From: a virus | IMG/VR virus record: IMGVR_UViG_3300023198_001068 | Length of the DNA: 64,000 nt | Direction: 5' to 3' (one strand) | Part shown: positions 1 through 64,000 of the stretch, one piece after another | Layout of the letters: the number at the start of each line of letters is the position of its first letter | Numbering within the stretch: the first letter of the stretch is position 1 | The notes under the pieces: generated by a model | Databases searched by the model: none | Told to the model about the DNA's origin: nothing | Seen by the model: only the letters and a program-made list of their open reading frames with translations | Position numbers and translations under genes: made by a program

Positions 1-1
1 T

Positions 2-1126
2 CAGAGCATTGGCTCGACCCCCGCTGGCGCTGGCTGGCGGGTCTTCATCGCCCAGGAGGTTCCCATGTGTGTGTTCACGCAGTCCGTGTACGTTGCTGTT
101 GACGACCTCATGACCGAGGTGCTTCGGCAACTCCCCTCAGCCGCTCTGGTGGCGTCGTTCCCCGAGGTCGTCCTCAAGTCGCTGACGACCCAGACCTTCG
201 GAGAGAAGACCAAGACCAAGGTCGGCAAGGTCAGCCAGGAGCAGATGCGTCGCCTGTTGCGGCGGATGCACTACCGGCTGCCGACCGACCAGAAGATCGT
301 CTCCCTCAACTCGTCAGGGTCTACGGGTCGGAGCAGCAAGCCCAAGGGCCTCTGTTCGGCTCCGGTTCGCATCGTGCGAGACAACTTCATGGAGCAGATC
401 AGCCACTTCTGCACCAAGCCGACCCTGGCCGAGGTCATCAAGCGTGCCTGCCTGGCTTCCCAGGCTCGGCTCTCTGGCACCGATGACCAGGGCCGCGTGC
501 GCCGCGAGTTCTACCGGCCCCTGACCGAGGAATTCCTGCTGAACGGCGGCGAGTTGACCGAATCGCTGGCCCTGGCGGTGGGCCTCGACCCGGAGGGTGC
601 CCAACTCAAGCTGGAGGTCGAACCGGAACCGGAGGCTGACGCGGACGATGCGGAAGAACTGTTCTCGTTCCACATCCCGACCTTCGATGAGTATTCCTAC
701 GTGTTCAGCAACTACCCCTACGTCCAGGTGGGGCGGTTCGAGGACGAGACTGTGCTGGTCATTGGGACAGCGCAGACCCGGGATGCGGGGAGCAACAACC
801 TCTACCGCCGCACCTGCGAAGTTGACCTCAATGACGGGGAGGGGAAGCGGCTGTTCAAGCAACTGTTCTCGCCCTACTGCCAAGTCCTGGAGCGCATCGA
901 CGGGGACAAGCACCAGCACATCAAGCTCGTGCCGCTCCGTCCCGGAACCCGGATTCGCTTCTGGACGAACGTGAAGGACCAGGGCGACATCGACCTGTAC
1001 TACCGGTACATGCTTCTGGTGGACAACCCGGGCGACGACACCTGGCACCTGTTCACGTCGCAGTCGGATCTCGACTCGGCCTACAACATCCGGTTCTCAG
1101 CCCAGGAGTCCAAGGGAGCCTCGTGA
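2..1126 (+). CDS. Hypothetical protein, 5'-truncated at window edge
   Basis: Frame is open from position 2 through ATG 65 to the stop at 1126; GC3-rich codon usage; no recognisable motif. Confidence 0.7.
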   Translation, partial: QSIGSTPAGAGWRVFIAQEVPMCVFTQSVYVAVDDLMTEVLRQLPSAALVASFPEVVLKSLTTQTFGEKTKTKVGKVSQEQMRRLLRRMHYRLPTDQKIVSLNSSGSTGRSSKPKGLCSAPVRIVRDNFMEQISHFCTKPTLAEVIKRACLASQARLSGTDDQGRVRREFYRPLTEEFLLNGGELTESLALAVGLDPEGAQLKLEVEPEPEADADDAEELFSFHIPTFDEYSYVFSNYPYVQVGRFEDETVLVIGTAQTRDAGSNNLYRRTCEVDLNDGEGKRLFKQLFSPYCQVLERIDGDKHQHIKLVPLRPGTRIRFWTNVKDQGDIDLYYRYMLLVDNPGDDTWHLFTSQSDLDSAYNIRFSAQESKGAS

Positions 1127-1395
1127 TCCCCCCCACTGCAACGACCTGGCCTCGGCTGACCAAATCCGACTTGGTGAAGCTGAGGCCAGGCGATCCCCTC
1201 GTGGTGTTCTGGGCCAAGGATGACGACCCGGAGGATGTTCGGTGCAACTACGAGACCCAGACCGTCGTCAAGTACGACACCCCGACCCAGGAGTTGTGGG
1301 TTCGGGAAGGCTACGAGTGGGATCTGAGCCGGATGGCTGACGACGAGACGAGCGCCAACACCACTCGGGGGTTCGTCTACTTCTTCCGGGTGTAG
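1123..1395 (+). CDS. Hypothetical protein (90 aa)
   Basis: GTGA overlap with the upstream stop; plausible composition. Confidence 0.6.
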   Translation: MIPPTATTWPRLTKSDLVKLRPGDPLVVFWAKDDDPEDVRCNYETQTVVKYDTPTQELWVREGYEWDLSRMADDETSANTTRGFVYFFRV

Positions 1396-1673
1396 AGCCC
1401 GCCGCTCGGGGGCCTCTGAGACGCCCGCTCGACCACCTTTGGGATCTTCAGGCCCACGAGATGCTTGAGGGCGGTCCCGGCCAGGTCCACGATGACAGCC
1501 GCAACCACATCCGCGTCCCGGTCGCTCAGCGATGGCAGGAGCTTGCGCAGACCGGCCAGAGCGGTCCGGTGGACGAACATGTCCTGGGCCTTCCCGGTCC
1601 GCTGGTAGGTCGCTTTGGCCCGAACCACGCGGATCGAGGCCGCGAGGATCTGGTCGGGTAGGCTTTCTGACAC
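1377..1673 (-). CDS. Hypothetical protein (98 aa)
   Basis: GTG start lies 5 nt after GGTGTATCAT motif at 1679-1688. Confidence 0.6.
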   Translation of the reverse strand: MSESLPDQILAASIRVVRAKATYQRTGKAQDMFVHRTALAGLRKLLPSLSDRDADVVAAVIVDLAGTALKHLVGLKIPKVVERASQRPPSGGLYTRKK

Positions 1674-1698
1674 CCTCTATGATACACCAGAGGCAGAT

Positions 1699-2358
1699 AT
1701 GGATGAAGATTACGGGCTTCTGCCCTGGGAACAACGGTTGGCTCTGGGGTCGGAGGAATACCTCGACGACACGCCTTCGGACGATTGCGGGAGGCTTTAC
1801 AGCTATGTGCCAGTGGAGGTCCTCGACTACCTGCGCCTGGTAAGCCCCAGCCTGACTCCTGAAAAGCGCATGTCAGGGTGGAGTGAGTTGGCTTCCGAGC
1901 GGCGGGGCTATGGGGACTTGACCGATCTGGTGGGGACCCAGATGGTCTTTTTGGAGTTGGCGCAGGCGGGTAAAGTTTGCGAGATGAACATTACTTGCGG
2001 CAAAGGGGACCAGTACGACCTGTTGGCGTACATCAAAGGCAAGCCTCACCCCATCAACATCAAGACCAGCACCTATTCCCCTTTCCGACCTGGCCTACGG
2101 CTGTTCGTCAAGGCTGAGGAATTGTCCAAGCCAATCGGCGTATATGTGCAGTGCTTCGTCCACCTGAAGGCAGCGGATGGGAGGCCCCACATCCACATCG
2201 CAGGGTGCATTTCTACCACGAACCCGAAGTGGCAACAGTTCTCTCGGAAGGTGGAGGACATCCCCAACACGGGCTGCCATCAGGGGATTGGCATTCCCAT
2301 TGAGGAACTGAGCCCTTTCGAGAAGCTGGTCTCCAAGCTGGACGACAAGCCTCACTGA
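1699..2358 (+). CDS. Putative PD-(D/E)xK-like nuclease
   Basis: GDQYDLLAYIKGKPHPINIKTS resembles a D-x(n)-(E/N)xK nuclease core; start reassigned to ATG 1699. Confidence 0.4.
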   Translation: MDEDYGLLPWEQRLALGSEEYLDDTPSDDCGRLYSYVPVEVLDYLRLVSPSLTPEKRMSGWSELASERRGYGDLTDLVGTQMVFLELAQAGKVCEMNITCGKGDQYDLLAYIKGKPHPINIKTSTYSPFRPGLRLFVKAEELSKPIGVYVQCFVHLKAADGRPHIHIAGCISTTNPKWQQFSRKVEDIPNTGCHQGIGIPIEELSPFEKLVSKLDDKPH

Positions 2359-2705
2359 GGCTTGAAAGCGTGGAGCGCCTTCACCTGGTCAACTTCCTCG
2401 TGGACCTGGAGTTCGCCCCGTGCGAGCCGCAGGACGGCCTCCTGAGCCTTCCAGGCTTCGGCCTTGGTCTTGGCTGCGTGCTTCTCGAAACGCTGCTCAG
2501 CGTCCGCCTGGGCTTCCTCCAGGGTCAAAAAGCACTCCACTCCCAGGGAGAGTTGCTGGCAGCGCCAGTTGTTCCCGTGGGGGAGGTCGATGTAGTAGTA
2601 CGAGGTGCGCCAGGGCTTGCTCATCTCGTCGTCCCGTAGGGTCCCCTCCAGGACGAGGATGCCCCGGGCGATGACCCACTTGGTCACGTAGAGCCGGTGC
2701 TTCAT
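2352..2705 (-). CDS. Hypothetical protein (MKHRLYVTKW...)
   Basis: ATG 2705 is coupled to the stop of 2702..3070. Confidence 0.6.
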   Translation of the reverse strand: MKHRLYVTKWVIARGILVLEGTLRDDEMSKPWRTSYYYIDLPHGNNWRCQQLSLGVECFLTLEEAQADAEQRFEKHAAKTKAEAWKAQEAVLRLARGELQVHEEVDQVKALHAFKPQ

Positions 2706-3070
2706 CCGGCCTTCAGGGCTTCCAGGAGTTCTTCCACGTCGGCCGCTCCGTTCTGGAGCTTGTCCAGAACCTCTCGGAGTCGAAGCTCGTACCGCTTGCA
2801 GAACTTGGGCTCCAGGACACCCTCGTAGTGCTCGGCCAGGTGCATGTTGCACCAAAGGCAGATCGTGATCACATGCGACGTGTATTGGCTCTTGGCCTCG
2901 ACGAACCCGTGCTCGGGCCAGCTTCTAAAACGGGTGGCGTCCTCAGCCCGTTGCTTGGCGTACCGGCTTTGGGTCAAGCCGCAGATGGCGCAGGTTGGCT
3001 CTCCGGGATGAGGGACCGGCTTGTCGGGCACCACGTCGGCCCAGTAGGAGCGTAGGTCGTCGTCAGCCAT
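2702..3070 (-). CDS. Hypothetical protein with CxxC pairs
   Basis: CAIC and CLWC motifs; overlaps both neighbours in a coupled operon. Confidence 0.6.
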   Translation of the reverse strand: MADDDLRSYWADVVPDKPVPHPGEPTCAICGLTQSRYAKQRAEDATRFRSWPEHGFVEAKSQYTSHVITICLWCNMHLAEHYEGVLEPKFCKRYELRLREVLDKLQNGAADVEELLEALKAG

Positions 3071-3674
3071 CGTTGAGGATGCGATCCCAGGCGGTCGGAA
3101 AGCAGTCGTGGAGCCGTTGGTAGGCTGCCTGCCGGGCTTCCTCGGAGGTAAAGGGGACGCCGTATTCTTCGTTGCGGACGGCGATGGCCGTCAACAGAAC
3201 ATTGGCCCCCTCAAAGGCTTCGGGGTTCGTAGGCTCGAAATGCGCTCCCGCTCGGTAGCTGAGCCCCGCTCCCCATTCGCCCCGATTCTGGTACTGCTGG
3301 GGCATCTCGTCTTGGGTCAGGAAGCGGCGCACCTCATCGAGCAAGTCGGCGTGCGTCTCGTCGAGACACTGCCCTACCTTCTGCATGATGGCGTCTACCA
3401 GAGGGGTGTCCATCTTCGCTCCTGGGGGCTCCCGGGGCCCCTCGGGGACTTCCCCGTTGATCGTCTCGTCCGTGTACCAGAACGCCTGGCCACATCGGAT
3501 GCACCGGTCGATCCGACTGAGCTTGAACGTCTGCTGGTTCCTCTGGACCAGCAAGATGCCGGTCCCATTGCACTCTGGGCAGGTGGAACGGAAGGCGCTG
3601 TCCGAGTCGTCACGGTCGAGGTCGGCATGGCGAACGGCCTTGATGGGCGAGTGGATGTTCTCCCCAAAGGGCAT
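3063..3674 (-). CDS. Zn-ribbon protein with C-terminal TAW tag
   Basis: CPEC...CIRC; ends PTAWDRILNDG; GGAG RBS before ATG 3674. Confidence 0.7.
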   Translation of the reverse strand: MPFGENIHSPIKAVRHADLDRDDSDSAFRSTCPECNGTGILLVQRNQQTFKLSRIDRCIRCGQAFWYTDETINGEVPEGPREPPGAKMDTPLVDAIMQKVGQCLDETHADLLDEVRRFLTQDEMPQQYQNRGEWGAGLSYRAGAHFEPTNPEAFEGANVLLTAIAVRNEEYGVPFTSEEARQAAYQRLHDCFPTAWDRILNDG

Positions 3675-3676
3675 CG

Positions 3677-4780
3677 TTACTCCACGGTGTTCGAGTGGTT
3701 GGTCTTGTTGCCTGTCTTGACCATACACCCGTGTAGCTGGTTGCGAGCCAACTTGTTGAATCTCGCGTGATCTTGGTCTGAAACGCTACTGCCGTAGGGG
3801 CTTCCCGAGTCCTTGTCGCAGTACCCCCGCTCGCCGTCGCGGGAGCCCAGGTAGATGGCAGGCTTCCTTCCCGTCAGTCCGCTGGAGCACCCGATGTCGT
3901 TGTCGGTGATGGTGTTGTAGCTCGGGGTGGCGTGGCGGGTGTTGCCCCCCTCGCCGCAGTTCCGGTAGAGGAAGATGCCCCCCTTCGGAGGGCTGGTGAT
4001 CTGGTTCTCGGTGATGGTGTTGTAGCTCGACCCGTCGAGGGCCATCGCCTCCCGCCCCGCGTGGATGGCTCTGATCCAGTTCTTGCTGAAGGTGTTGCCG
4101 TAGGTCTCCGCATCGAAGTAGACCATGACGGACGAGGACGTGCCGCCGATGGTTCCGTTCGTGAAGGTCGAGTGGTGCGTGCCGGGGGCCAGGTAGAGGG
4201 GGATGGTGGTGCCGGTCGCCATGACGGCTACCTTGTCCAGGGTGATCCGGTAGGGAGCGTTGTTCCGTACCTTGCTCACATGCGCCAGGGTGCGAGACGA
4301 TTGGGTCAGAGCCTTGCCTTCCCCGTTTCGGGCCATCCCCATGATGCGGACCGAACCGTAGATGGAGCAGTTCTTGATCGTCACGTCATGGACGGGGAAC
4401 CACCCGTTGCCCATCTCTTGAGAGCGGATGGTGACTCTGACCCCCTTGCCCTTCGTTCCGATCTTCGCCCCGTTGCAGTCCACGGCCACCCCGGTCGAGG
4501 CCGACCCTTGGAAGAACACCGCCTTGGTGATGGTGTCCCCTTTGTAGAGCTTGAGGTTGCAGTTGATGACGACGTTCGGTTGCTTCGCCGTGGGGGGCGC
4601 CAGGATGTTGGATACCTGCTCTGGAGAGCAGTCTTTCCTGACGGGAGGCTTCACGAAAACTGGCTTCCAGCCCTCCGTACCCTCGTCTCCCGGGTTGAGT
4701 TGCGGCCCGGTGGGTTCAGAAGGGTCGCAGGCGACGAGGATGAGGGTCAGTAGGGCGAGCAGGACGGTTCTGGGAGTCAT
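3677..4780 (-). CDS. Lipoprotein with right-handed parallel beta-helix (pectate-lyase-like) repeats
   Basis: Lipobox LVAC after a hydrophobic signal; repeated NTITxN / TFTNGTI beta-helix turns. Confidence 0.7.
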   Translation of the reverse strand: MTPRTVLLALLTLILVACDPSEPTGPQLNPGDEGTEGWKPVFVKPPVRKDCSPEQVSNILAPPTAKQPNVVINCNLKLYKGDTITKAVFFQGSASTGVAVDCNGAKIGTKGKGVRVTIRSQEMGNGWFPVHDVTIKNCSIYGSVRIMGMARNGEGKALTQSSRTLAHVSKVRNNAPYRITLDKVAVMATGTTIPLYLAPGTHHSTFTNGTIGGTSSSVMVYFDAETYGNTFSKNWIRAIHAGREAMALDGSSYNTITENQITSPPKGGIFLYRNCGEGGNTRHATPSYNTITDNDIGCSSGLTGRKPAIYLGSRDGERGYCDKDSGSPYGSSVSDQDHARFNKLARNQLHGCMVKTGNKTNHSNTVE

Positions 4781-4822
4781 GCCAACGCATGACCAGAAGA
4801 ACAGTAGCGACCTTCCCCCCGG

Positions 4823-5047
4823 TCACTTGCCCGGCGGGTACTCTTTCTGGAGGCCCTCAACCATGCACTGACGCGAGCAATAGTAGCGCTCGGACACCAG
4901 GGTGCTGCTGAACTTGCCGTGCTCGGTGACGGTAACGATGAACCACCCCCGACTGAAGCCTCCCTCCATCAGAGACTCAGAGTGCAGCCGGGAGGTCTCT
5001 TGGTCACAGTCGTTGCAGTCGCAGGAATAGATGTGTCTGACGCTCAT
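4823..5047 (-). CDS. Small Cys-rich (Zn-binding) protein
   Basis: CDCNDC...YCSRQC; coupled to 5044 stop. Confidence 0.55.
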   Translation of the reverse strand: MSVRHIYSCDCNDCDQETSRLHSESLMEGGFSRGWFIVTVTEHGKFSSTLVSERYYCSRQCMVEGLQKEYPPGK

Positions 5048-5544
5048 ACGCCGCCGTGGCCGTTCTTGCAGAGAGAGCCGCTCGGGGTGTCGTGAAGGGG
5101 CTCCCCGCAGACGGGGCAGTCGGTTCCCATCAAAGGGCATTCTTCAAGGGGAAGGTCGGGTCTGGGACCTTCCTTGTCCCAGCCAGACCTCGGGACCTCA
5201 TCGTCGCCTGGGTCGAGGGTGTCTAGGTAGTCGTCCAACTCTCGGTCGAGTTCTTCCTCGGGGTCCGCTTCCAAGGCTGGAGGCCAGCACCATGGCCTGA
5301 ACCCCGTGGTGCAAGAGCCGTCCTTCTCTACGTTGGTCATGGCGATCCAGAAGCACGAGTGTGGCCACTCGACACTGGGCGCCAGGTCGATGACCAGGAG
5401 CGAGCCGATGCCTTTCGACGGGAACCCTTGCCAGCTTTTCGTCATCCGATTGCCTCGGATGTCTTTGAGCGTGGCGAAGTCCACGTCGAGGTAGCTCGTC
5501 AGTTTGGGGTCGGGCATGGTCAGATCCTCAACCAGCGGCGCCAC
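5044..5544 (-). CDS. Hypothetical protein with C-terminal Zn ribbon
   Basis: CPVCGEPL...LCKNGH. Confidence 0.55.
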   Translation of the reverse strand: MAPLVEDLTMPDPKLTSYLDVDFATLKDIRGNRMTKSWQGFPSKGIGSLLVIDLAPSVEWPHSCFWIAMTNVEKDGSCTTGFRPWCWPPALEADPEEELDRELDDYLDTLDPGDDEVPRSGWDKEGPRPDLPLEECPLMGTDCPVCGEPLHDTPSGSLCKNGHGGV

Positions 5545-5888
5545 CTGGAGCGCCCGCTGACCTCGACTTCGGGTTGGGTCAACTCCACGTCTCTCTCACG
5601 GGTGTTTGGCAGGCAGAGGACTTGATGGCGGTAGATCATCTCCAGGGCGACTTGGTGTAGGTCAGGCGCCAGGTCGGCAAAGTCATAGACGGCATCCAGT
5701 TGAGCTACCACGACTCCATTTTGGTGGAACTGAATCGCCCCGGGAATGGTGACTTTGGAGGTGCCTTGAACCGTCACTTCATGGGACCGGCAGGTGCAGT
5801 AGACTCCCTCGCAATCGCACACGATGTCAGGCTTTGGCCACCTGGGGTTCACATCGTTCCAGCACTCTTGGAGATCGTCGTCAGGCAT
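5520..5888 (-). CDS. Hypothetical protein (MPDDDLQECW...)
   Basis: ATG 5888; N-terminus resembles that of 2702..3070. Confidence 0.5.
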   Translation of the reverse strand: MPDDDLQECWNDVNPRWPKPDIVCDCEGVYCTCRSHEVTVQGTSKVTIPGAIQFHQNGVVVAQLDAVYDFADLAPDLHQVALEMIYRHQVLCLPNTRERDVELTQPEVEVSGRSRWRRWLRI

Positions 5889-5907
5889 CACCACCTCCAG
5901 GTGAAGC

Positions 5908-6234
5908 TCAGCGGTTCGAGAGAGACTCTCGCATCGCTTCGGCCACCCGTTTGGTGACTCGACCGGTGCCACAGCACCAGTCGCACGAGTCGTCGCCGGT
6001 CTCGTTGCAGAGACACGGGACCATGTTGCCCGCCGATGGCCCGCATGTGTGTACGCCACTCGTAGGCTCACCGCGAGCCTCGAACATCTCTCGCCAGCAC
6101 TGCTCGGCGAGGTCCATCATGTTGCCGTAACCGATGTTGGCTCCGAGTTCTCGGACCGCTTCCTTGTCCGCTCGGTAGTACCCGGCGCCCGCTGGTCTGG
6201 CCGCTGCAAGCGCAGCCTCATCCGTAGTCGTCAT
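5908..6234 (-). CDS. Hypothetical protein with CxC/CxxC motifs
   Basis: ATG 6234 coupled to the upstream stop. Confidence 0.55.
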   Translation of the reverse strand: MTTTDEAALAAARPAGAGYYRADKEAVRELGANIGYGNMMDLAEQCWREMFEARGEPTSGVHTCGPSAGNMVPCLCNETGDDSCDWCCGTGRVTKRVAEAMRESLSNR

Positions 6235-6797
6235 GGTTTGAAGTCTCCGTTTCCTCTGACCCACTCACCCACGAGATCGAGGTCGGCAACCCTGTCCTCG
6301 AACGTGAGTCCAATGTCACACCCCTCGTAGAAGCACGCTTCGACTTCCTTCCCGTTGACCCATACGGAGGTCAGGTCGGAAGCGCAAGTTTCAAGCTCTA
6401 CATCGCCTTCCAGCAAGTCGGCCTCCACCATCTCGTTGGGGTGGCCCTTCCGGCAGTACCAACGAGGGTCGTGGCCGTTGATGGTGAAGCAGGTGAGCCC
6501 TTCGTTGGCCCACTCGCCGTGTTTCTGCCCGGGGTTGTCGTAGGTTCTGACGTGGATGAGCGAGCCGTTCGGGCCGTGATCCACGTAGAGAACTTGCCGA
6601 CTCATGGGCAGGTCGCCCCGGTCGATGGATTTCTCGTCGTACCAGAGTTCCTTGGTCCAGAAGCCTTCCTTGATGAAGGGGCCAGGCGTCGGGGGAGCAG
6701 GCTCCGGCGTCGGGGGAGCCTTGTACTCGACGACGCCCTCGACCTCAGGCCGCTCTTGGCAGCCGACCAACAGCACTAGCAGCAGGGCGAGTCGCAT
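6231..6797 (-). CDS. Predicted lipoprotein
   Basis: MRLALLLVLLVGC lipobox; start is 5 nt after GGTGTAGAGT motif. Confidence 0.7.
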   Translation of the reverse strand: MRLALLLVLLVGCQERPEVEGVVEYKAPPTPEPAPPTPGPFIKEGFWTKELWYDEKSIDRGDLPMSRQVLYVDHGPNGSLIHVRTYDNPGQKHGEWANEGLTCFTINGHDPRWYCRKGHPNEMVEADLLEGDVELETCASDLTSVWVNGKEVEACFYEGCDIGLTFEDRVADLDLVGEWVRGNGDFKP

Positions 6798-6800
6798 GGC

Positions 6801-7457
6801 CTACTCTACACCGAACCACGGCTCCAGTTCAGGCTTCTCGGGGGTGTGGCAGCCGCATGAGGACCAGGCGGTGATCTCGTAGAACGCCACCTTGGGTCCG
6901 TCTGGACCTGGTTTGATCACGGCGTACTTGCCGCTTGGCCAGGAGATCGTGTTCTCGTAGGCCCGGAACATGGTGGCCCACGGGGACCAGCCTTCGGAGC
7001 CCCGGAGCCGCTCCCAGATGCTTGCTCCTGGGTACTCGCGGCTCCCGTCCGCCTTGCGGTAGACGCAGTAGGCGGACCACTTGCCGAAAACCAGCTTCAT
7101 CAACTCCTGGATCTTGGCCTCTAGCTCCGGGTGGGCGTCGGCTTGCCGCTCGGCGTCCACTACGGAGGTGCAGCGGACCCGGGCCAGGTCAACTCTCTGG
7201 CGGCCAAAGTGGAGGGAAGGTCGGCAATGGGTTGGTCGCAGCCGCCGGCTCCCACTACGTCGGCCGGTGACGAATATCTTGAGGATCAGACGACTGTGGG
7301 TGGGGTCCCCGTACCCCGTTTGGCGCAGGTTGGAGCGATGTCGGTAAGTTCTTTCAGGGGTCTCCCAGATGGTTCGCTCCCCGCTCCAGCTATCCGTGAG
7401 AATGTAGTCGTCCCACTCGGTTTGGTAGCCGTCGCGGTAGGTGCGCCAGTCGTTCAT
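6801..7457 (-). CDS. Hypothetical protein
   Basis: ATGA overlap with the dNMP kinase stop. Confidence 0.5.
   Translation of the reverse strand: MNDWRTYRDGYQTEWDDYILTDSWSGERTIWETPERTYRHRSNLRQTGYGDPTHSRLILKIFVTGRRSGSRRLRPTHCRPSLHFGRQRVDLARVRCTSVVDAERQADAHPELEAKIQELMKLVFGKWSAYCVYRKADGSREYPGASIWERLRGSEGWSPWATMFRAYENTISWPSGKYAVIKPGPDGPKVAFYEITAWSSCGCHTPEKPELEPWFGVE
6803..6812 (-). promoter_or_regulatory. GGTG-TANNGT promoter-like motif (representative copy)
   Basis: Recurs 5-6 nt before starts; other copies at 1679, 11423, 13770, 15338, 15493, 17497, 31572, 36647, 40633, 55818, 56653, 62986. Confidence 0.75.
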
Positions 7458-8239
7458 GCCAACCGTTCGAGCATCTGGTCCACGGCCGCCGGCAAGCCTT
7501 CCAGGGTGTCGTTGACCAGGATGTGGTCGAACTCTGAGTCGTCCCAGGTGATGAGGTCAACTTCGGTGCTGTCGGTGAGCACGCCGGTCTCGGGAGCCGA
7601 GTCCTGGATGCGCTTGACCCGGATGATCTTGCCGCCACTCTCTCGGATGGCTCGACATTCCTCTCGGTAGCGCACGTCGGAGACGAGCACGCCCTTGACC
7701 TCGGGGTTGTCCCCCACGTACCCGAGGCCCCTTTGGGCTGAGTAGCTGCGCCATCCCTTGAAGTTCTCGTGGGAGATGTCGCAAAGATACCGGCTGGGCT
7801 TCATCAGGGCATTGGCGATCCCCATCACCTTGTTCGCCCAGGTGCGCTCGTGCATCTTGCGGCCCCAGTTGCCGAGCGAGACGAGCACCCAGCGTGGCGT
7901 CAGGTAGCACGGGGTTTCCTCGTTCGAGATGAACTTGGATTGGCCCATCCCGCAGCAGCCGCAGTAGTCGTCGTCCGGCCGATCCTCGTAGTCGAGCCAG
8001 CGGTGGAGGACCGGCCAACGCTCGTCCACGGCGTTGCGCATCTCCGAGGGGCCCCAGAGTTGCTCGTCGGTGAAGCCGTAGAGGTCTCGGGCAAACCGCT
8101 TCATGGCGTCGGCCACGGCCACCTTGGCCCACCCCTCCTGCTTCAGGATAAGGTCAGCCACGGTGTCTTTGCCGCTGCCCATGCTCCACTTGTGCTTGCC
8201 GTCGGGGGTCTCGCTCTGTCCGGTGATGCCGATGATCAT
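7454..8239 (-). CDS. Deoxynucleoside monophosphate kinase (T4 gp1-like)
   Basis: IIGITG...GSGKDTVAD P-loop, ADAMKRFARDLYGF, VLVSDVRYREE motifs. Confidence 0.85.
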   Translation of the reverse strand: MIIGITGQSETPDGKHKWSMGSGKDTVADLILKQEGWAKVAVADAMKRFARDLYGFTDEQLWGPSEMRNAVDERWPVLHRWLDYEDRPDDDYCGCCGMGQSKFISNEETPCYLTPRWVLVSLGNWGRKMHERTWANKVMGIANALMKPSRYLCDISHENFKGWRSYSAQRGLGYVGDNPEVKGVLVSDVRYREECRAIRESGGKIIRVKRIQDSAPETGVLTDSTEVDLITWDDSEFDHILVNDTLEGLPAAVDQMLERLA

Positions 8240-8304
8240 GTGGTCCTAGATACCACTCTCGGCCCCGGAAGGGGAGGCTCGTGGGCGGCCTCCCCTTCCC
8301 ACCC

Positions 8305-8979
8305 TCAACCGGCGTTCTTGGCCGCGTTCTTGGCCGCGTTCTTGGTGATCAAGATCCGAAGGTGCGGCATGTACTCCTGCGCCGCCTGGGTCGCGAGCAG
8401 CTTCATTAGGGGCTTCATCTCGCCGTTCAACGTTCGCCGGTTCACTTCGCTGAGACCGTTTCGACCCTTGTGTACGCCGACGGCGGCGTTGAGACGAGCG
8501 ACGGCAGCCTGTTGAGCGTTGTGAGCCTTCTGGGTGAAGTGCTCGAAGTAGTCGTCCTCGTCCACGGTGAGCCGGTAGAACTTCTGGGGCACCCCTTTGA
8601 CGGTGCGAACGGTCGAGACGATGCCCACGGGGGGGTTCAAACGACGAGCCTCGCTCTGGTTGCGCAGATACGTGCGGAGCGGCACGACGTGGGTCTTGCC
8701 CCAGTCATCCAACTTGGGGTTGGACGGGTGGAGGCGCGTCTTTTGCGTGACCGCCTGGTGGAGCGTCGAAAGGTTGACGAACTCCTTGGGGTGCTTCTCG
8801 GCGGCGGCCTTCAGGCAGCTTTGGATGTTGTCGGCAGGCTGACGGTTCAACTTGGAGTGCCAGATCGCACTTCGGTTGGACGGTTTGAGGGCGATGTCCA
8901 GGCGAGTCCCGAAGCGTTCCTCACGGTCCACTCTGGAGCGCCTGGCTTTGGCGGTTTTGGCGGTTTTGGCGGTTGGCAC
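8305..8979 (-). CDS. Basic hypothetical protein, possibly DNA-binding
   Basis: Lys/Arg-rich; tandem TAK and NAAK repeats at the termini. Confidence 0.6.
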   Translation of the reverse strand: MPTAKTAKTAKARRSRVDREERFGTRLDIALKPSNRSAIWHSKLNRQPADNIQSCLKAAAEKHPKEFVNLSTLHQAVTQKTRLHPSNPKLDDWGKTHVVPLRTYLRNQSEARRLNPPVGIVSTVRTVKGVPQKFYRLTVDEDDYFEHFTQKAHNAQQAAVARLNAAVGVHKGRNGLSEVNRRTLNGEMKPLMKLLATQAAQEYMPHLRILITKNAAKNAAKNAG

Positions 8980-8981
8980 AA

Positions 8982-10028
8982 TCAGTCTCCTGGTTCGGGG
9001 GTTTCAAGGAAATCCAGTAGAGTCTTTCGGGCTTGGATGGCCCCCATGAAGCGGCGGGTGGTCTCCTGCTTCTGCTTTTCCGACAGTCCTGCCGGTTGCA
9101 GATCAGGATGGGTCTTCCGGCAGAGGCCCTTTTGTGCCTCCCGTACCTGGTCGGCCGTGAGGCGCGTGGAGAAGACGAGCCCCAGGACTTGGCACGCGCT
9201 CTCACAGGTCAGGTGGTTGGAGACTTCGATCCGGGCGAGCCTAGCCATCCGCCTTCGGATCAATCGGAGCCGGGCGGACAGGTCGTTCCTGATCTGCGTG
9301 TCCAACGCAGCCAGGTCGTTCCGAAGTTCGTTCAGGGGCTCTTGGAACTCCCCGGGCGTCAAGTACGCCTCGTCAGGATCGATCTGATGCAGATCGATCC
9401 TGAGTTGTTCGATCAACGGCTCGACGATCTCATCCAGCATAGTACGGACGCCGTACTTCGACGCTGACTTACCCTTCTTCGGGCGCTTGTGGGGAGTGTG
9501 CCCGCTGCTCCGGCGTAGTTCGTCAGCGAGCTTGCGGAAGTTGTCTTTGGGGTAGCCTCGCTCTCGGAGATCCTGGAGCAACGTCTTGAGGTGCTTGGAG
9601 ATCCCCTTGGCGCTCTTGTCCCCGGCCTGCGTGGCCAGGGCCTTGGCGTAGTAGTGCATGTTCCGGTACTCGGTGTACCCAAACTGGCCCCGGGTCCTGT
9701 CCATGAACCGCCACAGGGCGTCGATCTTCTGTCCGGATTCCTCGGCGCTCAACAACTCGGTTCGGACTCGAAAGCTGTACGTGCCGTAGCGCTTCTCCCC
9801 GGGCCGTTCTTCCGTCACCCCATTCAGGATGTTGGCGATCCTCAGGCTGTACTCGTGCTTGTTTTGGGCCGTCGTCATGTCTTGAAGGCGAACCCTTTGG
9901 GCAGCATCCTTGTCGATCTTCTTCTCCAGGAGGGTTAGATCCCGCTCCTTCATCTGGGCGGCTTCTTCCCGGTACTTCTGAACGAGCTTGGCCGTTTTTC
10001 GGTATTGTTCTAGGGGAATACGAGGCAT
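8982..10028 (-). CDS. Protein with C-terminal J-domain (DnaJ-like)
   Basis: ACQVLGL...VREAQKGLCRKTHPD...RRFMGAIQARKTL has J-domain spacing with HPD. Confidence 0.7.
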   Translation of the reverse strand: MPRIPLEQYRKTAKLVQKYREEAAQMKERDLTLLEKKIDKDAAQRVRLQDMTTAQNKHEYSLRIANILNGVTEERPGEKRYGTYSFRVRTELLSAEESGQKIDALWRFMDRTRGQFGYTEYRNMHYYAKALATQAGDKSAKGISKHLKTLLQDLRERGYPKDNFRKLADELRRSSGHTPHKRPKKGKSASKYGVRTMLDEIVEPLIEQLRIDLHQIDPDEAYLTPGEFQEPLNELRNDLAALDTQIRNDLSARLRLIRRRMARLARIEVSNHLTCESACQVLGLVFSTRLTADQVREAQKGLCRKTHPDLQPAGLSEKQKQETTRRFMGAIQARKTLLDFLETPEPGD

Positions 10029-10034
10029 GGTTGC

Positions 10035-10667
10035 TTAGTCGTCGAAGGGGTTTTCGCTGGGTGACTTGTCGGCGATCTTCAGGGCCGGGGGCCCTCCGAG
10101 GGCCTCCAACAGATCGCGGATACTGGAGGTGTTTTGCTGGACAGCTTGGAGGGTCTGCTCCAGGAGTGACTGGATCTGTCCCAGCCGGTCTTGGAAGCCC
10201 CCTTCCCCTACGACTTCCCGACACTGCTCCAGTTCTTCGGGCGTGGGGGCGAGCAACACGCGAATCAGTTGCAGGTTTTGGGCAGGATCTAGGCTCCCCT
10301 CCCCATACCCGTCAGACACCGGCTCCGGGTATCCCTCGGGCTCGCCTATCTGGTGGCCCTCAGGGAGCGTGCCTTTGGTGGCCAACTCGAACAGGGCGTC
10401 CTCGTCCTGCGACAGAGCGCCGAGGCCAGCTACGCAGACTTCGTAGTTTTGATTGGGGATGAGGTAGAAGTGGCCCCCGGACCGGTGGACGAAGCCTTTT
10501 TCCAGCAGTTTCCTCAAGCACCCTGTCTGCCAGCGGGTGGACTCCCGCTCGGGCACCGTCCTGAAGATCATGCTCCGGGGGGTGGGGAGGGTCTCTCGCT
10601 CTGGGAGACAGAGTACGCCAATCGCCTCTTTTATGGCCTCAACACGCTGTTTTGGGGAGAAAGGCAT
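10035..10667 (-). CDS. Hypothetical protein (possible N-terminal winged helix)
   Basis: LRKLLEKGFVHRSGGHFYL; GGAG RBS; GGTGTAGGGT motif at 10682-10691. Confidence 0.6.
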   Translation of the reverse strand: MPFSPKQRVEAIKEAIGVLCLPERETLPTPRSMIFRTVPERESTRWQTGCLRKLLEKGFVHRSGGHFYLIPNQNYEVCVAGLGALSQDEDALFELATKGTLPEGHQIGEPEGYPEPVSDGYGEGSLDPAQNLQLIRVLLAPTPEELEQCREVVGEGGFQDRLGQIQSLLEQTLQAVQQNTSSIRDLLEALGGPPALKIADKSPSENPFDD

Positions 10668-10735
10668 CAGTGTCTCTCCCTACCCTACACCGAGAGAGAC
10701 GGAGAGACGCTATTTTTTTCTGCCCTGCATCGTGT

Positions 10736-11116
10736 TTAGGTGGCCGTCCAGTTGCTAGCCCCGGTGCCGGAGGCGGTGCTGAAGGTGACGAAGTTGGACG
10801 CGGTGTTGGACGCGGTGAGGGTGAAGCGGATGGTGTTGCTGTCGTCACGGAGAATCTTGCCGGGCTTGTCGGCTTCCAGTTCCAGGAGCCGCTCGTGCCA
10901 GGTGGGGATGATGGCGAACTCAACGCGACATTGGGAGCAGTAGGCCGTGTCCGCTTTGGTGCCGCCGTTGCAGATGTTCTTGGTGGTGGGTTTCTTGCAG
11001 CGAGGGCACTTGAACGACTCAGCTTGAGGCCGGGGCTTCTCGTCGCAGTAGTCCATCCAGTCGATGTGGGCGCAATGCCGGAGGGGGTGTTCGGGCTTCA
11101 CTGCCGGTTTAGGCAT
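10736..11116 (-). CDS. Zn-ribbon protein
   Basis: CPRC...CSQC. Confidence 0.55.
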   Translation of the reverse strand: MPKPAVKPEHPLRHCAHIDWMDYCDEKPRPQAESFKCPRCKKPTTKNICNGGTKADTAYCSQCRVEFAIIPTWHERLLELEADKPGKILRDDSNTIRFTLTASNTASNFVTFSTASGTGASNWTAT

Positions 11117-11417
11117 GGTGCTCGTCAGGGTAGGAGTCGTCGAGGATGCGAGCCCAGGCGGTCGGGATGAGCCCGATGCGCTCCTTCAGGTGCCGAACGG
11201 CGAACTCCAGGCGCCACCTCCAGCCGGGCCGCTTGTGGTTGTTGATGGTGGTGGCCGCTTCCTCTAGCTCCGCGATGGTCAACTTCCACAGAGCTTCCCG
11301 GTAGTTGTCGTACTTGATGGTCAGCTTGACGGTGATGTTGGCCGCTCTCAGTTCTTCCTCGGTGACGTGAGGGACGTGTTTGGCCTCGGGAAGACCGCAT
11401 GTGGCGCAACAAGCCAT
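11109..11417 (-). CDS. Hypothetical protein with TAW tag
   Basis: PTAWARILDD near C-terminus; leaderless-type motif 5 nt upstream. Confidence 0.7.
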   Translation of the reverse strand: MACCATCGLPEAKHVPHVTEEELRAANITVKLTIKYDNYREALWKLTIAELEEAATTINNHKRPGWRWRLEFAVRHLKERIGLIPTAWARILDDSYPDEHHA

Positions 11418-11457
11418 CCCTTACCATACACCAGCGAGCCGGTGTACGGTTAGGCCG

Positions 11458-11940
11458 GTGGACCCCTCTCTCCCTCTTTGCCCCTGCTGCGTCCAGCGGC
11501 CCGCGACCAACTCGCTCCCGTGGCTGGAGAACTCCTGGGACTCCCAGTACGTCGAGAAGGTCCTGATCTGCGCCGAGTGCGCGACCGCCGAAATGCAACA
11601 GGTGGTAGGCATCCTCGTCCTGCGGAAGCTGATGACGGCCCTCCACACGGCCGAGGCCATGCGGGGGGACAACTTCTCGGTGCGTTTCGTGGGGGAAGGC
11701 GGCTTGCTCGCGACGATTCCCCTGACGATCTCGGGAATCCTTCCCGAGCAGGACAACCCGAAGTACGATACCTTCCTCGTGCGCTACATCAAAGACGGCC
11801 TGGAGGTGACGGTGGGCAACGAGGTCCACCCCAAGTGCCACCAGATTGGCACGGCCGTCCACAACATCACCCGCTTCGCCAAACCGTTCCCCACGGCCTG
11901 GGACAAGATTCTGACCGAGGAAATCGGAGGTACAAGATGA
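11458..11940 (+). CDS. CxxC protein with TAW tag
   Basis: CPCC/CAEC; PTAWDKILTEE; GTG start after GGTGTACGGT at 11441. Confidence 0.65.
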   Translation: MDPSLPLCPCCVQRPATNSLPWLENSWDSQYVEKVLICAECATAEMQQVVGILVLRKLMTALHTAEAMRGDNFSVRFVGEGGLLATIPLTISGILPEQDNPKYDTFLVRYIKDGLEVTVGNEVHPKCHQIGTAVHNITRFAKPFPTAWDKILTEEIGGTR

Positions 11941-12638
11941 ACGTCGGCAACAGCATCCCCACCGTCGAGATGGATCCCGATGTCGCTCGGGTCCACTATC
12001 TGAAGTACAAGAAGCAGGTCGTCGCCCACCGCAGCGCCCGCAAGGCCAAGCTCGATGAGCAAGGCAAGGAAGCCGGCCGTAAGCTCGGCCGCGTTCGCAT
12101 CGCCAAGACCAACCTCGAACTGGAGGATGAGGAACTGGCTAAGGCGTACCGGGCGCTCTCGCTCGGGCAGCGGCTCATCAACCTCCCGAAGGTCATGCAC
12201 GAGGTCGGCACCAACAACCGGCATCTGCCCATTCTCGCCATCGCCAAGGCGGACGCCGAGTTCTGCTACTTCAGTGCGGGGCAGGGCGAGAAGCGAACGT
12301 GGTTCAGCAGCAGTCGGTGGGACCAGTACAAACACAACACCCTCTGGGTGCCGCACCGCACGTTCAAGGCCGAGACCTGGAACAACGACTGGCGCCGGAA
12401 CAACAACTACAACAGCTACCCGGTCGAGGCCGTGGTGCCGGCCATCCCGCCCCACCTGCGTCCCGACGACCTGAGCAAGTTCTACATCATGTGGGAAGCC
12501 GAGTGGAGCAAGACCGCTCCCGAGGATCCCATCCTGCTCTCACGGGTCAGCGAGACCATGTTCGCCGTGGTGGCTCAATGGGACCTGACGCCCATCGAGC
12601 AGCAGATCCTTGAGGGCCGGTTCGGCACGCCTCACTGA
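11937..12638 (+). CDS. Conserved phage hypothetical protein
   Basis: ATGA overlap at 11937; C-terminal PAIPPHLRP...WEAEW...DPILL...AQWDLT pattern. Confidence 0.7.
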   Translation: MNVGNSIPTVEMDPDVARVHYLKYKKQVVAHRSARKAKLDEQGKEAGRKLGRVRIAKTNLELEDEELAKAYRALSLGQRLINLPKVMHEVGTNNRHLPILAIAKADAEFCYFSAGQGEKRTWFSSSRWDQYKHNTLWVPHRTFKAETWNNDWRRNNNYNSYPVEAVVPAIPPHLRPDDLSKFYIMWEAEWSKTAPEDPILLSRVSETMFAVVAQWDLTPIEQQILEGRFGTPH

Positions 12639-13522
12639 GCTAACACGAGGGCTACCTCGCCCACGGCTTCCAGTAGGTCGGCCAGCTTCATGCGCCGGTT
12701 GCGGGGGCTGCCGGCGATGCCTGGATGCCCCCCGGCCTCGTCGCCCCAGAGCTTTTGGACAATCTCGCGGGCGTTGGTGCCCTTGGGCTCGTCGGCGAAC
12801 GAGACGGTGATGGAGCCGTCCTGGGGGTTGAGGGCGACTACCGTGTCGCCGATGGTGCCGTCAGGCATGACGTAGAGGTGGTTCACGAAGGTCGGAGCGA
12901 CCCGGACCACGACGCCGCCCAGGTTCTCGATGAAGCTCCCCTCGTTGAGCTTCTGCTCGGCCGCACGGTGCTCGTCGCCGTCCTTCAGAGGGTCGGCCCC
13001 CCTTGGCCTGTAGTCGGCCTCCAGGATGTGCATGAGAGTCCCCATCGACTGATAGATGAACTCCGTCACGTCCGTCACGGAGCCGTCCCTGGGGGCGTAC
13101 TGGGGGCGCGTCTCGGACCAGGCCCACCACGCCCAGAGGCGCCGGATGTTCTCGTCGCTCGCCCCGGACTGGCTGAGCTTGTGAGCCCCGTTCAGGTCCA
13201 CGAACTCGGCCAACTTCCAGAAGCCGGGGCACTCGGGCTTCCGCCCTATCAGAGCCAGACAGCCGGCCACCGAGTCGAGGTCAACGTGGCTCAGGCCCAC
13301 CGTGTCGAGGTCGTGGGGCACATCCTCGTTGAGGTAGGAGCATGGGGCTTGATAGCCCGCACGCGGCCCGTGGTGGGCCATCGTCAGGACGGAGCCCTCT
13401 ACCACCCGGTCGCCGTACTCGGCCTCCACGGTGGCACTACGGCCCTTCAGGGCGGCAGCCAGGTTGTCGGGGTCCGAGCAGAGCAGGAAGGGGATGAGAG
13501 GGGTCTCAGTTCTCGTTGCCAT
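12632..13522 (-). CDS. Possible DHH-superfamily phosphoesterase-like protein
   Basis: AHHG, SHVDLDS and C-terminal GGHPGIAGS (DHHA1-like) motifs. Confidence 0.45.
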   Translation of the reverse strand: MATRTETPLIPFLLCSDPDNLAAALKGRSATVEAEYGDRVVEGSVLTMAHHGPRAGYQAPCSYLNEDVPHDLDTVGLSHVDLDSVAGCLALIGRKPECPGFWKLAEFVDLNGAHKLSQSGASDENIRRLWAWWAWSETRPQYAPRDGSVTDVTEFIYQSMGTLMHILEADYRPRGADPLKDGDEHRAAEQKLNEGSFIENLGGVVVRVAPTFVNHLYVMPDGTIGDTVVALNPQDGSITVSFADEPKGTNAREIVQKLWGDEAGGHPGIAGSPRNRRMKLADLLEAVGEVALVLAQ

Positions 13523-13538
13523 GCTGAGGGGACGACGC

Positions 13539-13763
13539 TCACCCCTCGGGTCTGACACTTGATCGTGGTCTTTTCACCCGGATGACCTCGACCTCCTTGG
13601 TCCGGCGGTCTTCTCGCCGCTTGTCCTGGTCGGCCAGGTACTTCTGGACCATCGGCCAGGAGTCCAACCCACAATCGCCGCAGGTGGTGTGGAGGTAGGC
13701 CCCGTACTTGCGGTGAACCGTCACGTTTCCGCTGCCGCAGCAGGAGCAGTTGAGTAGACCCAT
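13539..13763 (-). CDS. Small Zn-ribbon protein
   Basis: CSCC...CGDC; motif GGTGTAGAGT 6 nt upstream. Confidence 0.65.
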   Translation of the reverse strand: MGLLNCSCCGSGNVTVHRKYGAYLHTTCGDCGLDSWPMVQKYLADQDKRREDRRTKEVEVIRVKRPRSSVRPEG

Positions 13764-13767
13764 GGGT

Positions 13768-14433
13768 CTACTCTACACCATCTGGAGGCCAGACGCGCTG
13801 GCCGTGCCGGACCACGTAGTTGAACCCGATGTGGGGGTTGTTGATCGTCGGATGGGGGTTGCTGAGGGTGGGAGCAGGCAGCTTCTCCCGCCATTGCTGG
13901 AAGAACGGCTCCAGCAGCTTAGTGTCGATCTGCCAGACCTCCCGGAGGTGGTGCCCGAAGTAGAGGGCGATGATCCAGCCGTCGGTCTCCTGGTAGCGGG
14001 TGATGTTGGCGGCGCTCAGGCTGTGCCCGGTAGTGATGGAGGGGGTGCCCTTCTTGACCTCCCCGCTCATCGTTTTCAGGTTGATGGTTTTGACCTCGAA
14101 CCGGCGCCCGAGGGCGTCCTGGGCGTCGTTGCCTCCCTTGCCGGGGATGCTTTGCAGGTCGAGCAGGTCGAGCAGGAAAAAGGTCTTGAGACCCCCGTCG
14201 TCGAGGATGTTGAAGATGCCTCGTTGGTTGGCCCGATGCTCGATGTCATCGAGGTACTGGAGGGTGTCCTGGGGCACCGCGTTGGTCGGTGCTAGAGGAT
14301 GTTTTTCAAGAGGAAGGTTCTCTCGCTCCTGGATCTCAAAAGGCAGCACATCGGCGGTCTCAGGTAAGGACAGCGGTTCTTGGGGTTCAACCACGTCGAA
14401 CGGGAAGATGTCCTCGGTCTCGAAATCAACCAT
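13768..14433 (-). CDS. PvuII-family restriction endonuclease homolog
   Basis: IPGKGGNDAQDALGRRFEVKTINL...HSLSAANITRY...INNPHIGFNYVVRHG aligns by eye with R.PvuII ([23 protein letters not shown]...INNPKIPVKYVMEHG). Confidence 0.8.
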   Translation of the reverse strand: MVDFETEDIFPFDVVEPQEPLSLPETADVLPFEIQERENLPLEKHPLAPTNAVPQDTLQYLDDIEHRANQRGIFNILDDGGLKTFFLLDLLDLQSIPGKGGNDAQDALGRRFEVKTINLKTMSGEVKKGTPSITTGHSLSAANITRYQETDGWIIALYFGHHLREVWQIDTKLLEPFFQQWREKLPAPTLSNPHPTINNPHIGFNYVVRHGQRVWPPDGVE

Positions 14434-14442
14434 CGACGCCAC

Positions 14443-14760
14443 CTACACCGATTCGCGGATGTGGTCCCACGCCGTCGGCATCGGACCCTCCTGATGTCGG
14501 TGACGCCAGTAGTCCTCCAAGAGTTGACCGCTCAACTCGTCGGCCTCGCTGGTCCCGTACCGGTGTTGGAGACGAGTCTTGAGTTCGGACCCGTGCCAGA
14601 GCCCCCACTCGTTGCGCAGGTGACGCCCGAGGTTGTGGTGGAAGCCGATCATGGCCTTGGGCGTGTCGGCCTCATCGACGAACGCCTTGTCCTCGTCCCC
14701 GAGCAGGTCATCGAGAGCGTGGAGCGCTTCCTCCAGCGTGTTGGGGATCGTGTCGGTCAT
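14443..14760 (-). CDS. DUF6794-like protein with TAW tag
   Basis: FHHNLGRHLRNEWGLWHGS...DELSGQLLEDYW; ends PTAWDHIRESV. Confidence 0.55.
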   Translation of the reverse strand: MTDTIPNTLEEALHALDDLLGDEDKAFVDEADTPKAMIGFHHNLGRHLRNEWGLWHGSELKTRLQHRYGTSEADELSGQLLEDYWRHRHQEGPMPTAWDHIRESV

Positions 14761-14813
14761 CGCTTCCCGCCCCCGTCGATGTAGACCGAGACCATGAAGG
14801 CAGAGTAGCCCAG

Positions 14814-15332
14814 CTAGCTCATCTTGCCAGCATAGAACTCGGCCATCGCACCTCGGGCGATCACTTCCTCGCAGCGGGTGCTCTGGCAGTTCTTCCGGGC
14901 GTCCCGCCAGGGGTCTTCGCTCTGCACGAGGTTGTTCAGCCAGTGCGTGTTCTCGATGCCGTACCACTTCAGGATGCCGTCGATGGTGGCCACGGCATCA
15001 TCGTCCAGCTTCGTGGGGTCGGCGCCCTCGGGCCACGGGTCCGTCAGCTTGAAACTGCCGTTGTGCAGCCGGTAGATTTCGGGGACGACAGGGCCGCTGG
15101 CCCATGCCTGGATCGGCTCGTCGAACAACGGCCGCTCATCCCACACGAGGCTGCCCGCCTGGCTGTAGAACAGCAGCCGGTGCAGCTTCATGGCCGTCAT
15201 CTGCTGGACACCCGTGAGCTTGGTGTGGCGTTGCAGGATGAAAGCAACCACGTCCAAGATCGTCCAACCCAGTCCCTCAGCGTTTTTGAAAGGGGGTAGC
15301 TTGGGCTTCCCCTTACCCTTGCTCGTCGCCAT
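14814..15332 (-). CDS. Panacea domain (DUF4065/GepA/SocA-like) antitoxin
   Basis: MTAMKLHRLLFYSQ...LFDEPIQAWASGPVVPEIY...EDPWRDAR. Confidence 0.8.
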   Translation of the reverse strand: MATSKGKGKPKLPPFKNAEGLGWTILDVVAFILQRHTKLTGVQQMTAMKLHRLLFYSQAGSLVWDERPLFDEPIQAWASGPVVPEIYRLHNGSFKLTDPWPEGADPTKLDDDAVATIDGILKWYGIENTHWLNNLVQSEDPWRDARKNCQSTRCEEVIARGAMAEFYAGKMS

Positions 15333-15507
15333 GTCGGACCGTACACCGATCTGAACGTAGTCTCAGGGTCGAATCTCGATTTGGGGCAGCCCCTTCGGAG
15401 TTCGCCAACGGTGTCGGGACGTTCCACTCCATGCTTGAAGTCGTGGTCGAGGGGGCGCCCCTGCAACAGGCCCCAGAGGACCTGTAGAAGATGGTGTACG
15501 ATGGGCC

Positions 15508-15873
15508 ATGCCTCGGTTCTACGTGGTGCAGTACAGCCACCGAGCACGCGGCTGGACAGACCTGCCCTCGCTGGCATCGCTTCGGCAACTCGATGTACGA
15601 CGTTCGGCCGAGACGTTCGCGTCCGAGCACCACGTCGTCACTCGCGTCATCCGCAAGCCGAAGGGGTGGACACCACCGTCTCCCGAAGCAGACGCATCCC
15701 CAGAGCCCGTGGGGACGCCCGTACCGGACTCTGAGCCCGAGCCCTGGATCGATGATCCCGATGACGTTCGGGCTGGCCAGTTGTTCCGGAAACAGGAGAA
15801 GCGGCGGGCTCGGCAGCAAGCGGCGTTCGAGCGGATCCCGACAGCGTGGGAACGCATCCTGGATGACGACTAG
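15508..15873 (+). CDS. Hypothetical protein with TAW tag
   Basis: Ends PTAWERILDDD; GGTGTACGAT 5 nt upstream. Confidence 0.75.
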   Translation: MPRFYVVQYSHRARGWTDLPSLASLRQLDVRRSAETFASEHHVVTRVIRKPKGWTPPSPEADASPEPVGTPVPDSEPEPWIDDPDDVRAGQLFRKQEKRRARQQAAFERIPTAWERILDDD

Positions 15874-16364
15874 CGGACCCGGGCGAACTTCAGGATCTTC
15901 TTGACCTGGGCCTTGGGCACGCCATCCTGGACTGCCTGGTCGATGAGCGCCTTGAGGTTCGTTTTGAAGTCGTCAGGCGTCTGCTGGACGGTCGGCTCGT
16001 CCGCTTCGGTGAGCCGGTCCCAGGCGGTCGGGCGAGGCTTGTCCTTCACGAGTTCGACGACCTCTTGGTAGATGGGAAGGCGCCACTTGCTGTTGCAGGG
16101 CTCGGGCATCTTCAGAAGCTCGGCCTCGGGCAACGCTTCGATGGCGTCGCGGTATTGCTTCCGCCGGGCCATCATGTAGGCGTCGAACTCGGGCGAAGGC
16201 AACACGAACTCCTGGTCCCGGGTGAACCCCTCCGGGGTGTGTCCAGGGTCGTGCTCGTGGGGCAGGCAACACCACTGGCAGTAGCCCTTGGGGACCTTGT
16301 GCCGAGTCCGGTTCATGCGGTCACGCATTTGGGAGGACATCGGAGCCCTATCTGGGAACGGCAC
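15870..16364 (-). CDS. Hypothetical protein with internal TAW motif
   Basis: PTAWDRLTEADE about 45 aa from the end; start uncertain. Confidence 0.6.
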   Translation of the reverse strand: MPFPDRAPMSSQMRDRMNRTRHKVPKGYCQWCCLPHEHDPGHTPEGFTRDQEFVLPSPEFDAYMMARRKQYRDAIEALPEAELLKMPEPCNSKWRLPIYQEVVELVKDKPRPTAWDRLTEADEPTVQQTPDDFKTNLKALIDQAVQDGVPKAQVKKILKFARVR

Positions 16365-16440
16365 GGTTTACCTCGCTGTCATTCGTGTCTGGAGGCTTCA
16401 CACTGGGACTATACACCGCTTTGGTGTATAGAGAGGCTCG

Positions 16441-16698
16441 ATGGCCAACGACTTCAAACGGCCCCCGAAGCCGGGGCGGGGGGCTCGCTTTTCGTTTGAC
16501 ATGAGCCCTGGGGAGTTGGCCCAGCTTGAGAGCTTGATGCGGCGCACGGGTTCCAAGAGCAAGGCCGAGACGCTTCGCTACTGTGTCAACTTTTACGACA
16601 GCCTCATGCAGCAACAGGACGCCAACCCCGACTCCAAGCTCAAGTGGGTCAAGCAGGGCCGGGCCAAGCCGGTTAAATTTCCGAAATGGGACGACTGA
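16441..16698 (+). CDS. Ribbon-helix-helix (CopG-like) DNA-binding protein
   Basis: RFSFDMSPGELAQLESLMRRTGSKSKAETLRYCV. Confidence 0.65.
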   Translation: MANDFKRPPKPGRGARFSFDMSPGELAQLESLMRRTGSKSKAETLRYCVNFYDSLMQQQDANPDSKLKWVKQGRAKPVKFPKWDD

Positions 16699-16886
16699 AG
16701 CTCAAGACGATCTGGGAAGGCACCCTGGACGAGACTCGCTTCCGGGTGTTGTTCGACTACGCCGACGATCTCCGGGCTGAGTGGTTTGACCCGAGCACGG
16801 GGAACTGGTCACTCCTGGATGGATCGGACTCGGCGATGCGAAGTAAACTTTACCACCGCGTCCTGCTGGAAAAGATGCGGGGTTAG
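16686..16886 (+). CDS. Small hypothetical protein
   Basis: Coupled to the RHH gene. Confidence 0.5.
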   Translation: MGRLKLKTIWEGTLDETRFRVLFDYADDLRAEWFDPSTGNWSLLDGSDSAMRSKLYHRVLLEKMRG

Positions 16887-17491
16887 CGTTGGCTGTGGGG
16901 GAACAGGTCCTCGTCTAGCACGCGGTCCCAGGCGGTCAGGGGTGAGGCGGCTTTGACCTGCTTGGAAGTGATCTGGCCTTCGATCCAGTCCTTGATGATG
17001 TCGCCCCAGAGATAGGGAAAGTCCCGGTCGGACGTGCCCCACTCCGGATCCTCCGGTTCTTCCACGTAGGCTCGTATGGTCCGGGGACTGGCGACGATCC
17101 CGAAGCTGAGCGCATCCACGTCTTCGCCGTCTTTGTAGCAGAGCAGGAGATGACACCTGTTGAGCTTGGGAAGCGACGCGAGAGCCTTCACCACCCGGTG
17201 TCCGCTATCATGCCGCTGGAGTTCTGGGGAGCGACCCTCCAGCTTGAACTTGGTCAGCGGAGGTCGGTAGAGGCCGTCCCTTCGACGGATCTGGACGGGC
17301 TTCCACTGGATCGGTACCCCAACGGACTTGGCCCACGACAGGTGGATCATCCCTTTGGAGTTGGTCGCCTCGTAGAGGGGGTCACTGTCGAACAGGCGGT
17401 CGAAGCGGAGGCTCTTGAACAGCTTGGCCTGGACCGCTCGCTCGATGAGGTTGGGCTTCCTGTTCCGGCTCACGCGGCGTCCTCGGGGCAT
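16883..17491 (-). CDS. Hypothetical protein with TAW tag
   Basis: LTAWDRVLDEDLF; GGTGTATGGT 5 nt upstream. Confidence 0.75.
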   Translation of the reverse strand: MPRGRRVSRNRKPNLIERAVQAKLFKSLRFDRLFDSDPLYEATNSKGMIHLSWAKSVGVPIQWKPVQIRRRDGLYRPPLTKFKLEGRSPELQRHDSGHRVVKALASLPKLNRCHLLLCYKDGEDVDALSFGIVASPRTIRAYVEEPEDPEWGTSDRDFPYLWGDIIKDWIEGQITSKQVKAASPLTAWDRVLDEDLFPHSQR

Positions 17492-17505
17492 GGCCTACCA
17501 TACAC

Positions 17506-18030
17506 CTAGAGACAGGCGAGCACGACTCTGCGCGACTCCCGGACGAACAGGCCGTGTTCGTCCCCGTGGACGGGAGACACCCCCAGCACCTCGGGGCTCG
17601 GGAGCAGGAAGTAGTAGTTGCTCCGGCGCGGGTCCGTTCCCATGTACTCCATGGCGTAGACTGTGGGAGTCAGGAAAGCCCAGGTCTCAGCCAGCTTCTC
17701 AGCGTCCTCGGGCTTGCAGATGACTTGGGCATTTGGACCCAGGTAATCGGGCTTCTTGCGGAGGTACGAGAGAGCGGCCTCGTGGTGGAGCTTGTTGCCC
17801 ACGTCTTGGACCACCCGCCGGTACATGCGGACGACGGCTCGGTTGAGGGCGTCCTCGTCAGCCCACTTGACCGGCAGGACGTTGATCCGGCCACCGCCCG
17901 TGGCCTGGGTGACCTTCTTGGACCGCAGCATGATGTGGCTGCTGAACGGATTGCACTCGTAGTAGTTGGGCGGCTCTCCGTTCTGGTCGAGAACCAAGGT
18001 CTGGATCAGGGTGTTGGCGAACCGGGACAT
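17506..18030 (-). CDS. Hypothetical protein
   Basis: Long ORF with coding-like composition. Confidence 0.6.
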   Translation of the reverse strand: MSRFANTLIQTLVLDQNGEPPNYYECNPFSSHIMLRSKKVTQATGGGRINVLPVKWADEDALNRAVVRMYRRVVQDVGNKLHHEAALSYLRKKPDYLGPNAQVICKPEDAEKLAETWAFLTPTVYAMEYMGTDPRRSNYYFLLPSPEVLGVSPVHGDEHGLFVRESRRVVLACL

Positions 18031-18089
18031 GGTGGGGAAATCTCTTGTGCCCCTGGGTTAAGTGAACAGCAGATTACCATGCGGGTGAA

Positions 18090-18887
18090 GTGATGGACCA
18101 AGAAACCCTGACGGCATTCGAGTCGCTGCTCCGGCAGATGTTCCCCACCTTCCAGGTGAAGTTCAAGGAGAAGTCGCTGTTGATGAAGGCGCTCGGCGTC
18201 GTCCTCTACCCGTTCTGCCCCACCTTCATGTCTCAGTTCGTGACTACGATAGGGTCCACGGTCTACTTCCCCAAGAAGCTCTACAAGTGGGACCCGAGAA
18301 GCACGTTCCTGACGCTGGCACACGAGATGGTCCACGTCCACGACCGCCAGAAGCACGGTCTGTGGTTCACCTTGAGCTACCTCCTGCCGCAACTGCTGGC
18401 CCTGGTTCCCCTCGTCGCCTTCGCCGTCTTGGCGTGGCCCCAGAGTTGGATCGTGCTCATCCCGGTGGTGGGCTACCTGGTGGGCTGCTTGGTTGCTCGA
18501 TGGCACATCGCTCTGTTCTACGGGGTGGTGGCCCTATCAATGGGGTCCGCCGGCTACCTGGGATTCTTGGTGGGGTGGCCTGCTTTGCTCCTGGCGGCGG
18601 CCGTCGTGCTGGCCCTCCCCTGGCCCTCCCCCTGGCGGACTCGGTGGGAGGTGCGGGGCTACTCCATGAACGTGGCAGTGACCGAGTGGATGAAAGGCAC
18701 GCTCCCCCTCGACCGCCTGCTCCCCATCTTCGGAAGCCCCTACTACTTCATGAGTTGGAGCCAGGAACGGACCCGGACCAAGTTGTCAGCCGGACTTCGG
18801 GTGGCGCTGTCGGGGCAAGAGCCCTACGGCGACGTGAAGGCGTTCCTCAAGCGTCCTCAAGCCGATCCCAAGCCGTCGGTCGCCTAG
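18090..18887 (+). CDS. Membrane protein with HExxH zincin motif
   Basis: LAHEMVHVHD followed by about 4 hydrophobic segments and RWEVRGY (third-ligand Glu). Confidence 0.65.
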   Translation: MMDQETLTAFESLLRQMFPTFQVKFKEKSLLMKALGVVLYPFCPTFMSQFVTTIGSTVYFPKKLYKWDPRSTFLTLAHEMVHVHDRQKHGLWFTLSYLLPQLLALVPLVAFAVLAWPQSWIVLIPVVGYLVGCLVARWHIALFYGVVALSMGSAGYLGFLVGWPALLLAAAVVLALPWPSPWRTRWEVRGYSMNVAVTEWMKGTLPLDRLLPIFGSPYYFMSWSQERTRTKLSAGLRVALSGQEPYGDVKAFLKRPQADPKPSVA

Positions 18888-19134
18888 CGTTGTGGTGCTT
18901 CTGGATGTCGTCGATGGCGTGACCTAGGTTGCGCTGGAGGATCATGGCCTCGCCGATGGTGAGCCGTAGCACCCGCTCGGAACCAGGTGCTCCGTTTGCG
19001 TGCATCAGGACCATCACGAGTTCAGGGTCTCGGTCGTCAGGAAGGACCCCAACGGCTACGTGGGCTTCGGCATGGATTCGGCGAGCCTGTCGCTCAGACC
19101 CATAGGCCCGGTCTCGCTCGATGAAGTGGGCCAT
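18847..19134 (-). CDS. Hypothetical protein with TAW tag
   Basis: Ends RRPTAWDRLEDA. Confidence 0.7.
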   Translation of the reverse strand: MAHFIERDRAYGSERQARRIHAEAHVAVGVLPDDRDPELVMVLMHANGAPGSERVLRLTIGEAMILQRNLGHAIDDIQKHHNARRPTAWDRLEDA

Positions 19135-19457
19135 CAGTGGGTGTTCGGCCGCGAGCGTCGAGAACTGTATCCCACCTTGCGAGCCCGGCGGCGTGCGAGC
19201 CCGATGGGGTCGAGCAGGCGATCCACTCCATCCTCGTTGATGCAGTAGAGGTCGCCCTTGGTCCTGGCAACGGTGTCCAGCAACCCCAGGTCTACCAGCT
19301 TCAGGATGTCCTCAAGCTCAGCTTCCGACTCGGCCGGGGAGGACTTATCGATCCCTTCGTCGTAGAAGCTCAGCAGGATCTCCAGTTGGTTCTTGGTGAG
19401 CGGCGGCACGAACTGCGAGAGCGGGGGCCTGCGGTGGTGAGTTCCCATGTCGTTCAT
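19134..19457 (-). CDS. Hypothetical protein (winged-helix-like)
   Basis: LTKNQLEILL...ILKLVDLGLL...YCINEDG. Confidence 0.55.
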   Translation of the reverse strand: MNDMGTHHRRPPLSQFVPPLTKNQLEILLSFYDEGIDKSSPAESEAELEDILKLVDLGLLDTVARTKGDLYCINEDGVDRLLDPIGLARRRARKVGYSSRRSRPNTH

Positions 19458-19462
19458 CGGAT

Positions 19463-20161
19463 CTAGTCCTCGGAAGCGTTCTCGTCTACAGGAGCGTCAT
19501 CCAAGTAAAGGATTCGCTCCCAGGACGTGAGCTTTTCGAGGGGTCGATAGTCTAGGTAGAGGTCTTGAAGGCCCACCCAGACGGTCTCCGTCACGTTGCG
19601 TTGTTCTTCGGCGTCCCAGATGGGCTTCTCGGACCGAAGCATGATGACGTGGTGGCCCGGGTCTCGTCTGACTTCCACCACTCGGTAGTATTCCCTGTCG
19701 TCGCGGTTGATCCACACGCTGTCGATTTGGGGAGCGAAGTCCCCGACCTTGCGGCCCTCCAGCATGGCCTCGATGGAAACCTTTTGGACTTCCCCGTTGG
19801 GCTCTTTGACCTGGGCCGTGCTGCCGTCGCTGGACAAGACAACCCCACGCTCGTCCACCCACTCCCAGACCTCCCCCGGCTTGGGGATCTCGATGGACAG
19901 GACGTTGTAGATGCGCTCCAGGTTGAGTTGGACGCTGACCCAGTAGGCGTCGTCGCTGGAGTTGACGATGGCCCGCTCGTCGTAGAGGGGCTTCTCGCTG
20001 TCGTTCGCCGAGTAGTAGGCGATCCGGGTGGCGAACCCGGTCTCCTTGGGCCACTCGATGTGTGCCCCCTCGTTCGGCAAGTTGACCCGAACTCGCTCGG
20101 TCAGTAGCTCCCGTTTCCCGTGAAACAGTGCCACCCAGACGGCTCGGGGGAGAGTCGTCAT
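19463..20161 (-). CDS. Hypothetical protein with TAW-like tag
   Basis: LTSWERILYLDD plus acidic tail; ATG 20161. Confidence 0.65.
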   Translation of the reverse strand: MTTLPRAVWVALFHGKRELLTERVRVNLPNEGAHIEWPKETGFATRIAYYSANDSEKPLYDERAIVNSSDDAYWVSVQLNLERIYNVLSIEIPKPGEVWEWVDERGVVLSSDGSTAQVKEPNGEVQKVSIEAMLEGRKVGDFAPQIDSVWINRDDREYYRVVEVRRDPGHHVIMLRSEKPIWDAEEQRNVTETVWVGLQDLYLDYRPLEKLTSWERILYLDDAPVDENASED

Positions 20162-20454
20162 CCCTCCCCATGGCTCTTGCGGGAACCCAACACCCCGAGC
20201 AGGGCGCCAAGCACGTCCTCGGCCGACGTGGCGAACCCACTCAACATCCAACGGGACGTGTGCTCGCCGATGCGAGCCGACCACTCCCAGTACAAGAGGC
20301 CCCCGGCGGCGAGGCAGGGCCGCTTGCAGACCCGCACCGACCGGAGGCTGTAGGTGCGACCATCGATCCGCTCGGCGTGCTTGACGATCTGGTTCAGGAG
20401 CGCCCCAACCTCGTCGTCAGCGGGGGCTTTCTGGAAAGCGGGCGGTTGCATCAT
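20158..20454 (-). CDS. Hypothetical protein
   Basis: Coupled to the downstream gene. Confidence 0.5.
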   Translation of the reverse strand: MMQPPAFQKAPADDEVGALLNQIVKHAERIDGRTYSLRSVRVCKRPCLAAGGLLYWEWSARIGEHTSRWMLSGFATSAEDVLGALLGVLGSRKSHGEG

Positions 20455-20468
20455 GGTATAAACCTCTC

Positions 20469-20687
20469 ATGCCTCCCTTACAGTACACCATGTTGGAGCC
20501 GGAGATGACTTGGGCTGGAAAGCCGGAAAACAAGCCCCCCAGCAGGATCTCGGGGCTCGCCCTTCAGGTCCTATTCAGCGTCATGCTCTGCGGGAGCGGC
20601 TGGGTCGTGGGCCGCTGGGCGGGAGCCATCGTCGGCGCCATCCTGGTGACGGTCTTCCTGTACGTGGTAGGCAAGACCCAGAACTAG
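20469..20687 (+). CDS. Small membrane protein
   Basis: Two hydrophobic segments. Confidence 0.5.
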   Translation: MPPLQYTMLEPEMTWAGKPENKPPSRISGLALQVLFSVMLCGSGWVVGRWAGAIVGAILVTVFLYVVGKTQN

Positions 20688-21016
20688 CAGTCGCCGCCCT
20701 TGCTCATCACCAGGCGAGCCACGGGCCAGCAGGCGCACTTCTGGTCAGCGATGGCGATGATCCAGAAGTGGAAGGGGCCAGGTTGATTGCTGACCACGGA
20801 AGCCGGCTGCTCCATGTGCCGCTGGAACTCATCGAAGTCTGGGCCGAGGGTCTTGATGAGAGTTGCCCGGGGACCGCAACCTACTCCGACCGTCTCGTGG
20901 TCAACTCTGATCACGACCACCGCCAGGTCAGCCGAGCCCGTCTGGGCGAACGTCTTTGACCAGGCATCAGAGATGCGATCCTCGTGTTCTTGGGCAAGCT
21001 CTGTCAGGTCGGACAA
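20684..21016 (-). CDS. Hypothetical protein
   Basis: ORF in a minus-strand run. Confidence 0.55.
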   Translation of the reverse strand: MSDLTELAQEHEDRISDAWSKTFAQTGSADLAVVVIRVDHETVGVGCGPRATLIKTLGPDFDEFQRHMEQPASVVSNQPGPFHFWIIAIADQKCACWPVARLVMSKGGDC

Positions 21017-21384
21017 CTCAATCTCCTTCGATGAACCGGTTGAGGTGCAGCATAGCCGCCCTCATCGCCTCCGTCGCCGCTTTCAACTCTTTCTCCTGGT
21101 GCTTTTTCAGGTGCGACTCGGAGGGTAGCTTCTGATGGCTGGGTAGGCAGCGGTAGCTCTCGGAGAGCCTGCCGATCAAGCATGTACTCACCGTCCTGAA
21201 CTCGTCCGTGCTGTCCATCCCAACACCTCAAGCAAAGCTCCACCTTGGACACGGCATCAACGAAATCGTGGCGACTGCCCGCAGGCCCATAGGGGTTGCC
21301 GATAAGGGAATTTTTACCTCCGAATCTGCCGATTTCGAGGGAGGGGCCGGCCTCTGGGGGGAGTCCCTGCAAGTAGGCCCACGG

Positions 21385-21409
21385 GCCAGGTTAAATTTGG
21401 GGCCGCTGG
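21385..21409 (+). repeat. 25-bp repeat copy 1 (GCCAGGTTAAATTTGGGGCCGCTGG)
   Basis: 24/25 identical to the reverse complement of 55826-55850. Confidence 0.75.
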
Positions 21410-21423
21410 ATCGTCTCTTAATC

Positions 21424-22263
21424 GTGAGACTCCCCGAGAACTACAGCGGCGCGACTTCCGACAGTCACCTGGTTCAACTCTGGCTGGCGGGTCGGCCCTC
21501 CAACACCGCAGCGGCCTACAGCCGGGATGCGGACTCGTTCCTTGGGTTCCTGGAGTCCGAGGCCATCTGCCTGCAAGACGCCAAGGTGGACCATGTGGTC
21601 CGCTACGTCGAGACCCTGACGGGTGCCCCGGCGACCGTGGCTCGCAAGGTCCGCTCGCTCAAGAGCCTGCTGACCTACGCCCACCGGACCGGCTACACGG
21701 TGTTCAACGTGGGCAAGGTCCTCCGGGCCCCCTCGATTCCGAACCGCCTCCACGAGCGGATCCTGACCGAGGAAACCGTCAAGGCTCTCATTCAGGCGGC
21801 GGCCCCGGGCCGAGACCGCCTGCTCATCGCCCTTCTGTACTACGCCGGCTCTCGCATCACCGAGACCCTGGGGCTCTCCTGGAAGGACCTGGGGCCCGGC
21901 AACGCGACCTTCCACGGCAAGGGTGGCAAGACCCGCACCGTGGCCATTCCCGAGGACCTCATCGCTGAGCTACGCAAGCTGCGGTGGGCCGATGACACCA
22001 ACGACAGCGCCGTGTTCAAGAGCAGTTGGGGCAACCGCCTCTGCCGTCGCGAGGGCTGCCGGGTCGTGCATGAGGCGGCGGATGCCATCGGTGAGAAGGC
22101 GTCCCCTCACTGGCTGCGCCACGCTCACGCCAGCCACTCCCTGGACCACGGGGCTCCGATTCACCTGCTGCAAGCGTGCCTGGGTCACTCCAGCGTGGCC
22201 ACCACCAGCAAGTACCTCCACGTCCGCCCGAACGAAGGAACCTCTCAGTTCCTCAACTTCTGA
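21424..22263 (+). CDS. Tyrosine recombinase/integrase (XerC/D-like)
   Basis: RDRLLIALLYYAGSRITE, GKGGKTR, HWLRHAHAS, LGHSSVATTSKY (R-K-H-R-H-Y intact); start uncertain, GTG 21424 chosen. Confidence 0.9.
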   Translation: MRLPENYSGATSDSHLVQLWLAGRPSNTAAAYSRDADSFLGFLESEAICLQDAKVDHVVRYVETLTGAPATVARKVRSLKSLLTYAHRTGYTVFNVGKVLRAPSIPNRLHERILTEETVKALIQAAAPGRDRLLIALLYYAGSRITETLGLSWKDLGPGNATFHGKGGKTRTVAIPEDLIAELRKLRWADDTNDSAVFKSSWGNRLCRREGCRVVHEAADAIGEKASPHWLRHAHASHSLDHGAPIHLLQACLGHSSVATTSKYLHVRPNEGTSQFLNF

Positions 22264-22269
22264 GGCCGG

Positions 22270-22506
22270 CTACTTCCGGTACTTCTCGGGGAGCGCCCAG
22301 GCAGGGACGCTCCCCATCTTGGCCATGATGGCGCCCTCGACATCATCCTCGGCGAGCTTGGTGTCGGGAGCCTCGTCATGGTTCGCCTTGACGACCTTGT
22401 TGACCAGTTCCTTGAGTTGGGCCTTCCCCTTCTCGGGGTCCGAGTCGAGCGTCTTGGTCCCGTCCTCGTCTACCACCTTGCCGGCCAAGTCCTTCAGGTC
22501 AGACAT
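22270..22506 (-). CDS. Small hypothetical protein
   Basis: Coding-like ORF. Confidence 0.55.
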   Translation of the reverse strand: MSDLKDLAGKVVDEDGTKTLDSDPEKGKAQLKELVNKVVKANHDEAPDTKLAEDDVEGAIMAKMGSVPAWALPEKYRK

Positions 22507-22712
22507 GATCTAGCTCCGTTGTTCAGGGCGACCGTGAGCGCTTTCCTGGCGTCCTCCAGGGTAGCCCGGGTGTTCGGGTTCTGGTCTCTTAGCATGGACA
22601 CCACCCAGCCGGCCAGGTACGTGATGTTGGCACGACCCTCCTTGAAGTTTTTGACCTCATGAGGATGGGTGTCAACTGCCACTCTCACCATGCGTTCGAG
22701 TTCGGGGACCAT
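22494..22712 (-). CDS. GatB/YqeY C-terminal-like small protein
   Basis: VKNFKEGRANITYLAGWVVSML...NP pattern. Confidence 0.4.
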   Translation of the reverse strand: MVPELERMVRVAVDTHPHEVKNFKEGRANITYLAGWVVSMLRDQNPNTRATLEDARKALTVALNNGARSCLT

Positions 22713-23307
22713 ACTCGGCAGCTTCTAAGGATTCGTGTTGAAGGTTCGGAGGTAGATCCTCCGCTCTCAAGATGCGGTCCCAAGCCGTCGGCACGACGGG
22801 CTCGGGAGCAGGCGTGTTGGTGATGACTTCAGGGTGGAGGTGGTGAACAGAATCTTGTGTTACGACCTTGGGGAAGCACTTGGGTATCTCGCCCGTGTTC
22901 GTCAGCGCTTCGTGCAACGGCTGGACCACTTTGTATTCGATGGTGCCCGTAGACAGCACCCCGCACGCATGGGCCGTCAGTAGCGAAACGTGTTTCTCTA
23001 GCTCGACTATCCTGGCCTCAAGTTGCTTGGTGCGTTCCTGGTGGGCGTCCACCAGGTAGCCCCCGCCGATGATCGTGGTGTCGTGAGGGCTGAGGTTCTC
23101 GGGAACGGGGTGGGTGGGGCCGTCCTGGCAAATCGTCAGGGTCTCTCTCCGCACGATGACCGGAGCGCTGAGAGCGAGCGCGCAGTCCGGGCAGTCGGTC
23201 CTGCTAGATGAGGACTGGTACAGCCACGAGTCAGCACTCGGGAGGCGGTCCCGCTCTAGTCCGCAGAGCGTGTGGTCACCGTCCAACCCAACCAGGTGTG
23301 TGGCCAT
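22672..23307 (-). CDS. Hypothetical protein with TAW motif
   Basis: PTAWDRILRAED about 35 aa from the end. Confidence 0.65.
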   Translation of the reverse strand: MATHLVGLDGDHTLCGLERDRLPSADSWLYQSSSSRTDCPDCALALSAPVIVRRETLTICQDGPTHPVPENLSPHDTTIIGGGYLVDAHQERTKQLEARIVELEKHVSLLTAHACGVLSTGTIEYKVVQPLHEALTNTGEIPKCFPKVVTQDSVHHLHPEVITNTPAPEPVVPTAWDRILRAEDLPPNLQHESLEAAEYGPRTRTHGESGS

Positions 23308-23309
23308 GG

Positions 23310-23741
23310 CTAGTCCTCATCGGGCAGGTCTAGGGGGCTGTCTGGGTTGAACGCTTCCAGCGGCCAGCGGCCACGCTTGACGAGCGTGTGGAAGTCCTTG
23401 AGAGCGGCCAGGTAGCCGTAGTGCCAGTAGTCCCGAGCCGCCCCGTTTTCCTCGTGCTTGCGCTCGTCGAACACCTCGGGGTGGAGTTGCTTGAGCTTCG
23501 CCAGGAGACTCTTGGCTCGCAGTTCCAGCATGAGACGGAAGAAGTCTCGGTTCTTCTTCTTGGGCATCTCCGGAACCGGCGCCTGTCCACGGATGACCAG
23601 GATCTCTTTTCGGCGAGGCTGGACCTCTCGCTGCCGCTTCCGCTGGGACGCTGCTCTCATGCGTGCTGACTCTCCCCGAACGATAGGTCCCGTTGGGAAC
23701 TGGGTCGGAGGGTCCGTCAAGGGGCTTTCGCTGTCGTTCAC
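23310..23741 (-). CDS. Hypothetical protein
   Basis: Coding-like ORF. Confidence 0.55.
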   Translation of the reverse strand: MNDSESPLTDPPTQFPTGPIVRGESARMRAASQRKRQREVQPRRKEILVIRGQAPVPEMPKKKNRDFFRLMLELRAKSLLAKLKQLHPEVFDERKHEENGAARDYWHYGYLAALKDFHTLVKRGRWPLEAFNPDSPLDLPDED

Positions 23742-23847
23742 CCACCAGTCTTATAGTCTTACGGATCGGATCTGACAAGACGAATATGACAAACGCAGAG
23801 AGGCCCCCGGGGGTCGGGAGCCTCTCTACAGTTGGAGTCGGGGAAGC

Positions 23848-24201
23848 CTACCGTGGCTTCATGTCGAGGTTGAGTTGCCGTGCCGCTTGGACCTGCATGA
23901 GTTGCATGAACCCGCTGGCTGCGCCGGCTCCACTGCCGCTGCCTTCGCCCATCTGGATCGTAGGCACCCAGCGTTGCTTGCCCATCTCGGCGGCCCCGGC
24001 GGCGTCTTGAGCCGCCTCCAGGACATCTTCTGCCACGAGCCTGCGTCCCTTGGCTTCCTGGAGATTCACCCTGGCTTTGCGGCGGTCGCGTCGGAACCAG
24101 GGAAACAGCCGCCGGCTGTGGTAGGCTGGGATCGCTACTTGCACGACCAAAAACAGCAACGTGAGGCCAATTACGGCAAATACGAGCAGTCGAAGTACCA
24201 T
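23848..24201 (-). CDS. Membrane-anchored hypothetical protein
   Basis: N-terminal TM segment; GGTGTAGGGT motif at 24211-24220. Confidence 0.65.
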   Translation of the reverse strand: MVLRLLVFAVIGLTLLFLVVQVAIPAYHSRRLFPWFRRDRRKARVNLQEAKGRRLVAEDVLEAAQDAAGAAEMGKQRWVPTIQMGEGSGSGAGAASGFMQLMQVQAARQLNLDMKPR

Positions 24202-24243
24202 GTTGACCTTACCCTACACCGGCTCGCTCGTCGGACTCTAAAA

Positions 24244-25311
24244 ATGTGGACCCTCTGGTACTACCTGACTTCGCTCGATGAAAGGGTGAACTTGCGAGGC
24301 GAGGTGGCCCTGCTGCGAGCGGACCCCCACGTCCAGGAAGTGCGTGTCCCCAGGGTGGGCACCCAGGACCGGGAGGTCCGGGTCACGGTCGTCTTTCGGG
24401 AGGGCCAAGACACCCCTCAAGATCCGATGCTCCGGGTTCTCCGTGAGCGACACGAGCGACACTACACGGCCTCTGGGTTGGAGCCCGTGTTCTCTCACAC
24501 GTTCACTCGTTCCCGAGGGCAGCCCAACCGGAACGGCGACGTGTTCCCGGAGAACTTCGGCCTCCAGCAGATGGAGGGTGAGACGGACGACGAGCTTCGA
24601 CAACGGATCATCAACCAGTACCTCATCGCCGCCCCGGACGGACGAACTCGCTTGACCGAGAGTATGGTTGCACCGCTTCGGCAACGGCTCGACTACAGTT
24701 CCGTCGCTCGCCGAACATTCATGGTGGACAGGTTGCCAGACGGGGCCCTCCCCATCTTCACCGAGGACCCGGATGTGAGGGGTGCCATCGCTGAGGGCGC
24801 TCAACCCAGCATGTCGATGGGGACCAGCGTTCCCTACCAGATGCCCGAGGGCCGCAACCTGGGCGATTACGTCATGGGGGTGGACCCCGGCAGCGGTCCT
24901 GACTCCACAGGCATGGTGATCCACGACATCAGCTTAGTGTCCGATCCCATTGACCCCCATACCCGCATCCAGCAGCCCGTAATGGTCACAGAGGAACCAG
25001 GGGAGATGTGGGTGAACCCCAGGGCGTTGAGAGCCCTGGGCGGCACGGCTCGCTACCCTGTCTCAGACTCGATGGTGAAGGGGCGCCCTCTGCCGTCCTG
25101 GTGCCTCCCAGGGGCCTGGGTGGCCGCCCGGGACGGGGGCCTCATCCACCAGGTCCGGTTCGTTGAGGCCCCTGTGGTCGGCCTGACTCGCTTCGACACC
25201 GGGGAGACCGTCTACTGGAGCCGCTTCGACAAGCCATTCCTGGCGGTCTGGCGTTCGGTGCCTGACCCCAGGAGGACTTGGTTCGAGCGGCTGCTAGAGG
25301 TTCAAGCGTAA
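24244..25311 (+). CDS. Hypothetical protein with TAW-variant tag
   Basis: True start likely ATG 24244; ends PRRTWFERLLEVQA. Confidence 0.65.
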   Translation: MWTLWYYLTSLDERVNLRGEVALLRADPHVQEVRVPRVGTQDREVRVTVVFREGQDTPQDPMLRVLRERHERHYTASGLEPVFSHTFTRSRGQPNRNGDVFPENFGLQQMEGETDDELRQRIINQYLIAAPDGRTRLTESMVAPLRQRLDYSSVARRTFMVDRLPDGALPIFTEDPDVRGAIAEGAQPSMSMGTSVPYQMPEGRNLGDYVMGVDPGSGPDSTGMVIHDISLVSDPIDPHTRIQQPVMVTEEPGEMWVNPRALRALGGTARYPVSDSMVKGRPLPSWCLPGAWVAARDGGLIHQVRFVEAPVVGLTRFDTGETVYWSRFDKPFLAVWRSVPDPRRTWFERLLEVQA

Positions 25312-25475
25312 TCGCGAGCGTAATCGCGACAAGCCCGACGACCCGCCTGACGAACCTTGGTCTCGGCTGCCTTGGTGGCCGCTCGATACGAGCGACGAGG
25401 CGCGTGACCGTGATTCTGAACGAAGCTCTTGGCCCGTGCGTCCTGACCCTGAGCGGTGGTGCCGACTTTACCCAT
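25302..25475 (-). CDS. Small basic protein (57 aa, below ORF-track cutoff)
   Basis: MGKVGTTAQG...RDYARDYA; ATG overlaps the end of 25468..25647. Confidence 0.5.
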   Translation of the reverse strand: MGKVGTTAQGQDARAKSFVQNHGHAPRRSYRAATKAAETKVRQAGRRACRDYARDYA

Positions 25476-25647
25476 GCTCAGGAGACGTTTGAACGGCCGA
25501 TTTTTTAACCTGGGGCTTCTCGAATTTGACCCCGCGAGGGCTCGTCGCCTGGGCCGAGCACGAGTCGCAGAGGGGAACCGTGCCCTTCATCGTGGTGGCC
25601 ACGTTCGTCCCGCAGGCCAAGCAGAGTTGCTTGCCGTCGATCTTCAT
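25468..25647 (-). CDS. Small Zn-ribbon protein (59 aa, below cutoff)
   Basis: MKIDGKQLCLACG...LCDSCS. Confidence 0.55.
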   Translation of the reverse strand: MKIDGKQLCLACGTNVATTMKGTVPLCDSCSAQATSPRGVKFEKPQVKKSAVQTSPEHG

Positions 25648-25671
25648 GCCCTCACCGTACCACGGGATTTG

Positions 25672-26163
25672 CTACCAAAGCTTGTGGTTTTGACGGATGT
25701 TGCCGAGCGCTGTCAGACCCCCCATGGGGTGTAGCACGAAGCCGGCCATGTAGGTGATGTCTTGGATGTCGTCTGTTCTCGGCTTGCCTGTGATCCCTTT
25801 GGAGAAAGCCGCGTTCTGCTTGGCTTCCTTGTAGTCCTGCATGTCACGGGCATCGAGTTTGGACTCGTCGAGGTGAGACACCAAGGTTTCGAGCCCCTTG
25901 AGCATCTTCTTGGCGTCTGCCTTAGCCAACTTGAGAAGCTCCCAGGCTCGCTTGATCTGCTCTGGTGTAACTTCACCGTACTTGCCTGCTTGACGCAGCC
26001 TGTCCAACTCCTTGCTCAGATCGCTTGGTCGCATGGCTCCCCACTTGAGGGCGAGCTTGACCATCCTCCCCCACAGGGCCTCGTGCTTGCTGTCGAACAG
26101 GTCGTTCCCCTTGGCTTCCAAGGTGCGAGCAGCCCGGCGGTCGTAGTCGTAGGTCATATCCAC
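25672..26163 (-). CDS. Hypothetical protein (N-terminal YDYDRRAA)
   Basis: Coding-like ORF. Confidence 0.65.
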   Translation of the reverse strand: MDMTYDYDRRAARTLEAKGNDLFDSKHEALWGRMVKLALKWGAMRPSDLSKELDRLRQAGKYGEVTPEQIKRAWELLKLAKADAKKMLKGLETLVSHLDESKLDARDMQDYKEAKQNAAFSKGITGKPRTDDIQDITYMAGFVLHPMGGLTALGNIRQNHKLW

Positions 26164-26217
26164 AGAGTCTCATCAAAAGACCTTGACTCCCGAGTGTAGG
26201 CAGGTGTAGGTAGGTGT

Positions 26218-26547
26218 ATGACGTTATCCTACACCTTTGGCCAGCTTCCCATCCACGAACAGAAGAACATCATCAAGGCGCTGTTCGAGGCGCTCCACAA
26301 GCTGCGGGGCTACCTCTATGAGGCCGACCTCAAGCGTTTCGTCTCCTGGGTGGACGACGAGTATCATGCCAACAAGAACGCAGCAGGGCGCCCCTCAGCG
26401 CCCGCACGGCCCACGCGGCCCCCGGAGCCCCGGACGGCCTGGGACCGGATCCGGGGCGTCATGTCCCACCGGGACCAGGACATGGTGATTCGGGAGCCTC
26501 TGAGGGGAGGCGACGAGTACCACCGGTCTCAGCTTCTAAGCCGCTGA
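26218..26547 (+). CDS. Hypothetical protein with TAW motif
   Basis: EPRTAWDRIRG; tandem GTGTA motifs upstream. Confidence 0.6.
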   Translation: MTLSYTFGQLPIHEQKNIIKALFEALHKLRGYLYEADLKRFVSWVDDEYHANKNAAGRPSAPARPTRPPEPRTAWDRIRGVMSHRDQDMVIREPLRGGDEYHRSQLLSR

Positions 26548-28497
26548 GCGGGCGTTGTCCGCGATCTCAGCGGCCTGTTTGGCTAAGCGCCTCTCGTAGC
26601 GCTGTCTCAGGTTCCAGGCGGCGTTCGCATCCCGATCCCAGGTCTCGCCACACCTGCTACAGGTGTGGCTGTCGGCCGCAGGGTCGTCCCACTTCTTGTC
26701 GATGTGGCCGCAGAGGTGGCAGCGCTTGGTCGAGTAGGCGGCCCCCACACGAACCACTCGTTCGGCGCCCTTGTCCTTCAGGAAGCCGATGAACTGGCCC
26801 AGTGCCGCGATCTTGCGGTTGTAGCCGGCGATGGTCTGCCGTTCTTCTTCGGCCTCGGGCCTAGATCCCATCTCTTTCAGGTTGAGGTTCTCCAGGACGA
26901 CGGCTCCATACTCGGAGGTGATCTGATAGGCCCAGCGGCGGTAGATAGCATTGCGGCCCCGGATGGCTCGTTGCTCGCTCCCACGCTCCCACTGGTAGAG
27001 ATGTCGGTTCTTGCGACGCCAGCACTCCAGCTTGAGGACCATCTGCTCGATAGGGTCTGTCCTCCCTTTGCTCGTCAGCCAGAGGGACGAGGGGGCGTGC
27101 CCTTTTTGCTTGGCGGCTTCCCAGGACTTGTAGACGACGTAGGCTCGGCCTCCCACCGTGGCCTTCCACGCCTTGAACTGAGCCTTGAACTGGGCGAGTT
27201 GGGCGGCGTCGTTGTCCCTAGGCTTCTTCGGGCGTGGTGGGGTTGGGAATAGCTCGCGGCTCCAGCGTCCGGCGAGCTTGGCGAGCCTGGCAGGAGACTT
27301 CCACTGGGCAATGTACTTGGCGTCCTCTCGTACCCAGGCTGGGGCCTCGGCCGACTCTGGGGACTTCAGCCATTCCCGGAACTCGTCGCGCATGGCGTTG
27401 AAGTGGAGTTGGCCAATGGCGTGCAACTCATCCTTCTTCTTGAACTTGTCGAGTAGCGCAGCCGGCAACTCCCAAGCCTTTCCTTTCCCGTCGCTGTCTA
27501 TGCTGTAGAGCACTCGCATGTTGGGGTCCATGTAGCGCCAGCCCATGTCCATGCAGATGAAGTTGTCGCCCTCGACTATCGTTTGGAAGGTCTCGCTCTC
27601 CAAGGTGAGGTGCAACTCGTAGCGCAGCCGGCTACCCTCCCTGGTGACCTTGAGACGCGCCATTCGGATGAGGGCATCCTCCGGAAGGGGTCGGTGAAGG
27701 ATGATGGGGAGGGTCGCCCACACGGGAATGCGGCCACCCTTCGTGGGCTCCCCATCCTTACCCAAGGAATCTACCCGGATTCGGACGAGAGAGCGTCCAG
27801 CTTTCAGGGAAGTGCGTTGCGGCTTCCCGTTCTTCAGCGTCCAGGTGTCATCGGGAACCGGATCCATCTGAAGTTGGTTGCTCTTGCCGGAGAACAAGTC
27901 TTCGACAGACAGGCCGCCCTGGAGTTGGTGTCCTATGCTCCCCTTCCCTTCCCATCGCCGGGGCTTAGGGTCCATGCGGCCGGCTGCTGCTGCTGTGATG
28001 TCCTGTTCGGCAGGCATGTAGAGGCCGCACTTGATCCCGGAGTTGGGGCGAAGGGCTCTTGTCTTGGCGAGGTAGTCCTTGTTGTATTCCTTCGACTCCG
28101 CTTCCAGAGCGGCGTTGTCTTTCTCGACGCGCTTTTGCTCGGCCTTCATCTTCGCGTATGCTTGAGCAACCCGCTTCTTGATGGCCTTGATCTCGCACAC
28201 TAGCTCGGGGGAGTTCACGAGGTCGCTCTCGACCTTGTTCTGCTCTCGCTTCTGCCCTCGCGCCTCACCTAGTTGGTGTAAGAGGGCCTCGTATTCGTCC
28301 TCTAGCTGAGCGACGTTGCCGAAGGCTCGACGAGCTTCACGGTACAGACGACGCTTCTCGGCGAGCAGCTTCTTGCGGTCGTTCTTGAAGTCGTGGGTGA
28401 GACGCATCTGCTCGCGAACGAGGTCTGCGTTGTCGATAGGCGGTAGGCACCCGAAGGTCCAGATACGGCTTGGAGTGGTAGACACTTTTCGTTTCAT
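26536..28497 (-). CDS. cas12: Compact type V CRISPR effector, Cas12m/V-U1-like (~653 aa)
   Basis: N-term IWTFGCLPP...LVREQMRLTH; RuvC-I CMDMGWR, RuvC-II VVLENL, Zn finger CHLC/CSRC, RuvC-III DRDANAAWNL; adjacent CRISPR array; GAGG RBS before ATG 28497. Confidence 0.85.
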   Translation of the reverse strand: MKRKVSTTPSRIWTFGCLPPIDNADLVREQMRLTHDFKNDRKKLLAEKRRLYREARRAFGNVAQLEDEYEALLHQLGEARGQKREQNKVESDLVNSPELVCEIKAIKKRVAQAYAKMKAEQKRVEKDNAALEAESKEYNKDYLAKTRALRPNSGIKCGLYMPAEQDITAAAAGRMDPKPRRWEGKGSIGHQLQGGLSVEDLFSGKSNQLQMDPVPDDTWTLKNGKPQRTSLKAGRSLVRIRVDSLGKDGEPTKGGRIPVWATLPIILHRPLPEDALIRMARLKVTREGSRLRYELHLTLESETFQTIVEGDNFICMDMGWRYMDPNMRVLYSIDSDGKGKAWELPAALLDKFKKKDELHAIGQLHFNAMRDEFREWLKSPESAEAPAWVREDAKYIAQWKSPARLAKLAGRWSRELFPTPPRPKKPRDNDAAQLAQFKAQFKAWKATVGGRAYVVYKSWEAAKQKGHAPSSLWLTSKGRTDPIEQMVLKLECWRRKNRHLYQWERGSEQRAIRGRNAIYRRWAYQITSEYGAVVLENLNLKEMGSRPEAEEERQTIAGYNRKIAALGQFIGFLKDKGAERVVRVGAAYSTKRCHLCGHIDKKWDDPAADSHTCSRCGETWDRDANAAWNLRQRYERRLAKQAAEIADNARSAA

Positions 28498-28556
28498 CTG
28501 ATCCTCATCTGATTTAGGTAGGCGACTTCTGCTGGGCAGGAATGTCAATCCAGAAT

Positions 28557-30052
28557 GTCCCAGGTTCTAAGCCCCTGGAATGGCGTTGTGTGTGGCGTGC
28601 ATGTGATGGTCAGGACCAAGCTCACTTCGTCCAACCTGCATCAACTCAGTTCCGAGTTCTAACCCCTCGGACTAGGGCTTGCTCCGCGTCGTGTAACAAC
28701 AGCCACGCGGACGGTGGGGATGTAAGTTCCGGGTTCAAAACCTCCCGGACTAGGTGTTGTGCATCAGGCTTGGCTTCATCACGCCACGGCGCGCAGTTCC
28801 GAGTTCTAACCCCTCGGACAGGGTTTGTTCAGGCGGGACGTTGTTACACGGCGTAAGTTCCAGGTTCTAAGCCCCTGGACAGGCATGGTCCCCTCGTGAA
28901 CGCCTCGCTGTCGCCACACACGGGACAGTTCCAGATTCAAAGCCTCTGGACAGGCATTGCCCCTCCCTTCGTAGAGGCGAGTCTCGCGTCCGATGATCTG
29001 CTTGTCTCAGGTTCTAAGCCTCTGAGCAGGCGTTGTCCCACGGGATGGGGAACTGGCGTGTCCCCCTGCAAAGCTAGTCCCAGGTTCAAAGCCCCTGAGC
29101 AGGCATGGTCCCCTACGGCGTCCATTCCGACACCCTGCGGCGGTGGATGTCCCAGGTTCTAAGCCCCTGGACAGGCATGGTCCCGCCATCGACCCATCGA
29201 GTGAGGCTGACGAAACTGACGGTCTCAGGTTCAAAGCCCCTGAGCAGGCATTGCAAGTGGGGCGTACATGTGACGCTGTTCCGGTTTTTAACCCCTCGGA
29301 CTAGGGCTTGCTCCGCGTCGTGTAACAACAGCCAAGCGCCCGCAGTAGGTGAACAAGGAAGTTCTGTTCCAGATTCAAAGCCCCTGGACAGGCATGGCCC
29401 CGTGATGCCCTCAACAGAGCATACCCCAGAAGAACGTGTCTCAGATTCAAAGCCTCTGAGCAGGCATTGTCCCCCTCCCGTTGCCGTTCCCTGAAGCGGC
29501 GGTAGCGGTCGTCCCAGGTTCAAAGCCCCTGAGCAGGCGTTGTCCCGTCGAGATGATCATCGACCAATGGAACCCATCGAAGGTGTCCCAGGTTCAAAGC
29601 CCCTGAGCAGGCATGGCCCCACAGTCCGAGGACGGCAGAGATGACGGGACACGTTCCAGATCCAAAGCCTCTGGACAGGCTGTTGTTCCCGCGAGGTCGT
29701 AGAACGACGGAGGGATGACGATCCCGTTCCAGGTTCTAAGCCCCTGGACAGGCATTGTCCCGTGCCACGCAGGAGCCCGAGGTTACGAAGCCCCGGTTGT
29801 CCCAGCTTCAAAGCCTCTGAGCAGGCATTGTCCCCTTCTTCAGGTTCTTGTTCTCGGTCATTGTTCACCTTGTCTCAGGTTCAAAGCCTCTGAGCAGGCA
29901 TTGTCCCATGTCCCCCTCACTGTCGCGGAACAGGACGATGGCCGGGTCCCAGGTTCAAAGCCCCTGAGCAGGCGTTGTCCCGTGGCCCTCAGTGAGTTGC
30001 CTGCGACCCGCATGGTGTCCCAGGTTCAAAGCCCCTGAGCAGGCGTTGTCCC
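28557..30052 (-). CRISPR. CRISPR array, 21 repeats (~36 nt) and 20 spacers (20-56 nt, most 32-40)
   Basis: Repeat starts on + at 28557, 28649, 28726, 28796, 28857, 28928, 29004, 29077, 29149, 29222, 29278, 29366, 29438, 29511, 29585, 29653, 29726, 29799, 29872, 29946, 30017; minus-strand consensus GGGACAAYGCCTGCTCAGRGGCTTTGAACCTGRGAC; orientation inferred from degeneration toward cas12. Confidence 0.92.
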
Positions 30053-30273
30053 CCACCTAGCAGGAACCCTGTCGTGTCCACGCCTTGAAGGTCGTTTCGC
30101 GAGCGGTCCCCAAGGGCACGGCGAGAGGGGCCCAGAGAGCGCACCAACACGCCCTCTGGCTGTATTCGATTGCCAGAGATCGAGCACCAGCGAGCGGTTC
30201 CAGACGAGGTGGAAGTGCCTGGCCTCTCGCAAGTGGAACAAGGGGTAACACGTCAAGAACAAGCACGTCTACT

Positions 30274-30774
30274 TCATTCTGGTAGGATCGTCCCCAGCAG
30301 GATGTGGTCCCAAACGGTCGGCTTGTCCGGGGGAGCCGGCACGTCTACTGGATCGATCCCGCGTTCCTCGAACAGCTTGAGTAGCTCGAACCAGAACTTG
30401 GGCACGTCGAGGGTCCGCATCTTGACCGTCTGACCCCGGTACTGGGAGTTGACCCAGTGCCCTGGAAGCCGGACCTCGAACACGGAGTCCCGGGCCTCGT
30501 CCAAGGCAACGACGAACGGGTAGAGGACGGGAGGTGTCATGGTCCCCCCAGGTCTCTGGGCCGCCGCTCGCAACGTCCTCCAGTCCGCGTGCTCTAGTTC
30601 CAGGACGGCTCCTGGATCCTCCAGAGCGTTCTCGATGCGGAGGGACGCCCTGACCCCGGCCGCGTTGTTGTTGAAGGGCGGCTCCGTGTTGATCAGATGC
30701 AGAATGAAGTTGGCGAACGACTCCATGCCCCCGCCTGGAAGCTCCACCGGCTGGGGAATGGTGACGTACTTCAC
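30274..30774 (-). CDS. Hypothetical protein with TAW-like tag
   Basis: Ends DKPTVWDHILLGTILPE. Confidence 0.65.
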   Translation of the reverse strand: MKYVTIPQPVELPGGGMESFANFILHLINTEPPFNNNAAGVRASLRIENALEDPGAVLELEHADWRTLRAAAQRPGGTMTPPVLYPFVVALDEARDSVFEVRLPGHWVNSQYRGQTVKMRTLDVPKFWFELLKLFEERGIDPVDVPAPPDKPTVWDHILLGTILPE

Positions 30775-30783
30775 CCTCGGAGC

Positions 30784-31566
30784 TTACGCCCCTGTGGCGA
30801 CCCTTTCCAGGGCCGTCTTGGGGTAGCTCCAGTAGGCCAGCGGGTCCTTCCAGTCGGGGTAGTATTTGGTGAGCCACGCCTGGCACTCGGCCTCCACTTC
30901 CTTGTAGAGGGCCCACCACTCGTCGCTGTAGAGCTTGTGCGGGCACTCCCGGATGACGGAGTGGAGCAGGGTGGTGCCCGCATCGAAGCAGTGCCAGGTC
31001 ATCGTCTTTTCCCCGTGGTCGTCTCGGCGAGCACTGTAGCGGGGGAGGGGGTGGCAGGCGGCGTAGTCGTCCCAGAACTGGTTGAGGTGGTAGACCTCGA
31101 TCCGCCACCTCTGCAACTCGTCTCGAACGATCTTGATCCGCCCCTCGGCGTCGGCCCTGAAGTCCGTGCGCTGGTCCCACCCCTCGGGGAACTTGGCTTC
31201 CCGGAAGATGTTGCTCTGTTGGCGCATCTCTCCGAGTTCGACCCCCATGAGCTTGATGGCCTCGTGTTCGCACCCTTCGACGGGTAGCGACTCCAGAGGA
31301 CCGCCTGCCGCCCGTTGGCCGCTCAGCTTGTTCACCACGTCGATGGCCCCGGGCCCGTCGCCGCTTCCTAGCGCAATCGCCGCGAAGGCCGCCATCTCGG
31401 CCTCGTCAGGGCTCCTGGCCTCCCTCGGGATCGGCGGGGGCATGGGCCGAGGTTCATCCCGGAACAGTTCGTCCGTGCGGTCGAGGTGGGCTCTGAAGGA
31501 GGCGTCGTCGTGGTAATACTCGTCGCCGTCCTCGTAGCTTCCGTCGGAGGTGTAGCGTCTTGGCAT
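30784..31566 (-). CDS. Hypothetical protein
   Basis: Start 5 nt after GGTGTATCGT. Confidence 0.75.
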   Translation of the reverse strand: MPRRYTSDGSYEDGDEYYHDDASFRAHLDRTDELFRDEPRPMPPPIPREARSPDEAEMAAFAAIALGSGDGPGAIDVVNKLSGQRAAGGPLESLPVEGCEHEAIKLMGVELGEMRQQSNIFREAKFPEGWDQRTDFRADAEGRIKIVRDELQRWRIEVYHLNQFWDDYAACHPLPRYSARRDDHGEKTMTWHCFDAGTTLLHSVIRECPHKLYSDEWWALYKEVEAECQAWLTKYYPDWKDPLAYWSYPKTALERVATGA

Positions 31567-31569
31567 CCT

Positions 31570-32232
31570 CTACGATACACCACCCGCGCCGTTGGTCGGC
31601 TTCTCGATGGCGGCGAGCGGCGGACGGGGTGGCTTCATCACAGGGTAGAACGGCTTGGGGTCCTCGCAGAGAGCCCGAAGGTTCTCCAGGAGGAAGGGGT
31701 CAACTTCGTCCTCGGGCTCGGACAGCGGGGGCATCAAGAACGGCCCCACGGCTCGTCCTACCGTGACCGACTGGCACGCGGTCCCCTTGTCGTCGGGCGG
31801 GAACGCCAGCGTGTTCCTGAGATTGGCCTGGTGCATCAACTCGGTCAGGTTCTTGGCGTCGTCGTCGCTGCCCTCGGGCCACCCGTCATCCCGGGGCCAG
31901 ATCCGGCCGTCCCAGCCGAACCGCTGGAGAGCGGCCACGGTGGGGTTCAAGGTCTCGGGCCAGATGGGTAGCTCGATCTGAAGGGTCCCCTTGGGCTCCG
32001 GGACCTCGGTGTTCCGGATGAGCATGACCACGAGCATCACCAGCGGGATGTCAACCTTCTCCCGGACCCCAACCCAGCCGAACAAGGGGAGGCAGAGGAA
32101 GTCCCCCTTGACCGGGGGCGAGATGAGCTTGCCCACCGGGAGCTTGCGGTGGTCTGCACCCTTGGGTCCCTGGGCTTCTTGTTCTTCCCGTTGCTGCTTT
32201 CGGCGTTCGAGTCTGCGACTGAGCTTGCCCAT
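31570..32232 (-). CDS. Hypothetical protein
   Basis: Long coding-like ORF. Confidence 0.65.
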   Translation of the reverse strand: MGKLSRRLERRKQQREEQEAQGPKGADHRKLPVGKLISPPVKGDFLCLPLFGWVGVREKVDIPLVMLVVMLIRNTEVPEPKGTLQIELPIWPETLNPTVAALQRFGWDGRIWPRDDGWPEGSDDDAKNLTELMHQANLRNTLAFPPDDKGTACQSVTVGRAVGPFLMPPLSEPEDEVDPFLLENLRALCEDPKPFYPVMKPPRPPLAAIEKPTNGAGGVS

Positions 32233-32307
32233 GACGAGGGAGAGCCTACATCACCGGCCTTGCTTTGGGCACGGGTTTTTGCCATCCTGCCTACATGAGG
32301 CGCAGCC

Positions 32308-32817
32308 ATGGCCGGACCTACTCGACAGAAGCCCATCGGGGTTGTTGTGCGGCGGCCGGACTGGACGTACTCCGAGCCTGACCGGACGGACACGCACTAC
32401 CTGGGGCGGGACGAGCGTGTCCTCGTGGTGAACCGTGGGTTCCCCGAGCAGCACTTCTCCATCGACCCTCCCCGGCGTTTCCACCCCAACCACCTGACGG
32501 CACGGTGGTCCCGGACCCTGATGAAGGGCCAGCGTCACGGGTGGGAGGACACCAACGAGCCTTCCGAGTATCGAGGCGATGTCCTGGGGACTTTCAACGT
32601 TCGCAGGCTCGGCCGACTCGACGCCAAGACCCACATCCTGTTCGAGCACAAGGGCAAGTGGCTCAAGGGGGAAGTCCAGCCGTGGGTGGACACCCGGGCC
32701 ATGCGCAAGGCAGAGGAACGGGCCGAGGCTCGGGTCGAGTCCAAGGACCGCAAGCGAAGGAACCGGCACCTACGGATACCAACCGCCTGGGACCGGCTCC
32801 TTGCCGACGATGAGTAG
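32308..32817 (+). CDS. Hypothetical protein with TAW tag
   Basis: Ends RIPTAWDRLLADDE. Confidence 0.7.
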   Translation: MAGPTRQKPIGVVVRRPDWTYSEPDRTDTHYLGRDERVLVVNRGFPEQHFSIDPPRRFHPNHLTARWSRTLMKGQRHGWEDTNEPSEYRGDVLGTFNVRRLGRLDAKTHILFEHKGKWLKGEVQPWVDTRAMRKAEERAEARVESKDRKRRNRHLRIPTAWDRLLADDE

Positions 32818-32840
32818 TCCTCTTGTGGGTTAGCTCTGGC

Positions 32841-33974
32841 GTGGACGCCGTTGCCCGCAGAGTTGCCCGTCGAGTCGTGGCCGAACGGCTGACGAAACAG
32901 TGGCTCATGGGCGTGCGCCGGGGGTGGCTCCAGGTGATGGAGCCAAACATCACCGACTGGCCCAGTGTGCTCAAAGCCCTCGACCGGCTGGACACGTTCG
33001 CCGAGAACCTCAAAGAGCAGGTGCTCTACGTTCGACGAGGCCCTTATTCATCAATGTCGTTCAACAAAGAACGCAAGCAACTAGAACAAGCCTTCGAGAA
33101 GCTGGACAAGTGGATCTACAACGCCCGAGACACAGCACGTCACTGGAAAAGTTGGGCTGACGGCACTGCTGGGGGCTACCAGTGGGGGGAGGACCGGAGC
33201 GCCGATGCCGCTCACATGCTCGACCTCTACCGAAAGGACTTCATAGCCGTCACCTCGGGGGACATCCCTCAGCGGGGTAGCTACGGTCTGGTGAAGCAGG
33301 TGCCCCTGACCTACTTCATGGACAAGATCCTGGGCATCCTCCGAGCAGACGCCAAGCGGATCATAGAATACTACAAGGCTTTCTCGCCCAGTACCCCAGC
33401 GCCCAAGCTCGACGTTGAAGAATCAGTGTTCACAGAGTTTGCTCTAGGCCAAGTCAAGGTGGTCATCGACGACCGCACGGTGAGACCTGATCAGATCAAT
33501 ATGTACGCCAAGGACTTCACCAAAGCCCAACGAGCCCTTCAGAAAAAGGGCTTTGGCAAGGTGTGGTATGGCACCATCTTCGTCCGATGCGAGAAGTGCG
33601 GTGGCGAGAACCCTTACGGGGCCGAGTTGGGTGTGGGCGGCAACTATCCTTCAGGGCCGGATGTCGTCAACATCTTCTCGCGACCTGGCAACGGCACTGG
33701 GTTGCTCATTCATGAGCTTGGTCATCGGTGGTGGTTCAAGTTCATGCGTCGAGGGGTACGTCTCCGGTTCATTGACTGGGTACAGGCGGGGCTTTCTCCC
33801 GTATCCAGTTACGGAAGTAAAGCCCCTGAAGAAGCGTTTGCCGAAGCGTTTGCCTGGTACGTGATGGGCAAGTCGATGACCTCCCAGCAGGTCGAGACAT
33901 TCAAGGCAACGGCCTTCGGCAAACGCCTGGCCTCTACCAGTCGCCGTTCTGGACCTGCCCCCGCTTCCCCTTGA
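32841..33974 (+). CDS. Zincin-like metallopeptidase (ATLF/MPTase-type) protein
   Basis: LIHELGHRWW...VSSYGSKAPEEAFAEAF; N-term MDAVARRVARR. Confidence 0.7.
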   Translation: MDAVARRVARRVVAERLTKQWLMGVRRGWLQVMEPNITDWPSVLKALDRLDTFAENLKEQVLYVRRGPYSSMSFNKERKQLEQAFEKLDKWIYNARDTARHWKSWADGTAGGYQWGEDRSADAAHMLDLYRKDFIAVTSGDIPQRGSYGLVKQVPLTYFMDKILGILRADAKRIIEYYKAFSPSTPAPKLDVEESVFTEFALGQVKVVIDDRTVRPDQINMYAKDFTKAQRALQKKGFGKVWYGTIFVRCEKCGGENPYGAELGVGGNYPSGPDVVNIFSRPGNGTGLLIHELGHRWWFKFMRRGVRLRFIDWVQAGLSPVSSYGSKAPEEAFAEAFAWYVMGKSMTSQQVETFKATAFGKRLASTSRRSGPAPASP

Positions 33975-35094
33975 TGACGTGGATCTTGTCGCTGGGGATC
34001 GGGCACGAGGTGTTGGTGTTGCCCTGGCCGGGGGCTTCCATCGGGATGCCGTAGAGCGTCTGGGCGCCCCCCGGGCTCGGTGACTCGTTCTCCGGCAGGA
34101 CTCCGGTGAGCCCCTTCTGGAAGCCAAGCTCCAGGATGCTCTTGGCGTTCTTGAGCAGCCCTGAACCCACCAGGGCCTTGAGCCCGTCGTCGTAGTAGTC
34201 GAACCAGGGCATCCCGGCTCGGGCGTAGTCAGCAGCCGTCTGCGGCGGGTATGGGGGCTCGGCCTGGGTGATGGCCTTCCAGGCGAGGCTGTTGGCCAGG
34301 TGGACGTACACGCGGCTGCTGTGCTCCTGGTCCCAGTCGTCGAAGTCGAACTTGTCCTCGAACACCTCTTGCTTCATCGAGCCGCCCATCCCGAGCCCCA
34401 TGTCGGGCGCTGCTGACGCTGCCGCGATCTCGATCCCCCGAGTGCAACAGTTAGCACTGAAGTTCTTGCTCAGCCTCCTGCTCCGCATTCTGCCGTCGGG
34501 CCTCGGCTCTCGCTTGGGGAACTTGCGCTCGTAGACCTCAGCCTTCATCGGGTAGACCTGGATCTGGATGCCGCCGAATTCCTCCTTGCCGTCGAGTTGA
34601 GCCTCGACCGTGAGCCCCATCCCGAGGGGCATCGCCACAAACTGCCGAACCTTGCCCTTCTCGACTACGAACCCGTCGAGCCAGGGCTGGCCCGGGACCA
34701 CCACGTAGTCCTGGTCCTCACCGGGTCGGTTGCGGAGCTTGGGCCACCAGGCGTTGCCGGTCAGAGCACACCGCTTGCCGGCGGCGATCTTGACGGCGAA
34801 CGGGTAGGCCGAGGGCCGGCGGGTACCCGACATCGGGTGGAAGTTGATCCACAGCGCCTCCGACTGGTACATCGGCAGCATGATGCCCATGCGCTTGATC
34901 CACTCGGCGGGAACGCGGTCCACGTAGTCCTCGATGTGCCGCATGGGGAAGCGGCCCATGCCGGGCGGGAGCGGGTAGGTCTTGCCGTCGTCGGGGAGAC
35001 GCAGCGTGCGTTGGAACTCCAGGGAGAACTGGGCGTCCTCGTGGACCTCCGGGAGGGCGAACTTCAGGGTGTCTTGCTCTAGTTTGATCGTCAT
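33934..35094 (-). CDS. Conserved hypothetical protein (FQRTLRLPDD family)
   Basis: FQRTLRLPDD...YPLPPG...LPMYQSEALWINF...QDYVVVPGQPWLDGF, a widespread uncharacterised family. Confidence 0.7.
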   Translation of the reverse strand: MTIKLEQDTLKFALPEVHEDAQFSLEFQRTLRLPDDGKTYPLPPGMGRFPMRHIEDYVDRVPAEWIKRMGIMLPMYQSEALWINFHPMSGTRRPSAYPFAVKIAAGKRCALTGNAWWPKLRNRPGEDQDYVVVPGQPWLDGFVVEKGKVRQFVAMPLGMGLTVEAQLDGKEEFGGIQIQVYPMKAEVYERKFPKREPRPDGRMRSRRLSKNFSANCCTRGIEIAAASAAPDMGLGMGGSMKQEVFEDKFDFDDWDQEHSSRVYVHLANSLAWKAITQAEPPYPPQTAADYARAGMPWFDYYDDGLKALVGSGLLKNAKSILELGFQKGLTGVLPENESPSPGGAQTLYGIPMEAPGQGNTNTSCPIPSDKIHVIKGKRGQVQNGDW

Positions 35095-35109
35095 CTGTTT
35101 GCTCCTTGG

Positions 35110-35445
35110 CTACCAGTCTCCGTCCTTGACCTGACGCACGAAGGCCGCTTGTTGCTTTCTGGGGAGGGTCTGCAACTGCCGGATGATCTGGATGTAGACC
35201 TCCGGGTTGTCCGTGATGACCTTCACCATGGCCTCGCTGAGCTTCCCGGCTCGGGCGAGGAATAGGTCGGGATCGTCCCCCAGGGCCGTGGCCCATGCGA
35301 CGAGGGTTTCCTCCGATACGTTGGGCTCGTGCCCAGACTCCACCCGTGAGATCAGCGTGGGGGACTTCTCCAGTGTCCTGGCGAGTTCCCGGAGGCCGAT
35401 GCCACGGGCTTCCCTGAGTGCCCGTGCGTGCTCTCCAAACGTCAA
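35110..35445 (-). CDS. Cro/C1-type HTH transcriptional regulator
   Basis: FGEHARALREARGIGLRELARTLEKSPTLISRVESG. Confidence 0.85.
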   Translation of the reverse strand: MTFGEHARALREARGIGLRELARTLEKSPTLISRVESGHEPNVSEETLVAWATALGDDPDLFLARAGKLSEAMVKVITDNPEVYIQIIRQLQTLPRKQQAAFVRQVKDGDW

Positions 35446-35496
35446 TGGTCCTACTGTTTAGTCTGGGCTAAACACCTTGTCAACCGGAAAACGACG

Positions 35497-35778
35497 TCAC
35501 CGACGGTAGGGCTTGATCGTTCCACCCGGCGGGCAGACGAAGGGGTGGATGGTCCGGTCGAACCTGGCGGTCCACCAGTGGAAGTAGGCTCGACCTCGGG
35601 CGGTCGGGTAGTACAGCGGGCAGAGGATATGGCTGCCCGGAGGGTCGGGTTGCCTCCGGAGAAACCCCAGCTTGAGCAGCCCCCGAATCGGGCGCCGCTG
35701 TGTGTGGTGGTACGGGAACGTCTCGCCGGCTTCGACGGCCTCTCGGAGAAACACGAGTTGTGAGTCGGTCAACTTCAT
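35497..35778 (-). CDS. Hypothetical protein (winged-helix-like)
   Basis: MKLTDSQLVFL...LLKLGFL...YYPTARGR. Confidence 0.5.
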   Translation of the reverse strand: MKLTDSQLVFLREAVEAGETFPYHHTQRRPIRGLLKLGFLRRQPDPPGSHILCPLYYPTARGRAYFHWWTARFDRTIHPFVCPPGGTIKPYRR

Positions 35779-36503
35779 CAGGGGTACTCGGTTCGACACT
35801 CGGGGGGCAGGCCCTTGCACCGGCACTTGTGGTCGAGCAGGCACTTGCCTTGGTCGTTGTGGTACCCCTCGTGGTGCCCACATGGGCAAACTTTCGGCCC
35901 ATCTGGGTAACACCAGGATGGTGCGTAGGGGGATTCCTCGCCGGGACCTGGGTTTGATCTGCTCACTTCACCTGGCATGAGGGGTCTGTCCTTCGCTGTA
36001 TCACGTACCCGTAGTGGATCGCCTGAGCTAGCTGGCAGTTGTCGCAGCCCCCACAGGCGTCGTTGGGCTCGTAGGGGCGGCAGTTAGATTCATCAGGGCA
36101 GAGCGTGGCCACTACTTCGCCATTGCGCAGAACGTCGAACACTTCTTGTGGTTGAGGGTTGTCGTTCACTTGCCCACCCGTCTGTAGCACCCGTCCAGGA
36201 ACGTGTTGATGTCGTCCAGGCTTCGGATCGTGATCCAACGGCGTTCCTTCCACCGGTTGTTGGGCCCACGACGTAGCCACGCTCGGTGCTGGGCTGCCTT
36301 GCGTCGCTTGGCTTCACCCCTGCGCACTGTCCTTGGCCTTTTCCTCCCAGCGGACCGTGACCTTGCGGTCGGCGCTCTTGAAGCGCTCGTAGTGATCTCC
36401 CTCGTGATGCTTGGAGAGGCCACACTTGAACGTGACATCGTTGTCCCCGTAGTCGTCCCCGAGGACCAACTTGGCCCCACAGGTTCCGAGGTCTTCTCTT
36501 TGG

Positions 36504-36641
36504 TCAGTGTCGCACATGGCTACTCGTCTCTCGTTTCAACCAGGAGCGGAGCCGCTTCTTGGCCTGCCGCAGCCATCGCTTTCGGGCTGGCCCCGTCTTG
36601 TGGATCTCACCCCACTTGATTCCTTTGAGCTTGGGAATCAT
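36504..36641 (-). CDS. Small basic protein (45 aa, below cutoff)
   Basis: MIPKLKGIKWG...; ATG exactly 5 nt after GGTGTATAGT (36647-36656). Confidence 0.5.
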   Translation of the reverse strand: MIPKLKGIKWGEIHKTGPARKRWLRQAKKRLRSWLKRETSSHVRH

Positions 36642-36647
36642 GCCTGA

Positions 36648-36938
36648 CTATACACCGCCCTTGACCCGGCGCCTGGTTCGCAGCGATGCCATGAGCTTGC
36701 GTTCTTCCTCGTTCATCTTGGGAGCGACGGCCGCCCGGTGCCGTTGGAGCTTCGGCTTGTTGTCCCCGAGCTTGTAGTACATCTTCTCGACCCAGGCTCG
36801 CTGCCGGTAGCTCAACGTGCTCTTGCTTCGGTACATCCAGTCGTACATGTTCCCGAAGGCGTCCTTGTCGTGCTGCTCGATGTTGTCGCTCTGAAGGAGC
36901 GTGCGGAGCATGTTGAGTTCGTCTTCTCGTCCAGGCAT
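36648..36938 (-). CDS. Hypothetical protein
   Basis: Coupled to the upstream stop. Confidence 0.6.
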   Translation of the reverse strand: MPGREDELNMLRTLLQSDNIEQHDKDAFGNMYDWMYRSKSTLSYRQRAWVEKMYYKLGDNKPKLQRHRAAVAPKMNEEERKLMASLRTRRRVKGGV

Positions 36939-37396
36939 CAGTCGTCCTTCCGGATGAGGTCCCAGGCCGTCGGTGGTTCTTCCTCTGGAGGCCGGCTATA
37001 GAGAGCCCAGCACTTGCCCACGGGGAGCATCCAGGTCTCAAGCTCTCCCCCAGGGTTGATCGGCTGGATGGCAACACAAGCGTCGCTGAGCCCCGTGACC
37101 CGACCGATGGTGCCCTTGTTGTCCTCGCTCGTGCCGATGACCAGATCCTCCACCCGGAAAGCGTCTACGCCGGTCCCGAGCCGCTGGTAGTGGAGGTAGT
37201 GCTGGAGCACGCCGATCATCTGGTGAGCCGTGTCCTGGTCGATGTCGAAGTGCTGGCCACTCACGGCAGGGAGGGTCAACTTGAGCCAACCGTTGGCCAC
37301 GGTGATGTAGGCTTGAGTTCCCTCTTGGGGCTCGCGGTTCGCAGCAAAGCCTATGCAGGGCTCGCCGTCGCTTGTTTCGGCTTCCACCATCGCCAT
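36938..37396 (-). CDS. Hypothetical protein with TAW tag
   Basis: Ends EPPTAWDLIRKDD. Confidence 0.7.
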   Translation of the reverse strand: MAMVEAETSDGEPCIGFAANREPQEGTQAYITVANGWLKLTLPAVSGQHFDIDQDTAHQMIGVLQHYLHYQRLGTGVDAFRVEDLVIGTSEDNKGTIGRVTGLSDACVAIQPINPGGELETWMLPVGKCWALYSRPPEEEPPTAWDLIRKDD

Positions 37397-37433
37397 TGTG
37401 TTACTGTGCCGCCGTGGGGTAAGGGGTAGGGCT

Positions 37434-38666
37434 ATGCCGAACGATGCCGGACGCTGGAAGAAGGGTCAAGCCATGCAGGTAGTCTACACCGGAGAGCCGG
37501 TTCCCGAGAGCTTCACCAAGTCCATCTTCCTGGCGGGGCCCTCCCCCCGAGTCGAGGGCGAGTCCTGGCGGACCGGGGCGTTGGAGATCCTGGAGCGGCT
37601 GGGCTACGACGGCGTGGTCTACAACCCCGAGTACCGAGACGGGGAGAACCCGGGCCTCGACTACGATGGCCAGGTCGGCTGGGAGCAGGAGGCCATGAAC
37701 CGTTGCGACTGCATCGTGTTCTGGCTCCCCCGGGACATCTACGGGGGCACGCTGTTCCCGCAGCCCATGCCGGCCTTGACCACGAACGACGAGTGGGGCA
37801 CCTGGAAGAAGTCCGGCAAGTGCGTGTTCGGGGCTCCCCCGAACGCCGAGAAGGTCAACTACCAGCGGTGGTGGGCCGCCCTCCTGGGGGTGCCGGACCT
37901 GGACACTCTGGAGGGCACGCTCCAGGCGGCCGTTTCCCGGACCTCTGAGGGGGCTCTGAGGGTGGGCGGCGAGTGCGAGGTCCCACTAGAGGTCTGGAAC
38001 CGAAACGACTTCCAGGACTGGTTGAGCGCCCAGAAAGCGGTGGGCAACCGATTGGACGGCTGCCGGGTCGAGTGGACCTTCCGGGTGCCCGTGGACACGT
38101 TCGAGCCATGCAAGGGCAAGCCCCGGGTGCGGATGTTCGCCTTCACCCTCCACGTCAACGTCCACATTGGGTCAGAGGACCGGAACAAGACCAACGAGTG
38201 CGTGAGCTTCCGGCCGGACATCTCGGCGGTTGTGCTCCACGGGGACAGCATGAGGGGCGACTTGTGCGAGGCGGTCCTGGTCAAAGAGTTCCGGTCAGCC
38301 GTCCGCAACAGCGAGGGGATGGTCTACGAGCTTCCCGGCGGTTCCTCCCGTGATCCGAACGAGGACCCGGCCGACGTGGCCCTGGAGGAAGTCCACGAGG
38401 AAACTGGCCTCAAGATCGAGAAGTCCCGTCTGCAAGACCGAGGCGTGCGCCAGATGAGCGCCACTGGGGCGGCCTACGTGTGCAACCTGTACTCGGTGGC
38501 TCTGTCCCATGAGGAACTCGACTCTCTGAAGAAAGACCGCTCGGTCCACGGGTTGGAAGGGGACTCCGAGCGCACCTACGTCGAGGTCAGAACCGTGGGT
38601 CAAATCCGGGACCAGCAGTTGGTTGACTGGGCGCAGTTGGGGATGCTGCTATCGGTCGTGAAGTAG
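37434..38666 (+). CDS. Nucleoside 2-deoxyribosyltransferase-like / Nudix hydrolase fusion
   Basis: SIFLAGP...WR...VYNPE...QVGWEQEAM (NDT-like) and YELPGG...ALEEVHEETG (Nudix box). Confidence 0.8.
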   Translation: MPNDAGRWKKGQAMQVVYTGEPVPESFTKSIFLAGPSPRVEGESWRTGALEILERLGYDGVVYNPEYRDGENPGLDYDGQVGWEQEAMNRCDCIVFWLPRDIYGGTLFPQPMPALTTNDEWGTWKKSGKCVFGAPPNAEKVNYQRWWAALLGVPDLDTLEGTLQAAVSRTSEGALRVGGECEVPLEVWNRNDFQDWLSAQKAVGNRLDGCRVEWTFRVPVDTFEPCKGKPRVRMFAFTLHVNVHIGSEDRNKTNECVSFRPDISAVVLHGDSMRGDLCEAVLVKEFRSAVRNSEGMVYELPGGSSRDPNEDPADVALEEVHEETGLKIEKSRLQDRGVRQMSATGAAYVCNLYSVALSHEELDSLKKDRSVHGLEGDSERTYVEVRTVGQIRDQQLVDWAQLGMLLSVVK

Positions 38667-38668
38667 CG

Positions 38669-39124
38669 TCAGTGGGCCATGACCCGGTAGCGGCTCGACC
38701 CCGAGCAGACTCGTCGCTTGGTGAAGCGTCGCACGTAACGGTTCTTGTGCTCGACCGGGCGGGGGCGCTCAGGGATGGGGGCGTTGAGCATGAGGCCATC
38801 GTGCCGGGCCGCTACACGGAATTCCTCGATGGCGGCTCGGGTCCAAGCCAGGATCTCCGCAATCCGCTCTAGCCGCGCCTTCCTGAGCCATTCGAGGGAG
38901 CCGACGATGGCATCGAGCCGCTTGTCGTAGTCCTGGAGCGGGGGCCAGAACGCCGACGAGGGCGGGACGTGGATGGTGATGGGGTCGTTCGAGTAGACTT
39001 CTACCCGATGGTCCATCCCCATCGTGACCTCCCCGCCCGAAGTCGAGTAGGTGATGGTCCAGATCGGCGTCGTCGTCGGGATCGTCGGAGAGTTGTCCGA
39101 GTAGTGGTGGTCACAGGCTATCAA
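38669..39124 (-). CDS. Hypothetical protein
   Basis: Coding-like ORF. Confidence 0.5.
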   Translation of the reverse strand: MIACDHHYSDNSPTIPTTTPIWTITYSTSGGEVTMGMDHRVEVYSNDPITIHVPPSSAFWPPLQDYDKRLDAIVGSLEWLRKARLERIAEILAWTRAAIEEFRVAARHDGLMLNAPIPERPRPVEHKNRYVRRFTKRRVCSGSSRYRVMAH

Positions 39125-39708
39125 GGGTCTGCACTCCGTAGTCCTCAGCCCACATTAGCGTGTCGCCAGGCTGGAAGGAAGCCTCGTTGTTTTCCCGCCA
39201 CAGAGTCACGCCGTCGCCCTCGATTTCCTTGACCCTCCAGAAGCCTACCTGAACTCGCTCGTTGCTGTCGTCAGTGCGCAGGTGCTCCATCCGGGTGTTG
39301 ACCCACTTCTCGGTGGGGTCGGTCATCCAGGTTCCCAGCACCACAGAGCAATTGCTTCGACGCGGATGAGGATCAGCTTTTTTAACTACGCCTGCCAGCA
39401 GAGACATCGCTACCCATAAGGGCCACGCGACAAGTGTTGTTTGAACTCCTGCTGCCTTTCACTCCGCAACCAGCGCCAGGATCACCTCGAATGCTTCCTC
39501 AAACGAGATGTCCTCGGCCTTCGGAACACAACAGCCCGTGCCCTTCAGCTTCGCGATCCGCTCGATGCTTCGCTTCGCCCAGGTCGTGTCTTGCGCCATG
39601 TCCCACCCCAGCAGGACCAAGAACAACTCCCGCACATCCTGCCGGAAGAAGTACATCCCAGGTCGGGCTTGCATGTGCTCTAGGGTTTCCGTCAACGTCA
39701 TTCTAACC

Positions 39709-39930
39709 TCACCCATAAGGGCCCTGCGACAAATGCTGTATGTACTCCTGCTGCCCCTGCTCCACCTCTCCAGGGTCATCGGATGCCAGCAGGGCGTTGA
39801 TGCGGTCGAACTTGGCCTGGTCTCGGTCGGCCACCCCTTTGAAGTAGAAGTGGGTTCGCACCACCTTGACCAAGAAGTAGCCGACGACGACCAGGACAGC
39901 GAGACCGAACAGCAGGTTGATGAGGGCCAT
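39709..39930 (-). CDS. Small membrane protein
   Basis: N-terminal TM segment. Confidence 0.6.
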   Translation of the reverse strand: MALINLLFGLAVLVVVGYFLVKVVRTHFYFKGVADRDQAKFDRINALLASDDPGEVEQGQQEYIQHLSQGPYG

Positions 39931-39959
39931 CAGGAAACCTCTTGTGGATTGGCTTGGGG

Positions 39960-40619
39960 GTGAGCACCGAGCGTCGAGTGGCCCAGCGGTACGCCGCCCA
40001 GCGGAAACACTACCGCTTTGACCAGCGGAAGCTCAAGGGTCTGAACCACCCGGGTGGGCGCGAGGACTCGATGCGGGAGGACGGGGGCTACTCGGTCTAC
40101 AAGATCAAGGTCGTCCCCATCAAGGATGTCAAGGTTCCGAAGGTCTGGAAGCCGGGGCGGCTCCCCAAACTCCTGGAGCGGATGCGGAAGGATCAGCCCA
40201 TCGATCCCATCCGGGCCGACAAGACGGGGAGCAAGTGGGAGATCAGCGACGGCATCCACCGGACCAACGCCAGCATCGAGATGGGCTACACGCACATCCC
40301 CATCCTGTACTCGGAGTGGGTTGAGACTCCGGAGGCATTCGTCCCGGAGCCCCCGGAGAAGCCCCAGCTTCGGCTCGGGGAATGGGTCAAGCTCAAGGAG
40401 CCCGTCGCCGGCCGAGAGTACGGCTGGGTGGTCGAGAAGCTGGGTCCCCGCAAGTTCCGCCAGGTCAAGCGGCACTGGTACAACGTCGCCCTGGTGAAGC
40501 CCGGGGACGAAAAGCAGCGTTGGACAGAGGACATCGATCTCGCGGACACGGACTTTGAGCCGGTACGGCCCCCACCATGGGGACCGCCGTTGTTCGAGCA
40601 GTTTGGGTACGGCACCTGA
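39960..40619 (+). CDS. ParB/Srx-like domain protein
   Basis: IDPIRAD...WEISDGIHRTNASIEMGYTHIPI; N-term STERRVAQRYAA. Confidence 0.65.
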   Translation: MSTERRVAQRYAAQRKHYRFDQRKLKGLNHPGGREDSMREDGGYSVYKIKVVPIKDVKVPKVWKPGRLPKLLERMRKDQPIDPIRADKTGSKWEISDGIHRTNASIEMGYTHIPILYSEWVETPEAFVPEPPEKPQLRLGEWVKLKEPVAGREYGWVVEKLGPRKFRQVKRHWYNVALVKPGDEKQRWTEDIDLADTDFEPVRPPPWGPPLFEQFGYGT

Positions 40620-40622
40620 CCG

Positions 40623-40642
40623 TACACCGGCCGGTGTATAGT
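40623..40642. promoter_or_regulatory. Back-to-back promoter motifs forming palindrome TACACCGGCCGGTGTA
   Basis: Similar divergent pairs at 11423-11450, 16409-16430 and 42545-42569. Confidence 0.55.
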
Positions 40643-40647
40643 CGGGT

Positions 40648-41067
40648 ATGCCAGACGACCTGACTGAAGTTCACCGCCGCCGGTTTGGCACCTTCGACGT
40701 GCCTCGGGACATGCCCATCCGGGTGTTCTGCTCCGAGAAGAAAGTCGAGTTCGCCAAGGGCCGTTGCTTCTACGAGTTGACCAAGCGGGAGTTGGTCCAG
40801 GGGACCAAAGAGGTGGTCCTGGTCCGCTCGTCGGACCGGGCCGTGTTCACCGGGCCCCGTGCCCGGCGGCTCCTGGGGTTGCCTCTCCATGACGAGGACG
40901 TAAAGATCCACCCTCGCTCGCTCGACGGTTACGTCCCGTACATCCAGAGCACGAGCTACAACCGCAAGCTCATTGGGGGGACGCAAATCCTGTTCGAGTG
41001 GCCCAACTGGGACAAGGAGCCCCCGACCGCCTGGGACTTGCTGGACGAGGATCTGTTCGGGGAGTAG
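40648..41067 (+). CDS. Conserved domain (usually vWA-associated) with TAW tag
   Basis: FAKGRCFYELTK...ARRLLGLP...IQSTSYNRKL; ends PTAWDLLDEDLFGE. Confidence 0.65.
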   Translation: MPDDLTEVHRRRFGTFDVPRDMPIRVFCSEKKVEFAKGRCFYELTKRELVQGTKEVVLVRSSDRAVFTGPRARRLLGLPLHDEDVKIHPRSLDGYVPYIQSTSYNRKLIGGTQILFEWPNWDKEPPTAWDLLDEDLFGE

Positions 41068-41076
41068 CCTGGTAAC

Positions 41077-41634
41077 GTGCCCCTGTCGGCTACGCAGCAG
41101 CACGCCCTGGACGCCCTCGACTGGATGTTCGACGCCGGGAACGGGCAGCGACAGACGGGCAGGTCTCTCGTCTGGGCCCTCGCTCTCGTGCGTGCCGCCG
41201 CTCGACATCCTGGCGAGCGTATCGAAATCTCAGACCATGCCGAGACTTTCGTTCACCAGCATCGGCAGAGCCACGAGCAGTGCCGGCAGAACGTCGTGAT
41301 GCTCGTCCGGTCTGACCCCGCCTTGTCCCGCAACGTCGAGATGGATCAACGCCACTTCTGGTTTCACCTGCCTCGGCCCATCATGGACTGGATGCCCCCG
41401 CTCGACCAAGACTTGCCCCAACGAGTTCAGACGCGGGACTTCCAGATGGAGGTGCGGACAGACCCTCGTATGCCCCCGGGCGAGTTCAGGTTGGAGCCTT
41501 CTGGCACCACGGACCTGGCCGCGATGCCCCGCTTCCTTAGAGACCAACTCCTAGACCCGACGCCCCCCTCCGTGATCCCCACGCCCCCCGCGAGGCCCAG
41601 GACGGTTTGGGAAAGGCTCACCCAAGACGACTAG
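41077..41634 (+). CDS. Hypothetical protein with TAW-like tag
   Basis: Ends RPRTVWERLTQDD. Confidence 0.65.
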   Translation: MPLSATQQHALDALDWMFDAGNGQRQTGRSLVWALALVRAAARHPGERIEISDHAETFVHQHRQSHEQCRQNVVMLVRSDPALSRNVEMDQRHFWFHLPRPIMDWMPPLDQDLPQRVQTRDFQMEVRTDPRMPPGEFRLEPSGTTDLAAMPRFLRDQLLDPTPPSVIPTPPARPRTVWERLTQDD

Positions 41635-42140
41635 AGCGCGATGCTCATAGCCGGGTGGCTACAGTGGGACAGGTACTCGAACACGACCTTGTTCCAGCGA
41701 GCGTCGGCCAAGGCGTCGTGCTCGTTCTTGGGGCTAGGCGCGAGCGCCTTCTTTGAGATCCCCAGGTGCCACATGAGTTGCTTGAGGTCCCGGCACCACA
41801 TCGGGTAGCCCTTGGGTAGATCGATCATGATCCCGAACAACTGGCAGAACACCACCCAGTCGTAGTCGGCGAAGTAGGCCCAGAACTCGGGCTTCTCCTT
41901 GGGGAGAGCGAACTTGAGGATGGCGTCCCGGATCTGCCAGTGGGCCACCCAAAGAAGCGTGTCGCTCTCGGGGGGCAGGTGCGGCAAGACGTTCTGCTTC
42001 ACCCAGTCGCTTGCCTGCTCCAGGCGGCAGTCTCGGTTGCAGAGGTACAGTTCGCGGCCGTCCTCAGCGACCATGCCAAGGCTGATGAGGTCGATGGTGC
42101 GACCGTTCTCGATGAACTCGGTGTCGAAGAAGTATCTCAT
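41631..42140 (-). CDS. DEDD 3'-5' exonuclease (RNase AS/DUF5051-like)
   Basis: YFFDTEF...LISLGMVAEDGRE...YDWV...HDALADARW. Confidence 0.85.
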   Translation of the reverse strand: MRYFFDTEFIENGRTIDLISLGMVAEDGRELYLCNRDCRLEQASDWVKQNVLPHLPPESDTLLWVAHWQIRDAILKFALPKEKPEFWAYFADYDWVVFCQLFGIMIDLPKGYPMWCRDLKQLMWHLGISKKALAPSPKNEHDALADARWNKVVFEYLSHCSHPAMSIAL

Positions 42141-42535
42141 GGCTTGGCGTCCGGTACAGGTTGCACCACTACCACACATCGCTGATCTTCGTTGGTTCCG
42201 ACGCTCCAACTCTCGGCGGGCTTCAGGACGACCCCGTGCTCGTCAGGAACGCCCCCCTGGAACCCGAACTTGTGGGCCAAAGTCCAGATCACAGTGGGGT
42301 TCGGGTACTTGCCAGGGGTTCGCACGGACACGCTCAGATGCCGCAGAACCCCCTCGGGCGTCTCGGTCCAGGTGAAAACCGCCTTGGTGTCCCCGGAGAC
42401 CAGCACGTACTCCGGTCGGTCTCCTGGGCTCCAGTCGCTTTGGTTGGGCCGGAACCAGTGCAGATGGTTGGCGGCGTAGGCAGCGAGGTCGAACACCCGT
42501 TGCTCGACCTCGGGCGTCAGGAACAAAACACTCAT
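42137..42535 (-). CDS. Hypothetical protein
   Basis: AGGAG RBS and GGTGTATCGT upstream. Confidence 0.65.
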   Translation of the reverse strand: MSVLFLTPEVEQRVFDLAAYAANHLHWFRPNQSDWSPGDRPEYVLVSGDTKAVFTWTETPEGVLRHLSVSVRTPGKYPNPTVIWTLAHKFGFQGGVPDEHGVVLKPAESWSVGTNEDQRCVVVVQPVPDAKP

Positions 42536-42577
42536 GTCTCCTGTACGATACACCGATCTGGTGTAGAGTTGATCAAG

Positions 42578-42889
42578 ATGACGAAGCCAAAAGGCGACGA
42601 CCTCATGGAGCTAGGTCCTGAGCTTCCCTGCTCGCGGGCGAGGCCGTTCGTGCGGAGGCGTGAGCCCGAGGCCGCTCCGGAGTTCGGAGTCACGGTGCCG
42701 CTACGGGAAGGGCAGCCCATCACCGATTCCGTGGTTCACCTGGAGCACCGGGGGCCGGGCGATGTCTACAAGGTGAGCAACCCCCTGGGGGGAGAAGCCC
42801 CTGCCGGGCCGGCCAAAGTCACGACCGACGAGTATCGGACGGGGTGGGACCGCCTCTTTAGCTCCAAGCCCACGGTTGGCCAGGCGTAG
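42578..42889 (+). CDS. Hypothetical protein with TAW-variant tag
   Basis: YRTGWDRLF near end; GGTGTAGAGT upstream. Confidence 0.6.
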   Translation: MTKPKGDDLMELGPELPCSRARPFVRRREPEAAPEFGVTVPLREGQPITDSVVHLEHRGPGDVYKVSNPLGGEAPAGPAKVTTDEYRTGWDRLFSSKPTVGQA

Positions 42890-42910
42890 CCTTGGTGGTA
42901 GGCTCGGGCC

Positions 42911-43810
42911 GTGCCTGACGACCCGCCAATCGTCTACACGACGACCCGGACCAAGCCTCTCGCTGAAGTTCTGGCGTCGGACGTCCCGAGGGGCCTGAGT
43001 CCCGACGACGTGGCGACGGACGGTGCTGGAGCCCCGGAGCCCGAGGACTTCACCGAGCACCGGAACGTCGAGCGGCTCCGGTTCGTGGGTACGGAGGAAA
43101 CGCTCCTGCTTCACCGCGAGACCCATCCCGACCCGGAGCCCGAGGCCGAGAGCATCGACATCGGCCTCCAACCGGTCCCCCCGAGACTGATCCCGCTTCA
43201 AGCGAACCCCACGCTCCACATGAGCGACATCCGGAGCCGGCGGTTCAACCTCCTTGAGCGAGGCTCGTCTCTTGCCGATGTACGCGACATCTCCGACGAG
43301 TTTGAAGCGGCTCTGGACAACATAGCTGAGAACCCCCCTCCCTTCTTGACCGAGGAAATCCGGGGATTCGAGGACGCTGAGGTGATCCACCTTGGGCACC
43401 CCTCTGAGCCAGTGGCCCTCAACCCTGACGGTGAGGTTCGGTTTAGGCACCCCTCATCCGCAGAGATAAACCTGGGCGACACCGAGGGCATAGGGTTCTA
43501 CGGACAGACTCCCCAGGAGGACGGCGGGAGCATCATCCAAGGCAACGGCGGCGACCTCACGCTCAGGACGGGGAGGGCTGGGCATTCCGAGGGTGCTGGG
43601 GTGGTCCACCCTGAGCCCGAACCCGAACGTGGCTCTGATGACTGGTGGGCAACGCGGGTGAACATGCCTGGGGCTGTGTTCTACCTCCGGAAGCGCGTCA
43701 CGACGTTGCCCGACGCCCGCTCGGCCCTCATCCGAGTCCTGGAGCGACGAGCCGAGACGGCCCCCCCTACCTGGGCCGAGCGCATCATGGACGACGATGA
43801 CGAGGACTGA
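42911..43810 (+). CDS. Acidic hypothetical protein with TAW-variant tag
   Basis: Ends PPTWAERIMDDDDED. Confidence 0.6.
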   Translation: MPDDPPIVYTTTRTKPLAEVLASDVPRGLSPDDVATDGAGAPEPEDFTEHRNVERLRFVGTEETLLLHRETHPDPEPEAESIDIGLQPVPPRLIPLQANPTLHMSDIRSRRFNLLERGSSLADVRDISDEFEAALDNIAENPPPFLTEEIRGFEDAEVIHLGHPSEPVALNPDGEVRFRHPSSAEINLGDTEGIGFYGQTPQEDGGSIIQGNGGDLTLRTGRAGHSEGAGVVHPEPEPERGSDDWWATRVNMPGAVFYLRKRVTTLPDARSALIRVLERRAETAPPTWAERIMDDDDED

Positions 43811-44135
43811 CATCACGCTTCGGGCGGTTCGGGCGGCCGGCTACGTGGTGGGAACCCCCGCCACCCTCATCTTGGAAGCAAAGAGGCTCTGGCGTTGGGC
43901 CAAAGACAAGGTGTTCCCCCCAGGGATCTGCCCCACCCCCAGGCAAAAGATGCCCAACTTTGAGTTGTGGAATGTGGGCCCCAGCATCTCGCTGGATGAG
44001 GTCAAGCAGCGCCGGTTCATGAGCCCTGAGCAAATGGCCGAGCTACAAGCCGAGCGAAGGCGGCTGCTCGACGTGCTCCAACAACGCCAGGTGGTCAACT
44101 CTCCGACCGCCTGGGAAAGGCTCTTGGGGGGCTGA
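43797..44135 (+). CDS. Hypothetical protein with TAW tag
   Basis: Ends SPTAWERLLGG; start uncertain. Confidence 0.55.
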   Translation: MTRTDITLRAVRAAGYVVGTPATLILEAKRLWRWAKDKVFPPGICPTPRQKMPNFELWNVGPSISLDEVKQRRFMSPEQMAELQAERRRLLDVLQQRQVVNSPTAWERLLGG

Positions 44136-44136
44136 C

Positions 44137-44409
44137 ATGCCGCTCAACTCGACGTTCACGCAGTACGGGAATTTGATCAGCCCGCCCAGCCAGGTCATCC
44201 AAGCTGACCCTGGCCTCAACATCCAGCCGGGCGAGAGACTCCGCTACCACAAGAAGGATGGCACCGAAGTCGATGGTCTCGTCACCACGGTTGACCACTC
44301 CATCAGTCCGGACGGCCACAAGCTCTACCTCACGGTGGACTTGAGCACCGAACAGGCGGTGCGCTCCGTGCCCCGGACCTGCTGGCAACGAATCCTGGCG
44401 GCCGACTGA
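44137..44409 (+). CDS. Hypothetical protein with TAW-like tag
   Basis: Ends PRTCWQRILAAD. Confidence 0.6.
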   Translation: MPLNSTFTQYGNLISPPSQVIQADPGLNIQPGERLRYHKKDGTEVDGLVTTVDHSISPDGHKLYLTVDLSTEQAVRSVPRTCWQRILAAD

Positions 44410-45156
44410 CTACTTCTTGGGGGTCTCGGGGACCTGGAGTGGCGGCTTGGGAGCGGGTGCCGGCTTGGCCGGAGCGTGAATGGGGATCTCAACCGTCGTG
44501 GGAGCCGGCTTGGGGGCGGGGCGGGGCTTCGCCGCTGAGGGCGGGGCTGCTTTGGGGTCAGGCTTGGGCTTCCGGCTTCGGACCACGATCTTGGCTCGTC
44601 CTGGTCGCTTCTCATCGGGCACGATCTCGACCTTGGGTTCCTCGTCCAGCTTCTCCTGGGTTGCCTGGACCTTGACCTCGGTCTCCGTCACCTTGCGCTC
44701 GACCCGGATTTGCGTGGCGACCATCTCCTGTTGCTGTTCCTTGGTCTCGGTCTGCTCTTTCTTGAGGCCCTCGTAGCTGTCCAGGATCTTCTCCTGGCGG
44801 ACGAGGATGACGGTCATCAGACCCATGGCGATGACCCAGAACACCAGCGACGCCGCCATGCCCTTCCCGAAGGTGCTCATCTTGCTCACCACCAGGAGCA
44901 GGACGGTCTCCACCTTGTCGAGCCCGCAGATGAAGGCTTCAGCCTTGGCCTCCGCAGCCTTCATCTTCTTGACCGCCGCTTCTTGGCTCAGGTCTGACTT
45001 GGTGGGGCGCTCGTCCTCGGAGAAGCCCGCGTCCGCAGCCTCGATTTCCTCTTTCGTGACAGCGGGGAGGGATCGCGTCTCCTGCCGCACCTTGTCGATG
45101 GCTTCGGAGTCGAGAGAGTCGATTGTCTTGTCGAGCTTGGACGTGGGTTTGGTCAT
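44410..45156 (-). CDS. Single-TM coiled-coil protein with Pro-rich tail
   Basis: TM ASLVFWVIAMGLMTVILV followed by coiled coil; possible lysis accessory. Confidence 0.6.
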   Translation of the reverse strand: MTKPTSKLDKTIDSLDSEAIDKVRQETRSLPAVTKEEIEAADAGFSEDERPTKSDLSQEAAVKKMKAAEAKAEAFICGLDKVETVLLLVVSKMSTFGKGMAASLVFWVIAMGLMTVILVRQEKILDSYEGLKKEQTETKEQQQEMVATQIRVERKVTETEVKVQATQEKLDEEPKVEIVPDEKRPGRAKIVVRSRKPKPDPKAAPPSAAKPRPAPKPAPTTVEIPIHAPAKPAPAPKPPLQVPETPKK

Positions 45157-45162
45157 AGCTGC

Positions 45163-45387
45163 CTACGCAGGGTGCTTGCTTTCACGGGTCAGTCGTTGCC
45201 GGGTCTCCCGGGACTCCTTCATGCGAGCGACGGCCTCTTGGAGATCGTTCCCCAGCACGAAACTCTCTTGCAGCTTGGCGTTGAACGCGGACTCGGCCGC
45301 TTCCTCTCGGGCACGTCGAGTCTTGCGAACCTGACCTGCTTTGCCGAAGGGCCAGACGTAGCTCAGTAGGGTCCAGAACCAGTGCAT
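45163..45387 (-). CDS. Small hypothetical protein
   Basis: In operon with TM genes. Confidence 0.55.
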   Translation of the reverse strand: MHWFWTLLSYVWPFGKAGQVRKTRRAREEAAESAFNAKLQESFVLGNDLQEAVARMKESRETRQRLTRESKHPA

Positions 45388-45389
45388 GT

Positions 45390-45788
45390 TTACTTTTCGA
45401 GCTTGACCACGAGGATGGCCTGCTGCTGCGAGAGGGCGCCGATGGCATCTTCCAGCTTCTCGGCTTTCACGCCGTAGTCCTTGACGTGTTCCTTGACGCT
45501 ATCGTTGCTCTGCGTCGCTTCCAGGCTTAGCCGGGTGGCTAGTTCGTTGTTCTCGATGACCTGATCTCTGAGAGCGTCGTTGACCTTCGTCAAGGTCTCG
45601 GTCATCTGCTCCCGGTCTTTCAGCCGGATGTCCTTGGCCTTGAGCAGCGCCTTCGTGACCTTGAACAGCACCACCACCACGGCGACCAAGGCCACGCACA
45701 GGAGCACCACGATGGCGCCCCACACGCCGCCTTCCTTCAGGAGTACCCCGAAGGCGTCAGAGGTGGCGTCGGCCGCGAACAACAACAT
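45390..45788 (-). CDS. Single-TM protein, possibly holin-like
   Basis: GVWGAIVVLLCVALVAVVVVLF followed by a basic stretch. Confidence 0.55.
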   Translation of the reverse strand: MLLFAADATSDAFGVLLKEGGVWGAIVVLLCVALVAVVVVLFKVTKALLKAKDIRLKDREQMTETLTKVNDALRDQVIENNELATRLSLEATQSNDSVKEHVKDYGVKAEKLEDAIGALSQQQAILVVKLEK

Positions 45789-45942
45789 GTCTCAGTTTCA
45801 AAGCTACTGAGCTAGCTTTGTCCCACTAGAGGTGGGACTTCAAAGGATTCGCCGTTACGGGCGCTGAACTGGGTATATCTCGCCCGAAACAGCCTTGTTC
45901 GGAATGGGCCAAACGGGAGGGTCGTGACTGGCTGGGTTCTTC

Positions 45943-46563
45943 TTACCCCTCCGCTCCCTCTCCTTTTTGACTGCCGTGTGCAGTGTCTTCAGTTCGTCCG
46001 AGCCCAGTTTCTCCAGCTTCAGTTTCACGGTTCTCCAATCCATCTAGGGCCTCTCCTTGGGCCTTCATGACCTTTCGGATGGCTGCGTCAGCTAAGGCCC
46101 AATCGTCCTTGTGCATGATGTGGCACGAAAAGAACATCGGAAATCCGTTGATCGAGCGGGGAGCCACGTCGGGTCCGTACTCCCCGTACACGATCCCGAT
46201 GTTCAGGAGTTCCTCCTTGGGCCAGTCCGCTAAGGCTCCCAGCCCCAGGGGCAGGAAGATGCTCTTGACCAGGTGCTCCGAGCCCTCGGGGATCTGGACC
46301 GACAGGAAGTACCGGTTGGCGATGACCCCCTCCACGAACTCCCGAAGCTCCTGGGGCGTCTTGCGTACCGGGGCGAAAAGGCGCTCCCCCCCTTCCCCTT
46401 GAACAGCCTTCCAGTCCTCGGCGATGACCTCTTGTTCCTCGGGAGGGTCTAGCAGCAGTTCGTCGTGCTGCTCGGGCCAGGAGTCGATGAACTCGGGCCA
46501 CTTCTCGTCGGGCTTAGGCACTTTCCCCTTCACCATACACCAGGTAGGCTTGGGCCGTGCCAC
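45943..46563 (-). CDS. Hypothetical protein
   Basis: Coding-like ORF. Confidence 0.6.
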   Translation of the reverse strand: MARPKPTWCMVKGKVPKPDEKWPEFIDSWPEQHDELLLDPPEEQEVIAEDWKAVQGEGGERLFAPVRKTPQELREFVEGVIANRYFLSVQIPEGSEHLVKSIFLPLGLGALADWPKEELLNIGIVYGEYGPDVAPRSINGFPMFFSCHIMHKDDWALADAAIRKVMKAQGEALDGLENRETEAGETGLGRTEDTAHGSQKGEGAEG

Positions 46564-46955
46564 CCCCCTACGAGCGCCGGGTCAGTTGGGAGCTTCGCTA
46601 CTCCCATGCCGGCATCTTGTCTCAGCGAGGGGGCACCGAGCGCTTCCGGCTCGACATGGCGCGGCTCCACGCCGACCCTCACGTCGTCAGCCTCAACGTC
46701 ACGGAAGACCCCGCAGTCCGTGGCTATGACGTGCTGGTCCAGTTCGTACCTGGAGTGGGGGGACCTCAGAACCCGGCGCTGTGGGGTCTGAACGACGAGT
46801 TGAACCGGAACGCCCCTCTGGAGTGGGGCCACAAGACGCCGCCCCCGGTCTACGAGGGCGAGGTTGACCACGACTGGAAGCCGCCCGAGCCGCCCAAGAC
46901 TGTCTGGGACCGGATTATGCAGGATGACGAGTCAGACCTGGACGATCCTGGCTAG
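46557..46955 (+). CDS. Hypothetical protein with TAW-like tag
   Basis: PKTVWDRIMQDDESDLDD. Confidence 0.6.
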   Translation: MPPPYERRVSWELRYSHAGILSQRGGTERFRLDMARLHADPHVVSLNVTEDPAVRGYDVLVQFVPGVGGPQNPALWGLNDELNRNAPLEWGHKTPPPVYEGEVDHDWKPPEPPKTVWDRIMQDDESDLDDPG

Positions 46956-47729
46956 CTCAAAGTGCATCCCGTCCTTGCGCTTGAAGTGGCCTCCCCAGTA
47001 GAAGCCCAGCTTGTTGGCGATGGAGACGAGTTCCCGGACGCTGCCCTTATTGCCGACCAGGGCCGGCGTCTTGCGTAGGCCGTTCCAGGGCACGTTGATG
47101 TCGAACGCCGTGGCCCAGGTGTGGTTGCTGAGGTAGGTCCGGGAGCCCCGCACGAACCGGGGGCACCAGGAGCCGGCCCACGACAGCACCAGGTCCATCT
47201 GACCGGCTTCCTCCCAGGCGTTGAACAGGGCCAGGAGTTGAGCCGTCCCGGCCTTGTGCCAGAAGATGCGCCCACTCTTTGGGGCTCCCCGGACGCCCTT
47301 GAGTTGGGGGACCACGACGCGGGTCAGGTTGTTCTTCTGCCAGGATCCGAGGATGACGATGCCCTCGGGGTTGCCCTTGGTGGGCTTGGCCTTGAACCGG
47401 ATCTTGCCGAACGTCTTGTCCCGGCCCGCTGCGCCTAGGGGGCGGAAGCTCGGAGCCGCCGGCCAGTTGGGGCCCTCGTTCTTGCGGACGTCCTTGATGA
47501 GGTCGTCTGCGGAGAAACCGTCGCTGAGGGCCGTTCCCCACGTCATGCCCCCGACGACGCCATCGTTATCGAGACCCATGGTGTTCTGGTAGACCTTCGT
47601 GGCCTCGTGCGTGGCGTCGTCGAACTTGCCGTGGGCCTCTCCCGTGTAAGCGGTGTCGCCCAGCAGGAACTCCTGCCACTCGCGGACCAGCGGACCTCGG
47701 GAACCTTTGCGGAGAGTCTTGAGTTGCAT
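46932..47729 (-). CDS. Endolysin: PG-binding domain plus M15 metallopeptidase
   Basis: LRKGSRGPLVREWQ...GLDNDGVVGGMTW (PG_binding_1); SNHTWATAFDIN...WGGHF...DGMHFE (M15 Zn ligands). Confidence 0.85.
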   Translation of the reverse strand: MQLKTLRKGSRGPLVREWQEFLLGDTAYTGEAHGKFDDATHEATKVYQNTMGLDNDGVVGGMTWGTALSDGFSADDLIKDVRKNEGPNWPAAPSFRPLGAAGRDKTFGKIRFKAKPTKGNPEGIVILGSWQKNNLTRVVVPQLKGVRGAPKSGRIFWHKAGTAQLLALFNAWEEAGQMDLVLSWAGSWCPRFVRGSRTYLSNHTWATAFDINVPWNGLRKTPALVGNKGSVRELVSIANKLGFYWGGHFKRKDGMHFELARIVQV

Positions 47730-48025
47730 CAGTTGGCGTCCGGGTGGGTGATTTGGGTTTCGCCTTCCTCGATGGAGGCGTGGATGATGTTCATGGCCAG
47801 GCGCCCCAGCTTGACGGCCGCTTGTCGGTAGGCCATGCGAGACTGCTCGTACTGTTCGACCAACTCGTGAACCTCGTCCACGATCTCGTGGTCCAGGGTG
47901 TCGTGGCCGTTGGAGAACGTGCTGGCCAGGTCCATGATGGACGCGAGCCGCTGGTTGGGGTCGGGCGTGTTCTCGATGATCCGGAACAACTCCAACATGC
48001 GTTCTGGAAAGATGGGCTCAGCCAC
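47729..48025 (-). CDS. Hypothetical protein
   Basis: GTG 48025 lies directly after the upstream stop. Confidence 0.5.
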   Translation of the reverse strand: MAEPIFPERMLELFRIIENTPDPNQRLASIMDLASTFSNGHDTLDHEIVDEVHELVEQYEQSRMAYRQAAVKLGRLAMNIIHASIEEGETQITHPDAN

Positions 48026-48026
48026 G

Positions 48027-48812
48027 TCAGTCGTCGTCCATGATGCGTTCCCAGGCGGTCGGTCGATAGACCTGGACGGGACGTGGGGTAGCGGAGGGGG
48101 GTCCGCTGTAGTCCACATGGGGCGTTGGGTGCTCCTGCTGGCCGCTCAGGGCTCGTAGGTCGGTCATGCGCTGACTAGCCCTGTTCCACCCCGGGCCGTC
48201 CTGAGCGAGCCTCTGAGCGCTCTGACGGGCTATTGGCTGGAACCGTCCATCGGCCCCTCGCTGGGACACCACCTGTCCGTCCGAGGGGCCGGGCATCGGG
48301 GCTCGGGTGAAGGGCATCGGGGGCGGGTCTTGCCGCCCAACCTGGAAGCGTGTCGCCTCGTTGGGGGTGGTGGTTCCTTCCAACAGTTGCTCGGAGTCGT
48401 ACTCGACGCTGAACTCGGAGTCCACGGAGGCATAGGTGTGCCCATCCCCGGACAGTTGGGCCATGGCCTCGGCCTCCGGATTCATGAACAGGGAGGACAA
48501 CTCGACCTGGGACAACTGCTGGGCCACGATCCTCGCGTCGCCATGCGGCTCTACTCGGGACTCCCTGACCACTCCAACAACAGGCTCTCCTGGGCGAGCT
48601 TCCCGAACTCGGCGGGAACTGTTGTCGAGGGCAACCAGGGCTCCGGGTTGGATCCTCTGGGCAGCCTCGAACTCCATGAGCGCAGCCCCGCCCAGCAACA
48701 CCTCGGGGGTCAGAGCCGGGAGAGGGTCCACTACTCGTCCCACTACCTCATCGGTGGCTTTCCGTATCTGAGGTAGCAAGTCCAGCAGAGCTTGTTCTTG
48801 GGGAGTAGGCAT
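48027..48812 (-). CDS. Hypothetical protein with TAW tag
   Basis: Ends YRPTAWERIMDDD. Confidence 0.7.
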   Translation of the reverse strand: MPTPQEQALLDLLPQIRKATDEVVGRVVDPLPALTPEVLLGGAALMEFEAAQRIQPGALVALDNSSRRVREARPGEPVVGVVRESRVEPHGDARIVAQQLSQVELSSLFMNPEAEAMAQLSGDGHTYASVDSEFSVEYDSEQLLEGTTTPNEATRFQVGRQDPPPMPFTRAPMPGPSDGQVVSQRGADGRFQPIARQSAQRLAQDGPGWNRASQRMTDLRALSGQQEHPTPHVDYSGPPSATPRPVQVYRPTAWERIMDDD

Positions 48813-48891
48813 TTTCAGCCTCTACAGAGGATTTCTATCGAATGATTCTGGGTGTACCCTACCACCCTTAGCGCTTGCCAGGAAACGACGA

Positions 48892-49161
48892 GTGACACAG
48901 TGGACCTTGAATGACCCGAGGTGGTACGACGAAACTCGTTCGCTCGTGTTGTTCCTAGCGACGCCTCGCAAATGGAAAGCCCTGTCTGCGTGGGCCAAGG
49001 AGAACCACGTCTCCGAAACGCATTTGCGAGAGTGCCTGGCGTGGCTCGACAACCGCCACGAGGCGTGGGCTGCCTACACCTCGGACGAAATCGCTTTTTG
49101 GAGAGCCCTCCCTCTGACGAGAGAGGGGGAGGCGGTCACCCAGCAGCAGGAGACGGGGTAG
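48892..49161 (+). CDS. Hypothetical protein
   Basis: Trp-rich small ORF. Confidence 0.5.
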   Translation: MTQWTLNDPRWYDETRSLVLFLATPRKWKALSAWAKENHVSETHLRECLAWLDNRHEAWAAYTSDEIAFWRALPLTREGEAVTQQQETG

Positions 49162-52100
49162 CCAGGTAGCGCTTGAGCACGTTGCCGGCAGTGTCGAGAG
49201 ACACTCGCTCTTGGCCAGCCATGACTTTCTCGAACCTCTCGACCTTGGACTTGTCCCAGTTGCCCGTCAGGTTGAAGTGCCCGAGAGCGAATAGCTCGGC
49301 GAACGCTTCTCCGTCGTTCCACGAGTAGCGGGTGGTTCGCCATTCCACGTCTCGGTCGAAGTCCGTGGGCAAGCGGCTGTACTTTTCGTAGCGGTGGCCG
49401 AGTTCGTGGATCAAGATGTACCCGACGGTTCCGTACCCGGCTGAGCGCTTGAGCACTTGAGGGGTAGCTTTGACCAGCATTTCGTCCCGGGCCTGCTTGT
49501 ACTTCCCCTGGACCTTCATCTCGCTGCGGCCCACGAACACCACTTTGAGATTGCCGGCCAGGGCCTTCTTACGCCACCCCTTGAGTGCGCCGAATGTCTG
49601 GTCTACCTGCTCGGCGTACTTGCGGAAGTTGGTCTCGCTGAGATTGCCACGGTTGTAGTACGTGGCGTTGGACAGCTTGAGTTCTGTGACCTGCTCTTTC
49701 TTGCCCCGAGCCTTGTCGCCCTCGGCAGTGAAGAACTCGACTAGGCTCTCCAGGTCCGGCGCCATCCGCTTCCACAGCGTCTCTACGGTTCGCTGGGTTC
49801 CGCCTGGTGAGACGGTAGCCCCTGGGGTGCTGAACAGATCCAGGTTCTCCAGCAACCGTTGGGCATCTTCCTTGAGCCGCTTTTGACCTCGGGGTGTCTT
49901 GGCAGACTGGACTCTCTGGAAGTTGGCTCCGAACCACTGGGCCAGGTCTCCGGTTAGCTGTCGAGCTTTGGCGTCATCAGTCTCCTGGATGATGGTATTG
50001 ACGCGACGCTGGAGTTCTTCTCCGAGCCCCGCTGTGACCAGGCGTGCCCCTTGGACTGTGGTGCTCCAGAAGAACTGGCCGGGGATCTTGCTGGCCTTTC
50101 CGGCGGCGAGCTTCTGACACTCCAACTCCTGCATCTGGCAGTGGGTCTCGAAATGGTCGGTCATGACCACACTACCACGCTGCATGGCCTCCAGAGACTC
50201 TTGCTGGAAGGCCGTGAAGCGACGCGGCTTGATCTCCGCTGGCTTCCAATCGCTGACAGCCTTCCCCAGGAACGCAATGTCTTGCTTCAGGTTGGCGACC
50301 TGCTCCTTGTAGAATCGGATGTACCGCCCTAGCTCCTGTTCGTAGCGCTTGTCGGTCTGCCCGATTTGCTCCATGCCTTTGTTGGTTTCGACTACGATGG
50401 GGTCGGGGCGGCCCTGGTACTTCTTGAGGTCTTCCTCCGCTTTCGGCAGGATCTTCTCCTGGATGTACTTGCGAAACGCCTTGGTGCCTTCGGGACTGGT
50501 CTCGTAGGGCTCCCACTTGGTTCCGAAGCAAGGGCCCCCGTGCCAAGACAGGCCCCACTCGCCCTTGCGCCGCCCGCCTTGCACCTCCCAGCCGTGGCGC
50601 ATGATCTTGTCGTTCTTCAGGAGGATGCCCCGGAAGCACGCCGGGCAGATCCCCTCACCGGGCTTGGTTTTCTGGACCTGCTTCTTGGGGGTGAGAGCCC
50701 CAAGCTCGATGAGTTGGTCGTGGGCGAGGCTCTTGTACTTCTCGGAGCGGGTGACCTTGGAGAGTTCGACGCTGTGGTAGTATTCCTTGCCACCCCTATT
50801 TTCCTTGACCAGCAGGAAGGTACCCTCGGGCACCGTCACGTTGTAAGCCGAGTAGGCTACCCACGCTTGTTCGATTTGAATAGCCCAGTCGTAGGAGGGG
50901 TGAGGCTCCGGCTCGTGAACCCCTTTGAGGAACAGTTCGCCGGCCTTCCCCCTCTTGGGCGGCGACGTCACGATCTTGGCGACCTGCTTGATCTTCTTGT
51001 AGCCCCGTTGGGTCATCTTCTCGTTCTTGAAGAAGATCAGGGTCTTCCCGTAGCGGGTGTCGTCCCCGATGATGCTCTGCACCTTGCGAACCTTGAGCGC
51101 CCCTCGGACGTTGTACGGCCTGAGTTCTTGCACGTCGGTCGTCGCCTTTGCCTTGACACCCGGAACCATGAGCTTGAGCGCCGCGATGAGGGGTTCTATT
51201 TCCCAGACCATCGACCGACCTTCGGCTATACCCGTGAGCATGGTGACGAGCGACGGGTTGGCGGCTGCCCAGACTTGGCGTGCCCGCTTCTCCATCTCCT
51301 TGAGCTTGGAGTAATACGCCTCGTCCTCGGTTAGGTGGTCAAGAGCCACCTCCCGAGCGATGGCAGGGTCGTCCGTGTGCTCCCTTTCGACCTTGATGCC
51401 CATGGCCAACTCCTGGGGGTCGAGATCGTCCGGCTCGCCCTGGTCGGCGAGACCGCCCGGTAGCTTGTCCTCGTCCTCGGCAGCAGATTTGACCATCGGG
51501 GCGGCTCGACTGAAAGCGTCCCGCACGATCTCGGGCACCTTGCCCGGACCCTTATAGGCGTAGTCGGCGACGACCTCGGCAAAGAGTTCCTCGGGGTTCG
51601 TGGCGCTGTAGGCGCTGACCGGGTAGAGGAACGCCTTGATCTCACCCTTCTTGGCGATGAGTTGGTCGAGGCCCGGAGTGCCCTTGGTGTCCACGTCCCC
51701 TCGCCGCTTATCGACCTTCTCCGAGATGTCGGCCTTGTCGAGGACGATCTTGAGCCACATCATTTCGTCGTCGGACAGCTTATTCTTGGCCTCGCTGTAG
51801 TAGTGCGAGATATAGCGTCCACGACCTCCCTCAGTCGCCCAACCAGAATTGCTGTTAGCCCAGGCTTCCCAGTCCCGGATGATCTTGTCCACATCCGGAG
51901 GCTGCACGTTGTCGCCAAAGAACTGCTCCCACGCCTTGCGCCCCTGGCCACTGAGCACCTTGAAGTAGAGGCGGTGGCCGAGTTCGTGGACCATCGAGTG
52001 GGTTACGGCGTTCACGTCCCCGCCGGCAGCGGCCAAATTGATCTGATCCGTGGGGATGTTGTAGTTGGCCAGGGAGCTAGATCGGCTGCTGCCCGCTCCG

Positions 52101-53641
52101 GTCAGATGGTCGGTTGGGTAGGCAAACACGCGGCCCCCCGTGACTGTCCCGAGTCCGATCTTCTTGAGCACCTGGTTGGTCCGCTTCAGGATTTCCTCCA
52201 GCTTGCGAACCAGGTCTCGGCTCCAGACGGCTCGCCCGGACGTGACCAGCGACACCGTGTAGTTGTCGATCTTGAGGGTTTCCTCGACCTCACTGTCGAA
52301 GTGGGAAAGGACCAGCAGCATCTCCTTGGAGTAGTCCCAGAACTTGTCGTAGGCGTCTTTGCTCTTGGTGGTCTGCTTCAGGAAGACTTCCTGCATCTGC
52401 TGGGGAGTCTTGGCTCCAGCCCACGCCTTGAGCATCTTGTGGAAGTTCTTGGCCCGGCGGAACAGCGTGTGCTTCTGGAGGACCTTGCCCTTCTCCACGT
52501 CCTCGAACACGATGGCGAGGTCCTTGGACGCTCGGGCGGCAAGCTGTTGCAGTTCTCGGGACTGCTGTTCGAGCTTGGGTTCGTCAGCGAACCCGGGTTG
52601 GTCGCCGCCCCGGTTCCAGAACTTCAAGCCAATGGCAGCCTGGTTCAGACCCCGCAAAGGCCGGCCGAATTCCTCGATGATCTTCTTGGCCCTGTCGTAG
52701 TTCTTGGTCGTGGCCTCTTTGCGCCAGCCCCCCATGAACCCGTTGTACTGCTTGACGGCCCAGGCGATGCCGTTGGGGTGGTGAGGCATGTTGTCGTAGC
52801 CTCGCCCGTCGTTGGGGGAGTGGATGATGCGGTCGCCGATTCGTAGCTCGCGTCGATCTCCCGAGGCTACCTCAAGCACGTCTCTCCATAGCTCTGGCTT
52901 GGTGGGCTGGTACTGGTCGGTCGGGTACGGAACCGAAGGGGCGGCGACCTTCCCCCGCTGCTGCCAGTCATCGTAGGCTTGGGCCACGGCTTTCATCACG
53001 AGTTGCTGGTTGCGCCTCGTCCAGTGCGGGGAGACCTCTTTCCACGTTGGAGACATCTTCAACAGGTAGGTCATCCCCTGCGGCCCAAAGTGCTCTTGGA
53101 GGATGGGGATCTTGTCGAAGAACCGCTCAGCCTCGTCCACCACTTCCTGCATGTAGGCCCGTAGCTCGCTCGGGTCGTTGTAGTAGGCGGCGTTGCCCTG
53201 GGCTTCCTCTTGCGTCATGCGGTCGCCCACGCCCTTGGTGAACTTGTCCGCTGCGTGGGTCAACTCGTGGATGAGGACAGCGTAGATTTGGTCTTGTACG
53301 ACGCGACTTCCTTTGGCGGACCGTACCGTCTCTTGGAAGTCATTGGAGCCGTTGAAGAAGACGACGGCAACCGGTTTGCCCCCACGCTTCCCTACCCCAC
53401 CGCTGACGACGTACCGGAAGTCCTTGCTGGGGATCGCTTGGAGCACGATCTCGATGTGGAGCGGCGTCCCATCGACCGCTGTGATGTCGAACGGGATGCC
53501 CTTGTGGAGTACCCGCTTCCCCTGCGGCCCTCGGAGGTTGCCTAACTTCCGGTGGATGAAGTGGCTGATCTCCTGGGCCATGTTCTTGATCCGGCTCTTG
53601 TCGAGACGGATGGCCCGAGCTTGCTTGTCGGGGAGGGTCAC
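49136..53641 (-). CDS. Polyvalent-type multidomain protein with three zincin (HExxH) domains and DUF5661
   Basis: IHELTH, VHELGH, IHELGH; ELAMGIKVEREHTDDPAIAREVALDHLTEDEAYYSKL (DUF5661-like); GICPACF...HGW...WHGGPCFG. Confidence 0.8.
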   Translation of the reverse strand: MTLPDKQARAIRLDKSRIKNMAQEISHFIHRKLGNLRGPQGKRVLHKGIPFDITAVDGTPLHIEIVLQAIPSKDFRYVVSGGVGKRGGKPVAVVFFNGSNDFQETVRSAKGSRVVQDQIYAVLIHELTHAADKFTKGVGDRMTQEEAQGNAAYYNDPSELRAYMQEVVDEAERFFDKIPILQEHFGPQGMTYLLKMSPTWKEVSPHWTRRNQQLVMKAVAQAYDDWQQRGKVAAPSVPYPTDQYQPTKPELWRDVLEVASGDRRELRIGDRIIHSPNDGRGYDNMPHHPNGIAWAVKQYNGFMGGWRKEATTKNYDRAKKIIEEFGRPLRGLNQAAIGLKFWNRGGDQPGFADEPKLEQQSRELQQLAARASKDLAIVFEDVEKGKVLQKHTLFRRAKNFHKMLKAWAGAKTPQQMQEVFLKQTTKSKDAYDKFWDYSKEMLLVLSHFDSEVEETLKIDNYTVSLVTSGRAVWSRDLVRKLEEILKRTNQVLKKIGLGTVTGGRVFAYPTDHLTGAGSSRSSSLANYNIPTDQINLAAAGGDVNAVTHSMVHELGHRLYFKVLSGQGRKAWEQFFGDNVQPPDVDKIIRDWEAWANSNSGWATEGGRGRYISHYYSEAKNKLSDDEMMWLKIVLDKADISEKVDKRRGDVDTKGTPGLDQLIAKKGEIKAFLYPVSAYSATNPEELFAEVVADYAYKGPGKVPEIVRDAFSRAAPMVKSAAEDEDKLPGGLADQGEPDDLDPQELAMGIKVEREHTDDPAIAREVALDHLTEDEAYYSKLKEMEKRARQVWAAANPSLVTMLTGIAEGRSMVWEIEPLIAALKLMVPGVKAKATTDVQELRPYNVRGALKVRKVQSIIGDDTRYGKTLIFFKNEKMTQRGYKKIKQVAKIVTSPPKRGKAGELFLKGVHEPEPHPSYDWAIQIEQAWVAYSAYNVTVPEGTFLLVKENRGGKEYYHSVELSKVTRSEKYKSLAHDQLIELGALTPKKQVQKTKPGEGICPACFRGILLKNDKIMRHGWEVQGGRRKGEWGLSWHGGPCFGTKWEPYETSPEGTKAFRKYIQEKILPKAEEDLKKYQGRPDPIVVETNKGMEQIGQTDKRYEQELGRYIRFYKEQVANLKQDIAFLGKAVSDWKPAEIKPRRFTAFQQESLEAMQRGSVVMTDHFETHCQMQELECQKLAAGKASKIPGQFFWSTTVQGARLVTAGLGEELQRRVNTIIQETDDAKARQLTGDLAQWFGANFQRVQSAKTPRGQKRLKEDAQRLLENLDLFSTPGATVSPGGTQRTVETLWKRMAPDLESLVEFFTAEGDKARGKKEQVTELKLSNATYYNRGNLSETNFRKYAEQVDQTFGALKGWRKKALAGNLKVVFVGRSEMKVQGKYKQARDEMLVKATPQVLKRSAGYGTVGYILIHELGHRYEKYSRLPTDFDRDVEWRTTRYSWNDGEAFAELFALGHFNLTGNWDKSKVERFEKVMAGQERVSLDTAGNVLKRYLATPSPAAG

Positions 53642-54477
53642 TGCGAGGCGTTTCCGAAGATGGTCATGCCGACGTATTTCTCATCGACGTAGGGATGTCG
53701 GTGGAAGGTCAACGGACCCTGGTGGCTGACCAGGGCGCTGAGGTCCGGGTCTTTGAGCACGTCCGCCAGGTCCATGACGTTGCCGTCAACTTCGCAGTCC
53801 CGAGCGACGAGCCGGCAAATCTGGCTGTAGTCAACGTGGGTGATGTCGTGGTGCGAGCCTCGCCCCTGGATGAGCCGACCGTACTGCTTGGTCTTGGGGT
53901 CCTTGTAGAGGGAGACGGCTACTTCCCCCTTGAGGCCCTGGAAGTTCGTCCCCAGGAAGTGCCAGCCGTAGTTGATGGCCCGGTTCTTCTTCTTGAGGAT
54001 GGACGTGTCGAGAACCCAGTGCTTGCCGACCGTGGAGAGCAAACCCTCGGGGTTGTCCTGCTCCTTGAGTTGGGCATCGATCTTCTGGCTGTGCTCGATC
54101 ATCGCCTTGGTCTTGGCCGTGATCTGGCGCGTGTTCGGCGTGAGGGTCACGTCCCGCTGGAGCCACATGAGGTCCAGGAGCTTGGCCGTGGGAAGGCAGG
54201 CCCCCAGGATGTCCGCGATGTGCTGAGCCGTATCGGCCGTGACGTTGACCCGGGTGACGACCGGCGCGTGCTCGCTCGTTTCCTCGTCGTCGTCCCCGTC
54301 GTCCAGCATGACGATGAGCTTCAGGGCGTCGGAGAACACCCGGAAGGTCCCCTCGTGGTCGCCCTCCTTGGATGTGACCTCGCTCCAGTGGAGGTCACAG
54401 TTGTCATCGAGCACCGCGTCGATGATGGCTTGTTCGCGGGCGGATCCGTGCTTCGCCGGCAGCGTGATGGGCTCCAT
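53638..54477 (-). CDS. Conserved hypothetical protein
   Basis: CLPTAKLLDL...HWV...NYGWH...HVDYSQICRLV; GTGA overlap with the 1501-aa gene. Confidence 0.7.
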   Translation of the reverse strand: MEPITLPAKHGSAREQAIIDAVLDDNCDLHWSEVTSKEGDHEGTFRVFSDALKLIVMLDDGDDDEETSEHAPVVTRVNVTADTAQHIADILGACLPTAKLLDLMWLQRDVTLTPNTRQITAKTKAMIEHSQKIDAQLKEQDNPEGLLSTVGKHWVLDTSILKKKNRAINYGWHFLGTNFQGLKGEVAVSLYKDPKTKQYGRLIQGRGSHHDITHVDYSQICRLVARDCEVDGNVMDLADVLKDPDLSALVSHQGPLTFHRHPYVDEKYVGMTIFGNASQ

Positions 54478-54503
54478 GCCCTAGCCAGGGCATGAAAGGA
54501 AGC

Positions 54504-54905
54504 TCAGTCCCGGATTCGGTCCCAGGCCGTAGGAAGCTCCCGCTCTGGCCTGCCTGCCATTCTGCGATCTTGCTCTCGTTCAGCCTTGTCCCGGAAGCGA
54601 GCGATGTCATCCATCACGGCGTCCTCGTCCCGCCACTGGGCCAACCATCCGGCGTTGCCCAGCAGCCGGTTGAGAACGGCGATGACATCGGTGTAGGTCT
54701 CGAACTCGAACTCGATCACGACCTCCAGGGCGAACAACGCAGCGATGGCGGCCCGGGTCTTGTCGAGGGTCGCCAGGCTCGCCTCGGGGTGCGTGGCCGT
54801 GTAGTAGACCTGCTGCTCGATGGCGTTCTTGAGCGTCTTGAGAAACCGCTGCCCCTGGTCCGTGTCGCAGGGTCCCGGGCCTCGCTGTCGTCGGGCGGCT
54901 GCCAT
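54504..54905 (-). CDS. Hypothetical protein with TAW tag
   Basis: Ends ELPTAWDRIRD. Confidence 0.7.
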   Translation of the reverse strand: MAAARRQRGPGPCDTDQGQRFLKTLKNAIEQQVYYTATHPEASLATLDKTRAAIAALFALEVVIEFEFETYTDVIAVLNRLLGNAGWLAQWRDEDAVMDDIARFRDKAEREQDRRMAGRPERELPTAWDRIRD

Positions 54906-54907
54906 GG

Positions 54908-55117
54908 CTACCGGTGCATAGGGTCGTCCCGGACCGTCTTGACCCGCCGGGCGATCTTCTTGGCCAGGTCCTCCCGCAAGAAATCACACGCACGGGCGGC
55001 GGCTCGGGCGTCCTCCATCAGAAGTTCCGACAGGACCGACATGATGCTGTAGGGCCCGTGTTGATCCAGGATCGGCCGGAGCTTGAGGTTGAGTTCGGAC
55101 TTCTTTTTGCGAGGCAT
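54908..55117 (-). CDS. Small hypothetical protein
   Basis: Coupled to the ATPase stop. Confidence 0.55.
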   Translation of the reverse strand: MPRKKKSELNLKLRPILDQHGPYSIMSVLSELLMEDARAAARACDFLREDLAKKIARRVKTVRDDPMHR

Positions 55118-55812
55118 CAGGGCTTGCTCTGGTTGAGGATGCGTTGGATGGCCCGGAACCGCTTGTGGGACAGTTCCGGGAGCCGAGAGAGCTTGCGAGG
55201 CCGCACTGTGCGCTTGGTCCAGTCTCTCAGGGTCGCGGGCGCCGTGTCGGACCCCAGGTGCAGATAGTGGGGTTTCAGAGGCAGGAGTTCCTGAACCAGT
55301 GGCCGGCTGTGGGTCACGACGAAGGCGGCCAGGGTGTGCTTGTTGGTCCGCTCGACGTACTCTCGGATGGATTGGCCGGCCCCGGCGGCCCAGGCTTCAC
55401 TCAACCCGAGGTCGGGCTCGTCCCAGAAGATGACGTGGGGCTCCGTGCGCCCCTCACAGGTCTTGATTCCCGTCAGGATGGTCTTAGACGAGAGTTCCCC
55501 GGTGGAGTGGCACTGCTCGTCGCCGTAGACGAAAACGAGCCAGGGAGCCGCTGAGATACTGCGGCGCCCCTCCATCGAGATGTCCATGAACTCGACCTTG
55601 TTCCGCTGACACATCCCGTGGGCGATCCGCCGGAGGAACGACTTGCCCCCGGCGTTGTCCCCTACGACTACGACCAACGGGCCGGTGCCAGGAACCCAGA
55701 CGGCCGGGATCGCTACCTTGTCGTCGTCGTCCGGGCGGAAGTAGTCCAGCTTGAGCATCTGGCGGACCAGGCCCAAGGCGGACTTGAAGGGGTACTTGCG
55801 CTTCGTGGGCAC
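55117..55812 (-). CDS. P-loop ATPase (ABC/AAA_21-like)
   Basis: Walker A GDNAGGKS; Walker B/D-loop IFWDEPDLGLS; H-loop VVTH. Confidence 0.8.
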   Translation of the reverse strand: MPTKRKYPFKSALGLVRQMLKLDYFRPDDDDKVAIPAVWVPGTGPLVVVVGDNAGGKSFLRRIAHGMCQRNKVEFMDISMEGRRSISAAPWLVFVYGDEQCHSTGELSSKTILTGIKTCEGRTEPHVIFWDEPDLGLSEAWAAGAGQSIREYVERTNKHTLAAFVVTHSRPLVQELLPLKPHYLHLGSDTAPATLRDWTKRTVRPRKLSRLPELSHKRFRAIQRILNQSKP

Positions 55813-55825
55813 GCTCTACGATACA

Positions 55826-55850
55826 CCAGCGGGCCCAAATTTAACCTGGC
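55826..55850 (-). repeat. 25-bp repeat copy 2 (inverted relative to 21385)
   Basis: GCCAGGTTAAATTTGGGCCCGCTGG on the minus strand. Confidence 0.75.
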
Positions 55851-56332
55851 TCGTCAGATTCTTCTGAGTCAGCGGAAATGATGCGCTCCCAGGCGGTCCG
55901 TGGCTCAGGTTTCGGCTTCGGTTTTACCCAGCCCGTGATGCCGGCTTCCTTCGGTTCGGTCTTGCCTGGGACGAACCGTATGCCTGGTTCCTCGTGTGGG
56001 TCGTCGTTAAGCTCGAACGTGGGGTGAGAGCGGCGGTCGCCCACCCGGAACCGACGAATGGCCCCTTGGTGGGTCTCGATCTCGGCGGCGACCCTAACGT
56101 GCTCCGCGTTCCGGGCTACCAGGTCTCGGACTTCGGCGTCACGGCGGCGGCCCCGGCGAAGTGTGAACACGAGAGCCCCCACCGAGGCTAGGGCACCCAT
56201 GATGGATACCGTCACGAAAGCCCAGGTCCACCCGAAGTTCTTGCCCACGATCACGGGGACCGATAGGGCCAAGAGAACGAGCCCGATCCAGCCGACCTTC
56301 ACTTCAATGGTTCGGTGGCCGTCAGGCATCAA
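55841..56332 (-). CDS. Membrane protein with TAW tag
   Basis: Two TM segments; EPRTAWERIISAD. Confidence 0.7.
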   Translation of the reverse strand: MMPDGHRTIEVKVGWIGLVLLALSVPVIVGKNFGWTWAFVTVSIMGALASVGALVFTLRRGRRRDAEVRDLVARNAEHVRVAAEIETHQGAIRRFRVGDRRSHPTFELNDDPHEEPGIRFVPGKTEPKEAGITGWVKPKPKPEPRTAWERIISADSEESDEPG

Positions 56333-56646
56333 TCCTCGTCGTCAAGCCTCTGCCAGGCAGTCCTCGCGGCGGCGCTCGTGACCCGGCTTGATTCCGGGTC
56401 GTCGCGGCGTGGCTCGTCTGCTGGGTCTTCCAGTTGTGTGTGGTCCTCAACATCAGAGAGCCGTTCGTCAATGATGCCTCCCCACCTCTGGAGTTCCCGG
56501 AGGGACGTAGAGAGGGTGCGCAACTCGCGTTCATGCCTTACCTCTACGACCTTGAGCCGTCGGTGGACGAACCACAGGAGCGACGCCAGAGTGCCTATCG
56601 CGGCACCGATGAAGATCCCTGGGTGAGCCGAGAGGTACTCCCACAC
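56329..56646 (-). CDS. Single-TM protein with TAW tag
   Basis: GTG 56646 lies 6 nt after GGTGTATAGT; ends ARTAWQRLDDED. Confidence 0.7.
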   Translation of the reverse strand: MWEYLSAHPGIFIGAAIGTLASLLWFVHRRLKVVEVRHERELRTLSTSLRELQRWGGIIDERLSDVEDHTQLEDPADEPRRDDPESSRVTSAAARTAWQRLDDED

Positions 56647-56663
56647 CCCCGGACTATACACCG

Positions 56664-57533
56664 TCAGGCGGCGGCTGCGACTAGCTCGTCCGGCTGCTCC
56701 ACGCCCATGCTCGACCAGCGAACCTTGAGACCCTTGCCGGGGATCCACTCCAGGTAGTGGTTGGCCACGAGCCAGATGAATCTGGCGATGAGCGTCACCG
56801 GCAAAGCCCCGTACCCGAGCCCAAAGCTCGCGGCGATGAGTCCAATGCCAGACTCGGGCATCGAGGCCAGCAGTTCCGGCAAACTGATGCTGCCCGTGAA
56901 CCCGGCGATGAGCCCCTGAAGGTCCCAACTCAACTCGGCGACGTTGAACCAGATCCAGACGAAGATGGCGCCGTAGAGCGGGCGCCGCAGGTGGGGCAGG
57001 TACTTCTTGAAGAAGTCGTCCACCTTGACCGAGCCCGCGTGGATCTTGCCCAGGGCTTTCTTGGCCCAAGGCACCTTGTCCAGGATGCGGACCATCAGGT
57101 CGGTCAGACCCGGGAGCTTGTTCTTCGGCGTGAAGAACAAGGAGAGTGGGAAGTGCGCCGACGCCCCCTTGAGGATCTTGCCCAGCGCTCGCTTGCCTTC
57201 TTTGGCGAGTTCCTTGAGCTTGGTCCCGAGGATCTTGCCCTTCTCGATGAGGCTCAACCCCTCCATCTCGTCCAGGCCCAGCGCCTTCTGGATGGCGGGC
57301 CATGCTCGGGGAGCACGCTTGACGAGCTTCAGGAGCTTGCCCACCGCACGCATGATGCCGCCGAACGCTTGCTTGTCGGTCGCCAGGCGGGGCTCCCAGA
57401 ACGCCTCTGCAATCGCCAACACCTGCTCCTTGGGGGGACTCCAGGCTGCGATCCTCACTGAATCGGTGTACTGTAGGTCCACCGCCTTCCGAATCAGGAA
57501 GCGGTCCCGAACCCGCAGAGCAACGGCATCCAT
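56664..57533 (-). CDS. Hypothetical protein with hydrophobic C-terminal half
   Basis: MDAVALRVRDRF start at ATG 57533. Confidence 0.65.
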   Translation of the reverse strand: MDAVALRVRDRFLIRKAVDLQYTDSVRIAAWSPPKEQVLAIAEAFWEPRLATDKQAFGGIMRAVGKLLKLVKRAPRAWPAIQKALGLDEMEGLSLIEKGKILGTKLKELAKEGKRALGKILKGASAHFPLSLFFTPKNKLPGLTDLMVRILDKVPWAKKALGKIHAGSVKVDDFFKKYLPHLRRPLYGAIFVWIWFNVAELSWDLQGLIAGFTGSISLPELLASMPESGIGLIAASFGLGYGALPVTLIARFIWLVANHYLEWIPGKGLKVRWSSMGVEQPDELVAAAA

Positions 57534-57576
57534 ACTCAGATGGGCGTACAGATAGATCCGCAAGAGCGCCTGACAG

Positions 57577-59421
57577 ATGACTCGTTCGACGATGAAGAAG
57601 CTGGGTAAGTGGGCCCTCTTGGTGGTGGTGTTGTTGCTCGTCTTGGCCGGGGCGGCGTACCTGTACCTGCCGACCCTGGCTGAGAAGTACGCCAGGGAGA
57701 AGTACCCTGACATTCAGAGCATCGACCGCGTGACCGTCGGCTGGATGTACGTCATCGCTGAGGGAGTCGTGGTCGTGAAGCCCGGACTCTGGGCTCGGGC
57801 CGAACGGGTCTCGGTGGACGACAAACAGATCCTTGTCGAGGGCGGCTTCGTGAAAGTTGACCTCGACACCTTCAAACGGCCGAAGGGTGAAGGGGGCGGC
57901 TCGGGTGGTCGCACGCTCACCCTGAAGGGCCTCAAGGTCGAGGCTCGCAAGGGGCCTGTGGTGGCTCACCTGGACGACGCCTTTTGGGAAGGAGACCTGG
58001 CCTGCGCTGAGACGGGGGTGTTCTCCTACGAGGGCTACGTGTCCGGAGGGATCCTCGTTCGGCCGTGTTGGCATCGAGACAAGAAGCTCGTCCAGGTTGA
58101 CCGCATTGAGGCCAAGGTCCCCATTCCCATCCCATTCCCCTTCATGGAGGACCAGGAGCAGGTCTACCTCACTGACGTGATCGTGGACCTGGGGCAACGG
58201 ACCCTGCAAGTCGAAACGGTGGGGCTGGGGACTACGGAGGCGCTACCAGGGTGGCAAACCGAGATGGTGATGCTCCACGACCTTCACGTCTCGCAGCCAA
58301 CTGCGCACAGCGTCCGGCTTTACGTCCACACCTTCTTGACCAACCACCCGTGGCTCAAAAAGCCGTTCACCGATAACGGGGGTGTCACGCAAACCTGGTC
58401 GGACATGATGCACCTGACCGTGAGCATTCCCTTGGAGTACGTGCAAGGGAAGTCGAGCCCGGAAGGCATCACCATCCGTCAAGGCGTCCCCAACGATGTG
58501 GAGGAACTGGTGTGGGTCACGGAACACAAGGGTTCCGTGGTCCGGCTCAAGGTCTACCCTGGTGACTGGAGGATCGTCGGAGAGGAAGCCTCGTGCCGAG
58601 ACTGGTGGAACGCCATCCCAGGGGGCGCCTACTTCGACGGCCTCTCAGAGATGAGTCACGAGGGCATCAAGGGCTCTCTCAGTTTCGAGGTCCGAATACG
58701 CCCCAAGCCCAAGCTCAAACTCAAGAGCACCTGCAAGCTGGCCTGCTCCAACCCCTTGATCGCCCGGCTCAAGAAGGGCCGCTTCACGTACATGGCCTAC
58801 AACAAGGACAACGTGCTGTTCGAGCGGGAGACGGGACCTGTCACCCAGGACTGGGTGGGCATCGGTGACTTGCCCATCCACGTCCCGGATGCGTTCGTCA
58901 TGCTGGAAGATCCTGGCTTCCGGCACCACAAGGGGTTTCTCCGGATGGCCCTGTTCAACTCTCTCAAGGCCAACCTGGAGAAGGGTCGGTTCGTCAAGGG
59001 CGGCAGCACCATCACGATGCAGTTGGCGAAGAACCTCTGGCTCCAGCGCTACCGCACGCTTGACCGGAAGGCGCGGGAGGTCATCCTGTCCGGGTGGTTG
59101 GAGGGTTGCTTCACCAAGGCTGAGCTACTGGAGTTGTACCTCAACATCATCGAGTTCGGTCCCAACGTTTACGGGATAGGCGCTGGTGCCAAGCACCACT
59201 TCAAGAAGCCAGCCCAGATGCTCGCCCTGGACGAAGCGTTCTACCTGGCCAAGATCCTTCCCCGGCCCAAGACCGCCGCACCCCCAGACCCAGAACTCAA
59301 ACGCACTCGACGCTTCATCAAGAGGCTCGTCACCTCTGGGTACTTGCCCGAGCATATCCTCCCCGATCTAGGCGAGGATGACTCAGCCCTCGATACGGAA
59401 GGGTGGGAAGTCAATGAGTGA
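57577..59421 (+). CDS. Membrane-anchored peptidoglycan glycosyltransferase (GT51, MtgA-like C-terminal domain)
   Basis: EDPGFRHHKG, GGSTITMQLAKNL, RKAREV, LELYLNIIEFG, YGIGAGAKHHF. Confidence 0.85.
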   Translation: MTRSTMKKLGKWALLVVVLLLVLAGAAYLYLPTLAEKYAREKYPDIQSIDRVTVGWMYVIAEGVVVVKPGLWARAERVSVDDKQILVEGGFVKVDLDTFKRPKGEGGGSGGRTLTLKGLKVEARKGPVVAHLDDAFWEGDLACAETGVFSYEGYVSGGILVRPCWHRDKKLVQVDRIEAKVPIPIPFPFMEDQEQVYLTDVIVDLGQRTLQVETVGLGTTEALPGWQTEMVMLHDLHVSQPTAHSVRLYVHTFLTNHPWLKKPFTDNGGVTQTWSDMMHLTVSIPLEYVQGKSSPEGITIRQGVPNDVEELVWVTEHKGSVVRLKVYPGDWRIVGEEASCRDWWNAIPGGAYFDGLSEMSHEGIKGSLSFEVRIRPKPKLKLKSTCKLACSNPLIARLKKGRFTYMAYNKDNVLFERETGPVTQDWVGIGDLPIHVPDAFVMLEDPGFRHHKGFLRMALFNSLKANLEKGRFVKGGSTITMQLAKNLWLQRYRTLDRKAREVILSGWLEGCFTKAELLELYLNIIEFGPNVYGIGAGAKHHFKKPAQMLALDEAFYLAKILPRPKTAAPPDPELKRTRRFIKRLVTSGYLPEHILPDLGEDDSALDTEGWEVNE

Positions 59422-59974
59422 CGACGCCCTGTTCATCACGATCATACTGGCGTTCACATCCCTTCCGTTTGTGACGCTCTTGGTCCTGAAGGTGTGGCGC
59501 CTACGGGCTCGACTCCGCAAGAAGAAAGCTCAGATGCGAGAGGTCGAGCAGAACCCTCACCGTCGCATCGACATACGGCTCCAAGCCAACGACCAGAGAA
59601 GTCGGGCCGTGATAGCCGAAGGGGTCCAGCGGTCCGTTGCCTCTTGGGCAGCCCAGTGGCAGGAGGCCCCCACGCTGCCTCCGGCTACTTCTGACCAGGT
59701 GCTCGCGACAACCCGTGGTGGCGACCTCATGTGGACGAGCGTGGAGGCGGGCGACGGGAGTGAGGGCCCCGGGATCCGCCTCGTAACCGGGGACGGCCGG
59801 ACCACCCCCATCCTGGCGGGCAACTCTGGTGAGAGCCCCTGTCGAGCAGACGAGTACGGCGGCATCATCCTCACGAGAGCGGGGCCTGTGACCGACGGCT
59901 CCGGCGAGGTCAAGATGGAGCCGGAGCCTCCACCTCGCACGGCCTGGGAAAGGCTCCTGGACGATGATGCCTGA
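59414..59974 (+). CDS. Single-TM protein with TAW tag
   Basis: N-terminal TM; ends PRTAWERLLDDDA. Confidence 0.7.
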   Translation: MSDDALFITIILAFTSLPFVTLLVLKVWRLRARLRKKKAQMREVEQNPHRRIDIRLQANDQRSRAVIAEGVQRSVASWAAQWQEAPTLPPATSDQVLATTRGGDLMWTSVEAGDGSEGPGIRLVTGDGRTTPILAGNSGESPCRADEYGGIILTRAGPVTDGSGEVKMEPEPPPRTAWERLLDDDA

Positions 59975-60170
59975 CTTGCCCTGGTACGTGTGGTTTGGGC
60001 TCGGGGCTCTCATGTACCCCGTGATGAAGCGAGTCATCCTGCGTGTGGTGGGCCGTCAACTCAGGCTGCCTCGACCGAGGATGAGCGTCTCGGTTTGGCA
60101 GGCCGTGTCCAAGAAGAAACCACCAGAGAACGCTCCGACGGCCTGGGAGCGCATCCAGTCTGACGAATGA
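59964..60170 (+). CDS. Small TM protein with TAW tag
   Basis: N-terminal TM; ends PTAWERIQSDE. Confidence 0.7.
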   Translation: MMPDLPWYVWFGLGALMYPVMKRVILRVVGRQLRLPRPRMSVSVWQAVSKKKPPENAPTAWERIQSDE

Positions 60171-60193
60171 TCTTGTGATCCGGCAGGGGTGAC

Positions 60194-61303
60194 ATGATCA
60201 CTCCCCTCGACACCCAATGGGGCAAATACAAGGAATTCGAGGGAGCCTGGTACAAGGGCTCCGTCAAGTTCGATCTGCCCGACAACCCGACCGTCGCCGA
60301 CCTGGTGATGAACGTCATCACCTCGACCGAGGGCGGGGCGGCCGATGCCGTCAACGCCTACGACAAGTGCATGGTCTCGGTCGGCTACTTCCAGTGGTGC
60401 GAAATCTGGCGGCTGACCAGCCAACTACTGTGGCACATCCAGAAGCACGACGCGGACCTGCTCGACCTGCTCCAGCCCGCCCTGGACGCCTCGGGCGCCT
60501 ACTTCCAAAAGGACTTCTTCTGGGAGGGCGAGGAAAAGCCCATCCGCAAGCGGGCCGACCAGCAACGCTTGTTCCTGCTCAACTCCAACGGACGGCTGGG
60601 GACCTGGGACGAGCCCAGCAAGGATCACGTCAAGCTCTGGGTGGCCAGCCTCTCGAACGTCCTGGCCCAACCCGAGGCCAACCGTCTCCAAGTTGGATAC
60701 ACGGCCGAGCGGGTCAAGATGTTCGCCTCCAAGGCCGCCAAGAAGATCCTGTTCGACGACGAGCCCGACCAGGGGTGGGTAGGGGGCCTCAGAGCGGGCT
60801 TCCTGAGCTTCGCAGCCAACAACCCTGCCAAGGCATCAGAGAACCTGGTGAAGGCTGTGAAGGACACTGCGGCCCCCAAGTGGAACCCCGACTGGTGCAT
60901 CGCGGTCCTGAAGCAACTGACCTTCGGGCCGAAGATCACCATCTACCCGCACCGCTACAACAAGATCCGCCCGGTCATCGAACGGCTCTACGGCATCGAC
61001 CTCCCCGACTTCGCCAGGGAACTGAAGAAGTGGCAGGTCGAGCACAACACCGAGAGCAACGCGGGCACCGACGAACCTGACTTCGGCGACCCCACGGATG
61101 TCCAGCAGCAGCTTGTGAACATGGGCTACGACCTCGGCCACTCGGGCCCCAACGGGGACGGCGTGGACGGAGCCTGGGGCCGCAAGAGCGACGACGCGCT
61201 CAAGACGTTCCAGAGCTACAACGGGCTCAGGGTGGACGGGGAGCTAGCCCCCAAGACCCGGGCGAAGTTGCTTGAGGTGTGGCGGGCGAAGGTTTGCAGC
61301 TAG
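60194..61303 (+). CDS. Putative cell-wall hydrolase with C-terminal PG-binding domain
   Basis: VQQQLVNMGYDLG...GVDGAWGRKSDDALKTFQ...GLRVDG; N-term TEGG...VNAYD...SVGYFQW is lysozyme-like. Confidence 0.65.
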   Translation: MITPLDTQWGKYKEFEGAWYKGSVKFDLPDNPTVADLVMNVITSTEGGAADAVNAYDKCMVSVGYFQWCEIWRLTSQLLWHIQKHDADLLDLLQPALDASGAYFQKDFFWEGEEKPIRKRADQQRLFLLNSNGRLGTWDEPSKDHVKLWVASLSNVLAQPEANRLQVGYTAERVKMFASKAAKKILFDDEPDQGWVGGLRAGFLSFAANNPAKASENLVKAVKDTAAPKWNPDWCIAVLKQLTFGPKITIYPHRYNKIRPVIERLYGIDLPDFARELKKWQVEHNTESNAGTDEPDFGDPTDVQQQLVNMGYDLGHSGPNGDGVDGAWGRKSDDALKTFQSYNGLRVDGELAPKTRAKLLEVWRAKVCS

Positions 61304-61803
61304 CCCAGCGACCTGTCGTAGCGCCGACGCAGCTTCCTGAGTTCCCTGAATAGCTCGTCCTTGTTCAAGGCGCTGCGACCGTCCAGGTCCACCAGTTGGG
61401 CGTACTCGTAGAGTTCGTCCTTGGTCAACTCGGCGAGAGTCTCGACCTCGGGGAGAACGGACAGGTCCGGTTCTTCCCCAGCCTCGACCTCATCCTCGGG
61501 CTCGGGCGCCGGCTGCGGCGGCGGCTTGGGGGCGGCCTTGGGCTTGGACTTGGGAGCGGGCGCTGGTGCTGGAGCGGCCTTGGCCTTCTTGGCCTTCCCT
61601 GACCGAATCAGCAAGGCATTGGTGGCCAACTGGAGCAGGTGGGCGGCTGAGCCCTTCGGCACTCCGAGGACCACTTCCTGTCCCGTCTCGGCAGCGAGCA
61701 GCTTGATGTAGTCGTCGGCCTGGGCAATCTTGTGCCCCTTGATGGCCGCCTTCTGAAAGCGGTTCTTGAGGCCAGCCAGTTCAGCGTCAGTCAGCTTGGT
61801 CAT
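61300..61803 (-). CDS. Protein with C-terminal Rho_N/HEH-like domain
   Basis: LAELTKDELYEYAQLVDLDGRSALNKDELF; Pro/Ala-rich linker. Confidence 0.65.
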   Translation of the reverse strand: MTKLTDAELAGLKNRFQKAAIKGHKIAQADDYIKLLAAETGQEVVLGVPKGSAAHLLQLATNALLIRSGKAKKAKAAPAPAPAPKSKPKAAPKPPPQPAPEPEDEVEAGEEPDLSVLPEVETLAELTKDELYEYAQLVDLDGRSALNKDELFRELRKLRRRYDRSLG

Positions 61804-61842
61804 ACGAGGCTCCTTGAGTAGGGAGCCTCATAAGAAGAATGG

Positions 61843-62595
61843 TTACTTCTGGGCTATCGGCCCCTGCGCCGCCTTCTTGGCGTTCTCCGCTTCCCGTTCC
61901 TTCCGGGCAGCTTCCTCAGCCGCCCGTTGCTGCTGGATCTGGACCACGGAGGCGAGGATGTCGGAATCTACGAACTTCCGCTTGGAGCGGCTGCGTCTGT
62001 ACCAACGCATCGCCGTGCCCATCCTGGTCTCGCTCTGCTTTGCTCCGTTCTGGCAGTTGCCCGAGGCGTAGGCCCGGAGCCGCTGGTTGAGAGGGAGCTT
62101 GCGACAGCCTCCCATCGACAGTCGGAGAACCCGGAGCCCCTCTCGGATGCAGAGCTTGCGGTCGGCAATCAACTCGGCGCCCGTGTAGCCGGGATGGATT
62201 TCCTCTGGTGGGTCGTCCCACCTCACCTTCCGGTTGTGCTTCTTGTTCCACTTCAGGGTGCGGCCGGTCCCGACGTTCAACTGCATCAAGCACCAGGAGT
62301 TGCCCTTGTCCCCCCGAGCGTACTTGCCCAGGTTGAGGTCCACATCTCGGCGGAACCCCGACTCGTGGAGCATGATGCTCAGGATTACCGAGACCGTCCG
62401 AGCCCGCCCCGTCGAGCCCCGGAACAGCGGCTTCACGTTTGGGTCGTAGACGACCTCCACGATGTCCCGAGAAATCTCGTTGTACCGAGCAGTGGCTTCC
62501 TGCTTCGTCTCTTGGGCGTGGGGGAAGTACAGCTTCCGTCCAGGCGGGGCTACCGCCATGATGAAAGCCATGATCCAGACTATAACTGCGTCCAT
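61843..62595 (-). CDS. Secreted lysozyme-fold (SLT-like) protein
   Basis: N-terminal hydrophobic segment; IMLHESGF...SWCLMQL. Confidence 0.6.
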   Translation of the reverse strand: MDAVIVWIMAFIMAVAPPGRKLYFPHAQETKQEATARYNEISRDIVEVVYDPNVKPLFRGSTGRARTVSVILSIMLHESGFRRDVDLNLGKYARGDKGNSWCLMQLNVGTGRTLKWNKKHNRKVRWDDPPEEIHPGYTGAELIADRKLCIREGLRVLRLSMGGCRKLPLNQRLRAYASGNCQNGAKQSETRMGTAMRWYRRSRSKRKFVDSDILASVVQIQQQRAAEEAARKEREAENAKKAAQGPIAQK

Positions 62596-63001
62596 CTCGT
62601 TCTCCGTCTCAATCCGTAAGCTCGCTGCTCAAAGCAACCCTCAAGGACACTGAACTCCCGTAGTCACCCTCTGGTCAGCGGGGTCCTTGTGCTTCTTGCC
62701 CTTTCACCCGGCATAGAAAGGTATTGCAACTTCACCAGGCTCCGCAGAAGGAGAGTCAACTTGGCCTACCTGTTGCTTGCGTCAGGGAAGGGCGACACTT
62801 TTGGCTGGTTGTGACCGAAAAAAGACCGTCCGACTCAGAGTTTTGACCTCAACACGCAAGTTGACAGATCCGCTCTGGGTGCAACCACTACGAAATTACT
62901 TGTGCGTCCCCGATGGTCCGAGCACCTTAGTCGCTCAGGATCGATCCTGCCAAGTTTTTTCCGGCAGAAACGAGTTTTGAGAGTTGGTGTATGGTGGGGG
63001 T

Positions 63002-63433
63002 ATGTCCCTAGCAAAATTTCACAGGGGGCTTTACGGACCGGAGCCTAACCCCGCGTCTTTGAAGCTCTACGAGGCGGCCGAGGGCAACGGGATTCAGGGC
63101 TACGATGCGCGAGTCCTCGACCCTGACGAGTTCCTGGCCAGCCTCGCTCTCGCGTTACACCTGACCGAGAACCAGCATCGAGTCTACATCCTCGTGCCCA
63201 AGGCTCGGCAGGAGCAGGTGCTCACCCAGTTGAAAAACGTCGCTCGCCAGATGATCCAGGCCCGCAAGGATAGCCCCTCCGGCGTCCAGTTCGTCAAGGA
63301 CGTGTTTGCGCTCCTGGTGATGGAGTCGCGTGTCTTGCAGTTCCCCGACCCGCCGGACCGATGGGTGTCCATCGGCTTCTGCTCGACGGACCCCTTGCCA
63401 GAGTGGATGAAGGGCCGTCTACTCGGGCAATGA
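63002..63433 (+). CDS. Hypothetical protein
   Basis: ATG 6 nt after GGTGTATGGT (62986-62995). Confidence 0.7.
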   Translation: MSLAKFHRGLYGPEPNPASLKLYEAAEGNGIQGYDARVLDPDEFLASLALALHLTENQHRVYILVPKARQEQVLTQLKNVARQMIQARKDSPSGVQFVKDVFALLVMESRVLQFPDPPDRWVSIGFCSTDPLPEWMKGRLLGQ

Positions 63434-64000
63434 GCCAGGACGACGAGCCAGACCTCGACCTGGAGAGTTCGTGGGCCGACCTTGGGATCGGTTCGCCCAT
63501 CCTACTCTCGGCAGGGATACGTGCGTCCAACATCAAGGGCTCGATGACCCTGGCCTCGGAGAAGGCCATCTTCAAGCTACGGGAGATCATCGGCGAGAAG
63601 TACAGCGAGCAGACGCTCACGGCCGACACCCTGGCCGAGATCGTCGGGGTCGGCGTGCGAACTTTCGTGGAACACTGGTACGACGAGCTACGGAGTCAAA
63701 ATCTGGCGGGGCTGGTCGAGGTCGTCCTGGAAGGGCAGAAGCTCTCGCCAACCCAGATCAAAGGATTCGTCCACGCGCTACCCAACGACCTGGTAGAGAA
63801 GATCGCCAGGTCAGAGGTCCACAGTGCCAACGGCTACCACGGGCTCATGGCGCTCGAACACCATCGCCGGATAAAGACCATCGAGAACTACGAGGTTGGG
63901 CTAGACGGGAACCGTGTCTGGGTCGAGTTCGTGCATAGCAGCAAAGACGGCTCGGAGCCGGCGCTGGTCCGCTTCTACCTGGACGAGAAGTTCGACCTCG
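63430..64000 (+). CDS. Hypothetical protein, 3'-truncated (missed by ORF track)
   Basis: ATGA overlap at 63430; MSQDDEPDLDLESSW... open to the window end. Confidence 0.7.
   Translation, partial: MSQDDEPDLDLESSWADLGIGSPILLSAGIRASNIKGSMTLASEKAIFKLREIIGEKYSEQTLTADTLAEIVGVGVRTFVEHWYDELRSQNLAGLVEVVLEGQKLSPTQIKGFVHALPNDLVEKIARSEVHSANGYHGLMALEHHRRIKTIENYEVGLDGNRVWVEFVHSSKDGSEPALVRFYLDEKFDL

What the first reader, a model, noticed from the sequence alone, without database searches (positions are those of the whole stretch)
3063..60170. A shared C-terminal 'TAW' peptide tag on about 28 unrelated phage proteins
Seen: 25 ORFs end (or nearly end) in (P/R/K/L)-T-[AVSC]-W-[DEQA]-[RHKL]-[ILV], usually followed by Asp/Glu residues. 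Gene left coordinates: 3063, 11109, 11458, 14443, 15508, 15870, 16883, 18847, 19463, 22672, 26218, 30274, 32308, 36938, 40648, 41077, 43797, 44137, 46557, 48027, 54504, 55841, 56329, 59414, 59964. Three more carry variants (24244 RTWFERLL, 42578 RTGWDRLF, 42911 PTWAERIM). The rest of each protein is unrelated: Zn ribbons, DUF6794-like, vWA-associated domain, TM proteins. Codons vary synonymously (ACC/ACG/ACA, GCC/GCG, CCG/CCC/CCA), which points to selection on peptide rather than DNA. Known: T-x-x-D is a helix N-capping box, so this is likely a short amphipathic helix. Inference: a genome-wide address label read by one partner, such as a phage hub or scaffold, a protease adaptor (degron), a compartment import factor or a host target. 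I know of no described system of this kind.
Basis: partly seen in the sequence, partly recalled or inferred. Interest (0 to 1): 0.92.

Follow-up and report, generated by a model that had tools for sequence, protein, structure and literature searches.

The report
Shared address tag on megaphage proteins
About 28 otherwise unrelated proteins in this stretch of a giant bacterial virus carry the same short helix-forming peptide near one end; it behaves like an address label read by one still unidentified partner, and I found no published description of it.

Summary
All 25 listed genes and the 3 variants carry [P/R/K]-T-x-W-[D/E]-R-[I/L]. Of the 26 regex matches, 22 lie 2-15 residues and 4 lie 31-46 residues before the stop: 26 matches in ORF tails against about 1 expected.

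Conservation is at the peptide level. Third codon positions are degenerate, and Thr, Ala and Arg codons follow genome usage.

The tag is modular. In one client family, homologues outside the clade end just before it. AlphaFold2 models it as a separate helix that starts right after the Thr.

It is confined to one clade of roughly 440-kb megaphages: about 34 tags in a complete relative, at background in two control phages and absent near 20 other huge-phage loci.

Its flavour shifts together across many genes per lineage (W to F, T to D, loss of R), which points to one co-evolving reader. Membrane-anchored carriers place it in the cytoplasm. Clients in relatives include a radical-SAM enzyme, a DNA methylase and a kinase.

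Candidates are a clade-specific ClpX (no phage ClpP) and a Cdc48-like AAA ATPase. This scan has noted analogous tags with different sequences on other phages. Interest is high; the mechanism is inferred.

The parts
3063..3728 (-). tagged gene (Zn-ribbon/DnaJ-CXXC-like); tail ...FPTAWDRILNDG
11109..11417 (-). tagged gene; tail ...IPTAWARILDDSYPDEHHA
11458..11940 (+). tagged gene (start set by GGTGTANNGT motif); tail ...FPTAWDKILTEEIGGTR
14443..14760 (-). tagged DUF6794 protein, directly downstream of a SocA/Panacea-domain gene (14814-15332); tail ...MPTAWDHIRESV lies outside the Pfam domain
15508..15873 (+). tagged gene; tail ...IPTAWERILDDD; the G001 orthologue ends KPSVWDRLLADD
15870..16364 (-). 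tagged gene, tag 45 residues before the stop (RPTAWDRLTEADE...)
16883..17491 (-). tagged gene; tail ...PLTAWDRVLDEDLFPHSQR
18847..19134 (-). tagged gene; tail ...RPTAWDRLEDA
19463..20284 (-). tagged gene; tail ...KLTSWERILYLDDAPVDENASED
22672..23307 (-). tagged gene, tag 31 residues before the stop (VPTAWDRILRAEDL...)
23875..25311 (+). variant tag RTWFERLLEVQA (start of gene uncertain)
26218..26547 (+). tagged gene, tag 30 residues before the stop (PRTAWDRIRG...); the orthologue in G001 keeps it
30274..30774 (-). tagged gene; tail ...KPTVWDHILLGTILPE
32308..32817 (+). tagged gene; tail ...IPTAWDRLLADDE; the G001 orthologue has PSAWERLL
36938..37396 (-). tagged gene; tail ...PPTAWDLIRKDD
40648..41067 (+). 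tagged gene (stand-alone C-terminal domain of vWA-type proteins); tail ...PPTAWDLLDEDLFGE; homologues outside the clade end before the tag; the AF2 model shows a separate helix at 128-136
41077..41634 (+). tagged gene; tail ...PRTVWERLTQDD
42578..42889 (+). variant RTGWDRLFSSKPTVGQA; the whole tail is conserved in G001 and G025 orthologues, so it may be family-specific rather than a portable tag
42911..43810 (+). variant tag PPTWAERIMDDDDED
43797..44135 (+). tagged gene; tail ...SPTAWERLLGG
44137..44409 (+). tagged gene; tail ...PRTCWQRILAAD
46557..46955 (+). tagged gene; tail ...PKTVWDRIMQDDESDLDDPG
48027..48812 (-). tagged gene; tail ...RPTAWERIMDDD
54504..54905 (-). tagged gene; tail ...LPTAWDRIRD
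55841..56332 (-). tagged membrane protein (2 TM helices, RRGRRRD after TM2, so the C-terminus is cytoplasmic); tail ...PRTAWERIISADSEESDEPG
56329..56646 (-). tagged single-pass membrane protein (short form set by the promoter-like motif at 56662); tail ...ARTAWQRLDDED
59378..59974 (+). tagged single-pass membrane protein (basic cluster after the TM helix, C-terminus cytoplasmic); tail ...PRTAWERLLDDDA
59964..60170 (+). tagged 68-aa protein with an N-terminal hydrophobic segment missed by the TM threshold but read from the sequence; tail ...APTAWERIQSDE; the G001 orthologue ends APTVWDRILSEL

Best explanation
The 'TAW' element is a portable short linear motif, not a DNA element. After a Pro/charge-rich linker, an N-cap residue (T; elsewhere S, D or N) starts a helix of one to two turns. 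Its hydrophobic face is W (or F), I/L and L/M. Its other face, and what follows, is acidic.

It is appended near a terminus of many unrelated cytoplasmic proteins, and on the cytoplasmic tails of membrane proteins, in one clade of roughly 440-kb megaphages. Most tags are near the C-terminus; a conserved kinase carries one near its N-terminus.

The most likely function is docking into a groove of one common cytoplasmic reader that co-evolves with it, so that a whole set of accessory proteins is handled as a group.

The candidates are the clade's own ClpX, which has an N-terminal zinc domain and a ClpP-docking loop but no phage ClpP, or its Cdc48-like single-ring AAA ATPase. Under that reading the tag is a phage-specific recognition handle for remodelling or timed removal of accessory proteins.

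Shown: the motif, its peptide-level conservation, its modularity, its clade restriction, its cytoplasmic side, and its concerted drift.
For: Enrichment and tail position.

Peptide-level rather than DNA-level conservation.

Modularity:
- In the family of 40648-41067, 7 of 13 proteins (the window's own included) carry the tag and 6 end just before it.
- Relatives in 20 other huge-phage loci lack it.
- The Pfam domains of clients end before the tag.

Helix model: AF2 gives a confident domain (residues 1-117), a linker, and a helix at 128-136 that begins right after Thr127. The cap position holds only T, S, D or N, and the position three residues on is D, E or Q.

Cytoplasmic side: in the membrane-anchored carriers the positive-inside rule puts the tag in the cytoplasm.

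Unrelated clients: radical SAM, N6/N4 DNA methylase, DUF2793, DUF6166, DUF6794, and a Ser/Thr kinase. No body pair is similar by BLASTP.

Clade restriction: about 34 tags in G001, about 14 in G002, about 6 in G003, about 14 in G025. Control phages G005 and G006 are at background. A capped sample of 120 matches from cellular genomes held at most one real-looking tag, and a capped sample of 120 from metagenomes held one further real locus, with three tags.

Concerted lineage shifts across many genes:
- W:F is 59:12 elsewhere against 4:11 in G025 (p = 4e-5).
- T:D is 53:4 against 3:8 (p = 9e-6).
- R after the acidic residue is 34/51 against 2/20 in G002 (p = 1.5e-5).
The kinase's N-terminal tag follows its lineage's flavour in G001 and G002; in G025 the same region holds an F-type look-alike (GFFEQLE) that lacks a cap residue.

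Candidate readers: ClpX with a zinc domain is found in 4 of 4 tag-bearing genomes and in 0 of 7 near-complete tag-free relatives. There is no phage ClpP. A p97/Cdc48-like AAA of 575 aa is conserved in all four tag-bearing genomes.
Against: No binding was shown. The only co-fold (ClpX zinc domain x2 plus a tag peptide) gave no verdict.

The ClpX-tag co-occurrence is a single evolutionary event: the tag-bearing phages are one clade sharing about 75 core proteins, so it does not single out ClpX.

Two independent phages that encode ClpX, PA5oct and Atu_ph07, have no genome-wide tag.

The phage ClpX is a conventional ClpX, 55-64% identical to many others.

The tag matches none of the known ClpX recognition classes, and acidic C-termini are poor ClpX degrons in E. 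coli (established knowledge; Flynn et al. 2003, from memory).

Concerted drift could partly reflect copying of tag-coding DNA within a genome: in the window the Pro codon before the Thr is CCG in 12 of 15 tags, against 0 of 17 in G001.
Confidence: 0.6

Rival explanations
1. The tag is a kinase docking site or phospho-switch. It recruits clients to the clade's Hanks-type Ser/Thr kinase, or phosphorylation of the cap Thr switches helix formation and binding. Asp in the G025 lineage would act as a constitutive mimic.
For: A Pkinase-domain protein is conserved in G001, G002 and G025. In G001 and G002 it carries the lineage's tag near its N-terminus; the G025 copy has only a look-alike. Thr is near-invariant in four lineages and mostly Asp in G025. 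Phosphate at a helix N-terminus stabilises helices (established knowledge, from memory).
Against: Asn and Ser also occur at the cap position. The set T, S, D, N is exactly the N-cap preference set, so structure alone explains it. G025 keeps the kinase although most of its tags have Asp. No kinase-tag contact was tested. The kinase looks like one more client.
Confidence: 0.1
2. The tag is a targeting signal that loads proteins into the capsid for injection, or into a phage-made compartment.
For: This scan has read shared tags on other phages as capsid cargo labels (unchecked notes). Enzymes such as methylases are packaged by some phages (P1 DarB, established knowledge). Very large capsids carry many proteins.
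Against: Several carriers are membrane-anchored proteins with the tag on the cytoplasmic tail, and these cannot be packaged. The tagged genes lie in the variable accessory region, away from the large conserved blocks presumed structural. No cleavage site or scaffold link was seen.
Confidence: 0.08
3. The tag has no dedicated reader. It is a generic stabilising or protective tail: a capped helix plus acidic run that blocks host C-terminal proteolysis or aids solubility. It spreads because it is easy to copy.
For: In E. coli, changing the last two residues of the ssrA degradation tag to Asp (the 'ssrA-DD' variant) makes it resist ClpXP (established knowledge). Most tags are followed by D/E runs. 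The lineage-specific Pro codon bias hints at DNA-level copying of tags.
Against: A generic tail does not need an invariant Trp, a fixed W-x-x-[IL] spacing or a capping box. It also would not shift W to F and T to D together across a genome. Some tags lie 30-45 residues from the C-terminus or near the N-terminus, where they cannot shield the C-terminus.
Confidence: 0.1
4. It is a DNA-level element, such as a recombination site, cassette boundary, terminator or promoter, that happens to be translated.
For: It recurs at 3' gene ends on both strands. An integrase lies in the window. There is a CCG bias at the Pro codon in this lineage.
Against: Third codon positions are degenerate. Arg is written as both CGN and AGG. 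The flanks show no conservation, and the reading frame is always the same. Codon use equals genome use. G001 orthologues keep the peptide with other codons. The promoter-like motif of this genome is a different sequence, GGTGTANNGT.
Confidence: 0.03

Closest known systems
ClpX recognition tags and tethering peptides (ssrA, MuA and lambda O classes; the SspB XB peptide on the ClpX zinc domain; SocA as ClpXP adaptor)
   Same: These are short peptides near a terminus of unrelated proteins, read by one AAA+ unfoldase. The clade encodes a ClpX with a zinc domain, and the window encodes a SocA/Panacea-domain protein (PMC8832971 for SocA).
   Different: The sequence fits none of the five known ClpX signal classes, and the tail is acidic. 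No phage ClpP is present. No binding was shown. Other phages that encode ClpX lack such a tag.
MIT-MIM and related N-domain/helix recognition in classic-clade AAA ATPases (Vps4 with ESCRT-III; p97 with VIM)
   Same: A short C-terminal amphipathic helix on several proteins docks on the N-domain of a classic AAA ATPase. The clade has a p97/Cdc48-like AAA with a roughly 280-residue N-domain that matched no PDB chain or Pfam family.
   Different: There is no sequence match to MIM or VIM. The N-domain fold was not examined. These are eukaryotic and archaeal systems.
T4 gp45 clamp-binding C-terminal peptides; bacterial beta-clamp motif QL[SD]LF; SSB-Ct DDDIPF; acidic tails ending in Phe of T7 gp2.5 and gp4
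   Same: A shared terminal peptide on several unrelated phage or host proteins is read by one hub. Acidic and aromatic chemistry is shared.
   Different: Those serve a handful of DNA-handling proteins. The aromatic residue is the last residue (SSB, T7), or the motif is Q-L-x-L-F. Here about 30 mostly unknown accessory proteins, including membrane proteins, carry a capped helix with Trp upstream of the acidic run.
Secretion and packaging signals on many unrelated proteins (Dot/Icm C-terminal E-block; encapsulin cargo-loading peptides; T4 capsid-targeting sequence)
   Same: One short terminal signal marks dozens of unrelated proteins for one machine.
   Different: Different sequences and machines. 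No secretion system or encapsulin was seen, though this was not searched exhaustively. Membrane-anchored carriers argue against translocation.
Analogous shared terminal tags noted by this scan on other phages (e1-4772764, e1-3433032, e1-1493063, e1-173140)
   Different: The sequences are unrelated (for example tails ending in Trp, acidic tails tipped by Val, P-E-x-x-L). Those notes are AI notes, in part marked down on later checking.

Membership tests
Helix N-capping box (S/T-x-x-E/D) | The cap residue is drawn from S, T, D or N | tested here: met
   The motif definition allowed only S, T, D or N here. Within that set, T is used in 16 of 17 window tags, T, S or D in G001, and D dominates in G025 with N also present. 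Separately, PSSM hits that do not fix the cap also show S and N (PSVWDRLL, PKNVWDRLIEE).
Helix N-capping box (S/T-x-x-E/D) | An acidic residue three positions after the cap, and a helix starting right after the cap | tested here: met
   D or E in 24 of 26 window tags. The AF2 helix at 128-136 starts after Thr127.
ClpX recognition signal | Sequence matches a known class (C-motif 1 LAA-like, C-motif 2, N-motifs 1-3) | tested here: not met
   The consensus P-T-A-W-[DE]-R-[IL]-x-[DE]n resembles none of them. The classes are recalled from Flynn et al. 2003.
ClpX recognition signal | Accessible position near a terminus | tested here: met
   22 of the 26 regex matches lie within 15 residues of the C-terminus. 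The kinase tag is near the N-terminus.
ClpX recognition signal | A ClpX, and a ClpP, available in the same system | tested here: inconclusive
   ClpX is present in G001, G002, G003 and G025. There is no phage ClpP. The host is unknown. The window itself, a fragment, holds no ClpX.
ClpX recognition signal | Physical binding or tag-dependent degradation | tested here: inconclusive
   The co-fold of the zinc domain dimer with a tag peptide gave no verdict. A hexamer is too large for the tool.
Beta-clamp-binding motif | Q-L-[SD]-L-F or Q-x-x-L-x-x-F-F consensus | tested here: not met
   The tag consensus has no Gln and a different spacing.
SSB-Ct / T7 acidic tails | An acidic run ending in a hydrophobic or aromatic last residue with a free carboxylate | tested here: not met
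   The aromatic residue precedes the acidic run. The last residues vary, and the distance to the stop is 2-46 residues.
DNA repeat (attC-like cassette boundary, REP or MITE) | Nucleotide-level conservation including third codon positions, flank or inverted-repeat structure, occurrence in any frame | tested here: not met
   Third positions are degenerate, there is no flank conservation, and the motif is always in one frame.
Capsid-targeting or cargo-loading peptide | Carriers are soluble proteins that end up inside the shell; linkage to head genes or a protease site | tested here: not met
   Several carriers are membrane proteins. The tagged genes lie outside the conserved blocks. Virion content is not testable here.
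LIR/AIM motif (W-x-x-[LIV] with acidic flanks, read by Atg8) | Core W-x-x-[LIV] | tested here: met
   W-[DE]-R-[IL] fits the core. This is a resemblance only.
LIR/AIM motif (W-x-x-[LIV] with acidic flanks, read by Atg8) | An Atg8-family reader is present | not tested
   This is a bacterial virus (integrase, Cas12-like protein, peptidoglycan enzymes). No search for ubiquitin-like folds was made.

The most novel reading that the evidence does not exclude
A clade of roughly 440-kb megaphages runs its own protein-addressing system. A lineage-specific, capped amphipathic helix is appended to 6-8% of the proteome, and to more than a quarter of the genes in the variable region. It is read by a dedicated phage-encoded machine, most plausibly an AAA+ unfoldase working with host ClpP, or a scaffold. 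Dozens of fast-evolving accessory proteins, including membrane proteins and DNA-modifying enzymes, can then be recruited, switched or cleared together. Tag and reader co-evolve, giving each lineage a private code.
Probability: 0.3. Interest if true: 0.9.

Novelty: new variant of a known kind. Interest (0 to 1): 0.8.

Why it matters
Short shared tags read by one partner are known for small sets of proteins, such as degrons, clamp-binding motifs and acidic tails. Here one tag marks about thirty unrelated proteins per 64 kb and about 34 per genome, in a group of uncultured giant phages whose accessory genes are otherwise unannotated.

If one reader exists, the tag does four things:
- It sorts the unknown genes into a functional class.
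- It predicts which proteins are regulated together.
- It offers a compact portable tag-reader pair for engineering.

This scan has met analogous tags with different sequences in other phages, so the principle may be general and under-described.

Tried and rejected
- **Co-fold.** The G001 ClpX zinc domain (two copies) with a 24-residue tag peptide gave no verdict (score 0.02). This is no evidence either way.
- **Window's own contig.** Exact-sequence look-ups found nothing in the viral collection or the gene index. The window's contig is about 80.8 kb and no whole genome is held.
- **Similarity to GenBank phages.** Megablast of 25 kb gave no match.
- **Pfam on tagged proteins.** Nearly all are unannotated.
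- **Pfam, PHROGs and Atlas on conserved untagged neighbours.** Nothing pointed to a reader.
- **Subtractive genomics.** Comparing tag-bearing with tag-free genomes left 75 clade-core proteins. That is too coarse, because the controls are distant.
- **Independent test of the ClpX link.** PA5oct and Atu_ph07 encode ClpX and ClpP but have no genome-wide terminal tag. The one signal in Atu_ph07 is a tandem paralogue family. ClpX possession in general therefore does not predict a tag.
- **Panacea as reader.** Among the five genomes searched it was found only in G001, and it is also in the window. It was not tested further.
- **Cellular genomes and metagenomes.** Scans for the tag's DNA pattern gave almost only out-of-frame chance matches. 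The real ones were L087 (possibly) and L402.
- **Promoter class.** The GGTGTANNGT motif precedes tagged and untagged genes alike, so it gives no clue to timing.
- **'Tagged genes are more orphan than untagged ones'.** Not supported: about a third of each have a G001 homologue.
- **Host.** Not identified. The 'provirus' label of G025 showed no host flank.

Full report
**1. The observation**

A six-frame search for T[AVSCG]W[DEQA][RHKL][ILVMF..] finds 26 matches in the 64-kb window. Every match lies in a long, high-GC3 open reading frame. 22 lie 2-15 residues before the stop and four lie 31-46 residues before it. The three variants RTWFERLL, RTGWDRLF and PTWAERIM are also there.

Chance does not explain this:
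- A relaxed motif occurs 26 times in the last 30 residues of ORFs, against 1.0 expected from its rate elsewhere in the same ORFs.
- A 15-base degenerate DNA version occurs 6 times, against none in 100 shuffles.
- A blind search for three-residue patterns enriched in C-terminal tails returns PT.W, TAW and T.W.R at p = 1e-18 to 1e-19.

About 28 of roughly 95 genes carry the element.

**2. Peptide, not DNA**

In-frame alignment of the coding DNA shows high information at first and second codon positions and little at third positions:
- Thr is written ACG 12, ACC 11, ACT 2 and ACA 1 times.
- Arg is written CGC, CGG, CGA and AGG.
- There is no conservation in the flanks.

Codon choice at Thr, Ala and Arg does not differ from genome-wide usage (p = 0.59, 0.12, 0.23).

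One oddity remains. The Pro codon before the Thr is CCG in 12 of 15 window tags. That compares with 21 of 72 other Pro-Thr pairs in the window and 0 of 17 tags in the relative G001. This hints that in this lineage some tags were copied as DNA. It is not a conserved DNA signal.

**3. What the window is**

The window holds a tyrosine integrase, a Cas12-like protein beside a CRISPR array, a GT51 peptidoglycan glycosyltransferase, wall hydrolases and a 1501-aa polyvalent protein.

It is syntenic with positions 66-130 kb of IMGVR_UViG_3300037297_000066 (G001). G001 is a complete 437,331-bp phage genome with terminal repeats. The window's own contig is about 80.8 kb, so it is a fragment of a similar megaphage.

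**4. Anatomy of the tag**

The 15 residues before the tag are enriched in Pro (14% against 6.5%), Glu and Arg. They are depleted in Leu and Phe, as expected of a flexible linker.

AlphaFold2 on 40648-41067 with 13 homologues gives a confident domain (residues 1-117, pLDDT above 90). A weaker linker follows, then a helix at 128-136 that starts immediately after Thr127.

Across five genomes the cap position is T, S, D or N. The residue three positions later is D, E or Q. The aromatic is W or F. Three residues after the aromatic comes I, L, V or M. The search pattern itself fixed these four residue sets, so this shows which members are used, not that others are excluded.

At least three carriers are membrane proteins: 55841-56332, the short gene at 56329-56646 and 59378-59974. 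Each has a basic cluster right after the last membrane helix, which puts the tag in the cytoplasm. The 68-residue product of 59964-60170 has a similar N-terminal hydrophobic stretch followed by a basic cluster; the hydropathy threshold did not flag it, but the sequence shows it.

**5. Modular and on unrelated proteins**

With tags removed, no pair of the 28 bodies is significantly similar.

The family of 40648-41067 shows the modularity directly. Of the 13 proteins aligned (the window's own and 12 homologues), 7 carry the tag and 6 end just before it. In more distant huge phages the same domain is the C-terminal end of roughly 370-aa vWA-type proteins that stop without any tag.

Pfam domains of clients end before the tag. 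Clients in the window and its relatives include:
- DUF6794
- a radical-SAM enzyme, an N6/N4 DNA methylase, DUF2793 and DUF6166
- a Hanks-type Ser/Thr kinase that carries the tag near its N-terminus

**6. Distribution**

A position matrix built from the window finds the following:
- G001: about 34 tail tags, all between 46 and 305 kb. There are none in the conserved blocks that hold polymerase, helicase, topoisomerase and the large proteins presumed structural.
- G003 (a 107-kb fragment): about 6.
- G002 (275 kb): about 14.
- G025 (312 kb): about 14 of a variant.

Two complete control phages that share the vWA-type gene, G005 and G006, are at background. Twenty other huge-phage loci show none.

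Scans of one genome per prokaryotic species and of metagenome contigs, both capped at 120 rows, gave almost only out-of-frame chance matches. The exceptions were one possible tag (L087) and one 4.2-kb contig with three tags (L402). The tag therefore belongs to one rare clade.

**7. Concerted drift**

Within a genome the tags agree. Between lineages they differ:

| Feature | Comparison | p |
|---|---|---|
| Aromatic residue | W:F = 59:12 in the window, G001, G002, G003; 4:11 in G025 | 4e-5 |
| Cap residue | T:D = 53:4 in those four; 3:8 in G025 | 9e-6 |
| Arg after the acidic residue | 34/51 in the window, G001, G003; 2/20 in G002 | 1.5e-5 |

The conserved kinase shows part of this within one orthologous gene. 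Its N-terminal tag reads PTVWDRLLDEGEE in G001 and TNAWEALMADDD in G002. In G025 the same region holds GFFEQLE, an F-type look-alike that lacks a cap residue and so misses the motif definition.

Many unrelated genes changing in step is what a single co-evolving reader predicts. Copying of tags within a genome could contribute to the same pattern.

**8.

The tag-bearing genomes all encode a ClpX with the following features:
- a C4 zinc domain
- a GYVG pore loop
- an [L/V]GF ClpP-docking loop
- a diverged RKH loop

They encode no ClpP. None of seven near-complete tag-free relatives has the ClpX zinc domain.

The clade also has a 575-aa p97/Cdc48-like AAA ATPase with an N-domain that matched no PDB chain or Pfam family, conserved in all four tag-bearing genomes. 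A 396-aa AAA ATPase sits just downstream of a tagged gene in G001.

The window encodes a SocA/Panacea-domain protein directly upstream of the tagged DUF6794 gene. SocA is the ClpXP adaptor of Caulobacter, although most Panacea antitoxins act by direct binding (PMC8832971).

These make AAA+ unfoldases the most natural candidates, because reading short terminal peptides is what they do. The evidence is weak for four reasons:
- The co-occurrence is one evolutionary event among 75 clade-core proteins.
- The co-fold gave no verdict.
- The phage ClpX is a conventional one.
- Two independent phages with ClpX and ClpP, PA5oct and Atu_ph07, have no such tag.

Iyer et al. (PMC7824862) mention phage ClpX only as a possible translocase or assembly aid.

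**9. Comparison with known systems, and novelty**

The principle of one terminal peptide, many proteins and one reader is known. Examples are degrons, clamp-binding motifs, SSB and T7 acidic tails, MIM-MIT, secretion signals and cargo-loading peptides.

The tag fails the sequence definitions of the ClpX signal classes, the clamp motif and SSB-type tails. Its membrane-anchored carriers speak against packaging or translocation. It does match the capping-box definition.

Full-text searches found no description of a proteome-wide tag of this kind in phages. Earlier notes of this scan describe analogous tags with unrelated sequences in other phages, also without a reader and in part marked down on later checks. 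I therefore rate it a new variant of a known kind, with a real chance of being a dedicated addressing system.

**10. Verdict**

The peptide-level, modular, clade-specific, cytoplasmic and concertedly drifting nature of the tag is shown. The single-reader docking function is inferred at about 0.6-0.65.

Noticed in passing
window, 23 sites, e.g. 3729(-), 11432(-), 15347(-), 17506(-), 40633(+), 55827(-): GGTGTANNGT occurs 23 times. It typically starts 15 nt before a start codon (10-nt motif, 5-nt spacer), consistent with a -10-like promoter giving leaderless mRNAs. It precedes tagged and untagged genes alike, and it corrects three gene starts (11458, 42578, about 56646).
   Followed up: partly
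window 14814-15332 (-) and 14443-14760 (-): A SocA/Panacea (DUF4065) antitoxin-domain gene sits directly upstream of the tagged DUF6794 gene, a PanA-PanT-like pair. The Panacea gene is conserved in G001. DUF6794 is not named in the main text of the Panacea paper.
   Followed up: partly
window tags versus G001 tags: The Pro codon before the tag Thr is CCG in 12 of 15 window tags, in 21 of 72 other Pro-Thr pairs, and in 0 of 17 G001 tags. This is a lineage-specific DNA-level bias that peptide selection does not explain. It may reflect recent copying of tag-coding DNA.
   Followed up: partly
G001 40707-41993 (L038:707-1993); orthologues in G002, G003, G025: The megaphage clade encodes a complete ClpX (zinc domain, GYVG, [L/V]GF loop, diverged RKH loop) but no ClpP. 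PA5oct and Atu_ph07 encode both.
   Followed up: yes
G001 135384-136265 (L042:15384-16265); G002 214423-215337; G025 about 232081-232980: A conserved Hanks-type Ser/Thr kinase carries the tag near its N-terminus. In G001 and G002 the tag has that lineage's flavour; the G025 copy holds only an F-type look-alike (GFFEQLE) without a cap residue.
   Followed up: partly
G001 33181-34908 (L037:13181-14908) and orthologues: A 575-aa p97/Cdc48-like AAA ATPase ends in a conserved S/T-x-[FL]-[KRQ]-[LVM]-[VI] tail (TTFQMVSDEDD..., SSFKLVE, SLRLITNDDD, SFRVVNGS). The tail is tag-like, but the acidic position holds a basic or polar residue.
   Followed up: no
window 30784-31566 (-): This gene ends ...YPKTALERVATGA, a tag-like tail with Leu in place of Trp. 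The G001 orthologue conserves it (YPKTALERVSDDSES).
   Followed up: no
window 18090-18887 (+): A conserved multi-pass membrane protein has an HEMVH zincin motif, so it may be an intramembrane or membrane-bound metalloprotease. The window also holds a 1501-aa protein in which an earlier scan note reports three zincin motifs (only DUF5661 was confirmed here) and a further protein at 32823-33974 that the same note likens to a zincin.
   Followed up: no
window 39942-40619 (+): This protein has a ParB/sulfiredoxin-like DGIHR motif and lies just upstream of the tagged vWA-associated domain gene. In more distant phages that domain is fused to a vWA-type N-terminal part.
   Followed up: no
Agrobacterium phage Atu_ph07 (MF403008.1) 319-322 kb: A tandem array of about 8 small paralogues shares a C-terminal ...MY.EIAP.C motif. 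This is a paralogue family, not a portable tag.
   Followed up: partly
L402 (metagenome contig, 4.2 kb, 62% GC): Three tagged ORFs lie within 4.2 kb (PTSWQRIL, PTAWEKIL, PTAWDRIL), so this is a further member of the clade.
   Followed up: no

Follow-up and report, generated by a model that had tools for sequence, protein, structure and literature searches.

Organization of the locus and its carrier

The window (the whole 64-kb stretch of DNA that was analyzed) carries a cas12m gene for a type V-M effector of 653 aa (26536..28497, minus strand), assigned from its open reading frame and from profile and structure matches. It also carries a CRISPR array of 21 repeats of 36 nt and 20 spacers (28557..30052, minus strand), which was detected by repeat search and is read towards the gene. 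The reading frame of cas12m spans 26536-28548 on the minus strand, and the ATG at 28497 gives the 653-aa product. A ribosome-binding site, GAGGA, lies 4 nt 5' of this start, and the resulting N-terminus (MKRK...) is the same as in the homologues P0003 and P0004. The gene is intact, and with a GC3 of 0.76 it shares the codon bias of the element. A spacer-like stretch of 59 nt with the GAGGA inside (28498..28556, minus strand) separates the last repeat from the ATG. The first-pass annotation had described a gene of about 653 codons with RuvC and zinc finger beside a 21-repeat array and no cas1 or cas2 nearby. Both observations held: the gap is 59 nt, and the Pfam families of Cas1, Cas2 and also Cas4 were found in none of the 94 ORFs of the 64-kb window. 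For a locus without adaptation genes, the array is unusually long.

The window also possesses genes for an integrase, an M15 endolysin, Lar, HTH repressors and a dNMP kinase, while tRNA and conjugation genes were not found in it. Four palindromic hexamers are wholly absent from the window, a pattern of restriction-site avoidance. Terminase, portal and tail genes were not recognised in the window, which leaves out 17 kb of the 80.8-kb contig. The sole structural match is a weak one to a major-head protein (E 4.8e-5), and a protein database search with the matching protein gave no homologues. Relatives of the element were found neither by a degenerate repeat pattern in IMG/VR, GTDB genomes and JGI metagenomes nor by a protein-based scan of IMG/VR, and searching for the exact protein yielded no contig. 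The carrier is probably a temperate phage; of the earlier description as phage-borne, the phage-like element with integrase and lysis genes stood, and the phage origin itself is probable rather than proven. V-M systems show enrichment on plasmids and also occur in prophages (PMC11656645), and both the lack of an adaptation module and the mobile-element setting fit the usual V-M locus.

Identity and fold of the effector

The PADLOC Cas12u1 model matched the protein with E 1e-85 over residues 10-438 and beyond. The Cas12m of PDB 23vw was matched with E 1e-59 by the single sequence and 2e-175 by the family profile, and the same profile matched all five Cas12m sequences of the PDB over their full length (E 2e-175 to 1e-74). 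TnpB and Cas12f were matched by the profile at 1e-13 or weaker and in the C-terminal part only. The AlphaFold2 model (pLDDT 90.5, pTM 0.86) had 8hhl (Cas12m2) and 8pm4 (GoCas12m) as top Foldseek matches with TM 0.71-0.78, or 0.69-0.78 with 8hio included, followed by Cas12f and TnpB with TM 0.32-0.59; in this structural alignment the protein is thus closer to Cas12m than to TnpB. The bilobed Cas12m fold is present in the model, with a coiled-coil REC1/REC2 'sickle', RuvC and an inserted zinc-finger TNB domain. The sickle typical of Cas12m is modelled as four long helices in aa 24-153 (28039..28428, minus strand), at residues 24-57, 62-90, 97-127 and 129-153 with pLDDT >90 each, and this region aligns to Cas12m structures only. 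The REC2 coiled coil of Cas12m has been described in PMC10442227. The TNB domain contains a CCCC zinc finger, C593/C596/C613/C616 (26650..26721, minus strand; Pfam PF07282, E 5.5e-13). As judged from sequence and predicted structure, the protein is a full-length Cas12m (V-U1/V-M) with a full REC lobe, and the assignment made at first pass agrees with PADLOC, profile and fold. No known relative is more than 38% identical to it in sequence, and it appears as a divergent example of the family.

Cas12m2 of M. mucogenicum (PDB 8HHL/8HIO) and GoCas12m (PDB 8PM4) share with the protein the fold, the register of the crRNA handle, the coiled-coil REC lobe and the zinc-finger TNB domain. They are only 18-20% identical to it and have an H-D-D triad in place of D-E-D, and the zinc finger of Cas12m2 is HCCC. 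The closest solved relative is PDB 23vw ('CRISPR-associated DNA-binding protein Cas12m', 577 aa), which has D-E-D at the aligned positions but leaves residues 418-489 of our protein unmatched. These residues form an insert rich in lysine, alanine and proline between RuvC-I and RuvC-II (27031..27246, minus strand), placed by alignment where the earlier reading had put it. The insert has 72 aa compared with a family median of 15, and it was modelled as low-confidence helices (pLDDT 48-68). A candidate identity of the insert as REC2 was rejected, the REC2 of Cas12m2 being the N-terminal coiled coil.

A clade of 31 members shares an insert of 28-53 aa at this position. The sequence tree places the protein within the Cas12m family, in this derived insert-bearing clade and far from the TnpB outgroup. 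The protein did not cluster with IS605 TnpB, so the Cas12m assignment stands. The suggestion of an intermediate between TnpB and Cas12m was not supported, as the clade is derived and the REC lobe is a full Cas12m one. TnpB of IS200/IS605 (e.g. ISDra2, PDB 8H1J/8EXA) shares the RuvC and zinc-finger core and the D-E-D triad. However, it is about 400 aa long, has no coiled-coil REC lobe and uses one omega RNA, in contrast to the 653 aa, Cas12m REC lobe and multi-spacer array found here, and it aligns only to residues ~500-650 of the protein (E 1e-6). The NCBIfam TnpB models scored far below their cut-offs with a C-terminal match only, and neither transposon ends nor TnpA were seen at the locus. 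An identity as IS200/IS605 TnpB was therefore rejected on the REC lobe, the multi-spacer array and the tree. The only TnpB-like trait is a repeat over the 3' end of cas12m, described below, a placement reminiscent of the omega RNA.

The RuvC triad

The three acidic residues are Asp317 of RuvC-I in CMDMGWR (27547..27549), Glu536 of RuvC-II in VVLENL (26890..26892) and Asp623 of RuvC-III in WDRDANAA (26629..26631), all on the minus strand. Each aligned with the corresponding RuvC column of the Cas12m structures and of 85 relatives, in agreement with the intact D-E-D site read at first pass from CMDMG, VLENL and DRDAN. D-E-D was found in 60 of the 85 nearest relatives and in 67 of the 97 in the tree set (69-71%). 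Over the tree of these 97 relatives, at least 19 replacements of the triad were counted, and the losses within the protein's own clade include N-E-D, D-A-D, D-R-D, S-R-R and W-R-P. The RuvC states known in Cas12m are H-D-D, N-D-D, H-E/Q-K, D-E-D, N-E-D and D-N-D, with D-E-D/N-E-D in clades 3 and 4 (PMC10442227). The earlier statement that characterised Cas12m enzymes all have a non-canonical RuvC site is thus out of date (PMC10442227, PMC11013384).

Four D-E-D Cas12m orthologues, MsCas12m among them, bound dsDNA and none cleaved it, and crRNA processing by the tested D-E-D enzymes was independent of RuvC (PMC11013384). As the triad is shared by most relatives and the tested members do not cut, an intact-looking triad is ordinary for the family, and its repeated loss fits a core function which does not need catalysis. 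D-E-D is the common ancestral majority state of the family and by itself no sign of DNA cleavage. The proposal that it marks a nuclease-competent form was accordingly not upheld. What speaks against this view is that more than two thirds of the relatives retain D-E-D, perhaps through selection for a catalytic function missed by the published assays.

The CRISPR array and its guide RNA handle

The array has a period of about 73 nt and spacers mostly of 35-38 nt. Three cas-proximal repeats at 28649-28684, 28726-28762 and 28796-28831 (28649..28831, minus strand) and a fourth at 29278-29313 are variants with 13-16 mismatches to the consensus, which keep both helices by compensatory changes. A repeat-plus-spacer unit at 28644-28709 is duplicated at 29273-29338 with 91% identity. 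The repeats share a pseudoknot handle in which 96.3% of the cells are paired and 7 of the 9 pairs are compensatory; none of 500 shuffles reached this level. The helices lie in the same register as in the solved handles of Cas12m2 and PmCas12m, with the 3' strand at -8 to -3 and two free bases after it (PMC10442227; 10.64898/2026.03.26.714355). A covariance model picked up repeats at four other cas12m loci, in each case in the orientation of the gene, and the repeats of the virus Rctr197k, judged by eye, also run in the gene direction. Taken by themselves, the G.U wobbles are weak evidence for the strand (pairing is 96.3% for the minus strand and 93.1% for the plus strand), and the array was assigned to the minus strand from the co-orientation at other loci and the match to solved handles. 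Every match of the repeat model is on the strand of the gene, hence no anti-repeat was found.

The leader region between the first repeat and the gene 30274-30774 (minus strand) is the intergenic stretch 30053..30273 (minus strand), in which no promoter consensus was found. A promoter-like motif, GGTGTABNRT, occurs 26 times in the element vs 0.94 expected, and its nearest upstream copy on the minus strand is at 31572..31581. A transcript beginning there would cross two genes, the array and cas12m.

When the first 20 nt of each spacer were compared with the window at up to 4 mismatches, four weak 4-mismatch matches were obtained, none of them credible. The whole array gave no blastn match in 50,697 phage records, and among 72,556 plasmids only its repeats were matched, to the MsCas12m array. 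Exact-word scans, which covered three spacers only and are blind to mismatched targets, gave no target for one spacer in IMG/VR, one in JGI metagenomes and one in GTDB genomes. In these host and virus searches, the follow-up step proposed at first pass, no protospacer was found for any spacer.

Solitary repeats outside the array

One solitary repeat (26526..26561, minus strand) covers the final 8 codons of cas12m together with its TAG stop. It has 6 mismatches to the array consensus and keeps both helices; its chance expectation is ~1e-7 to 2e-6, and the best match in 20 shuffled windows had 12 mismatches. Another (45789..45824, minus strand) has 7 mismatches with compensatory changes in both helices and abuts the ATG (45788) of the gene 45390-45788. 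The translation of this gene (45390..45788, minus strand) is a 132-aa protein of the lysis region, which combines a coiled coil with a transmembrane helix at its N-terminus; this architecture suggests a holin- or spanin-like protein. The gene is near the M15 endolysin (46932-47729), and matches to Peptidase_M15_4 and endolysin PHROGs are in the same half of the window. A further repeat-like match at 40980-41013 (plus strand) was weak and was dismissed as chance.

Comparison with related systems

MsCas12m (WP_013159911) from plasmid pMESIL02 of Allomeiothermus (Meiothermus) silvanus (PMC11013384) has the same D-E-D triad and full-length homology to the protein (26% identity, E 3e-34). Its array repeats are 89% identical to those found here and equally heterogeneous, and likewise the array is co-oriented with the gene, with no tracrRNA and no adjacent adaptation genes. 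It differs in its length of 536 aa against 653 aa, its lack of the 72-aa insert, an array downstream of the gene instead of upstream, its location on a plasmid and its place in a neighbouring clade.

Further virus-borne examples of Cas12m with D-E-D are MvCas12m of myxophage MV-1 (bioRxiv 10.64898/2026.09.14.751636), Rctr197k (GenBank KX853510) and the prophage V-M systems (PMC11656645); each has an array next to the gene, and no adaptation genes have been reported or annotated in its vicinity. The earlier statement that phage-encoded V-U1 relatives have been reported agrees with this. MvCas12m, compared by description only, has 610 aa and 8 spacers. Rctr197k has ~22 repeats which end in the same CUCAG...CUGAGAC hairpin; its protein, however, is 25% identical and of another clade, its array is downstream of the gene, and it has no solitary repeats.

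Proposed mechanism

The locus probably represents an adaptation-less type V-M CRISPR-Cas12m system of a probable temperate phage, which binds its targets without cutting. Family membership, fold, repeat structure and strand, the absence of adaptation genes and the position in the tree are direct results, while self-processing and binding without cutting would follow by analogy with the tested orthologues. Transcription of the array and cas12m would proceed on the minus strand, possibly in a single transcript begun further upstream. Cas12m would recognise the pseudoknot handle, that is the 3' two-thirds of each repeat, and may process the pre-crRNA itself without a tracrRNA, retaining a guide of ~17-18 nt. 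The guided protein could then bind PAM-flanked dsDNA belonging to competing mobile elements or the host and block target transcription or replication without cutting. Lacking adaptation genes, the locus would have a spacer set that is inherited or reshuffled by recombination.

It is also conceivable, but rather unlikely, that the D-E-D site is active, so that the phage enzyme would nick or cut its target DNA or, like canonical Cas12, degrade ssDNA, perhaps with help from the enlarged insert between RuvC-I and RuvC-II. In favour are the complete set of three acidic residues, the zinc finger, a RuvC core modelled at high confidence, the retention of the triad by most relatives and a published speculation on DNA hydrolysis by clades 3 and 4 (PMC10442227). 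Moreover, the tested enzymes are all outside the insert-bearing clade. Against this stand the four out of four tested orthologues without dsDNA cleavage (PMC11013384), the conversion of H-D-D to D-E-D in Cas12m2, which did not restore cutting (PMC10442227), the triad losses in close relatives, several of them in the protein's own clade, and the deposition of the D-E-D protein 23vw as a 'DNA-binding protein'. Far less probable is a decaying relic, in which the heterogeneous repeats represent erosion and the system does not work. In its favour, identity averages only 79% over the repeat columns, the repeats nearest to cas12m have diverged strongly and are separated by irregular spacers of 20-56 nt, and adaptation genes and spacer targets were not found. 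However, the gene is intact with element-like codon bias and a confident fold, the repeat changes are overwhelmingly compensatory, and the working MsCas12m array and the P0007 array are equally heterogeneous.

The solitary repeats raise a different possibility, which we consider improbable: that Cas12m acts on the phage's own transcripts, besides or instead of foreign DNA, with these repeats as binding or processing sites in mRNAs that set the levels of cas12m and of the lysis-region membrane protein. Both are sense to their transcripts with helices kept by compensation, the last array repeat is 59 nt before the cas12m ATG, and stand-alone repeats with regulatory roles are known beside cas genes (10.1101/2023.03.03.530964). 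Yet only two copies are present here, no close relatives of the element were found in which their conservation could be followed, the overlap with the stop codon was seen in none of 5 relatives examined, and Rctr197k has no repeats outside its array. The stop-codon copy may be a relic of the array located downstream of the gene in relatives, and partial (seed) matches of the two solitary-repeat 'guides' were absent elsewhere in the window. There is a slight chance that the handle has been copied into phage messages at the cas12m stop, at the start of the lysis gene and 59 nt before the cas12m start, and that a DNA-binding effector thereby also regulates its own level and the timing of lysis, through RNA binding or processing.

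Implications for the Cas12m family

V-M systems in prophages and phage Cas12m were known already, and the locus adds a member to a known family. As a system which probably binds without cutting, it is a well-resolved divergent case of a virus with a non-cutting CRISPR system, and it represents an insert-bearing Cas12m clade without tested members. For the family as a whole, the D-E-D triad alone is no marker of nuclease activity. Cas12m is in use for base and epigenome editing, and for that reason the compact effector could interest tool builders. The solitary repeats bear on whether Cas12m also handles phage mRNAs.

Organization of the cas12m locus

The type V-M locus is real, well formed and divergent, and the element that carries it is a probable phage. 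The cas12m ORF (26536-28548) is on the minus strand. Its translation most likely begins with the ATG at 28497, for a protein of 653 aa, because a GAGGA ribosome-binding site is found 4 nt 5' of it and the deduced N-terminus (MKRK...) agrees with that of the homologues P0003 and P0004. The CRISPR array (28557-30052) starts 59 nt upstream of the gene and comprises 21 repeats, each 36 nt long and recurring about every 73 nt, with 20 spacers, mostly of 35-38 nt, between them. Four of the repeats, at 28649, 28726, 28796 and 29278, are strongly diverged. All 94 other ORFs of the 64-kb window, called by third-position GC, were scanned, and none belonged to the Cas1, Cas2 or Cas4 families. The first-pass annotation, which had described an ORF of about 653 aa adjoining a 21-repeat array and devoid of adaptation genes, was accurate in this respect. 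Within the array, a unit of repeat and partial spacer (28644-28709) is duplicated at 29273-29338 with 91% identity. One short spacer contains an 11-nt reverse complement of the end of the duplicated spacer (spacers 28685-28726 and 28832-28856), a match which is borderline for chance.

Identity and fold of the effector

Four independent lines of evidence agree that the protein is a Cas12m. The PADLOC model Cas12u1 (V-U1, now V-M) matched it with E 1e-85. The single-sequence search of PDB retrieved 23vw (Cas12m, E 1e-59), GoCas12m (8pm4, 6e-20) and Cas12m2 (8hhl, 3e-17), while TnpB reached 1e-6 at best and only in the C-terminal 130 residues. With a profile built from 85 relatives, all five Cas12m entries of PDB matched in full length (E 2e-175 to 1e-74), and no other entry scored better than 1e-13. 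The AlphaFold2 model built from the same alignment (pLDDT 90.5, pTM 0.86) resembled Cas12m2 and GoCas12m most closely (TM 0.69-0.78), compared to 0.32-0.59 for Cas12f and TnpB. Residues 24-153 are modelled as four long N-terminal helices, which are the coiled-coil REC lobe that sets Cas12m apart from TnpB (PMC10442227). This is a large family, with 1,253 cluster representatives matching at E 1e-30 or below. Identity of the protein to its nearest relative is only 35-38%.

Position in the family and the catalytic triad

In the maximum-likelihood tree of 97 Cas12m sequences rooted with TnpB, the protein branched off first within a clade of 31 members (SH-aLRT 97). MsCas12m, the D-E-D enzyme of A. 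silvanus plasmid pMESIL02, belongs to a neighbouring clade and the protein of Virus Rctr197k to a third one. In the 31-member clade, RuvC-I and RuvC-II are separated by a shared insert of 28-53 residues. The insert noticed at this place in the first-pass annotation was recovered as residues 418-489 of the window protein; it is 72 residues long, starts with a Pro/Lys-rich linker and is modelled with low confidence as three short helices (pLDDT 48-68). Its assignment as REC2 was rejected as REC2 is N-terminal in Cas12m. Phylogeny and structure comparison both placed the protein with Cas12m and not with TnpB, and its position inside the insert-bearing clade makes it a derived member; the suggestion of an intermediate on the path from TnpB to Cas12m found no support.

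The residues D317, E536 and D623 fall in the RuvC-I, II and III columns, respectively, when aligned with Cas12m structures and relatives, confirming the D-E-D site noted earlier. The second part of that reading, a nuclease-competent enzyme, is not supported. D-E-D is the majority state of the family, found in 60 of the 85 nearest relatives, and probably also the ancestral one; the rest show N-E-D, D-K-D, N-D-D, H-D-D, H-G-D and more, and at least 19 changes of state are counted in the tree. Four clades of Cas12m are described in literature, two of them with D-E-D/N-E-D (PMC10442227). Bigelyte et al. reported that four D-E-D orthologues including MsCas12m bind dsDNA in a PAM-dependent manner with no dsDNA cleavage, and that crRNA processing by D-E-D orthologues survives RuvC mutation (PMC11013384). 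Conversion of H-D-D to D-E-D in Cas12m2 did not restore cleavage (PMC10442227). Because D-E-D is common, often replaced and present in orthologues that bind without cutting, an intact-looking triad does not predict cutting. The tested enzymes lie outside the clade of the window protein, which may, at low probability, still be active.

Repeats and guide RNA

In the alignment of the repeat copies in minus-strand reading (A1), two interleaved helices can be formed by columns 10-12/22-24 and 15-21/31-36. Across 21 distinct copies, 96.3% of the cells are paired and two-sided changes occur in 7 of the 9 pairs. None of 500 shuffles equalled this pairing, which collapses when the partners are slid. 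In the main helix, the 3' strand lies at repeat positions -8 to -3 followed by two free bases, the same register as in the solved handles of Cas12m2 and PmCas12m (PMC10442227; 10.64898/2026.03.26.714355). The repeats share 89% identity with those of the MsCas12m array, and the Rctr197k array has the same terminal hairpin. A covariance model of the repeats detected arrays at four further cas12m loci, all co-oriented with the gene. This co-orientation and the handle register assign the array to the minus strand, for which wobble pairs alone show a slight preference. The loci searched gave no match on the strand opposite to the gene, hence neither an anti-repeat nor any sign of a tracrRNA. Decay was considered as the cause of the repeat heterogeneity and rejected, because the arrays of MsCas12m and of the homologue P0007 are also heterogeneous with compensatory changes, indicating a habit of the family.

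Apart from the array, the minus strand carries two solitary repeats, in each of which the two helices are kept by compensatory changes. Chance alone would give about 1e-6 of these, and no site in 20 shuffled windows came closer than 12 mismatches. The first (26526-26561) overlaps the 3' end of cas12m over its final eight codons and stop. The second (45789-45824) runs exactly up to the ATG of a gene in the lysis region, whose 132-aa product has a transmembrane helix and a coiled coil. The repeat at the stop codon may be a relic of a downstream array, as several relatives carry the array downstream of the gene; it was absent in all five relatives examined. Rctr197k has no repeat outside its array. 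No other site in the window partially matched the guides that would follow the two solitary repeats. These repeats might play a role in the handling of the phage's own mRNAs.

Nature of the element

The element is probably a phage. A tyrosine integrase (21208-22263), M15 endolysin, peptidoglycan-binding proteins, Lar restriction-alleviation protein, dNMP kinase, RNase H-like and ParB-like nucleases, HTH repressors and a PvuII-type endonuclease favour this origin, as does the lack of tRNA, housekeeping and conjugation genes in the window. The palindromic hexamers CAGCTG, GAGCTC, CTGCAG and GTCGAC, also counted for phage, are absent, in contrast to 14-41 occurrences of GGATCC, CCCGGG and GGCGCC. 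The promoter-like motif GGTGTABNRT points in the same direction, with 26 copies against 0.94 expected from shuffles (for example 31572-31581, 26226-26235 and 46532-46541). Many copies lie directly upstream of called gene starts, a position which would fit a promoter for leaderless mRNAs; the array leader has none. Against a phage, the window, outside which lie 17 kb of the 80.8-kb contig, lacks any recognised gene for terminase, portal or tail, and the sole capsid hint is a weak match (E 4.8e-5). The earlier description of the locus as phage-borne is probable.

No methyltransferase was found in the element to accompany the endonuclease of the PvuII family (13768-14442; Pfam E 1e-21, PADLOC REase_II E 5e-19). 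A 386-aa protein (33934-35094, minus strand), with a very high third-position GC of 0.90, is similar to Actinomycetota proteins that are uncharacterised and partly membrane proteins (ESM Atlas, score 0.98), which weakly hints at the host phylum. Other products of the window are a DUF5661-domain protein of 1501 aa (49136-53641) and one of 614 aa (57577-59421) in which a GT51 peptidoglycan transglycosylase domain was identified (E 4e-43); the latter gene is unusual in phage.

Relatives in phages and possible use

V-M systems are enriched on plasmids and some occur in prophages (PMC11656645). A 2026 preprint described a myxophage that encodes a D-E-D Cas12m along with an array of 8 spacers, claimed as the first in phage (10.64898/2026.09.14.751636). 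Virus Rctr197k (GenBank KX853510, 2016, Caudoviricetes) possesses an intact 622-aa D-E-D homologue (2959-4827), which the record calls no more than 'similar to transposase' and leaves unrecognised, and next to it a region annotated as CRISPR with about 22 repeats (4861-6375). The closest relative, P0022 (35% identity), is found in a comparable setting, on phage-like metagenome contigs of about 102 kb (L006/L007), along with M15 peptidase, SLT, HNH and a beta-helix protein, with no CRISPR array within 10 kb on either side. Three metagenome contigs with clade members (L009, L010 and L011) end 60-136 nt past the cas12m stop codon, suggesting that assemblies break at a downstream array.

The spacer search proposed in the first-pass annotation found no target. 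In the window, the initial 20 nt of each spacer gave only four weak hits, all with 4 mismatches and none credible. The whole array matched nothing in 50,697 phage records (blastn) and, in 72,556 plasmids, only the repeats of the MsCas12m array. Exact-word scans of three spacers, one each in IMG/VR, JGI metagenomes and GTDB genomes, gave no target either; mismatched targets would escape such scans. The use of the system is therefore one we infer. The locus joins a known family, with V-M in prophages and Cas12m in phage already on record, and would most plausibly be used in competition with other mobile elements.

What the first reader, a model, noticed from the sequence alone, without database searches (positions are those of the whole stretch)
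28557..30052. CRISPR repeats are heterogeneous along the whole array but show compensatory stem covariation
Seen (minus strand): stems read CTCAGG/CCTGGG, TCCAGG/CCTGGA, CTCAGA/TCTGAG, TCCAGA/TCTGGA, TCCGAG/CTCGGA and TCCGGG/CCCGGA. Paired positions mostly change together, and variation is not confined to the trailer. Known: Cas1-Cas2 copies the leader-proximal repeat, giving uniform arrays. Inference: structure rather than sequence is selected. The array may be old and fixed (regulatory guides), or assembled by recombination or by a non-cognate host adaptation machinery.
Basis: partly seen in the sequence, partly recalled or inferred. Interest (0 to 1): 0.62.

Follow-up and report, generated by a model that had tools for sequence, protein, structure and literature searches.

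The report
Cas12m array with non-identical, co-varying repeats
A phage-like element carries a DNA-binding CRISPR effector (Cas12m) beside a 21-repeat array in which almost every repeat differs in sequence but keeps the same RNA fold, and the same pattern occurs in some related Cas12m arrays.

Summary
The minus strand 30052->28557 holds 21 repeats of about 36 nt, 19 of them distinct. Variation runs along the whole array. The 6-bp helix stays paired in 95-97% of cells, and 5 of 6 pairs show changes on both sides.

I add a second, 3-bp helix that also covaries. Together the two helices give the pseudoknot plan solved for the Cas12m2 crRNA. The bases that Cas12m2 reads directly (terminal C, the G.A pair) are invariant or nearly so here, and the reading His-Arg pair is conserved in the adjacent 653-aa Cas12m homologue.

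No cas1, cas2 or cas4 was found among 95 candidate ORFs of the phage-like window. Two solitary repeats lie outside the array, each with its own compensated helix variant.

This window is not unique. Strong within-array covariation also occurs in two IMG/VR Cas12m arrays (L014, L019), and the native array of the published MsCas12m system has eight repeats, no two alike.

Best reading: crRNA units have diverged without repeat renewal, under selection for the scaffold fold, and were shuffled by recombination or recurrent toggling. I found no paper describing this. No targets, reads or close relatives could be found.

The parts
28557..30052 (-). CRISPR array of 21 repeats (about 36 nt) and 20 spacers. 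R01 is at 30017-30052 and R21 at 28557-28592. Thirteen spacers are 35-38 nt. The irregular ones (20, 25, 31, 32, 40, 41, 51, 56 nt) cluster around the divergent class-C repeats R11 and R18-R20.
26536..28497 (-). cas12m-like effector gene, 653 aa from the ATG at 28497 (P0001). It has a RuvC D-E-D triad, a C-terminal zinc-ribbon TNB domain, and a WED His268-Arg269 pair.
   Evidence: PDB 23vw_A Cas12m E 9.7e-60 and Cas12m2 2.8e-17; PF07282; PADLOC Cas12u1 1.2e-85; His-Arg alignment to Cas12m2 H269/R270
30053..30273 (-). Putative leader. This is the 221-nt non-coding stretch between the stop of the upstream co-oriented ORF (30274-30774) and R01.
   Evidence: no sigma-70-like promoter was found by the consensus scan, so its role is inferred
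26526..26561 (-). Solitary repeat that overlaps the last codons and the stop codon of cas12m. Its helix CTCAGC/GCTGAG carries a C-G innermost pair seen nowhere in the array.
   Evidence: 51.5 bits, E 3.6e-14; sequence. In the relative L034 the array starts 8 nt after the stop codon.
45789..45824 (-). Solitary repeat 17 kb from the array, in the gap before a small membrane-protein ORF (45390-45788). Its helix is CTCAGT/ACTGAG and its second helix GCT/AGC, both uniquely compensated.
   Evidence: 48.3 bits, E 3.6e-13; sequence; ORF translation
28644..28709 (-). Repeat R20 plus 20 nt of the preceding spacer. It is duplicated at 29273-29338 (R11 plus spacer tail) at 91% identity, and the R11 copy has lost two helix pairs.
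   Evidence: (family D5)

Best explanation
This is a type V-M (Cas12m) CRISPR locus on a phage-like element, with no adaptation genes in the window.

How it works (inferred from the family):
- The array is read on the minus strand, in the same direction as cas12m.
- Each repeat folds into the Cas12m crRNA scaffold. That scaffold is a 3-bp helix (-28..-26 with -17..-15), a 6-bp helix (-23..-18 with -8..-3), a G.A closing pair and a terminal AC.
- Cas12m cuts the transcript into units and uses roughly the first 17-20 nt of each spacer to bind, not cut, matching DNA, which silences it.

Why the repeats differ (inferred from the pattern):
- Nothing has been renewing the repeats from a single template, so the units evolved as separate guide-RNA genes.
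- Substitutions survived only if the fold and the protein-read bases were kept. Changes mostly passed through G.U or single-mismatch intermediates.
- Variants were then mixed along the array by recombination, gene conversion or unit duplication, or by repeated toggling at about nine tolerated sites.

The same behaviour in other Cas12m arrays suggests a recurring tendency of this adaptation-less family rather than a peculiarity of this contig.
For: Effector identity.

Scaffold plan: it matches the solved Cas12m2 crRNA (PMC10442227), which has a 36-nt scaffold, a 6-bp helix, a G.A pair and a C(-1) read by His269/Arg270. Here AC is the tail in 23 of 23 repeats and G precedes the helix in 22 of 23. 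H268/R269 are invariant in 14 homologues.

Covariation:
- Six-bp helix: 95% paired, 5 of 6 pairs changed on both sides.
- Second helix: 100% paired, with G-C to C-G three times, G-C to A-U once, and C-G to U-A once.
- Intermediate states are present, for example TCCAGG/CCTGGG with U.G, TCCGGG/CCCGGA, and A.C at the innermost pair.

Adaptation genes: no Cas1, Cas2 or Cas4 among 95 ORFs in PADLOC or Pfam. V-M is reported to lack them (PMC10691335; PMC11013384).

No anti-repeat: all significant model hits are on one strand.

Mixing: four gametes at 20 of 36 column pairs, Rm at least 5; no positional gradient; a duplicated unit.

Generality: L014 has 8 distinct helices (p = 2e-4). L019 has 22 units, all distinct, with 5.55 of 6 pairs against 3.56 permuted. 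M. silvanus pMESIL02 has 8 repeats, all distinct.
Against: - No expression, processing or binding data exist for this locus. No sequencing run was listed, so the assembly could not be checked.
- No spacer target was found, so function as immunity or regulation is not shown.
- Five helix cells are unpaired and R11 looks decayed, so some units may be dead.
- The shuffle controls ignore relatedness among repeats. The number of independent compensatory events is smaller than the cell counts suggest.
- The regular 35-38-nt spacers imply that an integrase-type ruler once built the array. That would have made the repeats uniform at the time, so a long period or a diverse recombination pool must be assumed.
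- In M. silvanus, L012 and L004 the arm-permutation test is not significant on its own (p = 0.12-0.34).
Confidence: 0.68

Rival explanations
1. The array is a mosaic assembled from two or three once-uniform arrays of related phages: class A (CTCAG..), class B (TCCAG..) and class C (TCCGAG.., with a different 5' part and one extra base). Compensation arose between lineages, and recombination then interleaved the units. Little selection or mutation took place inside this array.
For: Class C repeats (R11, R18-R20) differ in the 5' segment and the linker, and they sit where spacer lengths become irregular. There is a duplicated unit. Four-gamete incompatibilities occur within the 36-nt repeat. Variants are interspersed with no gradient. 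One IMG/VR contig carries two cas12m loci (L012 and L029), so co-resident arrays do exist.
Against: There are 19 distinct 36-mers among 21 repeats, and 11 distinct types among the 14 core repeats. That is too many for a few uniform parents unless breakpoints fall inside repeats. Intermediate pair states (U.G, A.C, GG/CC) look like in-place stepwise change. No donor array with these repeats exists in the three collections searched.
Confidence: 0.2
2. Heterogeneity is itself selected. Non-identical repeats leave only short exact homology between neighbours. That would protect a fixed set of useful guides from deletion by recombination, in an element that cannot re-acquire spacers. It would be a natural counterpart of engineered non-repetitive guide arrays.
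For: The longest exact run shared by neighbouring repeats is 13 nt or less in 17 of 20 junctions. No adaptation genes were found. The two solitary repeats also carry unique helix variants. L019 has 22 different scaffolds.
Against: R01/R02 are identical, and R03/R04 and R07/R08 share 28 nt. Many Cas12m arrays are uniform and apparently stable. Neutral drift under a structural constraint gives the same picture without this extra selection. There is no direct test here.
Confidence: 0.07
3. Artefact: a metagenome assembler merged strain variants, or made errors, in a repetitive region, so the real arrays are uniform.
For: The contig appears to come from a metagenome, since no whole genome is held and there are no close relatives. 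Arrays are hard to assemble: three of the four contigs fetched for the nearest homologues end within about 130 nt of cas12m.
Against: Errors would not be compensatory, would not spare the protein-read bases, and would not create a second covarying helix. The spacers are unique apart from one duplicated unit. The finished plasmid of an isolate, M. silvanus DSM 9946, shows the same kind of heterogeneity.
Confidence: 0.05

Closest known systems
Type V-M CRISPR-Cas12m (formerly V-U1): MmCas12m/Cas12m2, GoCas12m, MsCas12m (PMC10442227, PMC11013384)
   Same: Effector homology. A 36-nt repeat ending in AC. The pseudoknot scaffold, the G.A pair and the His-Arg reader. No tracrRNA-like anti-repeat and no cas1/2/4. 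The repeat is about 89% identical to repeats of the M. silvanus array.
   Different: The array lies upstream of cas12m, with only a single repeat at the usual downstream place. The nearest homologue is 33% identical. The host element is phage-like. Nearly every repeat is different, a property the papers I could read do not mention, because they show one repeat per system.
Phage-encoded Cas12m of myxophage MV-1 (bioRxiv 10.64898/2026.09.14.751636)
   Same: Cas12m next to an array on a phage, without adaptation genes, with a D-E-D RuvC triad and no spacer targets found.
   Different: MV-1 is described with one consensus repeat and eight spacers. Here there are 21 repeats with 19 sequences, plus two solitary repeats. 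That preprint calls its case the first phage Cas12m, yet one search found 31 IMG/VR loci with homologues.
Compensatory changes in CRISPR repeat stems between arrays and species (Kunin et al. 2007, cited in PMC12839519)
   Same: Structure is conserved while sequence changes, and stems covary.
   Different: That covariation is between arrays of different genomes. Here it is among the repeats of one array. The 2026 survey of repeat mutations (PMC12839519) does not mention compensatory changes, stems or V-M.
Standalone repeat units and mini-arrays (PMC10120712)
   Same: Single repeat copies lie outside the array, one of them beside the effector gene.
   Different: No partial match of the adjoining guide to a promoter or to any other site in the window. 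No clear degenerate distal repeat. One copy overlaps a coding stop codon.
Omega-RNA of TnpB, and arrays thought to arise by duplication of omega-RNA segments (PMC10691335)
   Same: A guide scaffold abuts or overlaps the 3' end of the nuclease gene (solitary repeat at 26526). The units behave as separate guide genes.
   Different: The scaffold is a short crRNA-type repeat, not a long omega-RNA. Most spacers have the regular length typical of integrase-built arrays.

Membership tests
Type V-M CRISPR-Cas (Cas12m) | Effector homologous to Cas12m over its whole length, with RuvC and a zinc-ribbon TNB domain | tested here: met
   23vw_A E 9.7e-60 over residues 13-631; Cas12m2 2.8e-17; PADLOC Cas12u1 1.2e-85; PF07282 5e-13
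Type V-M CRISPR-Cas (Cas12m) | WED His-Arg pair that reads C(-1) and stacks on the G.A pair | tested here: met
   P0001 H268/R269 align to Cas12m2 H269/R270 and are invariant in 14 homologues
Type V-M CRISPR-Cas (Cas12m) | A 36-nt repeat forming a pseudoknot-type scaffold with a 6-bp helix, a G.A pair and a terminal AC | tested here: met
   compared with PMC10442227 section 7. The loop is 9 nt, one longer than in Cas12m2.
Type V-M CRISPR-Cas (Cas12m) | No adaptation genes and no tracrRNA | tested here: met
   No Cas1/2/4 among 95 ORFs. All significant repeat-model hits are on one strand. About 17 kb of the contig was not visible.
Type V-M CRISPR-Cas (Cas12m) | Array downstream of the effector gene | tested here: not met
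   The 21-repeat array is upstream and only one repeat lies at the 3' end. In the IMG/VR relatives with arrays, and in L034, the array is downstream.
Type V-M CRISPR-Cas (Cas12m) | PAM-dependent DNA binding without cleavage, and self-processing of pre-crRNA | not testable with these tools
   Needs biochemistry. The RuvC triad is D-E-D, and D-E-D Cas12m variants were reported not to cleave (PMC11013384).
Canonical Cas1-Cas2-built CRISPR array | Repeats identical, except for decay at the trailer end | tested here: not met
   19 distinct 36-mers of 21. No positional gradient among R01-R17.
Canonical Cas1-Cas2-built CRISPR array | Spacers unique and of nearly constant length | tested here: inconclusive
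   13 of 20 spacers are 35-38 nt; the others are 20-56 nt. One unit is duplicated.
Regulatory standalone repeat or mini-array | A repeat outside the array whose guide partly matches a promoter of a cas or cargo gene | tested here: not met
   No match of 13 nt or more in the guide seed of either solitary repeat anywhere in the window

The most novel reading that the evidence does not exclude
Some Cas12m arrays may not be ordinary Cas1-Cas2 products. They may be clusters of independently evolving guide-RNA genes, built or maintained by unit duplication and recombination. On this reading scaffold diversity is tolerated or even favoured, and phages use fixed guides, including solitary repeats beside their own genes, to silence host, rival or own genes. 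L019 would be the extreme form: 22 different 28-nt scaffolds, each followed by roughly 10-28 nt.
Probability: 0.2. Interest if true: 0.75.

Novelty: new variant of a known kind. Interest (0 to 1): 0.52.

Why it matters
- It gives a natural record of which Cas12m scaffold changes appear to be tolerated: nine toggling sites, two covarying helices and fixed contact bases. That is directly useful for designing non-repetitive multiplex arrays for Cas12m tools.
- It suggests that, in a family without adaptation genes, repeats can drift as separate guide genes. This bears on how arrays arise from and after TnpB-type ancestors, and on how long such arrays persist.
- Array finders that expect near-identical repeats will miss or truncate such arrays.
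- Phage Cas12m loci are much more common in public viral contigs than the one case described so far.

Tried and rejected
- Sequencing runs: none was listed for 26400-30300, so neither the read pile-up test nor expression could be examined.
- Whole genome: none is held.
- Near matches of 20-40 kb of the window in the phage and plasmid collections: none.
- Repeat pattern in viral, metagenome and genome contigs: none.
- Exact product look-up of P0001: not on record.
- Relatives in genome contigs: the first alignment was not usable. The second gave 80 pattern hits but no relative. The host stays unknown.
- Spacer targets: none in phages. In plasmids only the repeat similarity to M. silvanus and two chance-level hits. 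None within the window. Leader-end spacer seeds sp01 and sp02 were absent from viral contigs.
- Rfam and tRNA scans: nothing.
- Promoter scan around the array: nothing.
- Degenerate distal repeats after the solitary repeats: not above background at 45789, borderline at 26526.
- A second cas12m copy or remnant in the window: none.
- Wu et al. 2022 (Mol Cell) is not in the library, so I cannot say whether it comments on repeat heterogeneity.
It was redone from coordinates.

Full report
**What is there.** Read on the minus strand, window 30052->28557 holds 21 direct repeats of about 36 nt with 20 spacers. Fifty-nine bases after the last repeat, a 653-aa ORF starts (28497->26536, P0001).
- P0001 matches solved Cas12m structures over its full length: 23vw_A at E 9.7e-60, GoCas12m 8pm4 at 6e-20, and Cas12m2 8hhl at 2.8e-17.
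- It also matches the PADLOC model Cas12u1 (the old name V-U1) at 1.2e-85 and the TNB zinc-ribbon domain PF07282.
- Its RuvC motifs read D-E-D.

Among 95 candidate ORFs chosen by third-position GC there is no Cas1, Cas2 or Cas4 in PADLOC or Pfam. What does hit is phage-like: a tyrosine integrase, Lar, a dNMP kinase, an M15 peptidase, PG-binding domains, a transglycosylase and a PvuII-type endonuclease. The window carries no tRNA and no Rfam family.

- On 22 ungapped repeats, the 6-bp helix is paired in 95.1% of cells. Five of six pairs change on both sides, no shuffle out of 500 reaches the observed covariation, and sliding the partner destroys pairing.
- RNAalifold finds the same helix unprompted.
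- Permuting the 3' arms among the 14 distinct helices gives 4.81 pairs on average against 5.71 observed, with 0 of 20000 permutations as high.
- Variation is not a trailer effect. Among R01-R17 the distance between scaffolds is unrelated to their distance in the array (r = -0.04).

Three bases upstream of the helix (GCC at -28..-26) pair with the first three loop bases (GGC at -17..-15).
- This pairing is kept in all 23 copies. It changes to CCC/GGG in three repeats, to ACC/GGU in one, and to GCU/AGC in one solitary repeat.
- Together with the G before the helix and the A after it, this matches the plan described for the Cas12m2 crRNA: a 36-nt scaffold, a 6-bp helix stacked on a stem, a non-canonical G.A pair, and a C(-1) read by His269/Arg270, with the first seven bases disordered (PMC10442227).
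- In this window AC ends 23 of 23 repeats and G precedes the helix in 22 of 23.
- P0001 His268/Arg269 align to those two residues and are invariant in 14 homologues.

So the bases the protein reads are fixed or nearly so, and the helices it holds by the backbone are free to covary. The variants form a connected series through wobble or single-mismatch states:
- CU..GG, then UC..GG with U.G, then UC..GA.
- AG/CU, then GG/CC (R19), then GA/UC.
- G-C, then A.C or G.U, then A-U at the innermost pair.

**Pattern of mixing.**
- Among the 14 core repeats, nine sites toggle between two states.
- Twenty of the 36 site pairs show all four combinations, which needs at least five recombination or recurrent-mutation intervals within 36 nt.
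- One repeat plus 20 nt of its spacer is duplicated at 91% identity (28644-28709 and 29273-29338), and the copy has lost two helix pairs.
- Four repeats (R11, R18-R20) form a distinct class with another 5' segment (three of them also have an extra linker base). They sit where spacer lengths become irregular.
- Elsewhere spacers are 35-38 nt, as if a ruler-type integrase once built the array.

**Two solitary repeats.** A covariance model built from the repeats finds only two further significant copies in 64 kb. Both are on the same strand.
- The copy at 26526-26561 overlaps the last codons and the stop of cas12m. Its innermost pair is C-G.
- The copy at 45789-45824 lies 17 kb away, in front of a small membrane-protein ORF near an M15 peptidase gene. 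Its innermost pair is U-A and its second helix is GCU/AGC.
- Neither adjoining guide matches another site in the window. A decayed second repeat is not supported at 45789 and is borderline at 26526.
- In the relative L034, a uniform array begins 8 nt after the stop codon. The copy at 26526 therefore sits where a downstream array would normally start.
- In the IMG/VR relatives that have arrays, the array is downstream of the gene, as reported for Cas12 in general (PMC10691335). The upstream position here is unusual.

**Is this window special?** P0001 has no close relative. The best hit is 33% identical, and the repeat pattern is absent from the three contig collections. Homologues are nonetheless common on viral contigs: 31 IMG/VR loci were found.
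- Many of their arrays are uniform (L009, L015, L017, L025, L030).
- Others are not. L014 has 8 distinct helices in 21 units (p = 2e-4).
- L019 has 22 units with 22 different helices that still pair at 5.55 of 6, against 3.56 after permutation. Its units are spaced mostly 37-56 nt apart, which means a scaffold of about 28 nt followed by a short guide.
- L012 and the far end of L004 show milder cases.
- The native array of the experimentally studied MsCas12m, on plasmid pMESIL02 of M. silvanus DSM 9946, has eight repeats, none identical.

The papers I could read show one repeat per system and do not mention this. A 2026 survey of repeat mutations mentions neither compensation nor V-M. Wu et al. 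2022 is not in the library.

**Most likely mechanism.**
- Shown: the effector family, the absence of adaptation genes in the window, the fold, its covariation, the near-invariance of the contact bases, the mosaic pattern, and the recurrence in other arrays.
- Inferred from the family: the array is transcribed with or towards cas12m. Cas12m cuts it into crRNAs of about 50 nt. About 17 nt of each spacer guide DNA binding that silences rather than cuts.
- Inferred from the pattern: with no ongoing copying of a leader-proximal repeat, units diverged under selection for the fold. They were then shuffled by recombination or by repeated toggling of a few tolerated sites.

The mean scaffold divergence is about 12% (3.4 of 28 positions). 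This implies either an old array or a diverse pool of recombination partners. If the array is old, spacers that still work must be kept by selection, which would fit fixed guides. No target was found to test that.

**Rivals.**
- A mosaic of a few once-uniform arrays explains class C and the duplication. It does not easily explain 11 types among 14 core repeats.
- Selection for non-identical repeats as protection against deletion fits the short shared runs between neighbours (13 nt or less at 17 of 20 junctions). It is not needed to explain the data.
- An assembly artefact is unlikely. Errors would not be compensatory, and a finished isolate plasmid shows the same kind of heterogeneity. Reads could not be examined.

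**Verdict.** This is a real and statistically clear feature in a known kind of system. The interpretation that structure is selected is right. The origin is only partly resolved. The property appears undescribed, but it is not unique to this contig.

Noticed in passing
window 45789-45824 (-) and ORF 45390-45788 (-): A solitary Cas12m repeat ends exactly at the first ATG of a 132-aa ORF with one membrane helix and a coiled coil. The ORF lies downstream of an M15 peptidase gene (46932-47729). A GTG preceded by AAGGAAGG about 63 nt further in could be the real start, which would make the repeat and its guide a 5' leader.
   Followed up: partly
window 26526-26561 (-): A solitary repeat encodes the last residues and the stop of cas12m. 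It also overlaps the 3' end of a convergent ORF (26218-26547, +). A partial copy (CTCAGAGGCT...GAATC) follows about 15 nt later, with a borderline score.
   Followed up: partly
L019:6900-8350: An IMG/VR Cas12m array in which all 22 units have different helices and several have different second helices (GCC/GGC, UCC/GGA, GUCC/GGAC). Units are spaced mostly 37-56 nt apart, and only about 28 nt per unit is conserved.
   Followed up: partly
L014:7390-7756: Seven units share one helix (CTCCGC/GCGGAG) at an exact 61-nt period. They sit inside an array that also holds three or more other helix classes at 72-nt and 40-64-nt spacings.
   Followed up: no
L032:3274-3814 (M. silvanus pMESIL02): The native array of the published MsCas12m system has 8 repeats, none identical. 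One of them has a changed helix (CCCG.../...CGGG).
   Followed up: partly
L012 and L029: One 152.9-kb IMG/VR contig (UViG_3300032770_000005) carries two distinct cas12m homologues about 48 kb apart.
   Followed up: no
window 28832-28856, 28686-28705 and 29315-29334: Spacer 17 contains CGTGTAACAAC. This is the reverse complement of a motif in the 20-nt tail shared by spacers 10 and 19. That tail can also form a 6-bp GC-rich hairpin with the first bases of the following repeat.
   Followed up: no
L033-L036: The nearest homologues of P0001 (33-37% identical) also lie among phage-type genes (GP88, SLT, HNH, dCMP deaminase, SNF2 helicase). Three of the four fetched contigs end within about 130 nt of cas12m.
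   Followed up: partly
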